Positions 1 through 46,357 of a stretch of DNA of 46,357 nt are shown one piece after another. The translations under genes were made by a program, and so were the position numbers. The notes under the pieces are model-generated. The model was given only the letters and a program-made list of their open reading frames with translations. It did no database searches and was not told the DNA's origin. This DNA is from Leucoraja ocellata (Eukaryota). The stretch lies in contig JAWMAR010004569.1 of NCBI GenBank assembly GCA_036785375.1, positions 1-46,357 on the forward strand, in the 5' to 3' direction. Positions within the stretch are counted from its first letter, which is position 1. Each line of letters begins with the position of its first letter.

Positions 1-450
1 CCACCCAGCTTTCTGTCATCTGCAAATTTGCTAATGTTACTTTGAATCCCTTCATCTAAATCATTAATATATATTGTAAATAGCTGCAGTCCCAGCACCG
101 AGCCTTGCTGTACCCCGCCAGTCACTGCTGGTCCCAGCACCGAGCCTTGCTGTACCCCACCAGTCACTGCCTGCCATTCTTATAGGGATCCGTTAATCAC
201 TTATCTTTGTTTCCTGTCTGCCAACCACTTTTCTATCCATGTCAGCACTCTACCCCCAATACCTTGTGCCCTAATTTTTCCCTCTAAACTCTTATCAAAT
301 GCTTTCTGAAAGTCCAGGTACATTATAGACAATAGACAATAGACAATAGGTGCAGGAGTAGGCCATTCGGCCCTTCGAGCCAGCACCACCATTCAATGTG
401 ATCATGGCTGATCATTCCCAATCTGTACCCAGTTCCTGCCTTCTCCCCAT
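1..450 (-). mobile_element. CR1-family LINE fragments (RT segment plus a 3' end)
   Basis: Translation YLDFQKAFDK...IRAQGIGGRVLTWIEKWLADRKQR; (AATAGAC)n tail; short internal duplication at ~89-170. Confidence 0.8.
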
Positions 451-451
451 A

Positions 452-1045
452 TAATAATAATAATAATAATAACTTTATTTGTTAAGCAACTTAAAAACAA
501 CCAAAGCTGACCAAAGTGCTGTACAGAAAAAAAGAAAACAAGCAAGACATCATAAAACAGGCAGAACAACAGAACATACAACTAACACGAGGCGCATAAA
601 TTACATACGAAAATCCAAACAATAAATTAAAAAACATAAAACACGAGTACGAACCACGCAGCAAAACCAAGCAAATAAAGTAAATAAACAATTCAACACC
701 TTACTGGTCTACAAAGGCCATGGAGAATATATATTGCTTCAGGAGCGACTTAAAAACAGCTAGAGAAGGGGCCTGTTTAACGTGCAGAGGCAATTCATTC
801 CACAATCTCGGAGCCGACACAGCAAAGGCACGGTCCCCTCTGAGCTTCCGCTTAGTCTTTGGCTCAATCAGGAGCAGCTGATCATCTGACCTGAGAGAGC
901 GGGAGGGTGAATAAGGGTGAAGAAGCTCAGATAGGTAGGACGGGGCAAGACGACTTAGGGATTTAAAAGTAAATAAAATAATTTAAAAACGAATCCTATA
1001 CTGAACAGGCAGCCAGTGGAGAGAGGCCAAAAGGTGAAACATGAT
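452..1045 (-). mobile_element. L2-family LINE 3' fragment nested in a CR1 3' end
   Basis: (AAT)n tail at ~452-472; homologous to the L2 at 43457-45040; CR1 sequence resumes after it, with CATAT on both sides. Confidence 0.7.
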
Positions 1046-1740
1046 CATATCCCCTGATACAGCAATTTTAAGAGCCCTATCTAGCTCTCTCTTGAAAGCA
1101 TCCAGAGGACCAGCCTCCACCGCCATCTGAAGCAGAGAATTCCACAGACTCACAACTCTCTGTGAGAAAAGTGTTTCCTCATCTCCGTTCTAAATGGTTT
1201 ACTCCCTATTCTTAAACTGTGGCCCCTGGTTCTAGGCTCCCCCAACATCCGAAACAAGTTTCCTGCCTCCAGCGTGTCCGAACCCTTAACAATCTTATAT
1301 GTTTCAATGAGATACCCTCTCATCCTCCTAAACTCCACAGTGTACAAGCCCAGCCGCTCCATTCTCTCAGCATATGACAGTCCCGCCATCCTGGGAATTA
1401 ACCTGGTGAACCTACGCGGCACTCCCTCCATAGCAAGAATGTCCTTCCTCAAATTTGGGGACCAAAACTGCACACAAAACTCCAGGTGTGGTCTCACTAG
1501 GACTCTGTACAACTGCAGAAGGACCTCTTTGCTCCTATATTCGATTCCTCTTGTTATAAAGGCCAACATGCCATTCGCTTTCTTCACTGCCTGCTGTACC
1601 TGCATGCTTACTTTCATAGACTGATGTACAAGGACCCCCAGATCCCGTTGTACTTCCCCTTTTCCCAACTCGATGCCATTTAGATATTCATCTGCCTTCC
1701 TGTATTTGCTACCAAAGTGGATAATCTCACATTTATCCGT
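1046..1740 (-). mobile_element. CR1-family LINE ORF2 C-terminal fragment
   Basis: DKCEIIHFG...RDLGVLV...LVRPHLEFCVQFWSP...RRMRGYLIETYKI. Confidence 0.9.
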
Positions 1741-2110
1741 GAGAATGTGGTCACAGTCTGAAGCCATTTTAAAATAGAAGAGTATGGAGAAATCACCCGA
1801 GCATTCCAGCAAACTGCTGCTGTAATTTCACCAGAGATGCATTCTCCACGTATTTCCAGTGATAGATTTACCCTCACATGCCACAAACATCACTCAGCAC
1901 CCACCTACTCTAGAGGCAATTTACACCGGCCAATTAACCCTGCCAGCAAACTTTTGTGACATGAGAAGAAGCCATGGAACAAACATACAGTCCAATCACA
2001 GGTACAACGTGCAAAATATCTACAGCAACAGCACCCAAGCTGAGAATCAAACCCAGGTACTGGGAAGATGTGCAGCATCTATACTAACCATTATTCCACC
2101 CCAGAAATAA

Positions 2111-2668
2111 TTACATCCACTGGCTCTCCTTGTCCAATTTCCCAGTTACATCCTCAATAAACACCAGAAGATTAGTCAAGCATGATTTCCCCTTCATAAA
2201 TCCATGCTGACTCGGACCGATCCTGTTACTGCTATCCAAATGTGCCGCTATTTCATCTTTTATGATTGACTCCAGCATCTTCCCCACCACCGATGTCAGG
2301 CTAACTGGTCTATAATTCCCGGTTTTCTCTCTCCCGCCTTTCTTAAAAAGTGGGATAACATTAGCTACCCTCCAAACCACAGGAACTGATCCTGAGTCTA
2401 TAGAACATTGGAAAATTATCACCAATGCATCCACGATTTCTAGAGCCACTTCCTTAAGTACCCTGGGATGCAGACCATCAGGCCCTGGGGATTTATCAGC
2501 CTTCATTCCCATCAGTCTACCCAACACCATTTCCTGCCTAATGCGGATTTCCTTCAGTTCCTCCGTCACCCCAGATCCTCTGGCCACTACTATATCAGGA
2601 AGCTTGTGTGTGTCCTCCTTAGTGAAGACGGATCCAAAGTACCTGTTCAGCTCATCTGCCATTTCCTA
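2111..2668 (-). mobile_element. CR1-family LINE RT fragment
   Basis: KSPGPDGLHPRVLKE...NYRPVSLTS...SQHGFMKGKSCLTNL. Confidence 0.9.
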
Positions 2669-2996
2669 GTTTCCCACAAGTAACCCCAAGAAGTGCATTG
2701 GGAGATGTGCAGACTCTATTCAGACAGCAGTCAGGGTCTGGATCAAACGTGGATAATTGGATCCCGGATCCCTAGTAACAGGGCCGATCATCATATCAAC
2801 ATGGGGGTACAGTGGACTTCAAGCAAGAGGAAGCAAGCTAAAGATATTCTGATCTTTTCACATGAAATAAAATAAAATCATCAGCTAGTTTCACTTCCTG
2901 ACAAGCAGGCGACTGAACTTCCTAAATGTTGCACTTACATTCTAAGAAAAGAAGTGTGTGTTTAGTAACGACGTGTGGAGATGTATGTAGAGATAC

Positions 2997-3140
2997 CGCA
3001 TCAGCAGCCTGGTTAACGCCAAGTTGTTTAGTTCCTCTGGATTTTTCCGCCCTTCTGCATTCACATGGTTCACAAATGTGTCCACCAACTTGATATCTCG
3101 CGGAGTTGGGGGTTTAAAGTTCACACTCTCCACTCTCCAA
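2997..3140 (-). CDS. Candidate 144-nt phase 2-2 coding exon of an unidentified gene (WRVESVNFKPPTPRDIKLVDTFVNHVNAEGRKNPEELNNLALTRLLM)
   Basis: Non-repeat sequence; acceptor tgtgttctag and donor CG|gtatct; open in one frame only; no family recognised. Confidence 0.3.
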
Positions 3141-3329
3141 CTAGAACACACGAGTTGCGGGGGGGGGGGGATTCAACCTGGCGGATACGCCGGCAGGTGG
3201 GACTGGTGTAGATGGGACAGTGTTGGTCGGTGTGGGCAAGTTGGGGCCGAAGGGCCTGATCCCATTCCGTGTGCGTCCATGACTCTGTTAAAAGCAAAAA
3301 GGGGTAACCACGGCAAAGACACAACCAGC

Positions 3330-3475
3330 GGGAATAACTCAGCCGGACAGGCAACATCTCTGGAGAGAAGGAATGGGTGACGTTTCGGGTCGAGACCCTT
3401 CTTCACACTGAGGGTCTGGGGAAAGGGAACGTGAGATGTGCAAAAAAGTTACGATGATAAACGGAAACAGGCAAT
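3330..3475 (-). mobile_element. Penelope-like terminal repeat fragment with degenerate hammerhead motif
   Basis: Minus strand gTGAAGA-AGGGTC-TC-GACCC-GAAAC-GTC; core C3 mutated to G. Confidence 0.6.
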
Positions 3476-3710
3476 AGTCAATAGACAATAGACAACAGGT
3501 ACAGGAGTAGGCCATTCGGCCCCGCGAGACAGCACCGCCATTCAATATGATCATGGCTGATCATCCACAATCAGTACCCCGTTCCTGCCTTCTCCCCATA
3601 TCCCCTGACTCCGCTATCTTTAAGGGTTTTTTTCCCCGTACACATTCTTTAATTCCCCGCGCACCTCGATACACAAACAAGAGAAGTTAAATATAAATAA
3701 TGTGTAACAG

Positions 3711-3895
3711 TCTCTTCCCCTCCCTCCCTCTCCCTCCCTCTCTCTCCCCCTCTCTCCCCCTCTCTCTCATCACCTCTCGCCCCCCTCTCCTCCCACTCCC
3801 TCCTCTCTCCCCTCTAACAACTCTCCCCTTCTCTGCCTCTGCCTCCACCTCTCCCCACCCCCACCCCCACCCCCCTTCCTCCTCTCCCTACCATC
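3711..3895. repeat. CT-rich low-complexity polypyrimidine tract
   Basis: Almost exclusively C/T. Confidence 0.9.
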
Positions 3896-3954
3896 CATGA
3901 ACCCCCTGCAGGGTAACTCATTGCCCAACACTCAGTCTTCTACCGCATTAGATA

Positions 3955-4245
3955 GGCGGCCATGGTGGCGCAGCGGTAGAGTTGCTGCCTTACAGCGCTT
4001 ACAGCGCCAGAGTCGCGGGTTCGATCCCGACCACGGGTGACGTCTCGCGTTCTCCCCGTGACCAGAGTGGGTTTTCCCCGACATATTCTGTTTCCTCCCA
4101 CATTCCCAAACCGTGCAGGTGTGTGTAGTTCAATTGACCTGGTACAAGTGTAAATTGTAGTGTAGAGTTAATGTGCGGCGACCTCTGGTCGGTGCGGATT
4201 CAGTGAAGCGAAGGGTCTGTATTTCCCACTGTATTTGTAAACTAA
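3955..4245 (+). mobile_element. tRNA-derived SINE (HE1-like)
   Basis: A box TGGCGCAGCGGTAG, B box GGGTTCGATCCC, (AAACT)n tail. Confidence 0.85.
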
Positions 4246-4568
4246 ACTAACCTGGTTAGACCCACCAACATCCCACTACACATAAACACACAAACTAACC
4301 TGGTTAGACCCACCAACATCCCACTACACATAAACACACAAACTGACCTGGTTAGACCCACCAACATCCCACTACACATAAACACACAAACTAACCTGGT
4401 TAGACCCACCAACATCCCACTACACATAAACACACAAACTAACCTGATTAGACCCACCAACATCCCACTACACATACACACACAAACTAACCTGGTTAGA
4501 CCCACCAACACCCCACTAACGTAAACACACAAACTAACCTGGTTAGACCCACCAACATAAACACACAA
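4242..4568. repeat. 48-bp minisatellite, ~6.5 copies
   Basis: Unit AAACTAACCTGGTTAGACCCACCAACATCCCACTACACATAAACACAC; 16-aa periodicity in ORF track. Confidence 0.95.
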
Positions 4569-4614
4569 TATTCCCAACGCCCTACCCAGGGCTACTCGAT
4601 ATTCCGGTACTTAC

Positions 4615-4876
4615 CCCCACTCAATTGTCGCGTACTGGCAGCGTTGGATCTAAAGCAGCCCTTGGACTTCTTACAGGGGGCGAAGCGAATCACCGAGCTA
4701 CAAAAACAGAGAGGTCTCGTCAACCTCCAGTCTTATCTGCATCCGGCACAATTCTAGCTTCCGTAAACCATGTCGGGTGACGAGGGCAAATTCTGTGTGG
4801 TCACCATGCCTTGGGTTTCTCCAGCTAAAACTCACCAGGAAGGCTGGCTCCGTCCTGGGGGCGGAGTTGGATTCAT
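4615..4876 (-). other. Two candidate small exons (4876-4836 MNPTPPPGRSQPS; 4697-4615) of an unidentified gene
   Basis: Donors CTG|gtgagt at 4835 and GGG|gtaagt at 4614; acceptor ctctgtttttgtag at 4698; phases compatible. Confidence 0.3.
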
Positions 4877-4939
4877 GGGAGGTGGCCTTGGAGGGCAGGC
4901 AACAGACTTGTTCCACCAAGATGCAGCACAGAACGGCAC

Positions 4940-5175
4940 ATAGAAACATAGAAACGTAGAAAATAGGTGTAGGATTAGGCCATTTGGCCCTTCGAGCCTG
5001 CACCGCCATTCAAGATGATCACGGCTGATCATCCAACTCAGTATCCCATCCCTGCCTTCTCTCCATACCCCCTGATCCCTCCCTTTAAGAATGTTGTAAG
5101 TTTCTATAAGATCCCCCCTCAATCTTCTAAATTCTAGCGAGTACAAGCCAGTCTTTCTTCATATGAAAGTCCTGA
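4940..5175 (-). mobile_element. CR1 3' end fragment, internally deleted
   Basis: YSLEFRRLRGDLIETYNIL; (CATAGAAA)n tail. Confidence 0.8.
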
Positions 5176-5399
5176 GCATGCTTGCTTTGTCATCGTTACT
5201 GTTTGTGCATGTCTTTCATTCATCGTTCCATACCAACATGCAGCATAGAACGTCACTGCAGATCATTCTTCCCAGTGGCGATCAAACTGTACAACTCCTC
5301 TCCCTTCTGTCGTGGCGTGGACTGAGATTACCCCCCCACCCGCCCCCCACCGCACACCTCAAGTTTTGCACATCCCCAATCCTTTCAACTTGTCACTTT

Positions 5400-5552
5400 A
5401 ATTTCATGTTTTGTGTTTTTATGGCAGTCGGCAGATCAATTTCCCTCCTGAATTTCAGGCTGAAGAAGGGTCTCGACACGAAACGTCGACCATTCCTTCT
5501 CTCCACAGATGCTGCCTCGCCCGCGGTGTTACTCCAGCATTTTGTGTCTACT
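5400..5552 (+). mobile_element. Penelope-like terminal repeat with hammerhead core
   Basis: CTGAAGA-AGGGTC-TC-GACAC-GAAAC-GTC at 5460-5487. Confidence 0.6.
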
Positions 5553-5609
5553 TTTCTACTAACTTTTATGTTGCACTTGGAATGAGTTGGAATGCTAATT
5601 TCAATTCAG

Positions 5610-5878
5610 TTCAGGACCAGTTTCTTCCCATCTGTTATCAGGCAATTGAACCATCTCACCAGAACCATAGAGCAGCGCTGAACTACTATCTACCTCATTG
5701 GTGACCCTCGGACTATCATTGATGGGATTTTACTGGCCTTACTTTGCACTAAACGGTATTACCTTATCATGTATACGATGGCTCGATTGTAATCATGTAT
5801 TGTTTTTCTGCCGACTGGATAGCAAGCAACAAAAGCTTTTCACTGTACCTCGGTACACGTGACAATAAACTAAACTGA
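5610..5878 (+). mobile_element. Rex1/Babar-like LINE 3' end
   Basis: SFFPSVIRQLN-type ORF end, then 3' UTR ending ...GTGACAATAAACTAAACT. Confidence 0.5.
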
Positions 5879-6073
5879 TAGCTGAAATCCTGCTGTTTGA
5901 TCCGTGGCCATGTATTTCTTGGGACGGTGTTTGGTAAAGACCGTGAGAGCGATGCGATGAAATTGCAAAACCCCCTAAATGTTTCACAATGCAGGAGATT
6001 TCTACTATTTCAGTGTTTGCACAACACGATTGAGACATGACTCGACGGATGCGTGAGAACCGCTTGAAACCTA

Positions 6074-7384
6074 CAGTGGCTTGCAAAAGTATTCATACCC
6101 CTTGAACTTTTCCACATTTTGTCACGTTACAACCACAAACGTAAATGCATTTTATTGGAATTTTATGTGATAGACCAACACGAAGTGGCGCATAATTGTG
6201 AAGAAGGTTAAAGCAGGGTCAGGTTATAAAAAATATCCCAAGCTTTGAACATCTCACGGAGCACTGTTCAACCCATCATCCGAAAATTGAAAGAGTATGG
6301 CACAACTGCAAACCTACCAAGACATGGCCGTCCACCTAAACTGACAGGCCGGGCAAGGAGAGCATTGATCAGCGAAGCAGCCAAATAGCCAACTCTGGAG
6401 GAGCTGCAGAGATCCACAGCTCAGGTGGGAGAATCTGTCCACAGGACAACTATTAGTCGTGCACTCCACAAATCGGCCCTTTATGGAAGAGTTGCAAGAA
6501 AGCCATTGTTGAAAAAAAGCCATAAGAAGTCCTGTTTTCAGTTTGCCACAAGCCATGTGGGGGACACAGCAAACATGTGGAGGAAGGTGCTCTGGTCAGA
6601 TTAGAACAAAATTGAAGTTTTTGGCCGAAATGCAAAATACTATGTGTGGCGGATAACTAACACTGCACATCACCCTGAACACACCATCCCCACTGTGAAA
6701 CATGGTGGTGGCAGCATCATGCTGTGGGGATGCTTTTCTTAAGCAGGGACAGGGAAGCTTGTCAGAGTTGATGGGAAGATGGATGGAGCCAAATACAGGG
6801 CAATCTTGGAAGAAAACCTGTTAGAGTCTGCAAAAGACTTGAGACTGGGACGGAGGTTCACCTTCCAGCAGGACAACGACCCTAAACATACAGCCAGAGC
6901 TACAATGTAATGGTTTAGATCAAAGCATATTCATGTGTTAGAATGGCCCAGTCAAAGTCCAGACCTAAATCCAATTGAGAATCTCTGGCAAGACTTGAAA
7001 ATTGCTGTTCACAGACGCTCTCCATCCAATCTGACTGAGCTTGAGCTATTTTGCAAAGAAGAATTGGCAAAAGGTTCAGTCTCTAGATGTGCAAAGCTGG
7101 TAGAGACATACCCCAAAAGACTTGCAGCTGTAATTGCAGTGAAAGGTGGTTCTACAAAGTATTGACTCAGGGGGGCTGAATAATTTTGCACGCCACACAT
7201 TTCAGTTTTTTATTTGTAAAATAAATTGAAAACCATGTATCATTTTCCTTCCACTTCACAATTTTGCACCAATTTGTGTTGGTCTATCACATGAAATCCC
7301 AATTAAATACATTTAAATTTGTGGTTGTAACGCGACAAAATTTGGAAAAGTTCATGGGGTTTGTAAAACTTTTGCAAGCCACTG
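6074..7384 (+). mobile_element. Tc1-family DNA transposon, internally deleted, with transposase pseudogene
   Basis: TA-flanked inverted termini CAGTGGCTTGCAAAAGT...ACTTTTGCAAGCCACTG; motifs [38 protein letters not shown]; stops and frameshifts. Confidence 0.95.
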
Positions 7385-7917
7385 TATTATACAAATTTGC
7401 ATGCAGGAAAAAAAACCGGCCTTGTGGAAAAACAGTCGGGGATAACGAAAAACTGTTTCCATGTAACCTCCCTGTAGTAATCAATGATCATCGTTTCGTA
7501 AGAACTCAGGCTGTCGGTTTCTCTGCAGGAAGCCATTGCATTTACAAGCAATATATTGTACAATACTAATCGATTTAACAATGTAACATTAGTATTTTAG
7601 CTTGCAGTATTTTTTCAAGGATTTTTCTCATTTTTGTGAATAATTGTCTGGGGGTTAAGCGTTAATTTCAGAAACACTCGAGACCAACCCCTCGTTTCCA
7701 ATTGACATAATGGCGAGGTTGCTTTAAGAAACAGATGTCAAGTTATAGCAGAACCAACTGTATATATTGTAGAAACAAGGAACTGCAAATGCTGGTTTAC
7801 AAAAATAGACACAAAGTCTGAATAAGTGTTCTCACCCGAAACGTCACCTATTCAGAGATTCAATAATGTTTAGTTTCGTTCAGTTTCGTAGAGTTTAGAT
7901 CAGTTTAGTTCAGTTAG

Positions 7918-9271
7918 TCCAAAAAGTAAGACAGATTCTAAGGAGGCAAACGTGGCTGACAAGAGAAGTTACGGTTAGTATAAAATTAAAAGGAAAAATG
8001 TATAATGCAGCAAATAGCCGGAAGCCAGAGGATTGGGAAACTTTCACAGGACAACAGAAGGAAACAAAACGGGCTATACGGGCTGAACAGATGAAGTAAG
8101 AGGGGGAGATGGCCAGTAATATAAAGAAGGATAGTAAGGGCTCCTTTAGATATGGTAAGGGTAAAAGAGTAGCAAATGTGGGTCCCTTGAAGGCAGACAC
8201 GGGTGAAATTATTATGGGTAACAAGGAAATGGCAGAATAGTTGAACAGATACTTCGAATCTGTCTTCACTAAGGAAGACACAAACAATCTCCCAGATGTA
8301 CTGGAGGACTGAGGATCTACAGGGGTAGAGGAACCGAAATAAATTGTCATTAGGCGAGAAATAGTATTGGGTAGGATAATGGGACTGAAGGATGATAAAT
8401 CCCCGGGCCTGATGGTTCTCAGGGAGGTGGCTCTAGAAATAGTGGACGCATTGGTGATCATTTTCCAATGATCAATTGATTCAGGATCAGTTCCTGTGGA
8501 TTGGAGGATAGCTAATGTTATCACACTTTTCAAGAAAGGAGCGAGAGAGAAAACGTGGAATTATAGACCAGTTAGACTGACTTCGGTGGTGGGAAAGATG
8601 CTGGAGTCAATTATTAAAGAAGTAATAATGGGGTATTAGGATAGCAGTAAAAGGATTAGTCCAAGTCAACATGGAGTTATGAAAGGGAAATCATGTTTGA
8701 CTAATCTTCTGAATTTTTTGAGGATGTGACATGTAAAATGGATGAAGGGGTGCCAGTGGATGTAGTGTATCTAGACTTTCAGAAAGCCTTTGATAAGGTC
8801 CCTCACGGGAGACTGGTGGCTAAAATTAGAGCGCATGGTATTGGGGTAGCGTGTTGGCATGGATAGAAAATTGGTTGGCAGACAGGAAGCAAAGAGGAGG
8901 AGTGAACGTGTCTTTTTCAGATTGGCAGGCAGTGGCGAGTGGAGTGCCACAAGGCTCGATGTTGGGGCCACAAATGTTTACCATATATATATTAATGATT
9001 TGGAAGAGGGAATTAGGAGCAACACTAGCAAGTTCGCGGATGACACAAAGCTGGGTGGCAGCGTGAACTGTGAAGAGGATGTTAGGAGGTTGCAGGGTGA
9101 CCTGGACAGGTTGAGTGAGTGGGCAGATGCGTGGCATATGCAGTATAATATAGATAAATGTGTGGTTATATACTTTGGCGGAAAAACAAGGGGGCAGATT
9201 ATTATCTCAATGGGGTTAGGTTAGGTAAGGGGGAGGTACAGCGAGACCTGGGTGTCCTTGTACACCTGTCA
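7918..9271 (+). mobile_element. Degenerate CR1 ORF2 fragment; contains the inferred left breakpoint of the segmental duplication (~8604)
   Basis: RT motifs GVPQGS, KFADDTKL; from ~8604 it shares private indels with 28392+ and 41888+. Confidence 0.85.
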
Positions 9272-9519
9272 ATTGATTCTCACATGTACCTTGATGCAGT
9301 GAAATGCTTTTTTCTGCAGACATCCGGTAATAACCATGTTCTCCACAGTTGCTGCTGCTCCTTTGGGATGTTGTGATCTTTTACTTGTGTATATTCCTTG
9401 GGTTAATTTCAAACACTATTTCAGATTGTTTGTTAACACATTGCGGAGATTGGAAATGTTTTATCTGAGATCCGGTTGCAGTGAATGCCAAGGAGAGGAG
9501 CTGTAGGATTCTACAAGAA

Positions 9520-10065
9520 CAATATTTGAGGAAGGTTGTGCTGGCTCTGGAGGGCGTCCAGAGGAGATTTACAAGAATGATCCCAGGATTGAGTGAGTTA
9601 ACATATGATGAGCGTTTGACGGCACTGGGCCTGTACCAGCAGGAATTTAGAAGGATGAGAGGATATCTCATTGACATTTACTGAATAGTGAAAGGCTTGG
9701 ATAGAGTAGATGTGGAGAGGATTATTCCACTAACCAGAGAGTCTAGGACTCGAGGTCATAGCCTCAGAATTAAAGGAGGTTCTTTTCGGAAGGAGATGGG
9801 GAAGAATTTATTTAGTCAGAGGGTGGTGAATCTGTGGAATTATTTTCCACAGTAGGTTGTGGATGTCAAATCAGTGGATATTTGTAAGGCGAAGATAGAT
9901 AGATTATTGATTAGTACAGGTGTTAGAGGAATGGGGAGAAGGCAGGGGAATGGGGTTAGGAGGGAGATATAGATCAGCCATGATTGAATGGTGGAGTAGA
10001 CTTGATGGGCCAAATGGCCTAATTCTGCTCCTATCACTTATGACCTTATGACCCTATGACCTTAT
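9520..10065 (+). mobile_element. CR1 3' fragment
   Basis: LEGVQRRFTRMIPG...; (TTATGACC)n tail. Confidence 0.85.
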
Positions 10066-10287
10066 GAGACACATACGTGTATTTACCGGTAGAATGGACA
10101 TCCGTGTAACAGAAGAGACTTATTACAGTTTCGGATACAGCAGGACTTTTAATAACTTTCCAGCGCACATCATTCAGCGATAAATTGTTGTCATTATATA
10201 AAGAACATGAACAAGATCCTATTAACAAAGTGTCATTATTGGTCTATTATTACACCCTGTAACAATCTCTGTCAAATCACACCATTG

Positions 10288-10306
10288 TGGCGCCATCTTG
10301 TGGCCG
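10288..10306 (-). promoter_or_regulatory. CTCF-type motif overlapping a YY1-type motif
   Basis: Minus strand CGGCCACAAGATGGCGCCA; identical at 31160-31178 and 45781-45799. Confidence 0.6.
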
Positions 10307-10429
10307 AGACACCTTGGTGTCGAAGATTCGTTTGTCGAGCTCGAACTGTCGCCTGAACTGGCGTGACCTGACATTAGACAATTCACAGTTCAATATTGGG
10401 TTCTAAGTTACCGAGATGGAGAATGAGGT

Positions 10430-10660
10430 CCAGTTTCTCCAATGGCCTCACTCAGGCAATGGAGGAGACTCAGGGCAGAGGGGTCGGTGTGGGAATGGGA
10501 AGGAGAGTTAAAATGGTTTGAAACCGGGAGATCCATCAGGCAAATGGAACACAAGAGGACTATCCGAAAATAGATACAAAAAGCTGGAGTAACTCCGCGG
10601 GTCAGGCAGCATCTCTGGAGAAAAGGAATGGGTGATGTTTCAGGTGAATACGCTTGTTCA
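10430..10660 (-). mobile_element. Penelope-like element fragment (GIY-YIG C-terminal region and terminal repeat)
   Basis: DLPVSNHFNSPSHSHTDPSALSLLHCLSEA. Confidence 0.6.
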
Positions 10661-10674
10661 CAGGGTATCTCCGC

Positions 10675-11028
10675 TTGCGGAGGTGCAGCAGGATCTGGGA
10701 GTCCTTGTTCATCAGTCAATGAAAGTGGGCATGCAGGTGCAGCAGGCAGTGAAGAAAGCGAATGGCATGTTGGCCTTTATAACAAGATGAGGTGAGTGTG
10801 GGAGCAAAGAGATACTTCTGCATTTGTACAGGGCCCTAGTGAGACCACACCTGGAGTATTATCCGCAGTTTTGGTCCCCTAATTTGAGGAAGTACATTCT
10901 TGCTATTGAGGGAGTGCAGCGTAGGTTTACAAGGTTAATTCCAGGGATTGCAGGACTGTTATATGCTGAGAGAATGGAGCGGCTGGGCCTGTATACTGTA
11001 GACCAAATATTGTCTATTGTCTATTGTC
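10675..11028 (+). mobile_element. CR1 fragment
   Basis: YRALVRPHLEYYPQFWSPNLRK. Confidence 0.85.
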
Positions 11029-11091
11029 TAATGGTCTGCGTTTGAAATGTAACCACTCTGACTTGAATCTGTTGTTGTCAGGAACGAACAA

Positions 11092-11275
11092 ACAAGAAGG
11101 CAATGTGGAGTTTTAATGAGTCTAAGATTTCACAAATTACATTATCCCAAATAGCCCACAACAGTATCAGCACAGCTGACTGAGCTAATGTTTGATTCAG
11201 TAATGCGTTTGCTTTTCATGGTTTGATCTGTTGGATGAGTTGACTCAAATATGTAGGGAGTTCAACACTTATCGT
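11092..11275 (-). other. Predicted terminal (3' UTR) exon of receptor cassette 1
   Basis: Acceptor tctattttattttcacag at 11277-11276; ATTAAA at 11117-11112 followed by a GT-rich tract; conserved in unit 2. Confidence 0.6.
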
Positions 11276-11689
11276 CTGTGAAAATAAAATAGATACATTA
11301 TTATAGCACATGCACAGGCACAAAAACATTAATAGCATTGAACACAATTGACTACATTATTGTTATTAAAGTTCTTGTCAAGTATGTGTCCACATAGCTC
11401 CTAGTCATAGAGTCATAGAGTGATACAGCGTGGAAACAGGGTCTTATGATCCACACTCCCCACACCGGCCAACATGTCTCAGCTACACTAAACCCACCTA
11501 TCCATGTACCATCCAAGTCCTGGATGAGCTCCTTATTTCTGGCCAGGTTCGGTCTAGTTTTCCCTGCCAGGTCGCCTTTGTTATGTTGCAGTAAGTCTAC
11601 GTTGCAAGATTCAAGAGGGTTTGCACTAGTTACAAATTTGTTGTTGGTTTTGTTGATTATATTTTATCTAAGTTTGTTGTACCGACAAC

Positions 11690-11992
11690 CGGACAATGGA
11701 ATTCTTACTGGCAGCAGCGTAACAGGCCATTACGTACAACACACTTAGATAAAATATAATAAACAAAACCAACAATAAATGTGTATCTGGTGCAAACACT
11801 AAAATACAAGATCCTTGGTGCAACACAAGGAAGTCCATTCATGTTCATAGTTGAGCCTAGTCTTCTGTGGGGTTCAAGAGCCTGATAGTTGCAGGGAAAA
11901 AGCTGTTCTTGAACCTTGTGGTCACGGTTTTCAGACTGAGATATCTTCTACTTGATGGTAGGAGTGTAATGAGAGCGTGGCCAAGGGAGTGC
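11690..11992 (-). mobile_element. Degenerate LINE 3' fragment (Rex1-like)
   Basis: KTVTTRFKNSFFPATIRLLN-type ORF end on the minus strand. Confidence 0.5.
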
Positions 11993-12024
11993 GGGATTTC
12001 AATGGAACTGAATGTATTGAAGAT

Positions 12025-12240
12025 TAGTTTAGTTGTTAATTTAAGTTAATTTAAGTTTAGTTTAGTTTCGCTTAGATTAGTTTAATTTTGTTTAGTTTGG
12101 TTTGTTTAAATTTAGTTAAGTTTGTTTTAGTTTAGTTTAATTTAGTTTAGTTTAGTTTAGTTTAGTTTAGTTTAGTTTAGTTTAGTTTAGTTTAGTTTAG
12201 TTTAGTTTAGTTTAGTTTAGTATGGTTAAGTTTTGGTTTG
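12025..12240. repeat. (TTTAG)n microsatellite
   Basis: Direct observation. Confidence 0.95.
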
Positions 12241-12368
12241 TAAGGACAATATTTTCACTGTGGTGGCACCTCGCAGGTGACAATAAAATGCACCATTGTC
12301 CAGTGACCTCAGCTGCTAATACAACCCACACATGGCGCTGGCAATCCTCTTACCGTTTGACCAGCCTG

Positions 12369-12526
12369 TTAGGCTTCTTTTGTCCGGCTGGCAAATCCAC
12401 AAGGCTCCGATGAGCGGATGATGAAAACTATTATAACGTTGATCACAATGAACGTTGCAAGTTTCACTCCCATTACCAGCAGCTGCCAACGTAATCCCCA
12501 TACAGGGCTTTCTACAGGGATCCGGC
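12369..12526 (-). CDS. Transmembrane/cytoplasmic exon of NKp30-like receptor, cassette 1: (R)RIPVESPVWGLRWQLLVMGVKLATFIVINVIIVFIIRSSEPCGFASRTKEA*
   Basis: Acceptor ttttattcctacag; phase 1 matches V donors; hydrophobic helix with Lys; TAA at 12371-12369; donor ACG|gtaaga at 12353. Confidence 0.85.
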
Positions 12527-12694
12527 CTGTAGGAATAAAACATCAAGTTCACCAATTACTTTCCCAGTTTCTTTCTGTTTCCTTCCATTCTTATACACCG
12601 AGATGTTCCCACTGCCATTGTAAACGTAGACCAATTCCCACACTTTAGTTGCCTGAACAGTAACAACAGATGTGGGAATCTTGCATAGAATTCA

Positions 12695-13340
12695 AAGTGC
12701 ATGAGTAAATCAACGGGTCAGGCAGCATCTGTGGAGAACATGGATAGGTGACGTTTCACAAAGTGCTGGAGTAACTCAGCGGGACAGGCAGCATCTGTGG
12801 AGAACATGGATAGGTGATTTCACAGAGTGCCGGGATAACTCAGCAGGTCAGGCAGCATCTGCGGAGAACATGGGTAGGTGACGTTTCACAGAGCGCTGGA
12901 GTAACTCAGCGGGTAAGGCAGCATCTGTGGAGAACATGTATAGGTGACGTTTCACAGAGTGCTGGAGTAACTCAGCGGGTCAGGCACCATCTGTGGAAAA
13001 CATGGATAGGTGACGTTTCACAGAGTGCTGGAGTAACTCAGCGGGTCAGGCAGCATCTTTGGAGAACATGTATAGGTGACGTTTCACAGAGTGCTGGAGT
13101 AACTCAGCAGGTCAGGCAGCATCTGTGGAGAACATGTATAGGTAACGTTTCACAGAGTGCTGGAGTAACTCAGCGGGTCAGGTAGCATCTGTGGAGAACA
13201 TGGATAGGTGACGTTTCACAGAGTGCTGGGGTAACTCAGCGGGTCAGGCAGCATCTGTGGAGAACATGGATAGGTGACGTTTCACAGAGTGCTGGAGTAA
13301 CTCAGCGGGTCAGGCAGCATCTGTGGAGAACATGTATAGG
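12695..13340. repeat. 66-bp tandem repeat (~10 copies) derived from a Penelope-type terminal repeat
   Basis: Unit TCACAGAGTGCTGGAGTAACTCAGCGGGTCAGGCAGCATCTGTGGAGAACATGGATAGGTGACGTT; inverted copy at ~13531-13592. Confidence 0.95.
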
Positions 13341-13483
13341 ATTCCTCTTCTTGCGTATGGCGTGCATTGCCCAAAGTTGTTGGACAACTTGTTCTATTTG
13401 ATCTTGTTTGATTGTGCACACCAGGTTGATTGCATTCGTCGAAACAGGGCGGGCCACGTGAAGGTTGCAATCTCCAAACCCCG
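13341..13483 (-). mobile_element. ~143-bp ribozyme-headed non-autonomous retroelement
   Basis: TSD TGTATAGG at 13333-13340 and 13484-13491; 5' HDV-like fold; 3' end GCAAGAAGAGG. Confidence 0.7.
13428..13482 (-). ncRNA. Minimal HDV/CPEB3-like self-cleaving ribozyme motif (one P3 mismatch)
   Basis: GGGGTTTGG-A-GATTGCA(P2)-ACC(P3)-TTCACGT(L3)-GGC-CCGCCCT(P1')-GT-TTCGA-CGAA-TGCAATC(P2'). Confidence 0.7.
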
Positions 13484-13919
13484 TGTATAGGCGACATTTC
13501 AGGTCGGCACCCTTCTTCAGCATTCCACAATGTCACCTATCCATGTTCTCCACAGATGCTGCCTTGCCCGCTGAGTTACTCCAGCACTTTGTGTATTTTT
13601 GTTTGTAACCCCGCATCTGCTGTTCCTTTTATCTCCACCTTGATTGCTTGAGGGAATAGCCGAAGCAGCTACTGCCTCTGAGGGCCAGTATCCCGGTCTC
13701 AATGCTAACTGCCGGTGTGGAGTTTGCACGTTCTCCGTGTTATTCCCTGTGTTTCCCCTGGGCGTTACTGCTTCCTCTCTCATCCCAAAGACGTGCGTCC
13801 TGATAGGTAATGAACAGGTGTAATTTACCCCTGATATATGGAGGAGTCGGAGTGAGCGGAGCGTGCATGTGAATTAAGGAGGAACTGGATTGCGCTTCGA
13901 TGGAAAGAATAGTCGGTGT

Positions 13920-14380
13920 ATGGAGCAAGCTGCCAGAGGTCGTTGAGGCTGGGACTATCCCATCGTTTAAGAAGCAGTTGGACAGGTACATGGATAGGAC
14001 AGGTTTTGTGGGATATTGACCAGGCGCAGGCAGGTGGGACTAGTGTAGCTGGGACATTGTTGGCCGGTGTGGGCAATAGACAATAGACAATAGGTGCAGG
14101 AGGAGGCCATTCGGCCCTTCAAGCCAGCACCGCCATTCACTGTGATCATGGCTGATCATCCACAATCATTGCCCCGTTCCTGCCTTCTCCCCATATCCCT
14201 TGACTCCGTTATCTTTATATCTCTATCTAACTCTCTCTTGAACGCATCCAGAGAACCGGCCTCCACTGCCTTAAGACGCTGAGAATTCCACAGATTCACA
14301 ACTCTCTGGGTGAAAATGTGTTTTCTGATCTCAGTCCTAAATGGCCTACCCGTTATTCTTAAACTGTGTCCCATGGTTCC
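13920..14380. mobile_element. Two tail-to-tail CR1-type 3' ends
   Basis: Plus-strand 3' end to ~14074, then minus-strand 3' end GHSLRITGRPFRTE with (AATAGAC)n tail. Confidence 0.75.
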
Positions 14381-14507
14381 TCCATATATAATTAATGTCT
14401 GTGCCTATATCTGAACTGACAAAGCTCGGTTATTCAGGCGTGTAGTGGCCGGTGTTGAGAATGTTTTTTAGAACAGTAAAGACACATTTAAGGTAACGCA
14501 AACTTAC

Positions 14508-14840
14508 GTGTGACCGTGACATCTGTGCCGTGACCATTATATATTTCCCCTGGGAAAACACTCACTCGGCAGTAATACCTTCCTATATCGTTGACTTTGA
14601 GGTCAGTGATTTCGATGGATTATTTTAGAATTCCCGGTGAATTATTTTTCAGAACGCGACCATAATAGTCGCCGCTCGTGTTGGAAACGGCACGAGTTTC
14701 CACGTCTTTGTACCAACTAAAGGCCCCAACTGAACTGCTTGTGTTGCCAACAAATGCACAGTTTAGCCGCACAGTCCCGCCTTCAGTAACTGTGATCTGC
14801 TTCGGTGATTGTATGATCGATTCATCGGATCCAACAGCAC
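14508..14840 (-). pseudogene. NKp30-like VJ-type Ig V exon A1, disabled
   Basis: 333 nt; acceptor CAT instead of CAG; in-frame TAA at 14622-14620; donor C|gtaagt intact. Confidence 0.9.
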
Positions 14841-15294
14841 ATGAAACCAGAAATAATATTATAGTCTCGGCGCTGGCCTTTCGGCCCACCCCGTCAATGC
14901 CATCCATTACACCTATCTACACAATCCCATTTACTCGCGTTAGGATCATGGCCTTTCTCTGTCTCAGCGTTTCAAGTACTTGGCAAGACGCCTCTTAAAT
15001 GTCGTGAGACAACCCGGGCGTGGCAAACATTGACGCCAAGAGAGACAACCTGACTGCTCAACACCCGGCTTGAGATCTAACTATTCCTTTATTTATTCAT
15101 GTTTCATTCGCAAGAAGAAGAACTACAGCTATAAATCACCCCTGGTTTATGGAGGAGTCGGAGTGACTGGAGCGTGAATGTGAATTTAGAGGGAACTGGT
15201 TTGCTGTTCGATGGGGGAAAAATGGCTTCTTGCCTCGTTCTAGAAATGGGGATTTCGCCCACAATGGACAATAATCACTTTGGTTTAGTTTAGT

Positions 15295-15580
15295 TTAGAG
15301 ATACAGAGCGGATACAGGCCCTTCGGCCCACCGAGTCCGCTGCGATCAATGTTCCCAGCAAAATAATGCTATTCTACACACATTAAGGACAATTTAATTT
15401 TTTACCGAGGCCAATTTCCCTACAAACCAGTACGTCTTTGGAGTGTGGGAGGAAAACGGAGCTCCCGGTGAAACCCACACAGGGGGAACGTAAACTCCGT
15501 ACAGACAGAACCCGTAGTCAGGATCGAACCCGGCGTCCCTGGCGCTGTAAAGCAGCAACTCTACCGCCGCGCCACCGTGT
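15295..15580 (-). mobile_element. tRNA-derived SINE
   Basis: Reverse complement of the 3955 family; A and B boxes. Confidence 0.85.
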
Positions 15581-15789
15581 TGCCCCTCTCTCCAGCTTTC
15601 CTGAACCCACTGTACTTTCCTTACAGTTCCTCCATCTTTCCCGCCAGATTATGGTCATATGTTTGTTTTTCCGATTTTGTGCTTCAACATTCATGGATGT
15701 TACAGCGTCGAAAGCGACCATGAAATCGGCACGGATTATATCAAATGATGCACCGATTCTCTCTTCATCCCGTACACTGCTGCACAGTC

Positions 15790-16430
15790 TCTGGCCCAGA
15801 GTAGGGGAATCGAGGACCAGAGAACACAGGTTCAAGGTGAAGGGGGAAAGATTCAGTAGGAATCCGATGGGTAATTTTTTCGCCTTGAGGGCGCTCGATT
15901 TATGGAACAAGCTGCCAGAGGAGGTCGTTGAGGCTGGGACATTCCCATCGTTTAAGAAGCAGTTGGACAGGTACATGGATAGGACATGTTTGGAGGGATA
16001 TGGACCAGGCGCAGGCAGTTGGGACTAGTGTAGATGGGACATTGTTGGCCGGTGTGGGCAAGTTGAGCCGAAGGGCCTGTTTCCACACTGTATCACTCTG
16101 TGACTGATCTTGCACATTGGAATTTAAAAAAAAGAAATATAGAAAACTAGGTGCAGACGTAGGCCATTCGGCCCTTCCAGCCAGCACCGCCATTCAATAT
16201 GATCATCTGAAATCAGTACCCCGTTCCTGCATTCTCCCCATATCTCTTGATTCCGTTAGCCCTAAGAGCTAAATCTCCCTCCCTCTTTAAAACATCCAGT
16301 GAATCAGCCTCCACTGCCTTCTGTGGCAGAGAATTCCACAGATTCACAACTCTCTGGGTGAAAAGATGTGTCCTCGTCTCCGTTCTAAATGGCCTCCCCC
16401 TTATTTTCAAACTGTGTCCCCTGGTTCCTA
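15790..16430. mobile_element. Two tail-to-tail CR1-type 3' ends
   Basis: Paralogous to 13920-14380. Confidence 0.75.
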
Positions 16431-16530
16431 AATCGGATCTGACAACGTTTCGTTGTTGAGACGTGCGGTGGCCGGTGTTAAGGATGTTTTTGAGAACAGT
16501 AAAGACAAAGTTAAGATAACGCAAACTTAC

Positions 16531-16860
16531 GTGTGACTGTGACATCTGTGCCGTGACCATTATATATTTCCCCTGTGAAAACACGCACTCGGCAGTAATA
16601 CCTTCCTGTCTCGTTCATTTTGAGGTCAGTGATTTCGATGGACACTTTTAGAATCCCCGGTGAAATACTTGTTCGAACGCGGCCATAATAGTCGCCGCTC
16701 GTGTTGGAAACGGCCCGAGTTTCCACGTCTTTGTACCAACTAAAGGCCACAATTATATTCGGGTTCCCAACAAATGCACAGTTTAGCCGCACAGTCCCGC
16801 CTTCAGTAACTGTGATCTGTTTCGGTGATTGTATGATCGATTCATCGGATCCAACAGCAC
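16531..16860 (-). CDS. NCR3: NKp30/NCR3-like VJ-type Ig V exon B1, intact
   Basis: 330 nt, phase 1-1, ttccag|...C|gtaagt; canonical C, W, E-x-G-x-Y-Y-C and GHGTDVTV G strand; resembles NKp30 (C.F...W.KD...V.N...GR...YYCRV.V...G.GT...V). Family-level call, orthology not shown. Confidence 0.8.
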
Positions 16861-16879
16861 CTGGAACCAGAAATAATAT

Positions 16880-17355
16880 TTCTCCTGCATTGTCAGAGTG
16901 AGGCTAAATGCAAATTGGAGGAGCAGCATCTCATATTTGGTTTGGGCAGTTTACACCCCAGTGGTATGAATATTGATTTCTCTCACTTCAAGTAATTCCG
17001 GCATCCTCTCTCTCTCTCCCCCCCCCCCCCCCTCCCACCCCCACCCAAGTCGCACCAGCTTCTCGTTATCACCCAACACACAGCGAACAATGGCCTGTTA
17101 CCTTTATCATGGTTACTTTTCTCAGACAATCATGACAATAAAACTCATTTGAATCTTGACTGCTGACACCCTTTGCATATATGTCATTCATTATATCTCT
17201 CTATATCATCGCCTATATCTCTCGTTTCCCTTATCCCTAACCAGTCTGAAGAAGGATCTCGACCCAAAACGTCACACATTCCTTCTCTCCAGAGATGCTT
17301 CCTGTCCCGCTGAGTTTCTCCAGTTTTTTGTGTCTGCAGTTCCATCCAACACACA
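16880..17355 (+). mobile_element. Penelope-like 3' fragment with terminal repeat and degenerate hammerhead
   Basis: LLHCQSEAKCKLEEQHLIFGLGSLHPSGMNIDFSHFK*; CTGAAGA...AAAACGTC at 17246-17273. Confidence 0.7.
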
Positions 17356-17427
17356 AAGGCCAGTGGAGTCGGATTAAGAATGTTTTTTAAGAACAGTAAA
17401 GATAAAGTTAAGGTTCTGCAAACTTAC

Positions 17428-17751
17428 GTGTGACCGTGACATCTGTGCCGTGACCATGATATGTTCCCACTGCGAAAACACTCACTAGGCAGTAATACCT
17501 TCCTGTATCGTTCATTTTGAGGCCAGTGATTTCGATGGACACTTTTAGAATTCCCTGTGAATTATTTTTCAGAACGCGACCATAATAGTCGCCGCTCCTG
17601 TTGGAAACGGCACGAGTTTCCACGTCTTTGTACCAACTAATGAAACCAATTGCCTTGGCAACAAATGCACAGTTTAGCCGCACAGTCCCGCCTTCAGTAA
17701 CTGTGATCTGCTTCGGTGATTGTATGATCGATTCATCGGATCCAACAGCAC
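17428..17751 (-). CDS. NCR3: NKp30/NCR3-like VJ-type Ig V exon C1, intact
   Basis: 324 nt, phase 1-1, tttcag|...C|gtaagt; GAVGSDESIIQSP...CAFVAKAIGFISWYKD...YYCLVSVFAVGTYHGHGTDVTVT. Confidence 0.8.
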
Positions 17752-17918
17752 CTGAAACCAGAAAGAATATTATAGTCTCGGTGCTGGCCTTTCGGCCCAC
17801 CCCGTCAATGCCATCCATTACACCTATCTACACAATCCCATTTACTCGCGTTAGGATCATGGCCTTTCTATGTCTCAGCGTTTCAAGTTCCTGGCGAGAC
17901 GCCTCTTAATGTCGGGAG

Positions 17919-18356
17919 NNNNNNNNNNNNNNNNNNNNNNNNNNNNNNNNNNNNNNNNNNNNNNNNNNNNNNNNNNNNNNNNNNNNNNNNNNNNNNNNNN
18001 NNNNNNNNNNNNNNNNNNNNNNNNNNNNNNNNNNNNNNNNNNNNNNNNNNNNNNNNNNNNNNNNNNNNNNNNNNNNNNNNNNNNNNNNNNNNNNNNNNNN
18101 NNTCTCTCTATCCNNNNNNNNNNNNNNNNNNNNNNNNNNNNNNNNNNNNNNNNNNNNNNNNNNNNNNNNNNNNNNNNNNNNNNNNNNNNNNNNNNNNNNN
18201 NNNNNNNNNNNNNNNNNNNNNNNNNNNNNNNNNNNNNNNNNNNNNNNNNNNNNNNNNNNNNNNNNNNNNNNNNNNNNNNNNNNNNNNNNNNNNNNNNNNN
18301 NNNNNNNNNNNNNNNNNNNNNNNNNNNNNNNNNNNNNNNNNNNNNNNNNNNNNNNN
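17919..18356. other. N gap or masked tract with a CT island; hides the 3' end of the leader exon
   Basis: Ns; same position as the gap in unit 2. Confidence 0.95.
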
Positions 18357-18387
18357 GAAAGAACCAAGCGACCACACTCCACTGCAT
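18357..18387 (-). CDS. Signal-peptide exon (partial) of cassette 1: MQWSVVAWFF(L)...
   Basis: AAAGATGC start context; upstream acceptor tttgtgtttgtttccgcccacag at 18403-18402; hydrophobic; coding part identical in unit 2. Confidence 0.65.
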
Positions 18388-18861
18388 CTTTGAACGACTA
18401 CCTGTGGGCGGAAACAAACACAAAAACAGGCCAGGCAGCATCTGCGGAAGAAATGGGAAATCCGTCTGAAGAGAGGTCCAGACCCGAAACGTCGCCTGTC
18501 CATATTCTCCAGAGATGCTTCCTGACGCGCTGATCCATTTTGTCACGTTACAACCACAAACGCAAATGTATTTTATTGGGATTTTATGTGATAGACCAAC
18601 ACAAAGTGGCGCATAATTGTGAAGTGGAAGGAAAATTATACATGGTTTTCAATTTTTTTACAAATAAAAGACTTCCGGTGGCGGCATGCTTTGCTAGCAG
18701 TCGCAAATCTTTTAGCTCCGCTGAAAAAATCGCGATTTTTCGCGTTAAAATCGGGTTTGGAGGTCGGGACCGATCTTAAAGACTTACCGGAGTTTCATGT
18801 CGCGGTGCTGATGACGTCATCAGTAAGCGCCGTGGATTTAACGGAGGGAAACCGATTTTAA

Positions 18862-19875
18862 ATGAAAAAGACATCTACAGGTCAGAGCCCTCAGAGGAAA
18901 GTGTCAAAACAACTGCTGAAGTCTCAAGAACACCAAGAAACTGCAACACTAACCTCTGGAGTGGATTCTGGAATGGCTACACGATCTAAGACTGAGTTGA
19001 TCACAAAAGAGAAAACTGAAATGGAGGAATTAAAGAACTCGGTAAGAGATTTGAAAGAAGATGTGAAAGCTGGAAATTTAAACTTGATTGCTGGTAATGA
19101 AAAAATACTCGCGGGCATTGGCGCTCTGCAAAAAAAAGTTGATGATGTGCAAGAAGAGCTCACGGGGAAAATTACTAAGGTGGCAGAAGAGTCCACAAAG
19201 ATGTTTGAGGCTGTGCATGAAACTATTTCCGCAAATGCAAATGCAGTGAAAGATTTGGAAGCTGTTGTGGAAGAGATGGCTGGAGAAATGGAGGCAATGA
19301 AGTTAGAATTAGACAGCCTCAAGAGCCAATTTACAAAAGTATCTGATAAATGTGTTGATCTAGAAGCTCGCTCAAGACGTCAAAATATACGAATACGTGG
19401 AGTGAAAGAGGGAGCTGAGGGGGAAAACGCCCGTGAGTTCACTGCCAATTTAATTAAACATGTACTCAATTTACCTGAAGCACCAGTAATTGAAGAAGCA
19501 CATCGAGTACCTAGATTCAAGCCAAGATTCACTGGAGAACAAGCCTACCCACGACAGATTATAGTCAAACTTCGGGATATCCCAACAGTGGAAGCGCTGT
19601 TGAAAAAAATTAAATACGGAGAGAAGATGATATATGGAAATGATTCTATTAAACTTCTACGGGACTACCCTTATGAGATTGTGCTAAAGAGAAGAAAGTT
19701 CTCACAGACCAGAGAAGTTCTCTACGGTGTCAAGGGCGTCATATCTGGTGTGTTTTATCCGGCGAGGATGGGTATCACTTTTAAGGGAATCTCAAAAACA
19801 TTCACCAATCCGCTAGAATCTCTTAAATACGCAAAAGAAATCGTTGTTAAGGCAGCAGCAGCAGAAGAAGATTGA
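18862..19875 (+). CDS. L1 ORF1p (coiled coil, RRM, CTD)
   Basis: 337 aa open; LEARSRRQNIRIRGVKEG, IEEAHRV, PRQIIVKL, FYPARM. Confidence 0.93.
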   Translation: MKKTSTGQSPQRKVSKQLLKSQEHQETATLTSGVDSGMATRSKTELITKEKTEMEELKNSVRDLKEDVKAGNLNLIAGNEKILAGIGALQKKVDDVQEELTGKITKVAEESTKMFEAVHETISANANAVKDLEAVVEEMAGEMEAMKLELDSLKSQFTKVSDKCVDLEARSRRQNIRIRGVKEGAEGENAREFTANLIKHVLNLPEAPVIEEAHRVPRFKPRFTGEQAYPRQIIVKLRDIPTVEALLKKIKYGEKMIYGNDSIKLLRDYPYEIVLKRRKFSQTREVLYGVKGVISGVFYPARMGITFKGISKTFTNPLESLKYAKEIVVKAAAAEED

Positions 19876-20805
19876 TCACCAGACGTCAGGACTTAATTAA
19901 TGTGCTTATTCCCCTAACAAGAATATTAGTAGAAAATGTAAAAAGTGAATACCATCAAGATTTAAAAATGGCTATTTGCAGCAGATTTTCCATGAGGCTT
20001 GTCTAGACATTATAATCTTCTCTCGAATTTAATTCAAGGACATCCGATGTTTAAACCAGGAAAACAGATATAAGCACATCTGCCGAAGCTGAGAGAGAGT
20101 GAAAAACATCACATGGCCTTCCTACAGATTTTCATAGATTGTGTAAATAGAGAATTATTACTAACTAATTACTAACAATACTAATACATAATACATAAAC
20201 TGTTATTAATAAATATGTGTTATAACGTAGATAACATTGTAATCTCACAGGTTTCGCAGCTCGAGTGGGGAGGGGAAGAGACTCAGGCACCTGGCTTAAT
20301 TCCAGGAGCCTGACTCTGGTTAACCCTTTCAACGAACAGCTCACTTTTAACAATACTAAAACCAATTACAAATAGTTAAGAGATAAAGAGAGGAATATGT
20401 GTAACTGAATAATTGATTAGATTTGATAAGTCGGAATGAAACATATATATATATATATATATACTGTAATGGGGTGAAATAGAACTGATTTGGAAACGGT
20501 ACCTACCCCCTAGGTTATGAGCAATAAATTCAGCGGGGCTAACCTCATAACAGCTACGCCGGAAGCAATATTGATGTCATATCCCACAGACGAGTGGGCC
20601 ACTCACTACGGTGTAGGAAATCCAGACACCGTACATCTATTTTATATACCTTTTTTTTTTACTACCACAATATGTCACATTTGTGTGTTTTTTTTTCAAG
20701 GACAATCGCAGAGGGGTACTACCAAGAAAGTCTATAATATAAATGCTTCCAAAATAACCAGAGTCCTGAGGTATGGATGCACCACAATAAGTACGGTCAT
20801 TAAAA

Positions 20806-23800
20806 TTGGTAAAAATGTATGACGACAATCAAAGGAAAATGGGAGGAGTCACACTATGTAGTTGGAATATAAGGGGTATTAATGAACCTATTAAAAGGGG
20901 CAAGATACTAGCTCAGTTGAAAGCATACAACACGGACATTTCGTTCCTACAGGAAACTCATCTTAAACATCAAGATCAGACGAGATTGAGGGCTAACTGG
21001 ATAGGCCAAACATTTCACTCTTCATTCACTTCTAAATCTAGAGGCACTGCAATTATTATCCGTAAAGGAATCCCATTTAAATCAAAGAATACTATTTCAG
21101 ATAAGGAAGGGAGATATCTTATAGTAGCAGGAGAGATCAATAATATGCCAATTACGCTGGTAAATATATATGCGCCCAATTTTGATAACCCTCAATTTTT
21201 TACTAAAATTCTGAATAAAATTGCCGAATTTAATTATCAAAATGTTATAATCGGAGGGGACTTCAACTGTGTTTTAGACCCTTATTTAGATAAATCGATG
21301 CAAAAACAAAAAGGTAATATGAAATCTAAAACCAGTGAACTCTTACATACATATATGGAAAACACAAATATATCAGATGTATGGAGGATTGCAAATCCGA
21401 CGGGAAGGGACTACTCATTCTATTCAACGGTGCATAAAACATATTCACGGATAGATTATTTTCTTGTGGATACAAAATTAATTACACACACTATGAATCC
21501 TAAATACCACATTAATGCGATTTCAGATCACTCTCCTTTAACCTTTGTTTTAAAATTAGAAGGAATGTCCATGAATAAATCGTTCTGGAGGTTTAATTCG
21601 CAACTTTTAAAAGACCCACAAGGGAGTATATATCTAAAAAAACAGATGGACTTATTCTTTGAGATAAATGATACACCAGATATATCCCCCACGCTATTAT
21701 GGGAATCCTTTAAAGCATTTATTAGAGGAGTCATTATTTCATTTCAAGCTTACCAAAATAAAAAGAATAAGAAAGAACAAAGATATTTAGAAGAACAAAT
21801 AAAACAATTAGATATAGATAATGCTAAAGATCCAACTATGGATAAACATAATAAAATCCTATTATTGAAATTCAAGCTGAATAAATTATTGTCAGAGAAA
21901 GTTATAACATTATTCCAAGTTACAAAACAAGAACACTTTGAATTCGGGGACAAACCCCACAAACTCTTAGCACGCCAGTTGAAAAAACGGGAAAAAGAGA
22001 ATGCAATACTAAAGATTAAATCAGATAGTGGGGAATTATTAACACTACCCAAGGATATCAATAAAAGATTTGCTCAATTCTACGAAAATTTATATACATC
22101 TAAAACGTCAATAGATAATAATAAAATTTCAGAATTTCTGGAAGATTGTAACCTTCCAAAATTAGAATTGAGGGAACAAGAGGAACTGGGAGCAATAATT
22201 ACTTCTAAGGAGATAGAAGACACAATAAAAACACTAAAGAATGGTAAAACACCAGGACCAGATGGATTCAGTAGTGAATTCTATAAAGCCTTTTATGATA
22301 TAGTTACCCCACGATTACAGAAAATGTATACACACGCTTTTAAAGAGCAAAGCTTACCCGAAACATTAGCAGAATCAACGATCACATTAATACTTAAAAA
22401 AGATAAAAACATAGAAGAACCAGGTTCATATAGAGCTATTGCTTTGTTAAATACGGATCAAAAAATAATAGCGAAAACACTAGCCAGTAGATTAAGCAGG
22501 TACGTTAGTAGATTAATAAATGGAGATCAAACAGGATTTATACCTAAGAGACATTCATTTAATAATTTGAGACGTTTGCTTAACATAATGCACTCACATA
22601 AACCTCACGACCAAGAGTTATCTATTATCTCACTGGATGCAGAAAAAGCGTTTGATCAAGTAGAATGGGATTATATGATTAAAGTATTGCAAAAATTCCA
22701 ATTGGGAGAAAATTTTATCGCATGGATAAAACTATTATATAACAAACCTACGGCTAGAATATTAACTAATAATATCTTATCCTCGAAATTTGAACTATCA
22801 AGGGGCAATAGACAAGGATGCTCATTATCACCGCTGCTATTTGCTTTGATAATTGAACCCCTTGCTGAAAAAATAAGAACTCATCCGGATATTTATGGTT
22901 ATAATACAAAATACTCAAAGAATAAAATATCCCTATATGCCGATGATGTACTACTGTACATCACAAAACCACAAATTAGTATACCAAACATATTAAACTT
23001 AATAGAGGACTTTGGATCCTTTTCAGGATATAGAATAAATTGGAACAAAAGTGAAATTATGTCGATAAAACCAAAAGACTCAACACAGCTTCGGAAATTT
23101 CCCTTTAAAATAGCCACAGAAAAATTCAAATATTTGGGAATTGAAATTACTAGAAATTACCAGGATATGTTTAAAGCCAATTATAATCCTTTACTCAAGA
23201 AATTGAATAATCTGATTAAATTCTGGAAAACACTTCCGATGTCCTTAATAGGCAGAATAAATGCTATTAAAATGGTTTTCTTACCACAAATTCTATACCT
23301 ATTTCAATCAATACCTATATACCTCCCAAAAAAGTTTTTCAAAAAATTGGACTCAGACATTACAAATTTTATATGGGATTATAAATCCCATAGAATACAA
23401 ATAGCACACCTTAATAAACGAAAAGAGCTGGGGGGTCTAGCGCTCCCTAATTTTATGTATTATAACTGGGCAGTAAATATTAAAAATATGATTCACCTGC
23501 TGGACAATTCTGCACAGCAGGCGGACTGGATGGTAATGGAAAAAGGGGACTGCTCCCCGAGTAATATAGGAGCGATCATCCTCTCACCAACAAATTTGAA
23601 TAATAAAAATTATAATAAAAATCCAATTATACATAACACAATAAGAACATGGAAACAAATAAAACAGACTCTAAAATTAAGAAACCTATCTCTTTTAATA
23701 CCAATAGTCAATAATCCATCGTTTAAACCATCAATCATAGACAAATCATTTATACAATGGGAAAGAATGGGAATTAAAACGCTCGAAGATCTGTATGAAT

Positions 23801-24606
23801 TAGGGAATTTACTGTCATTTCAACAACTACAACTGAAATATAATTTGAAAAATAACCAATATTTTAAATATCTTCAAATCTGTGATTATTTGAAAAAATA
23901 CACAAAAGACTATCATAATATGTCTTCCGACTTATTGGATGAAGCAATGAAGACCAAGGCGGAATCAGCTAATTTAATATCGTACTTATATAACATCATT
24001 TTAAACATAGAAATACCCACAACAGATGGAATTAGAAAAGATTGGGAACAAGAATTAGCTATAAAAATCTCAAAAGGGACCTGGGATAATCATTTACTAC
24101 AGGTGCATAAATGTTCGATCAACGTACGGCATACGCTCATCCAATTTAAAACATTACATAGATTATATTATTCAAAAACTAAATTAAATAAAATCTTCCC
24201 TAATGTTTCACCAATCTGTGATAAATGCCTATGTCAAGAAGCTACCATAGCGCACTCTTTTGTTTTTTGTACAAAAATCCAAAAATTCTGGTATGAAATA
24301 TTTGATATTTTTTCAAAATTGATCAAAATAAAACTGGTACCAAAACCAGAATGGATTATCTTCGGAATATCGGAAGATAACCCTGAATTAAACATGTTTC
24401 AGAAGAATTTATTTAATTACGGGCTAATAATGGGAAAAAAGCTTATACTTAAATTCTGGAAAAATGCGCCGACACCAACAATAAAAATGTGGATATCAAA
24501 TATGTTTGAAACATTACACCTGGAAGAGATGAGATTCCTCCTAGCAGGTAAAGCAGACCAATTTCAAAAGACGTGGTCTATGTTTCTGGACCTATTACAA
24601 GTATGA
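20806..24606 (+). CDS. L1 ORF2p (APE endonuclease, reverse transcriptase, CCHC); true start probably the ATG at 20815 or 20839
   Basis: Uninterrupted; SWNIRG, LQETH, GGDFN, SRIDY, SDH, PGPDG, LDAEKAFD, RQGCSLSP, YADD, CDKC...HSFVFC. Confidence 0.96.
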   Translation: MVKMYDDNQRKMGGVTLCSWNIRGINEPIKRGKILAQLKAYNTDISFLQETHLKHQDQTRLRANWIGQTFHSSFTSKSRGTAIIIRKGIPFKSKNTISDKEGRYLIVAGEINNMPITLVNIYAPNFDNPQFFTKILNKIAEFNYQNVIIGGDFNCVLDPYLDKSMQKQKGNMKSKTSELLHTYMENTNISDVWRIANPTGRDYSFYSTVHKTYSRIDYFLVDTKLITHTMNPKYHINAISDHSPLTFVLKLEGMSMNKSFWRFNSQLLKDPQGSIYLKKQMDLFFEINDTPDISPTLLWESFKAFIRGVIISFQAYQNKKNKKEQRYLEEQIKQLDIDNAKDPTMDKHNKILLLKFKLNKLLSEKVITLFQVTKQEHFEFGDKPHKLLARQLKKREKENAILKIKSDSGELLTLPKDINKRFAQFYENLYTSKTSIDNNKISEFLEDCNLPKLELREQEELGAIITSKEIEDTIKTLKNGKTPGPDGFSSEFYKAFYDIVTPRLQKMYTHAFKEQSLPETLAESTITLILKKDKNIEEPGSYRAIALLNTDQKIIAKTLASRLSRYVSRLINGDQTGFIPKRHSFNNLRRLLNIMHSHKPHDQELSIISLDAEKAFDQVEWDYMIKVLQKFQLGENFIAWIKLLYNKPTARILTNNILSSKFELSRGNRQGCSLSPLLFALIIEPLAEKIRTHPDIYGYNTKYSKNKISLYADDVLLYITKPQISIPNILNLIEDFGSFSGYRINWNKSEIMSIKPKDSTQLRKFPFKIATEKFKYLGIEITRNYQDMFKANYNPLLKKLNNLIKFWKTLPMSLIGRINAIKMVFLPQILYLFQSIPIYLPKKFFKKLDSDITNFIWDYKSHRIQIAHLNKRKELGGLALPNFMYYNWAVNIKNMIHLLDNSAQQADWMVMEKGDCSPSNIGAIILSPTNLNNKNYNKNPIIHNTIRTWKQIKQTLKLRNLSLLIPIVNNPSFKPSIIDKSFIQWERMGIKTLEDLYELGNLLSFQQLQLKYNLKNNQYFKYLQICDYLKKYTKDYHNMSSDLLDEAMKTKAESANLISYLYNIILNIEIPTTDGIRKDWEQELAIKISKGTWDNHLLQVHKCSINVRHTLIQFKTLHRLYYSKTKLNKIFPNVSPICDKCLCQEATIAHSFVFCTKIQKFWYEIFDIFSKLIKIKLVPKPEWIIFGISEDNPELNMFQKNLFNYGLIMGKKLILKFWKNAPTPTIKMWISNMFETLHLEEMRFLLAGKADQFQKTWSMFLDLLQV

Positions 24607-25380
24607 GGTGCAATAGTAATCTAAAAAAAAAACAAATATATAAATAAGCGGAATCAGGACCTGGTAACGGGAGGTAAAATAACAAAAACAGACTTGGTTG
24701 GTAGTCCCCTCTCTGCGGAGTTTAATGTTATAATAGAGCGATTGTTTCTACTTTCTCCTTCTTTCCTTTCTAGGGTCTATTTTCTCACTTTACTTCCTTC
24801 TCTAACTTCTTTCCTAAGGGGCTTTCTTTTCCTTACACTCTCGCACTGCACGATTCTCTTGCACTTTCTTTACTTTCCTAACTTCTACTTTTTTCTTAAA
24901 GCTCTAAAAAAAAAAAAAAATGAAGCGGTATAAAAAATGTATCAAGATATATGTGTTGTGTAGAATTGTAATTTACCGTACTTCTAATAAAAATAAAAAA
25001 AATAAAATAAAAAATAAAAAACTGAAAAGTGTGGCGTGCAAAAGTAATCAGCCCCCTTTACTCTGATGCCCCTAAATAAAATCCAGTGCAACCAATTGCC
25101 TTTAGAAGTCACCTAATTAATAAATAAAATCCACTTGTGTGTAATCTAATCTCGGTATAAATACAGCTGTTCTGTGAAGGCTTTAGAGGTTTGTTAGAGA
25201 ACATTAGTGAACAAACAGCATCAAGAAGCCCAAGGAACACACCAGACAGGTCAGGGATAAAGTTGTGGAGAAGTTTAAAGCAGGGTCAGGTTATAAAAAA
25301 ATATCGCAACCTTTGAACATCTCACGGAGCACTGTTCAACCCATCACCGAAAATGGAAAGCGTATATGGCACATATGCAA

Positions 25381-25747
25381 TGTAACTGCCCCACATCGGC
25401 AGTTAGTTAAATTCTGAACCTCACGTTTTTTGGTTCCTACCTGTAATAGTGGCGTTCCTAAGGACGGAATTAAATTGCCAACTTAGTTTCCGTGGGGGTA
25501 CGGTTGTTGGCCACCTTGGAGGGCAGCAAAGAAAAAGGAAGCAACACAAAGGGGATACACGGCCAAAATAAGTTAAATGTTAAATAAACAAGATCATAAA
25601 GAAAGACAGAAGCCATGGCTAAGAAGAAACCAAGAAATACCTCTTAAGTATTAAGCAGTGGATGAGTTCTCACGGGTTGGTTGGAGCCGAAAATAAACCC
25701 CGTATTTAACCACGACCTCAGGCCTCGTGTACTAATTGGGAGCTACA
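25381..25747 (+). repeat. 5' LTR of BEL/Pao element (unit 1)
   Basis: TGTAACT...AGCTACA inverted termini; begins exactly where Tc1 is cut. Confidence 0.7.
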
Positions 25748-28390
25748 GTGAGAACTCGACTGCTCTGCATGAGTAGCCGAGGAGGACGTCACCAGACGGC
25801 AGCAGCCGAGAAGAGACGAACCATATCCATGCTGTGTGTGTATTTTCTACCACCACCTACGCTGAAACACAAGAAGAGCAAGCCCACAGGAAGGCCCAGG
25901 TGCCGCTAGTGTGAATATTGCTGCTAAGGAAAAACTCATGTTTTGCACAAAAGACATATATTATCTACATTTTCATTTAATAAGTTGATGTTGTTATTTT
26001 CTACAACTAAAGGACTTTAAGTGTTTTGCACAAGAGACTGAGATATAATGTGCATTTCATTTATGTTGTTTACTTACATTTCCTTATTGAAGACCATTGA
26101 TACTCACACTGTGTTGATATTGAGAATTAGTTTATTGATGGTTACACTGTAAACATTCTGTTAAAACAAGCAGTACTCATAGTAATTTGAAGGTGCATTT
26201 CTGTTACTTAACAAGTGTTTAATGCATATGTAACTTACCTGTGGAAGAGTTGATACCTTTATTTGTCTAATTATCACTCAGAGTGATTTAAGTTGATAAC
26301 ACTATAACATTTATTTATTAATTAGGTACTTACTCAACATAAGAAAATATTAGATTTAAACCAAACTAAAGTAAACCAAGTAAAGTGTCAGAGTTTGAGC
26401 TTTCCCCTGAAAGTGACAGAGAAGATGATGAAGGCGATGACACGAAACAGCACTGCCCAGACGCACAACCACAAACGACCAAAGGCACTGGAGATGATAT
26501 CCACACTTCCTCACAAGAGCCACAAAGAGGCCAAAGAGTCCACAAGCTAACGGAAAAGGGCCAAGAACTGCACGATGAGCAAGTAAGAAAGGTTGCACAC
26601 CGTTTAAGTGTGAGCTACGAGAAGTGGAAGGCTGTCATTAAGGACGCCAAAGGGGCGCTGAGTGGTCAATGCTCAAACAACCTGCTGAATGAACACATCA
26701 CCAAGGTAAGCAATGCTTCAAAGAATCTGAACGCTGTTTATGAAGAGCTGAGACACATCGGCATTCTAGATCATGACACACGTCGCAGAGTAGACACATG
26801 TGAAGCACTAACAAAGAAGATAATCAAAACTGCAAGAGGTTATCTAAACACGGGAAAGAGTGAATGTCAAGTGGATGAAGAACAAGGTGTTAAAGATACA
26901 GAATCTGTGTTCAAGTCTGCAGCCTCAGATAAGATGAGCATCAAATCTCACCGCACCAAATCCTCCTGGTGAAGAAAGGATATATTATCTGCGAAGGTAT
27001 GTGGGTGGAGCTGCCAAGAAGGCCATAGAGAGTTACTTTCTGCTAGGCACAGAGTCAGCCTATCATGCAGCGTGGACCATCCTAGAACAGAGATATGGCA
27101 ATCCATTCCTCATCGCCAAAGCCTTCAGAGACAAGCTTGATTCATGGCCCAAGATAAGCTCCAAAGGCAGTTTAGAACTTCAAGATCTCACTGACTTCCT
27201 TCGCATCTGTGAGGCCGCCATGTCTCAGATTAGAGGTCTTGAGGTACTCAATGACTGCAACGAGAATCAGAAAATGCTTGCTAAACGTCCAGACTGGCTG
27301 ACCTCAAGATGGAACAGGAAAGTCATAAAAGTGGAAGAACAAAGTCACAAGTTCCCAAGCTTCAGCCAATTCGTCAAGTTCCTCACACGTGAAGCAAAAA
27401 TTGCTTGCAACCCGATAACGTCCCTCTACGCTCTAAAACCAAGTGAAGTTGAGAAGAGCAAGGCTTCAATGAACAGAGGTCTTGGAGCAAAGGTATTGGT
27501 AACAAACTCTGATGAGAAGGCTGTCGCCACAAGCTGTGTGTTCTGTGAGAGGGAAGGTCACAGTCTACACAAGTGTTATAAATTCATGGATGAGACGGTC
27601 TCTGAGCGAGTCACGTTTGTTCAAGAAAGGAAGTTGTGCTTTGGCTGTCTGAAGTCTGGCCATCGGTCAAAGGAATGTGAAAACAGAATGATCTGCAATA
27701 CATGTGAAAGGAGACATCCAACTTGCCTCCATGACAATCGCACCAAGGAAGAAAGGATGTTAACAAGGCCTGATGAAGCAAGAGACCGTGAGCTGTCAAC
27801 GGAAGGCAAGATGAACCGATCACAAGATAAGACAACAAGAACCTCACCGGAGGCAACACCCAATAGAGTCATCCAGCATGTCAAAGACACCCATACGTCC
27901 ACCATCATCCCAGTGTGGGTGTCAGCCACAAGTGAGCCTAATCGTGAAGTTCTTGTGTATGCACTTCTGGATACACAGAGTGACACAACCTTTCCCCTAG
28001 AAGACACTGCAAAAGCTCTACACGTGAAGAACAAACCAGTTCAGCTAAAGCTCTCCACAATGGCTTCAAGAAACACAGTTGTGTCCGATTGGCTACAACT
28101 GTCCTCAAGCTCTCGTCCCAAGACAAGTGCTACCTGGTGAAGAAAATAAGCCCTTTGCCCGGAGAACCGACTTGGGCTGGAGTGTAGTTGGCTATGGCAA
28201 CCTATGTCTCGATTATGGAGATGCTATTGGAGTGAGTCACCAGGTTATCGTGAAGCAAGTGATATCAGGTGTTCAGTCCTCTTCAAACCTCACAAGCGAA
28301 GTGCATTATGTCCGTAGAACACAGATCAAGGAAGTAGTCTCACCTGCAGCTGTCATCAAGGTGCTGGAAGCTGACTTTGTGGAAAGAATT
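25381..28390 (+). mobile_element. BEL/Pao LTR retrotransposon, 3' truncated (gag and protease relic)
   Basis: Three Zn knuckles CVFC..H..C, CFGC..H..C, CNTC..H..LH; protease ALLDTQSDTTF; no RT, IN or 3' LTR. Confidence 0.9.
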
Positions 28391-29845
28391 TCAGAGTCAA
28401 TTATTAAAGATGTAATAATGGGGCATTTGGATAGCAGGAAAAGGATTAGTCCAAGTCAACATGGATTTATGAAAGGGAAATCATGCTTGACGAATCTTCT
28501 GAATTTTTTAAGGATGTGACGTAAAATGGATGAAGAGGAGCCAGTGGACGTAGTGTATCTAGACTTTCAGAAAGCCTTTGATAAGGCCCCGCACGGGAGA
28601 CTGGTGGCTAAAATTAGAGCGCATGGTATTGGGGGTAGGGTGTTGACATGGATAGAAAATTTGTTGGCAGACAGGAAGCAAAGAGGAGGAGTGAACGTGT
28701 CTTTTTCAGATTGGCAGGCAGTGGCGAGTGGAGTGCCACAAGGCTCGATGTTGGGGCTACAACTGTTTACCATATATATTAATGATTTGGAAGAGGGAAT
28801 TAGGAGCAACACTAGCAAGTTTGCGGATGACACAAAGCTGGGAGGCAGCGTGAACTGTGAAGAGTATGTTAGGCGGTTGCAGGGTGACCTGGACAGGTTG
28901 AGTGAGTGGGCAGATGCGTGGCAGATGCAGTATAATATAGATAAATGTGGGGTTATACACTTTGGCGGAAAAACAAGGGGGCAGATTATTATCTCAATGG
29001 GGTTAGGTTAGGTAAGGGGGAGGTACAGTGAGACCTGGGTGTCCTTGTACACCTGTCACTGAAAGGTGGCATGCAGGTACAGCAGGCAGTGAAGAAAGCT
29101 GATGGAATGGTAGCCTTCATTACAAGATGATTTCAGTATCGGAGTAGAGAGGTTCTTCTGCAGTTGTATAGGGCTCTGGAAAGACCAAATCTGGAGTATT
29201 GTGTACAGTTTTGGTCTCCGAATTTGAGGGAGGACATCCTTGTGATTGAGGCAGTGCAGCATAGATTCACGAGATTGATCCCTGGGATGGCGGGACTGTC
29301 ATATGAGGAAAGATTGAAAAGACTAGGCTTATATTCACTGGAGTTTAGAAGGATGAGGGGTTATCTTATAGAAACATATAAAAGTATAAAAGGACTGGAC
29401 AAGCTAGATGCAGGAACACATTCCCAATGTTGGGCGAGTCCAGAACCCGGGGCCACGCAGTTTTAGAATAAAGGGGAGGCATTTAAGACTGAGGCGAGAA
29501 AAAAACGTTTTCACCCAGAGAGTTGTGAATTTGTGGAATTCCCTGCCACAAAGGGTAGTGGAGGCCAAGTCACTGGATGGATTTAAGAGAGAGTTAGATA
29601 GAGCTCTAGGGGCTAGTGGAATCAATGGATATGGGAAGAAGGCAGGCACGGGTTATTGGTTACACAGAAAAGCTGGAGAAACTCAGCGGGTGCAGCAGCA
29701 TCTATGGAGCGAAGGAAATAGGCAACGTTTCGGGCCGAAACCCTTCTTCACGGGTTATTGATTGGGGACGATCAGCCATGATCACAATGAATGGCGGTGC
29801 TGGCTCGAAGGGTCAAATGGCCTCCTCCTGCACGTATTTTATGTT
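28391..29845 (+). mobile_element. CR1 ORF2 3' half and 3' UTR, with a small Penelope-repeat insert at ~29660-29750
   Basis: YLDFQKAFDK, GVPQGS, FADDTKL; insert flanked by repeated CACGGGTTATTG. Confidence 0.9.
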
Positions 29846-29847
29846 TT

Positions 29848-30128
29848 GGAGATACAGCGCGGAAACAGGCCATTCGGCACACCGTACCGCACCGACCAGC
29901 GACCCCCGCACATTAACACTACACTACACACACTAGGAACAATTTACATATATACTGAACCAATTAACCTACAAACCTGTATGTCTTTGGAGTGTGGGAT
30001 GAAACTGAAGATCTCGGAGACAACAGGACGAACAAACTCCGTACAGACAGTACCCGTAGTCGGGATCGAACCTGCGTTTCTGCCGCTGAAAGTGCTGTAA
30101 GCAGCAACTCTACCGCTGCGCCACCGGG
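29848..30128 (-). mobile_element. tRNA-derived SINE
   Basis: A and B boxes on the minus strand. Confidence 0.85.
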
Positions 30129-30391
30129 TCGCCCTAATGACACTTGATTCTCACATGTACCTTGATGCAGTGAAATGCTTTGTTCTGCAGACAATCCGGC
30201 AATAACCATGTTCTCCACAGTTGCTGCTGCTCCTTTGGGATGTTGTGATCTTTTACTTGTGTTTATTCCTTGGGTTAATTTCAAACACTATTTCAGATTG
30301 TTTGTTAACACATTGCGGAGATTGGAAATGTTTTATCTGAGATCGGGTTGCAGTGAACGCTAAGGAGAGGAGCTGTAGGATTCTACAAGAC

Positions 30392-30938
30392 CAAGATCTG
30401 AGGAAGGATGTGCTGGCTCTGGAGAGGGTCCAGAGGAGATTTACAAGAATGATCCCAGGATTGAGTGGGTTAACATATGATGATCGTTTGACGGCACTGG
30501 GCCTGTACCAGCAGGAATTTAGAAGGATGAGAGGTGATGCCATTGACATTTACTGAACAGTGAAAGGCTTGGATAGAGTAGATGTGGAGATGATTATTCC
30601 ACTGACGAGAGAGTCTAGGACTCGAGGTAATAGCCTCAGAATTAAAGGAGGTTCTTTTCGGAAGGAGATGGGGAGAAATTTATTTAGTCAGAGGGTGGTG
30701 AATCTGTGGAATTCTTTGCCACAGAAGGTTGTGGATGTCAAATCAGTGGATATTTGTAAGGCAAAGATAGATAGATTATTGATTAGTACAGGTGTTAGAG
30801 GAATGGGGAGAAGGCAGGAGAATGGGGTTAGGAGGGAGATATAGATCAGTCATGATTGAATGGTGGAGTAGACTTGATGGACCAAATGGCCTAATTCTGC
30901 TCCTATCACTTATGACCTTATGACCTTATGACCTTATG
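30392..30938 (+). mobile_element. CR1 3' fragment
   Basis: Paralog of 9520-10065. Confidence 0.85.
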
Positions 30939-31159
30939 AGACACATACGTGTATTTACCGGTAGAATGGACATCCGTGTAACAGATGAGACTTATTACAG
31001 TTTCGGATACAGCAGGACTTTTAATAACTTTCCAGCGCACATCATTCAGCGATAAATTGTTGTCATTATATAAAGAACATGAACAAGGTCCTATTAACAA
31101 AGTGTCATTATTGGTCTATTATTACAACCTGTAACAATCTCTGTCAAATCACACCATTG

Positions 31160-31178
31160 TGGCGCCATCTTGTGGCCG
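31160..31178 (-). promoter_or_regulatory. CTCF/YY1-type motif, unit 2
   Basis: CGGCCACAAGATGGCGCCA. Confidence 0.6.
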
Positions 31179-31963
31179 AGACACCTTGGTGTCGAAGATT
31201 CGTTTGTTGAGCTCGAACTGTCGCCTGAACTGGCGTGATCTGACATTAGAAAATTCACAGTTCAATATTGGGTTCTAAGCTACCGAGATGGAGAATGAAG
31301 TCATGTTTCTCCAATGGCCTCACTCAGGCAATGGAGGAGACTCAGGGCAGAGGGGTCGGTGTGGGAATGGGAAGGAGAGTTAAAATGGTTTGAAACCGGG
31401 AGATCCATCAGGCAAATGGATCGCAAGAGGACTATCCGAAAATAGATACAAAAAGCTGGAGTAACTCCGCGGGTCAGGCAGCATATCTGGAGAAAAGGAA
31501 TGGGTGATGTTTCAGGTGAAGACGCTTCTTCACAGGGTATCGCCGCTTGGGGAGGTGCAGCAGGATCTGGGGGTCCTTGTTCATCAGTCAATGAAAGTGG
31601 GCATGCAGGTGCAGCAGGCAGTGAAGGAAGCGAATGACATGTTGGCCCTTATAACAAGAGGAGGTGAGTATAGGAGCAAAGAGGTCCTTCTGCAGTTGTA
31701 CAGGGCCCTAGTGAGACCACACCTGGAGTATTATCCGCAGTTGTGGTCCCCTAATTTGAGGAAGGACATTCTTGCTATTGAGGGAGTGCAGCGTAGGTTT
31801 ACAAGGTTAATTCCCGGGATGGCGGGACTGTAATATGCTGAGAGAATGGAGCGGCTGGGCTTGTATACTGTAGACCAAATATTGTCTGTTGTCTATTGTC
31901 TAATGGTTTGCGTTTGAAATGTAACCACTCTGACTTGAATCTGTTGTTGTCAGGATCGAACAA

Positions 31964-32146
31964 ACAACAAGGCAATGTGGAGTTTTAATGAGTGTAAGAT
32001 TTCACAAATTACATTATCCCAAATGGCCCACAACAGTATCAGCACAGCTGACTGAGCTAATGTTGATTCAGTAATGAGTTTGCTTTTCATGGTTTGACCT
32101 GTTGCATGAGTTGATTCATATATGGAGGGAGTTCAACACTTATGGT
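31964..32146 (-). other. Predicted terminal (3' UTR) exon of cassette 2
   Basis: Acceptor at 32148-32147; ATTAAA at 31989-31984. Confidence 0.6.
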
Positions 32147-32887
32147 CTGTGAAAATAAAATAGATATATTATTATACCACATGTACAGGCACAAAAACAT
32201 TAATACCATTGAACACAATTGACTACATTATTGTTATTAAAGTTCTTGTCAAGTATGTGTCCACATAGCTCCTAGTCATAGAGTCATGGAGTGATACAGC
32301 GTGGAAACAGGATCTTATGGCCCACACTCCCCACACCGGCCAACATGTCTCAGCTACACTAAACCCACCTATCCATGTACCATCCAAGTCTTGTATGAGC
32401 TCCTTATTTCTGGCCAGGCTCGGTCTAGTTTTCCCTGTCATGTCGCCTTTGTTATGTTGCAGTAAGTCTACGTTGCAAGATTCAAGAGGGTTTGCACTAG
32501 TTACAACTTTGTTGTTGGTTTTGTTGATTATATTTTATCTAAGTTTGTTGTACCGACAACCGGACAATGGAATTCTTACTGGCAGCAGCGTAACAGGGCT
32601 GTACATACAACACACTTAGATAAAATATAATAAACAAAACCAACAATAAATGTGTATCTGGTACAAACACCAAGATCCTTGGTGCAACACAAGGAAGTCC
32701 ATTCATGTTCATAGTTGAGCCTGGTCTTCTGTGTTGCTCAAGAGCCTGATAGTTGCAGGGAAGAAGCTGTTCTTGAACCTGGTGGTCACGGCTTTCAGAC
32801 TCAGATATCTTCTACTTGATGGTAGGAGTGTAATGAGAGCGTGGCCAAGGGAGTGTGGGATTTCAATGGAACTGAATGTATTGAAGA

Positions 32888-33068
32888 TTAGTTTAGTTTT
32901 TAATTTAAGTTAATTTAAGTTTAGTTTAGTTTCGCTTAGATTAGTTTAATTTTGTTTAGTTAGGTTTGTTTAAATTTAGTTAAGTTTGGTTTGGTTCGGT
33001 TTGGTTTGGTTTGGTTTGGTTCGGTATGGTTTGGTTTGGTTCGGTTCAGTTCAGTTTAGTTTAGTTTG
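32888..33068. repeat. (TTTAG/TTTGG/TTCGG)n microsatellite
   Basis: Direct observation. Confidence 0.9.
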
Positions 33069-33196
33069 TAAGGACAATATTTACACTGTGGTAGCACCTC
33101 GCAGGTGACAATAAAATGCACCATTGTCCAGTGACCTCAGCTGCTAATACAACCCACACATGGCGCTGGCAATCCTCTTACCGATTGACCAGCCTG

Positions 33197-33354
33197 TTAG
33201 GCTTCTTTTGTCCGGCTGGCAAATCCACAAGACTCCCATGAGCGGATGATGAAAACTATTATAACGTTGATCACAATGAACGTTGCAAGTTTCACTCCCA
33301 TTCCCAGCAGCTGCCAACGTAATCCCCATGCAGGGCTTTCTACAGGAATCCCGC
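33197..33354 (-). CDS. Transmembrane/cytoplasmic exon, cassette 2: (R)GIPVESPAWGLRWQLLGMGVKLATFIVINVIIVFIIRSWESCGFASRTKEA*
   Basis: Acceptor, frame, Lys, stop and post-stop donor (33181) all conserved. Confidence 0.85.
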
Positions 33355-33522
33355 CTGTAGGAATAAAACATCAAGTTCACCAATTACTTTCCCAGTTTAT
33401 TTCTGTCTCCTTCCATTCTTATACACCGAGATGTTCCCACTGTCATTGTAAACGTAGACCAATTCGCACACTTCAGTTGCCTGAACAGTAACAACAGATG
33501 TGGGAATCTTGCATAGAATTCA

Positions 33523-33774
33523 AAGTGCTGGAGTTAGTCAACGGGTCAGGCAGAATCTGTGGAGAACATGGATAGGTGACGTTTCACAGAGTGCTGGAGT
33601 AACTCAGCGGGTCAGGCAGCATCTGTGGAGAACATGGATAGGTAACGTTTCACAGAGTGCTGGAGTAACTCAGCGGGTCAGGCAGCATCTGTGGAGAATA
33701 TGGATAGGTGACGTTTCACAGAGTGCTGGAGTAACTCAGCGGGTCAGGCAGCATCTGTGGAGAACATGTATAGG
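33523..33774. repeat. 66-bp tandem repeat, ~4 copies
   Basis: Same unit as 12695-13340. Confidence 0.95.
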
Positions 33775-33861
33775 ATTCCTCTTCTTGCGTATGGCGTGCA
33801 TTGCCCAAAGTTGTTGGACAACTTGTTCTATTTGACCTTATTTGATTGTGTACACCAGGTT

Positions 33862-33916
33862 GATTGCATTCGTCGAAACAGGGCGGACCACGTGAAGGTT
33901 GCAATCTCCAAACCCC
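33862..33916 (-). ncRNA. Minimal HDV/CPEB3-like ribozyme motif (P2 and P3 perfectly paired) heading the short element at 33775-33917
   Basis: GGGGTTTGG-A-GATTGCA-ACC-TTCACGT-GGT-CCGCCCT-GT-TTCGA-CGAA-TGCAATC. Confidence 0.75.
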
Positions 33917-34942
33917 GTGTATAGGCGACATTTCAGGTCGGCACCCTTCTTCAGCATTCCACAATGTCACCTATCCATGTTCTCCACAGATGCTGCCTTG
34001 CCCGCTGAGTTACTCCAGCACTTTGAGTCTTTTTGTTTGTAACCCCGCATCTGCTGTTCCTTTTATCTCCGCCTTGATTGCTTGAGGGAATAGCCGAAGC
34101 AGCTACTGCCTCTGAGGGCCAGTATCCCGGCCTCAATGCTGACTGCCGGTGTGGAGTTTGCACGTTCTCCGTGTTATTCCCTGTGTTTCCCCTGGGGGTT
34201 ACTGCTTTCTCTCTCATCCCAAAGACGTGCGTCCTGATAGGTAATGAACAGGTGTATTTTACCCCTGATATATGGAGGAGTCGGAGTGAGCGGAGCGTGC
34301 ATGTGAATTAAGGAGGAACTAGATTGCGCTTCGATGGAAAGAATAGTCGGTGTATGGAGCAAGCTGCCAGAGGTCGTTGAGGCTGGGACTATCCCATCGT
34401 TTAAGAAGCAGTTGGACAGGTACATGGATAGGACAGGTTTTGTGGGGTATTGACCAGGCGCAGGCAGGTGGGACTAGTGTAGCTGGGACATTGTTGGCCG
34501 GTGTGGGCAATAGACAATAGACAATAGGTGCAGGAGGAGGCCATTCGGCCCTTCAAGCCAACACCGCCATTCACTGTGATCATGGCTGATCATCCACAAC
34601 CAGTGCCCCGTTCCTGCCTTCTCCCCATATCCCTTGTCTCCGCTATCTTTAAATCTCTATCTAACTCTCTCTTGAAAGCATCCAGAGAACCGGCCTCCAC
34701 TGCCTTATGACGCTGAGAATTCCACAGATTCACAACTCTCTGGGTGAAAATGTGTTTTCTCATCTCAGTCCTAAATGGCCTACCCGTTATTCTTAAACTG
34801 TGTCCCATGGTTCCTCCATATATAATGAATGTCTGTGCTTAGATCTGAACTGACAAAGCTCGGCTGTTGAGGCGTGTGGTGGCCGGTGTTGAGAATGTTT
34901 TTTAGAACAGTAAAGACAAAGTTAAGGAAACGTAAAACTTAC

Positions 34943-35275
34943 GTGTGACCGTGACATCTGTGCCGTGGCCATTATATATTCTCCCTGGGAAAACACTCAC
35001 TCGGCAGTAATACCTTCCTGTATCGATCATTTTGATGTCAGTGATTTCGATGGATTCATTTAGAATTCCCGGTGAATTATTTTTCAGAACGCGACCAAAA
35101 TAGTCGCCGCTCGTGTTGGAAACGGCACGAGTTTCCACGTCTTTGTACCAACTAATGAACCCAATTGAACTGCTTGTGTTGCCAACAAATGCACAGTTTA
35201 GCCGCACAGTCCCGCCTTCAGTAACTGTGATCTGCTTCGGTGATTGTATGATCGATTCATCGGATCCAACAGCAC
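34943..35275 (-). pseudogene. NKp30-like V exon A2: frame open, splice acceptor mutated (CAT)
   Basis: 333 nt; CAFVGNTSSSIGFISW...YYCRVSVFPGRIYNGHGTDVTVT; donor intact. Confidence 0.8.
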
Positions 35276-35717
35276 ATGAAACCAGAAATAATATTATACT
35301 TTCGGCGCTGGCCTTTCGGCCCACCCCGTCAATGCCATCCATTACACCTATCTACACAATCCCATTTACTCGCATTAGGATCATGGCCTTTCTATGTCTC
35401 AGCGTTTCAAGTACTTGGCGAGACGCCTCTTAAATGTCGTGAGACAACCCGGGCCTGGCAGACATTGACGCCAAGAGACTGCTAAACACCCGGCTTGAGA
35501 TCTAACTATTCCTTTAGTTTATTCATGTTTCATTCGCAAGAAGAAGAAGTACAGCTGTAAATCACCCCTGGTTTATGGAGGAGTCGGAGTGACTGGAGCG
35601 TGAATGTGAATTTAGAGGGAACTGGATTGCTGTTCGATGGAAAAAATGGCTTCTTGCCTCGTTCTAGAAATGGGGATTTCGCCCACAATGGACATTAATC
35701 ATTTTGGTTTAGTTTAG

Positions 35718-36004
35718 TTTAGAGATACAGCGCGGATACAGGCCCTTCGGCCCACCGAGTCCGCTGCGATCAACGATCCCAGCAAAATAATGCTATTCTA
35801 CACACACTAGGGACAATTTATTTTTTTACCGAGGCCAATTAGCCTACAAACCAGTACGTCTTTAGAGTGTGGGAGGTAAACGGAGCTCCCGGTGAAACCC
35901 ACACAGGGGGAACGTAAACTCCGTACAGACAGAACCCGTAGTGAGGATCGAACCCGGGGTCCCTGGCGCTGTAAGGCAGCAACTCTACCGCCGCGCCACC
36001 GTGT
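35718..36004 (-). mobile_element. tRNA-derived SINE
   Basis: Paralog of 15295-15580. Confidence 0.85.
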
Positions 36005-36234
36005 TGCCCCTCTCTCCAGCTTTCCTGAACCCACTGTACTTTCCTTACAGTTCCTCCATCTTCCCCGCCAGGTTATGGTCATATGTTTTTTTCGCACAGA
36101 GGGCGCTCGATTTATGGAACAAGCTGCCAGAGGAGGTCGTTGAGGCTGGGACTATCCCATCGTTTAAGAAGCAGTTGGACAGGTACATGGATAGGACAGG
36201 TTTGGAGGGATATGGACCAGGCACAGGCAGTTGG

Positions 36235-36477
36235 GACTAGTGTAGATGGGACATTGTTGGCCGGTGTGGGCAAGTTGGGCCGAAGGGCCTGTTTCCACAC
36301 TGTATCACCCATGTGACTAGTGTAGATGGGACATTGTTGGCCGGTGTGGGCAAGTTGGGCCGAAGGGCCTGTTTCCACACTGTATCACTCTGTGACTAGT
36401 GTAGATGGGACATTGTTGGCCGGTGTGGGCAAGTTGGGCCGAAGGGCCTGCTTCCACACTGTATCACTCTGTGACTG
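36235..36477. repeat. ~80-bp tandem triplication of a LINE 3' end
   Basis: TGTAGATGGG recurs at 36241, 36321 and 36400; single copy in unit 1. Confidence 0.9.
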
Positions 36478-36885
36478 ATCTTGCACATTGTAATTTAAAA
36501 AAAAGAAACATAGAAAAATAGGTGCAGAAGTAGGCCATTCGGCCCTTCCAGCCAGCACCGCCATTCAATATGATCATCTGAAATCAGTACCCCGTTCCTG
36601 CATTCTCCCCGTATCTCTTGATTCCGTTAGCCCTAAGAGCTAAATCTAACTCCCTCTTTAAAGCATCCACTGCCTTCTGTGCAGAGAATTCCACAGATTC
36701 ACAACTCTCTGGGTGAAAAGATGTTTCCTCGTCTCCGTTCTAAATGGCCTACCCCTTATTTTCAAACTGTGTCCCCTGGTTCCTATATCTGATCTGACAA
36801 CGTTTCGTTGTCCAGGCGTGCGGTGGTCGGTGTTGGGGATGTTTTTGAGAACGGTAAACACGAAGTTAAGATAACGGAAACTTAC

Positions 36886-37217
36886 GTGTGACTGTGACAT
36901 CTGTGCCGTGACCATTATATACTTCCCCTGTGAAAACACGCACTCGGCAGTAATACCTTCCTGTCTCGTTCATTTTGAGGTCAGTGATTTCGATGCCACT
37001 TTTAGACTCCCCGGTGAAATACTTGTCCGAACGCGGCCATAATAGTCGCCGCTCGTGTTGGAAACGGCCCGAGTTTCCACGTATTTGTACCAACTAAAGG
37101 CCACAAATGAACTGATGGTGTTGCTAACAAATGCACAGTTTAGCCGCACAGTACCGCCTTCAGTAACTGTGATCTGTTTCGGTGATTGTATGATCGATTC
37201 ATCGGATCCAACAGCAC
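36886..37217 (-). pseudogene. NKp30-like V exon B2 with a 1-nt deletion (real frameshift or consensus error)
   Basis: 332 nt; AG and GT intact; deletion near 36996 relative to B1. Confidence 0.75.
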
Positions 37218-37398
37218 CTGAACCAGAAAAAATATTAGATAGATAAATAGTAGATAGTCTTGGCGCTGGCCTTTCGCCCACTCCGTCAATGCCATCCATT
37301 ACACCTATCTACACAATCCCATTTACTCGCGTAGCATCATAGCCTTTCTATGTATCAGCGTTTCAAGTACTTGGCAATACGCCTCTTAAATATCGGGA

Positions 37399-38178
37399 NN
37401 NNNNNNNNNNNNNNNNNNNNNNNNNNNNNNNNNNNNNNNNNNNNNNNNNNNNNNNNNNNNNNNNNNNNNNNNNNNNNNNNNNNNNNNNNNNNNNNNNNNN
37501 NNNNNNNNNNNNNNNNNNNNNNNNNNNNNNNNNNNNNNNNNNNNNNNNNNNNNNNNNNNNNNNNNNNNNNNNNNNNNNNNNNNNNNNNNNNNNNNNNNNN
37601 NNNNNNNNNNNNNNNNNNNNNNNNNNNNNNNNNNNNNNNNNNNNNNNNNNNNNNNNNNNNNNNNNNNNNNNNNNNNNNNNNNNNNNNNNNNNNNNNNNNN
37701 NNNNNNNNNNNNNNNNNNNNNNNNNNNNNNNNNNNNNNNNNNNNNNNNNNNNNNNNNNNNNNNNNNNNNNNNNNNNNNNNNNNNNNNNNNNNNNNNNNNN
37801 NNNNNNNNNNNNNNNNNNNNNNNNNNNNNNNNNNNNNNNNNNNNNNNNNCTCTCCCCCACTCTCTCTCTCTCCATCTCCCNNNNNNNNNNNNNNNNNNNN
37901 NNNNNNNNNNNNNNNNNNNNNNNNNNNNNNNNNNNNNNNNNNNNNNNNNNNNNNNNNNNNNNNNNNNNNNNNNNNNNNNNNNNNNNNNNNNNNNNNNNNN
38001 NNNNNNNNNNNNNNNNNNNNNNNNNNNNNNNNNNNNNNNNNNNNNNNNNNNNNNNNNNNNNNNNNNNNNNNNNNNNNNNNNNNNNNNNNNNNNNNNNNNN
38101 NNNNNNNNNNNNNNNNNNNNNNNNNNNNNNNNNNNNNNNNNNNNNNNNNNNNNNNNNNNNNNNNNNNNNNNNNNNNNN
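37399..38178. other. N gap or masked tract with a CT island
   Basis: Ns. Confidence 0.95.
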
Positions 38179-38209
38179 GAAAGAACCAAGCGACCACACT
38201 CCACTGCAT
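38179..38209 (-). CDS. Signal-peptide exon (partial) of cassette 2: MQWSVVAWFF(L)...
   Basis: Identical to 18357-18387; acceptor at 38225-38224. Confidence 0.65.
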
Positions 38210-38356
38210 CTTTGAACGACTACCTGTGGGCGGAAACAAACACAAAAACAGGTCAGGCAGCATCTGCGGAAGAAATGGGAAATCCGTCTGAAGAGAGGTC
38301 CAGCCCGAAACGTCGCCTGTCCATATTCTCCAGAGATGCTTCCTGACCCGCTGATC

Positions 38357-38847
38357 CATTTTGTCACGTTACAACCACAAACGTAAATGTATTTTATTGG
38401 GATTTTATGTGATAGACCAACACAAAGTGGCGCATAATTGTGAAGTGGAAGGGAAATGATACATGGTTTTCAAATGTTTTAACAATAAAAACTGAAAAGT
38501 GTGGCGTGCAAAAGTATTCAGCCCCCTTTACTCTGATGCCCCTAAATAAAATCCAGTGCAACCAGTTGCCTTTAGAAGTCACCTAATTAGTAAATAAAGT
38601 CCACTTGTGTGTAATCTAATCTCAGTATAAATACAGCCGTTCTGTGAAGGCCTCAGAGCTTTGTTAGAGAACATTAGTGAACAAACAGCATCACGAAGCC
38701 CAAGGAACACGCCAGACAGGTCAGGGATAAAGTTGTGGAGAAGCTTAAAGCAGGGTCAGGTTATAAAAAATATCGCAAGCTTTGAACATCTCACGGAGCA
38801 CTGTTCAACCCATCATCCGAAAATGGAAGCGTATGGGACAACTGCAA
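38357..38847 (+). mobile_element. Tc1 5' fragment containing the empty L1 site (~38484-38491)
   Basis: ...AACAATAAAAACTGAAAAG... uninterrupted. Confidence 0.85.
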
Positions 38848-41800
38848 TGTAACTGCCCCACATCGGCAGTTAGTTAAATTCTGAACCTCACGTTTTTTGG
38901 TTCCTACCTGTAATAGTGACGTTCCTAAGGGCGGAATTAAATTGCCAACTTAGTTTCCGTGGGGCACGGTTGTTGGCCGCCTTGGAGAGCAGCAATGAAA
39001 AAGGAAGCAACACAAAGGGGATACACGGCCAAAATAAGTTAAATGTTAAATAAACAAGATCATAAAGAAAGACAGAAGCCATGGCTAAGAAGAAACCAAG
39101 AAATACCTCTTAAGTAGTAAGCAGTGAATGAGTTCTCACGGGTTGGTTGGAGCCGAAAATAAACCCCGTATTTAACCACGACCTCAGCCTCGTGTACTAA
39201 TTGGGAGCTACAGTGAGAACTCGACTGCTCTGCATGAGTAGCCGAGGAGGACGTCACCAGACGGCAGCAGCCGAGAAGAGACGAACCATATCCATGCTGC
39301 GCGTGTATTTTCTACCACCACCTACGCTGAAACACAAGAAGAGCAAGTCCACAGGAAGGCCCAGGTGCCGCTAGTGTGAATATTGCTGCTAAGGGAAAAC
39401 TCATGTTTTGCACAAGAGACATATATTATCTACATTTTCATTTAATAAGTTGATGTTGTTATTTTCTACAACTAAAGGACTTTAAGTGTTTTGCACAAGA
39501 GACTGAGATATAATGTGCATTTCATTTATGTTGTTTACTTACATTTCCTTATTGAAGACCATTGATACTCACACTGTGTTGATATTGAGAATTAGTTTAT
39601 TGATGGTTACACTGTAAACATTCTGTTAAAACAAGCAGTACTCATAGTAATTTGAAGGTGCATTTCTGTTACTTAACAAGTGTTTAATGCATATGTAACT
39701 TACCTGTGGAAGAGTTGATACCTTTATTTGTCTAATTATCACTCAGAGTGATTTAAGTTGATAACACTATAACATTTATTTATTAATTAGGTACTTACTC
39801 AACATAAGAAAATATTAGATTTAAACCAAACTAAAGTAAACCAAGTAAAGTGTCAGAGTTTGAGCTTTCCCCTGAAAGTGACAGAGAAGATGATGAAGGC
39901 GATGACACGAAACAGCACTGCCCAGACGCACAACCACAAACGACCAAAGGCACTGGAGATGATATCCACACTTCCTCACAAGAGCCACAAAGAGGCCAAA
40001 GAGTCCACAAGCTAACGAAAAGGGCCAAGAACTGCACGATGAGCTGAGACACATCGACATTCTAGATCATGAACACACGTCGCAGAGTAGACACATGTGA
40101 AGCAGTAACAAAGAAGATAATCAAAACTGCAAGAGGTTACCTAAACACGGGAAAGAGTGAATGTCAAGTGGATGAAGAACAAGGTGTTAAAAGATACAGA
40201 ATCTGTGTTCAAGTCTGCAGCCTCAGATAAGATGAGCATCAAATCTCACCGCACCAAATCCTCCTGGTGAAGAAAGGATATATTATCTGCGAAGGTATGT
40301 GGGTGGAGCTGCCAAGAAGGCCATAGAGAGTTACTTTCTGCTAGGCACAGAGTCAGCCTATCATGCAGCGTGGACCATCCTAGAAGAGAGATATGGCAAT
40401 CCATTCCTCATCGCCAAAGCCTTCAGAGACAAGCTTGATTCATGGCCCAAGATAAGCTCCAAAGGCAGTTTAGAACTTCAAGAACTCACTGACTTCCTTC
40501 GCATCTGTGAGGCCGCCATGTCTCAGATTAGAGGTCTTGAGGTACTCAATGACTGCAACGAGAATCAGAAAATGCTTGCTAAACTTCCAGACTGCTGACC
40601 TCAAGATGGAACAGGAAAGTCATAAAAGTGGAAGAACAAAGTCACAAGTTCCCAAGCTTCAGCCAATTCGTCAAGTTCCTCACACGTGAAGCAAAAATTG
40701 CTTGCAACCCGATAACGTCCCTCTACGCTCTAAAACCAAGTGGTTGAGAAGAGCAAGGCGTCAATGAACAGAGGTCTTGGAGGCAAACGTATTGGTAACA
40801 CACTCTGATGAGAAGGCTGTCGCCACAAGCTGTGTGTTCTGTGAGAGGGAAGGTCACAGTCTACACAAGTGTTATAAATTCATGGATGAGACGGTCTCTG
40901 AGCGAGTCACGTTTGTTCAAGAAAGGAAGTTGTGCTTTGGCTGTCTGAAGTCTGGCCATCGGTCAAAGGAATGTGAAAACAGAATGATCTGCAATACATG
41001 TGAAAGGAGACATCCAACTTGCTCCATGACAATCGCACCAAGGAAGGAAGGATGTTAACAAGGCCTGATGAAGCAAGAGACCGTGAGCTGTCAACGGAAG
41101 GCAAGATGAACCGATCACCAGATAAGACAACAAGAACCTCACCTGAGGCAACATCCAATTAGAATCACCCAGCATGTCAAAGACATCCATACGTCCACCA
41201 TCATCCCAGTGTGGGTGTCAGCCACAAGTGAGCCTAATCGTGAAGTTCTTGTGTATGCACTTCTGGATACACAGAGTGACACAACCTTTCACCTAGAAGA
41301 CACTGCAAAAGCTCTACACGTGAAGAACGAACCAGTTCAGCTAAAGCTCTCCACAATGGCTTCAAGAAACACAGTTGTGTCCTGTAGGAAACTGACTGGT
41401 CTACAAGTAAGAGGAATTTACTCAGACAAGATAATCCAGCTGCCAGTGACCTACACAAGAGAATTCATACTTGCAAACAGAGATCACGTTCCCTCACCAG
41501 AGACTGCAAAGGCATGGCCTCATCTTGAACACATCGCAGATGACATAGCTCCACATCAAAGCTGTGACATCGGCTTACTAATTGGCTACAACTGTCCTCA
41601 AGCTCTCGTCCCAAGACAAGTGCTACCTGGTGAAGAAAATCAGCACTTTGCACTGAGAACCAACTTGGGGTGGAGTGTAGTTGGCTATGGCAACCTAAGT
41701 CTCGATTATGGAGATGCTATTGGAGTGAGTCACCAGGTTATCGTGAAGCAAGTGATATCAGGTATTCAATCCTCCTTTAAACCTCACAAGCGAAGTGCAT

Positions 41801-41886
41801 TATGTCCGTAGAACACAGATCAAGGAAGTAGTCTCACCTGCAGCTGCCATCAAGGTGCTGGAAGCTGACTTTGTGGAAAGAATTTC
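38848..41886 (+). mobile_element. BEL/Pao LTR retrotransposon, 3' truncated (LTR 38848-39212)
   Basis: Paralog of 25381-28390 with different internal deletions and the same fusion point to CR1. Confidence 0.9.
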
Positions 41887-42914
41887 AGAGTCAATTATTA
41901 AAGATGTAATAATGGGGCTTTTGGATAGCAGTAAAAGGATTAGTCCAAGTCAACATGGATTTATGAAAGGGAAATCATGCTTGACTAATCTTCTGAATTT
42001 TTTGAGGATGTGACGTAAAATGGATGAAGGGGTGCCAGTGGATGTAGTGTATCTAGACTTTCAGAAAGCCTTTGATAAGGTCCCGCACGGGAGACTGGTG
42101 ACTAAAATTAGAGCGCATGGTATTGGGGGTAGGGTGTTGACAGTCAATGGGGTTAGGTTAGGTAAGGGGGAGGTACAGTGAGACTTGGGGGTCCTTGTAC
42201 ACCTGTCACTGAAAGGTGGCATGCAGGTACAGCAGGCAGTGAAGAAAGCTAATGGAATGTTGGCCTTCATTACAAGAGGATTTCAGTATCGGAGTAGAGA
42301 GGTTCTTCTGTAGTTGTATAGGGCTCTGGTGAGAACACACCTGTTGTATTGTGTACAGTTCTGGTCTCCGAATTTGAGGGAAGACATCTTTGTGATTGAG
42401 GCAGTGCAGCATAGATTCACGAGATTGATCCCTGGGATGGCGGGACTGTCATATGAGGAAAGATTGAAAAGACAAGGCTTATATTCACTGGAGATTAGAA
42501 GGGATGATGGGGCATCTTATAGACACATAAAAAATTATAAAAGGACTGGACAAGCTAGATGCAGGAAAACAATTCCCAATGTTGGACGAGTCCAGAACCA
42601 GGGGCCACAGTCTTAGAATAAAGGGGAAGCATTTAAGACTGAGGTGAGAAAAAAACGTTTTCACCCTGAGAGTTGTGAATTTGTGGAATTCCCTGCCACA
42701 AGAGGGCAGTGGAGGGCAAGTCACTGGATGGATTTAAGAGAGAGTTAGATAGAGCTCTAGGGGCTAGTGGAATCAATGGATATGGGGAGAAGGCAGGCAC
42801 GGGTTATTGATTGGGGCGAATCAGCCGTGATCAGAATGAATAGCGGTGCTGGCTCGAAGGGTCGAATGGCCTCCTCCCGCACGTATTTTCTATGTTTCTA
42901 TGTTCTATGTTTTG

Positions 42915-43188
42915 GAGAAACAGCGCGGAAACAGGCCATTCGGCCCACCGTGTCCGCACCGGCCAGCGATCCCCGCACATTAACACTACCACTACACACA
43001 CTAGGGACAATTTACATATATACTGAGTCAATTAACCTACAAACTGTATGTGTTTGGAGTGTGGGATGAAACTGAAGATCTCGGAGACAACAGGACGAAC
43101 AAACTCCGTACAGACAGTACCCGTAGTCGGGATCGAACTGCCGCTGAAAGTGCTGCTAAGCAGCAACTCTACCGCTGCGCCACCGGGC
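42915..43188 (-). mobile_element. tRNA-derived SINE
   Basis: Paralog of 29848-30128. Confidence 0.85.
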
Positions 43189-43456
43189 CGCCCTAATGAC
43201 ACATGATTCTCACATGTAGCTTGATGCAGTGAAATGCTTTGTTCTGCAGACAATCCGGTAATAACCATGTTCTCCACAGTTGCTGCTGCTCCTTTGGGAT
43301 GTTGTGATCTTTTACTTGTGTATATTCCTTGGGTTAATTTCAAACACTATTTCAGAGTGTTTGTTACACACATTGCGGAGATGGGAAATGTTTTATCTGA
43401 GATCGGGTTGCAGTGAATGCCAAGGAGAGGAGCTGTAGGATTCTAAAAGACCAATA

Positions 43457-44361
43457 TCCAATCCAATCCAACTTTATTTGTTAAGCACTTTAAGACAACC
43501 AATGTTGAACAACGTGCTGTACAGTGGAATAAACAAGACATCATATACAGACAGCATAACAGAACATAACATAACAGCTCGCATAAAGTGCAAAAATACA
43601 ACAATAAATTAAAAGACATAAAACATGAGTAAATATAATAACCACGCAATAAACCAATCAAAAAAGAAATTAAATCAAGTAAATAAAGTCGGCATCTTAC
43701 TGTGTATCAAAGGCCACGGAGAAGAGATGGGTTTTAAGAAGTGATTTAAAAACAGACAGAGCAGAGGCCTGTTTAATGTGGAGAGGCAGATCGTTCCATA
43801 ATTTGGGTGCCGACACAGCAAAGGCACAGTCCCGTCTGAGCTTCCGCTTAGTTTTAGGCCCACTCAGGACAGGAGCAGCTGATTATCTGACCTGAGAGAG
43901 CGTGCGGGTGTATAAGGGTGTAGAAGCTCAGATAGGTAGGGCGGGGCAAGATCATTCAGGGATTTTAAAGCAAATAAAATAATTTTAAAATGGATCCTAA
44001 ACTGAATAGGCAACCAGTGAAGTGAGGCTAAAATGTGTGAAATGTGCTCATGTTTACATGTGCCAGTTAAAAGACGTACAGCTGCATTCTGTCCCATCTG
44101 GAGACGGTCGATGGAGGACCCACTAACCCCCACATACAGTGCATTGCAGTAATCCAGCCGAGCGGTAACAAACGCGTGGATTACCGTCTCAAAGTGCTGC
44201 CTTGACAGAATTGGCTTTATTTTGGCCAGCTGCCTCAAATGGAAAAAAACTAGATTTAACAACAGCCTTGGTCTGACTGTCAAATTTAAGCTCAGGCCCA
44301 CTTTAACCCCTAGGTTTGTGAGGCTTGGTTTGATATACTGGGCCAGGGAGCCCAGATCTAC

Positions 44362-44392
<31 letters not shown>

Positions 44393-45040
44393 GGTGCCAC
44401 CAAAAACCATTACTTCCGTCTTTTTATCATTAAATTTTATAACGTTCAGAGCATCGAGGCCTTTATGTCGTTGAGACACTCAAGTAACAGTCCGACGAGC
44501 GTTCATCCTTCTTTTAAGAGCACATAAATCTGACTGTCGTCTGCATAAAAGTGGAATGAAATTCCATGTTTCCTAAGTATGGAACCAAGTGGGAGCAAAT
44601 AGAGAGAAAAGAGGAGAAGGCAAGAACTGAGCCCTGTGGGACCCACACGAGAGAGGAGCAGAGGAGGATACAGATTCCCCAAGGCTGACACAGAAAGTTC
44701 GATCAGCCAGGTGCGACATGACCACTCCAATGCTGATACCCACCCACTGCTTCAAACGTCAGATCAATATTTCATGATCCACTGTGTCAAAAGCAGCAGT
44801 CAAATCTAAAACCACAAGGGTAACACAGTCACCACGGTCAGTAGCTAAAAAAATATCATTAAACACTCTTAAAGGGCTGATTCGGTGCAGTGCAGGGATT
44901 TAAAACCGGATTGGAAAACTTCTAAAATATTATGTTTCTTTCAGAAAGGCCATTAATTGACTGTGCACGATCTTCTCCAGGATTTTTGATAGAAAGGGAA
45001 GTTTGGAGATAGGCCTGAAATCAGAGTTAATGGCTTGTGT
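43457..45040 (-). mobile_element. 5'-truncated L2-family LINE, private to unit 3
   Basis: FRPISKLPFLSKILEK, LDLTAAFDTVDH, FYADDSQIY, HAFVTARLDYCN, LHWLP; (TTGGA)n tail; absent at ~9520 and ~30395. Confidence 0.9.
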
Positions 45041-45780
45041 TGCTCCAGAGAGGGTCCAGAGGAGATTTACAAGAATGATCCCAGGATTGAGTGGGTTAAC
45101 ATATGATGAGCGTTTGACGGCACTGGCCCTGTACCAGCAGGAATTTAGGATGAGAGGATATCTCATTGACATTTACTGAATAGTGAAAGGCTTGGATAGA
45201 GTGGATGTGAGAGGATTATTCCACTAACCAGAGAGTCTAGGACTCGAGGTCATAGCCTCAAAATTAAATGAGGTTTCTTTTCGGAAGGAGATGGGGAGGA
45301 ATATATTTAGTCAGAGGGTGGTGAATCTGTGGATTATTTGCCACAGAAGGTTGTTGAGGGCAAGTCAGTGGATATTTGTAAGGCAAAGATAGATAGATTA
45401 TTGATTAGTACAGGTGTTAGAGGAATGGGGAGAAGGCAGGAGAATGGGGTTAGGAGGGAGAGATAGACAGCCATGATTGAATGGTGGAGTAGACTTGATG
45501 GGCCAAATGGCCTAATTCTGCTCCTATCACTTATGACCTTATGATCTTATGACCTTATGAGACACATACATGTATATACCGGTAGAATGGACATCCGTGT
45601 AATAGATGAGACTTATTACAGTTTCGGATACAGCAGGACTTTTAATAACTTTCCAGCGCACATCATTCAGCGATAAATTGTTGTCATTATATAAAGAACA
45701 TGAACAAGATCCTATTAACAAAGTGTCATTATTGGTCTATTATTACAACCTGTAACAATCTCTGTCAAATCACACCATTG

Positions 45781-45799
45781 TGGCGCCATCTTGTGGCCG
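45781..45799 (-). promoter_or_regulatory. CTCF/YY1-type motif, unit 3
   Basis: CGGCCACAAGATGGCGCCA. Confidence 0.6.
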
Positions 45800-46357
45800 A
45801 GACACCTTGGTGTCGAAGATTCGTTTGTCGAGCTCGAACTGTCGCCAGAACTGGCGTGATCTGACATTAGAAAATTCACAGTTCAATATTGGGTTCTAAG
45901 CTGCCGAGATGGAGAATGAGGTCATGTTCCCCCAATGGCCTCACTCAGGCAATGGAGGAGACTCAGGGCAGAGGGGTCGGTGTGGGAATGGGAAGGAGAG
46001 TTAAAAATGGTTTAGAAACCGGGAGATCCATCAGGCAAATGGAACACAAGAGGACTGTCCGAAAATAGATACAAAAAGCTGGAGTAACTCCGCGGGTCAG
46101 GCAGCATCTCTGGAGAAAGGAATGGGTGATGTTTCAGGTGAAGATGCTTCTTCACAGGGTATAGACGCTTGGGGAGGTGCAGCAGGATCTGGGGGTCCTT
46201 GTTCATCAGTCAATGAAAGTGGGCATGCAGGTACAGCAGGCAGTGAAGAACGCGAATGGCATGTTGGCCCTTATAACAAGAGGAGGTGAGTATAGGAGCA
46301 AAGAGATCCTTCTGCAGCTGTATAGGGCCCTAGTGAGACCACACCTGGCGTATTATC

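Follow-up and report, generated by a model that had tools for sequence, protein, structure and literature searches.

Five immunoglobulin V exons, 89–96% identical to each other, lie within a single 46,357-nt stretch of the skate Leucoraja ocellata (contig JAWMAR010004569.1 of assembly GCA_036785375.1, hereafter the window), and their loops differ in a patchwork fashion that raises the question of its origin. A sequence-only reading had proposed diversifying selection on a ligand-binding face together with short conversion tracts between exons. All five exons are on the minus strand and are split over two tandem genes ~20 kb apart, each consisting of a leader, then three V exons (gene 1) or two (gene 2), then a transmembrane (TM) exon bearing a lysine (Table 1). 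Each V domain is encoded by a single exon of 324–333 nt that ends in the G strand, and the phase is 1-1 throughout. The lysine of gene 1 lies where the TM segment begins, ahead of a short tail; the tails of both TM exons are devoid of tyrosine. The two units diverge by 0.8–9.2% in 250-bp windows, mostly by 3–6%, and are also set apart by a 6.3-kb insertion, while self-BLAST detects part of a third unit that starts near 43204 and continues beyond the end of the window. In both units an N gap separates the leader from the first V exon, that of gene 1 (17919–18356) being entered by the 3' end of the leader. No tyrosine-tail exon was found in the window with nine relatives as queries, and no MHC gene was recognised among its ORFs. 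A scan of the window with an RSS consensus gave two weak matches (11107 and 31979), none of them at any V exon, on which ground we rejected V(D)J rearrangement of these exons.

Table 1. Features of the two tandem receptor genes (positions in the window)
Feature	Position	Strand	Basis
Unit-1 block of tandem duplication	9267..18669	.	self-BLAST; matches 30138–38490 at ~94–97% identity
Gene 1 transmembrane/cytoplasmic exon	12369..12526	-	tblastn, 71% to Rhinoraja P0004; frame and acceptor
V exon A1, disabled (TAA and lost acceptor)	14508..14840	-	sequence inspection
A1 codons 39–40, GCC TTT (Ala-Phe), common to B1 and B2	14719..14724	-	alignment; = NKp30 Ser52-Val53
V exon B1, intact, 330 nt, AG acceptor, GTAAGT donor	16531..16860	-	Pfam V-set, E 1e-12
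V exon C1, intact, 324 nt, AG acceptor, GTAAGT donor, phase 1-1	17428..17751	-	Pfam V-set, E 9.9e-12
Gene 1 leader exon, visible coding part	18357..18387	-	tblastn with P0004 residues 1–10, 80% identity; ATG at 18387
Unit-2 block of tandem duplication	30138..38490	.	self-BLAST
Gene 2 transmembrane/cytoplasmic exon, Lys in TM	33197..33354	-	tblastn with P0004; frame check
V exon A2, frame open, acceptor CAT (-1 base at 35276)	34943..35275	-	sequence inspection
A2 codons 39–40, TTC ATT (Phe-Ile), common to C1	35154..35159	-	coordinates computed from exon start
V exon B2, disabled by 1-bp deletion near 36997	36886..37217	-	sequence inspection
Gene 2 leader exon, enters N gap 37399–38178	38179..38209	-	tblastn with P0004

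Sequence comparisons suggest that these genes encode batoid NCR3/NKp30-like activating receptors. Of the relatives found, Rhinoraja P0004 is the nearest (organisation leader-V-TM(K); V 68% identical), and the window V domains group with it (support 99/98) in a clade containing the shark and ray NCR3-like P0011, P0018, P0165 and P0166 (support 99/93), in a V-domain tree that includes no mammalian NKp30. At R. longicauda LOC144602683/LOC144602684 a V of 68% identity is combined with the same leader and Lys TM exon, but the gene model there contains a single V and its tail exceeds that of the window genes by 8 residues, and the LOC neighbour carries a tyrosine-motif tail, the kind of exon that we did not find in the window. 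Searched against the PDB, a family profile has NKp30 as its best single-domain match (61–64 bits, against about 50 at most for TCR alpha and VHH domains), whereas NKp30 is not among the best 60 matches of B1 used as lone query. The predicted structure of B1 is an Ig V fold (model pLDDT 79.5), and in a Foldseek search with it NKp30 comes 20th in a series of V domains that score almost alike; fold search was discarded as family evidence because it does not separate NKp30 from TCR or VNAR. NCR3 has been described as a non-rearranging, MHC-linked VJ gene, with nurse-shark accessions MT914154-914161 (PMC12227049). Like NCR3 of cartilaginous fishes, the window genes encode each V domain in one exon, with a J-like strand of GxG type, and their relatives are annotated NCR3-like; unlike it, they form a recent skate-lineage expansion with two or three V exons per gene, three of the five being disabled. 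The genomes of the relatives found also contain relatives with a tyrosine tail, one of them at the adjacent LOC number, and batoid forms of the two types, activating and tyrosine-tailed, cluster according to lineage (e.g., Pristis P0165 with P0166). Rays show further genes with three V exons and repeat the residue swaps seen here: P0159 of Hemitrygon akajei, which is annotated as pIgR-like and known as a gene model only, has a leader-V-V-V-TM(K) organisation in the same subfamily, with Ala-Phe at 39–40 in two of its three domains, but its V domains cluster with those of stingray genes and its triplication is therefore independent of the skate one.

All five exons had at first been read as working receptors, and the damage had been missed: only B1 and C1 are intact. 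The in-frame TAA of A1 is codon 73 (14622–14620) and its acceptor reads CAT in place of CAG (-1 base at 14841), a loss common to A1 and A2, neither of which has an in-frame AG within 60 nt upstream, the nearest one being 51 nt within the exon. A Pfam V-set match is obtained for the three open frames out of three. Since A1 lacks an acceptor it would be skipped, and since all V exons are in phase 1-1 single-V forms could arise by skipping, so that gene 1 would most likely produce leader-C1-B1-TM, or single-V forms; gene 2 is probably dead.

The clustering of variation in the V exons is real. Among 110 aligned amino-acid positions 34 vary, and CDR1 and CDR3, within IMGT-style limits, vary at 15 of 19 positions versus 19 of 91 elsewhere (P=2.6e-6); the clustering persists in the intact pair B1 and C1 (11/19 versus 10/91, P=2.8e-5). 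The N-terminal framework and the G strand are invariant, as had been proposed, with no amino-acid change in codons 1–30 and the G strand (0/30, P=1.5e-6), and the BC, D and FG variants quoted earlier are all located in the V exons, together with the sharing of codons 39–40 between A1, B1 and B2 on one side and A2 and C1 on the other. The notion of diversity in CDR-like loops holds for CDR1 and CDR3 but not for the CDR2-like C-C'-C'' stretch, where 3 of 16 positions vary; the LKNN/RTSI segment, taken for a CDR-like loop, is the D strand in the structural model, and the FG loop quoted for B2 is out of frame owing to the deletion. Human NCR3 is one single-V gene with an arginine in its TM segment, where the skate genes have lysine, and its product NKp30 binds B7-H6. 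When the V exons are aligned to NKp30, 8 of the 11 B7-H6 contact positions (PMC3135353, Table II) vary (P=0.003), the skate variable positions corresponding to Ile50-Val53, Leu80, Phe85, Glu111 and Gly114 of the human complex (PDB 3PV6), which agrees with the earlier proposal that the variable sites lie on the ligand-binding face.

Does this pattern reflect positive selection? All 18 partition fits put omega above 1 (1.9–5.3), including those with the indel-adjacent codons and the patch at codons 39–40 masked, and loop omega amounts to 2.6–4.8. With a shared synonymous rate all 18 partition tests are significant, a test that confounds the local rate with omega and that we rejected as sole evidence of selection. 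Once the loops are given their own synonymous rate, 6 of 18 tests remain at p<0.05 and 12 are non-significant (1 of 9 significant on the best exon tree), and the comparison of M2a with M1a gives p=0.028, 0.42 and 0.028 on three of the 15 topologies, the 0.42 being that of the best exon tree. Between B1 and C1 the loop pN (13/35) exceeds both the neutral divergence of the flanking intron (12/71, p=0.02) and the exon pS (8/78, p=0.001), the loop N versus loop S contrast gives p=0.14, and the whole-exon mean pN/pS is 0.99. The case for positive selection on the loops, likely but unproven with five sequences of which three are dead, is suggestive. Unlikely, in our estimation, is the contrary view that the loops and the exposed D strand simply tolerate change, that purifying selection or homogenisation holds the framework and that dead copies drift, the apparent omega above 1 being a product of scarce synonymous changes, of alignment next to indels and of recombination. 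This view draws on the strict tests and on M2a, on the higher family-wide entropy of the window-variable sites (1.71 versus 1.16 bits, p=0.0007, in 19 related V domains), and on the exon pS of 2% between C1 and A1, far below their 3' intron difference of 20%, which hints at homogenised exons. It does not account for the masked fits or for the excess of loop pN over flank divergence in the intact pair, and the C-C'-C'' stretch, which varies across the family (1.41 bits), is quiet here, so that tolerance alone does not set the pattern.

As for recombination, its support appears to come mainly from conflict between flanks and exons. B2 combines a B-type exon and 3' flank with an A/C-type 5' flank, and its divergence from A1 rises from 5% upstream to 17% downstream (p=0.0009), a gradient absent from the A1–A2 control (p=0.62); over the flank gradients p ranges from 0.0003 to 0.02. 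A1 and A2 share kilobases of flank as well as the acceptor loss, yet the exon ML tree still joins A2 with C1. Larger exchange of cassette flanks is better supported than the short conversion tracts proposed earlier. For the latter, a weakly supported claim, one can cite one 4-nt patch, which is the AF/FI difference at codons 39–40, and a PHI-like test that falls below 0.05 at two of four window sizes (p 0.16, 0.009, 0.025, 0.19), but a GENECONV-like test yields a significant tract in none of ten exon pairs and the homoplasy total is compatible with a single tree, since the best of 15 topologies takes 4 extra steps where 2.9–4.6 are expected (P=0.33–0.69). It is doubtful, though a reading to be reckoned with, that the patch arose without conversion, through mutation, either in parallel or of several nucleotides at once, within a single history of duplication in which an Ala-Ile ancestor acquired Phe at codon 39 in C1 and A2 and at codon 40 in A1 and the B exons. 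Besides the homoplasy count, it is favoured by the 19 related domains, where Ala39 occurs in 11, Ile40 in 12, Phe39 in 2 and Phe40 in 2; both changes to Phe, from Ala at 39 and from Ile at 40, are seen again in other rays, which makes parallel change possible. In sequencing run X2, moreover, 8 of 8 contigs at the codon 40 site show the Ile-type first base. What such a history has to accommodate is that every tree requires clustered multi-base homoplasy, either the AF/FI patch or codon 73 with the acceptor loss (clustered same-split homoplasy, P=0.02–0.03 under one tree and independent sites), that the shared states are identical at the codon level, and that the flank gradients require recombination regardless.

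Very unlikely is an assembly artefact, whereby alleles or paralogs mixed across a 95%-identical tandem array would have produced the patchwork and perhaps the lesions. The read data cover 13400–17918 in four of 24 runs, a stretch outside which the leader and TM exons lie and whose tables are swamped by interspersed repeats. The N gaps in both units and the short contigs, some of them mixed in type (one on B1 bears a base of B2 type, and another matches the 5' end of C1 but its alignment breaks off at the BC loop), would fit such mixing; against it, the units differ by ~4% throughout and by the 6.3-kb insertion, and the contigs of run X1, which may be the source sample, match B1 with 1–2 differences and appear, by depth subtraction, to carry the A1 letters including the stop. 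In bulk RNA, the mean V exon depth is at most 3.3 in run X24 (~5% of the run) and ~0 in run X22, and none of the 15 joints listed for this stretch, which has 4917 further ones, is a splice. In chicken, Ig pseudogenes serve as conversion donors. That the splice-dead, acceptor-less A cassettes are likewise kept as templates from which the residues that bind ligand in the expressed V exons are rewritten, whether in somatic cells or through a germline reservoir, is extremely improbable, for although dead and live cassettes lie 0.6–2 kb apart in one gene with near-identical 5' frameworks and an acceptor loss common to both A copies, A1 and A2 each bear framework substitutions of their own, such as decay typically produces (V82, I85; F59, I80, I83), only a single such copy exists per gene and the direction of transfer is not readable.

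We consider it fairly probable that the window holds a skate-lineage expansion of activating NCR3/NKp30-like genes with germline, non-rearranging V exons, whose loop face was diversified and whose cassettes were mixed before decaying. The sequence shows that V cassettes were duplicated within the gene and the whole gene as a ~20-kb unit. By analogy with known activating receptors, the TM lysine would pair with an ITAM adaptor. During the functional phase the framework would have been constrained while the BC loop and start of the C strand, the D strand and the FG loop face diversified, probably under positive selection for altered ligand or pathogen binding; unequal crossing-over with occasional germline gene conversion may have mixed the flanks and at least one short patch, and cassette copies would have decayed afterwards. 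Such a course amounts to ordinary birth-and-death evolution of a paired-receptor family, a pattern usual in fast-evolving NK-receptor families. KLRC, KLRA/Ly49, PIR and CEACAM also show tandem duplication, and conversion or homogenisation of ligand-binding domains (PMC3210942, PMC7042247). In the skate, by contrast, the exchange would be among V cassettes of activating genes, with no inhibitory partner in the window. Neither selection nor conversion in batoid NCR3 is the subject of any paper listed in the literature that we searched, and as key NCR3 papers lie outside its coverage novelty is not implied.

The NKp30-like VJ gene class has been proposed to resemble the antigen-receptor precursor. 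Templating from dead cassettes, if true, would represent an antibody-like diversification in a non-rearranging gene of this class, and the importance of the locus would rise only if somatic templated change from such cassettes were demonstrated. It is, as it stands, a data point for NK-receptor evolution rather than a new mechanism: the fast turnover of residues equivalent to the NKp30 contacts suggests a pursuit of changing ligands or pathogens by these receptors, as by other paired receptors, and the variable contact positions offer defined residues for testing.

The five V exons, recovered in the window by six-frame search and self-BLAST, lie between paired leader (L) and transmembrane/cytoplasmic (TM) exons, and therefore belong to two genes, L-C1-B1-A1-TM and L-B2-A2-TM, which sit in tandem units about 4% apart, with a partial third unit at the right edge of the window. 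The sequence-only reading had seen here loop diversity produced by diversifying selection and short conversion tracts. Its observations hold: all of its BC, D and FG variants were found, codons 1-30 and the G strand carry no protein change across the five exons, and the AF/FI patch at codons 39-40 is shared as stated (GCC TTT in A1, B1 and B2; TTC ATT in C1 and A2). Half of its interpretation is established: selection can be called probable, the case for short conversion comes down to one patch, and most exons are dead.

Exons of the two NCR3/NKp30-like genes (tblastn query: Rhinoraja longicauda LOC144602683, the closest relative found, 68% identity)
Feature	Position	Strand	Basis
V exon A1	14840-14508	-	six-frame search, self-BLAST
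V exon B1	16860-16531	-	six-frame search, self-BLAST
V exon C1	17751-17428	-	six-frame search, self-BLAST
V exon A2	35275-34943	-	six-frame search, self-BLAST
V exon B2	37217-36886	-	six-frame search, self-BLAST
Leader exon, gene 1	start 18387	-	tblastn; runs into N gap
Leader exon, gene 2	start 38209	-	tblastn; runs into N gap
TM/cytoplasmic exon, gene 1	12526-12369	-	tblastn
TM/cytoplasmic exon, gene 2	33354-33197	-	tblastn

Only B1 and C1 are intact, the loss of the other three having passed unmentioned in that reading: A1 has a TAA at codon 73, A1 and A2 share a CAT acceptor where the other V exons have CAG, and a one-base deletion breaks the frame of B2. Four sequencing runs were aligned to 13400-17918. 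The single contig of run X2 over an A-type acceptor reads AG, which suggests that the acceptor loss is derived, while in run X1, possibly the source sample, a contig of depth ~7 appears, by subtraction, to retain the A1 stop and two other private A1 letters. A handful of RNA reads fell on the A-type exon, each with at least 4 differences, and no splice joint occurred among the joints listed for this interval. Since all V exons are phase 1-1, tandem V use and V skipping both preserve the frame; judged from the exons, gene 1 probably yields a two-V or single-V receptor and gene 2 is probably dead. The TM segment contains a Lys and the short cytoplasmic tail lacks tyrosine, a pattern typical of activating receptors. 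Both TM exons stop 8 codons before the Rhinoraja end (12371-12369 and 33199-33197, minus strand), a TAA replacing Glu, and the codons beyond are still conserved.

The V-TM intron carries a 66-bp minisatellite (9.8 copies at 12696-13340 in unit 1, 3.8 at 33524-33774 in unit 2), and the C1-B1 spacer (16880-17374) consists of ~500 bp of high-copy repeat, in place of the C1 3' and B1 5' flanks. Broken LTR-retrotransposon gag/protease-like pieces (DUF1759) occur in both units (26370-28519 and 40038-42142, plus strand). In gene 1 only, a non-LTR retrotransposon of 6.3 kb (18669-25021, plus strand) has inserted upstream of the leader exon, ~280 bp from its ATG; the site is empty in unit 2 (near 38490). 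The element has an L1-like layout, with an open ORF1 of 337 aa and an ORF2 of 1271 aa (endonuclease/RT), and could affect expression of the sole intact gene.

Protein variation (34 of 110 positions among the five exons) is concentrated in CDR1 (9/9), CDR3 (6/10) and codons 63-73 (8/11, limits set after the data were seen), with 3/16 in the C-C'-C'' stretch and 0/30 at the N terminus. The variation maps well onto the NKp30 ligand face, a better description than "CDR-like loops" because the pattern takes in the D strand and leaves out the CDR2-like stretch. Table II of PMC3135353 gives as NKp30 contacts Ile50, Gly51, Ser52, Val53, Leu80, Ser82, Phe85, Leu86, Glu111, Leu113 and Gly114; transferred by sequence alignment from a profile search, 8 of these 11 positions vary among the five exons (P=0.003) and 6 differ between the intact B1 and C1 (P=0.006), the AF/FI patch aligning to Ser52-Val53. 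Part of this pattern is structural tolerance, because the same sites are also more variable across 19 related domains (isoform duplicates among them).

Mean pN/pS is 0.99 over the whole exon, 2.65 in CDR1 and CDR3 and 0.40 in the framework. Custom codon models were fitted to 3 of the 15 topologies after masking of stop and frameshift codons; M0 preferred the exon tree ((C1,A2),A1,(B1,B2)) by 7 log units, and M2a against M1a gave p=0.42 on this tree and p=0.028 on the other two. With fixed partitions, omega was 1.9-5.3 in 18/18 fits under partition-specific rates, and all 18 were significant when the synonymous rate was shared, but only 6 when it was not, among them 1 of the 9 fits that used the best tree. 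Between B1 and C1, loop pN (13/35) exceeds flanking-intron divergence (12/71, p=0.02) and exon pS (8/78, p=0.001), though not significantly loop pS (2/13, p=0.14). It seems reasonable to regard positive selection as probable; it would predate the death of the three disabled copies, and the private framework changes of A1 and A2 look like decay.

Recombination between V cassettes is likely, and larger exchange is clearer than short conversion. B2 diverges from the A copies by 5-7% upstream, a figure that rises to 16-17% on the downstream side (p=0.0009 and 0.02). C1 diverges from A by ~4% at upstream and silent sites and 20% in the donor-side intron (p=0.0003), this last figure covering only 50 nt adjoining an insertion; the A1-A2 control has no such gradient (p=0.62). 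As to short tracts, the best of 15 trees for the 24 informative sites in columns 170-580 needs 4 extra steps, where a single tree with variable rates would give 2.9-4.6 (P=0.33-0.69); a GENECONV-like test found no significant tract in any of the 10 exon pairs, and PHI-like p-values were 0.16, 0.009, 0.025 and 0.19. Yet no tree avoids a homoplasy of several clustered bases (P=0.02-0.03 if sites are independent, a model that ignores dinucleotide mutation), and A1 and A2, positional copies by their flanks and common acceptor loss, are separated in the exon tree, which joins A2 with C1. The AF/FI patch, if converted from a copy seen in the window, has a tract below ~50 nt by flanking markers. Parallel change is a real alternative for it, because relatives are mostly Ala39-Ile40 and Phe at 39 or 40 recurs in other rays; we lean slightly towards a true short conversion tract. 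That dead intragenic V cassettes act as conversion donors is highly improbable.

Pfam assigned V-set to all three open frames, and in a search with a profile of 11 family members human NKp30 reached 61-64 bits, a score that no single TCR or VHH domain attained; with B1 as lone query NKp30 was absent from the top 60 matches, and Foldseek ranked it 20th among V domains of near-equal score. Relatives from Hemitrygon, Pristis and Heterodontus carry NCR3-like annotations, and NCR3 is treated in PMC12227049 as a non-rearranging, MHC-linked VJ gene. In a 54-domain tree the window exons cluster with the Rhinoraja gene (99/98), nested in a batoid clade with both Lys-TM and tyrosine-tailed forms. The three-V layout is not new, since multi-V models are common (at least 2 V domains in 11 of 33 relative proteins examined), including an L-V-V-V-TM(K) model of the same subfamily in the stingray Hemitrygon akajei. 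Multi-V NKp30-like models from sharks, rays and frogs (P0007/P0156/P0157, P0006, P0032, P0035, P0159) are annotated pIgR-like, SIRP-like or turtle-like, and the Heterodontus isoforms among them are roughly one domain apart in length. Batoid NCR3-like genes (P0005, P0012, P0014, P0166) form Lys-TM/tyrosine-motif (ITIM-like) pairs, whose V domains cluster by lineage (e.g., Pristis P0165/P0166), which looks like paired-receptor homogenisation. The V-exon pattern of the window matches that described for paired leukocyte receptors in PMC3210942 and PMC7042247.

What the first reader, a model, noticed from the sequence alone, without database searches (positions are those of the whole stretch)
18388..28400. 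Cassettes appear to lack their own promoter: possible shared upstream first exon
Seen: the leader ATG lies 14 nt inside an exon preceded by a good acceptor (tttgtgtttgtttccgcccacag). Everything upstream, to the unit junction, is TE (Penelope piece, Tc1, L1, BEL), and beyond the junction lies the 3' flank of the next cassette. Inference: the duplication breakpoint fell in intron 1, so the ancestral non-coding exon 1 and promoter lie outside the repeated unit. Internal cassettes would then be reached by long-range splicing/poly(A) choice from one promoter (an inverse-protocadherin layout), be driven by co-opted TE or flank promoters, or be silent donors.
Basis: inference. Interest (0 to 1): 0.72.

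Follow-up and report, generated by a model that had tools for sequence, protein, structure and literature searches.

The report
Promoter-less NKp30-like gene copies in skates
A skate or ray immune-receptor gene was copied in tandem, apparently without its first exon, and a trace of RNA evidence suggests the copies are read by transcription running through from an upstream copy; a regulated 'one promoter, many cassettes' system is possible but not shown.

Summary
The window has tandem units (junctions at 28394 and 41888), each carrying a minus-strand batoid NCR3/NKp30-like gene: leader exon, 2-3 VJ-type IgV exons, and a Lys-bearing transmembrane exon. Between the leader's acceptor and the unit junction lies repeat DNA, and the breakpoint sits inside a BEL element nested in Tc1. 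RNA shows the acceptor in use, on thin data. One contig (of 32 laid) joins a leader exon to a second leader exon exactly at 18402|18401, and one raw read (of 2028) stops there. A DNA contig runs through unspliced. No unique exon 1 was seen. The best reading is 5'-truncated duplicates reached by read-through splicing, in an array that is decaying: unit B has no usable visible V exon. A regulated inverse-protocadherin choice is unproven (about 12%). Still open are transposon promoters with antisense donors inside the unit (notably an intact L1 in unit A), a proximal start site, and a locally duplicated leader.

The parts
18357..18401 (-). Leader exon of cassette A, visible part (14-nt UTR, ATG at 18387); inferred full length 57 nt, phase 1-1
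   Evidence: tblastn to P0001 residues 1-10; length inferred joint
18402..18426 (-). 3' splice site and polypyrimidine tract containing the GC box (18406-18411); used in RNA
18427..18533 (.). High-copy short repeat in two inverted pieces (Penelope-type by recall), fused directly to Tc1
   Evidence: Rfam blank
18536..18669 (+). Tc1 left end lacking its outer ~45 bp
   Evidence: X2 loose end at 18536 shows the normal Tc1 end
18670..25016 (+). Full-length L1, unit A only; open ORF1 (18862-19872) and ORF2 (to 24603), A-rich target duplication; CpG-rich 5'UTR with TGACGTCA at 18812 and antisense donor motif at 18788
25017..25380 (+). Remainder of the Tc1 5' part, up to the start of the transposase
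   Evidence: unit B copy
25381..28393 (+). BEL-type LTR element, cut by the unit junction; putative 5' LTR 25381-25747; antisense donor motif at 26239
   Evidence: LTR limits inferred
17428..17751 (-). V exon a (VJ-type IgV), open frame, AG acceptor
16531..16860 (-). V exon b, open frame, AG acceptor
14508..14840 (-). V exon c, in-frame stop, acceptor lacks AG
12371..12526 (-). Terminal TM exon of cassette A, coding part (Lys in TM, short tail)
8604..28393 (.). Unit A, the 3'-terminal unit; CR1 continuous across 8604
28394..41887 (.). Unit B
41888..46357 (.). Start of unit C (3' flank only, cut by the window end)
38179..38223 (-). Leader exon of cassette B, visible part, identical to A's; ATG at 38209
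36886..37217 (-). V exon b of unit B, frameshifted (332 nt), AG acceptor
34943..35275 (-). V exon c of unit B, open frame, acceptor lacks AG
33199..33354 (-). TM exon of cassette B, coding part
38357..41887 (+). Tc1 5' part (38357-38847) and BEL (38848-41887) upstream of cassette B; antisense donor motif at 39704

Best explanation
The gene is an activating NCR3/NKp30-like receptor whose leader exon is an internal exon. A duplication with breakpoints in an upstream BEL and a downstream CR1 copied everything except the ancestral first exon and promoter, and this unit then multiplied. Internal copies have no gene promoter. They are transcribed when polymerase from upstream in the array reads through a TM exon with weak poly(A) signals, and an upstream donor (a leader exon's, or exon 1's) splices to the next unit's leader acceptor. 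The leader exon is 57 nt and phase 1-1, so leader-to-leader joins keep the frame. This is probably low-level and unregulated, in an array under birth-and-death. Shown: anatomy, junctions, acceptor use (thin). Inferred: exon 1 beyond the array's 5' end, read-through, and that the joined leaders belong to different units.
For:: 1 of 32 X1 contigs covers 18357-18402 and has a joint from 18402 back to 18357 with 11 letters between; 45+11+1 = 57 nt, the length predicted by the 14-codon leader of P0001. 1 of 2028 X9 reads covers 18363-18402 and stops at the acceptor (a chance 40-nt match is expected about 1.5e-4 times). An X2 DNA contig runs unspliced over 18357-18447 with 1 mismatch and shows no joint. 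X1 has zero depth on Tc1, where X2 has 1e5-7e5, so X1 behaves as RNA. All 31-mers in a Logan contig file are distinct (10.1101/2024.07.30.605881), and the two sides total at least 80 nt against 76 for a single-exon circle, so the two leader copies should differ. The first AATAAA lies about 2.5 kb beyond the TM stop in both units, with only ATTAAA before it. Skipping the upstream terminal exon and using the first downstream acceptor is the usual read-through pattern (PMC13501980 section 5). Weak hint: the Hypanus relative P0012 has an N-terminal extension with Gly five residues before the leader Met, the same spacing as here.
Against: The RNA evidence is one contig of depth 3.14 and one read; X13 has 0 of 3508 reads on the exon. 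The X9 read's partner was not displayed; it comes from another organism label and could simply end there. No exon 1 was seen and the array's 5' end is outside the window. X1 is from organism A, whose best DNA run holds only 0.68 of the V-region words, so its locus may be built differently. Read-through can expose hidden acceptors in front of true first exons. Donor motifs exist inside each unit.
Confidence: 0.45

Rival explanations
1. Transposon-driven cassettes: antisense activity of the L1 5'UTR (unit A) or the BEL 5' region (all units) makes a new first exon that splices to the leader acceptor.
For: All upstream elements lie head-to-head with the gene. The L1 5'UTR has CpG o/e 1.69, a palindromic TGACGTCA and a CCG|GTAAGT donor 387 nt from the acceptor (GTAAGT reached in 3 of 200 shuffles). 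CAG|GTAAGT lies at 26239/39704; strong donors number 3 against a shuffle mean of about 0.3 (1 of 200). The intact L1 sits in the only cassette with usable V exons. Human L1 antisense promoters do this (PMC12255080 passages).
Against: The donor pattern was chosen after seeing the sites. No read joining them was sought, because the laid stretch ended at 18640. The one resolved junction comes from a leader exon, not a transposon. Antisense promoters of fish L1 were not found's listing.
Confidence: 0.15
2. Each cassette has its own proximal start site near the GC box. The leader is exon 1, and the AG is a hidden acceptor (perhaps repeat-derived) used only in rare read-through.
For: GC box at 18406 and a CCAAT at 18579. 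The T-rich tract resembles the tail of the adjoining repeat (by eye). X13 has depth about 1 at 18417-18426. Hidden acceptors are described.
Against: No RNA depth at 18407-18416 in X1, X9 or X13. Both exon-covering records stop at the acceptor. No TATA box within 500 nt, and no pile-up of starts.
Confidence: 0.15
3. The leader-leader joint comes from a leader exon duplicated inside one cassette of organism A, or from exon repetition or an assembly path. Internal cassettes are essentially silent and serve at most as recombination donors.
For: V exons are locally duplicated. Parts of the leader-V intron read N and are longer in unit B. Units are mosaics of 92-98% identity. No RNA holder on record was listed (not evidence either way).
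Against: Only 2 leader copies are visible in the window, one per unit. A same-exon circle does not fit the contig lengths. The acceptor would still be functional.
Confidence: 0.13
4. Regulated inverse-protocadherin system: one promoter and exon 1 at the array's 5' end, with cell-by-cell choice of cassette by long-range splicing and poly(A) choice.
For: The layout permits it; the acceptor is used; frames are compatible; V exons differ by 4-10%; a Mobula relative has one-V and two-V isoforms.
Against: No exon 1 was seen. Unit B looks dead. Reaching unit A needs at least 19.8 kb per skipped unit past a terminal exon. The first 74 nt of leader and acceptor are identical in A and B, with no sign of differential control.
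Confidence: 0.12

Closest known systems
NCR3/NKp30 family of cartilaginous fish (nurse shark NCR3 QTT61898.1; RefSeq 'NCR3-like' of Pristis, Hemitrygon, Mobula)
   Same: Single-exon VJ-type V, split leader, charged TM; 36% identity of V exon a to nurse shark NCR3; the family profile's best single-domain PDB match is human NKp30, E 3e-20.
   Different: A batoid subfamily far from the nurse shark sequence in the tree; Lys in the TM; 2-3 V exons per cassette; tandem units without a visible promoter.
5'-truncated segmental duplicates (HYDIN2, ROCK1P1, GTF2IP1/4, CHRFAM7A; PMC6169893, passages)
   Same: The duplicate lacks the ancestral start site and must be silent, use an internal or exapted promoter, or fuse to upstream sequence.
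   Different: Here the copies are head-to-tail and keep the whole coding region, so the upstream donor is a sister copy and fusion could yield full-length receptor.
Transcription-induced chimeras / cis-splicing of adjacent genes (PMC13501980, abstract and section 5)
   Same: The upstream terminal exon is skipped and the first downstream acceptor is used.
   Different: The seen joint also skips the V exons; for these cassettes read-through may be the only route to expression.
Clustered protocadherins and UGT1A (recalled, no call)
   Same: An array of variable cassettes sharing an exon.
   Different: Those have one promoter per variable first exon and shared 3' exons; the reverse layout here is only a possibility.
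Chicken BG array (PMC4046983, passages)
   Same: A tandem IgV immune array with hybrid genes, expansion and contraction.
   Different: [quoted passage not shown]
L1 antisense-promoter chimeras (PMC12255080, passages)
   Same: A full-length L1 head-to-head with a gene, with an antisense donor near a gene acceptor.
   Different: Described for human L1; no such transcript was tested here.

Membership tests
NCR3/NKp30 family | One exon encodes a whole VJ-type IgV domain including the GxGT strand | tested here: met
NCR3/NKp30 family | Split leader with a phase-1 intron | tested here: met
   V exons start in phase 1 with the leader's end; P0001 alignment
NCR3/NKp30 family | Charged TM residue for an ITAM adaptor | tested here: met
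   Lys in both TM exons, conserved in 6 of 6 activating-type homologues; charge coupling described in PMC12272517
NCR3/NKp30 family | Closer to NKp30 than to other V-set proteins | tested here: met
   Profile A2 against PDB: NKp30 ranks 3, 5, 6 and 7; ranks 1, 2 and 4 are multi-domain antibody chains. The single V exon query did not list NKp30 in its top 60 of 521, and the Atlas suggested generic V-set/CD83.
NCR3/NKp30 family | Orthology to shark NCR3 by tree | tested here: inconclusive
   no outgroup, long branches meet
NCR3/NKp30 family | MHC or MHC-paralogon linkage; B7-H6 binding | not testable with these tools
   no genome held
5'-truncated tandem duplicate | Ancestral start site and exon 1 lie outside the duplicated unit | tested here: inconclusive
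   only repeats upstream and the acceptor is used, but exon 1 was not seen
Transcription-induced chimera | Same-strand neighbours; an upstream exon spliced to the first downstream acceptor | tested here: inconclusive
   one leader-to-leader joint; its two halves could not be assigned to units
Shared-promoter cassette choice (inverse protocadherin) | One unique exon 1 spliced to several cassettes | tested here: inconclusive
   no such junction among 2 exon-covering RNA records
Shared-promoter cassette choice (inverse protocadherin) | Several cassettes are functional alternatives | tested here: not met
   1 of 2 complete units has a visible V exon with both open frame and AG acceptor; N-read stretches and further units are unseen
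Shared-promoter cassette choice (inverse protocadherin) | Regulated or clonal choice | not testable with these tools
   needs single-cell long reads
L1 antisense-promoter chimera | Transcript from the L1 5'UTR spliced into the gene | not tested
   motifs only; the laid stretch ended before the L1

The most novel reading that the evidence does not exclude
A batoid NKp30-like array works as an inverse protocadherin locus: one promoter and non-coding exon 1 at the 5' end, frame-neutral 57-nt leader exons, and competition between splicing and poly(A) sites that picks which germline VJ cassette (and which V exons within it) a cell displays. This would be a recombination-free way to vary a non-rearranging antigen-receptor-like gene, with a young L1 perhaps rescuing the farthest cassette.
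Probability: 0.12. Interest if true: 0.85.

Novelty: new variant of a known kind. Interest (0 to 1): 0.5.

Why it matters
If the best explanation holds, gene counts for shark and ray NK-receptor arrays overstate the number of independently expressed genes. It would also show how a coding-complete but promoter-less copy can stay expressed through a sister copy. If the regulated version holds, it would be a new way of choosing among germline V cassettes in the oldest jawed-vertebrate lineage, in a VJ-exon family tied to the origin of antigen receptors. One 5' RACE or long-read experiment separates the cases.

Tried and rejected
No whole genome was held, so the array's 5' end could not be inspected. 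No RNA holder on record was listed among 24 runs; 4 of the 24 were laid. Metagenome scans by protein (226 pattern matches, 0 confirmed) and by a leader-exon pattern (0) found nothing. Rfam on 18357-18900 gave 1 chance-level hit. The bacterial promoter scan does not apply to a vertebrate and was ignored. A 'near' protein search with the V exon gave 0 of 2 candidates. Earlier-findings look-ups were empty. The GC box as proof of a promoter was rejected: it is part of the splice tract, and no RNA lies over most of it. The pyrimidine score as proof of an acceptor was rejected as too common. A same-exon circular RNA was judged unlikely from contig arithmetic. Flaws in my inputs: alignment A2 holds one out-of-frame 15-residue row (used); the tree holds one untrimmed row, P0017; the shuffles are approximate. 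The shark NCR3 paper (Kinlein 2021) was not held; I saw only its reference entry, so what it says on gene structure is unknown to me. Searches listed no paper on promoter-less NCR3 cassettes in rays; most subscription papers are not covered, and no supplements were read.
Full report
What the window is. Self-comparison shows three head-to-tail units: A 8604-28393, B 28394-41887, and C from 41888 to the window end, 91-98% identical by segment. The joins at 28394 and 41888 are the same fusion of a BEL-type element to a CR1-type RT fragment, while at 8604 the CR1 frame runs through unbroken. Unit A is therefore the 3'-terminal unit, and the array's 5' end lies to the right, outside the window. No genome was held to follow it.

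The gene. On the minus strand each complete unit has a leader exon, V exons and one terminal exon with a Lys-bearing transmembrane segment and a short tail. Of the five V exons, two (17751-17428, 16860-16531, both in unit A) have an open frame and an AG acceptor. One has a stop and no AG, one is frameshifted, and one is open but has no AG. Unit B thus has no usable V exon in the visible sequence; part of its leader-V intron reads N. The nearest protein is Rhinoraja LOC144602683 (67% over the V), with the same leader-V-TM plan. Other relatives are ray proteins named NCR3-like, in activating (Lys) and tyrosine-motif-tailed forms. A profile of the family finds human NKp30 as the best single-domain structure (E 3e-20), and V exon a is 36% identical to nurse shark NCR3. 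The tree does not settle orthology. I file it as an NCR3/NKp30-like batoid receptor.

The observation. The ATG is 14 nt inside an exon preceded by the quoted acceptor, and the GC box is at 18406. Upstream lie a high-copy short repeat, a Tc1 5' part, a full-length L1 (unit A only) and a BEL cut by the junction. The 'Penelope' name is recalled, and about 1 kb of the BEL 5' region is assigned by position. Tc1, L1 and BEL all point away from the gene. The short repeat is fused to a Tc1 end lacking its outer ~45 bp, in both units, so a deletion of unknown size also occurred about 135 nt from the exon. By sequence alone the acceptor is unremarkable.

RNA test. Of 24 runs listed, four were laid on 18357-18640 at 86% likeness. 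In X1 (organism A, contigs, RNA by guess), 1 of 32 laid contigs covers the exon. It spans 18357-18402 at depth 3.14 and carries a joint from 18402 back to 18357, with 11 letters between and 40 on the shorter side. In transcript sense this is a leader exon followed by a leader exon entered exactly at the predicted acceptor; 45+11+1 gives 57 nt, as the homologue's 14-codon leader predicts. X1 has no depth on Tc1, where the DNA run X2 has 1e5-7e5, so it behaves as RNA. In X9 (organism C, raw RNA, about 5% read), 1 of 2028 laid reads covers 18363-18402 and stops there; its other part was not shown. X13 has 0 of 3508 on the exon and about depth 1 at 18417-18426. None of the three RNA sets has depth at 18407-18416, and no start pile-up was listed. 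In X2 a contig runs unspliced over 18357-18447 with one mismatch. Because all 31-mers of a Logan contig file are distinct (10.1101/2024.07.30.605881, passages) and a 57-nt circle would give sides summing to 76 rather than at least 80, the two leader copies should differ. That is an inference; I did not see the contig. This is two records in all, from organisms whose identity with the window's is not established.

How it most likely works. The leader is an internal exon, and the repeated unit carries the whole coding region but not exon 1. Polymerase from upstream passes a terminal exon whose first AATAAA is about 2.5 kb away, and an upstream donor joins the next unit's leader acceptor, 19.8 kb on in the case of B to A. 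This matches the read-through pattern reviewed in PMC13501980 (abstract and section 5) and the fates of 5'-truncated duplicates in PMC6169893 (passages). The 14 nt before the ATG are open in phase 1, so leader-leader joins keep the frame. With one of two complete units dead, leak within a birth-and-death array is more likely than regulated choice (0.45 against 0.12).

Rivals. Donor motifs lie inside the unit on the gene's strand: at 18788 in the CpG-rich L1 5'UTR and at 26239/39704 in the BEL 5' region. They were picked after inspection and not tested in RNA, but an L1 antisense promoter (described for human L1, PMC12255080, passages) next to the one intact cassette is a concrete alternative (0.15). 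A proximal start with a hidden acceptor remains possible at this depth (0.15), as does a locally duplicated leader with silent internal copies (0.13).

Literature. I read the abstract and passages of PMC12227049 (NCR3 as a non-rearranging, MHC-linked VJ gene), and passages of PMC10751288, PMC12272517 and PMC4046983. The shark NCR3 paper was not available and may describe exon structure. Nine searches listed nothing on promoter-less cassettes in this family. No supplements were read.

Verdict. Observation confirmed; interpretation partly supported. It is a new variant of a known kind (5'-truncated tandem duplicates with read-through splicing) in an NKp30-like array. Interest 0.5, rising to 0.85 if one promoter proves to select among cassettes.

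Noticed in passing
window 18670-25016 (+): Full-length L1 with uninterrupted ORF1 (337 aa) and ORF2 frame and an A-rich target duplication, absent from unit B; it looks young and possibly active.
   Followed up: partly
window 16880-17751: Unit A has an extra V exon (a), closer to the c type (93-94%) than to b (90%), separated from V exon b by a repeat insertion that ends about 20 nt before b's acceptor.
   Followed up: partly
window 14840 and 35275: Both c-type V exons share the same lost acceptor (CAT), yet the unit B copy keeps an open frame; a possible gene-conversion donor.
   Followed up: no
P0001, P0005 (Rhinoraja LOC144602683 and LOC144602684); P0002, P0014: The family has activating (TM Lys) and tyrosine-motif-tailed members, with consecutive locus ids in Rhinoraja, which suggests paired receptors; no such tail exon was found in the window.
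   Followed up: partly
P0003, P0006, P0007 (Mobula birostris): One gene has two-V and one-V isoforms, so the tandem V exons appear to be alternatively spliced in a relative.
   Followed up: no
window 18441 and 38263 (-): A second acceptor-like site inside the short repeat, 40 nt upstream of the used one.
   Followed up: no
window 18548-18617 in runs X9 and X13: Tc1-matching RNA reads show many T>C and A>G changes that are absent or rare in the DNA run, strand-split in X13, which resembles A-to-I editing; the DNA run is from another organism label.
   Followed up: no
window 12685-13340 and 33513-33774: A tandem array of a 66-bp repeat unit in the V-TM intron differs in copy number between units (about 10 against about 4).
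   Followed up: no
window 6070-7386 (+): An internally deleted Tc1 copy of the same family with both inverted ends, outside the array.
   Followed up: partly
units A and B: Identity is higher over Tc1/BEL (96-98%) than over the 3' flank (94-96%), which suggests mosaic units from unequal crossover or conversion.
   Followed up: no
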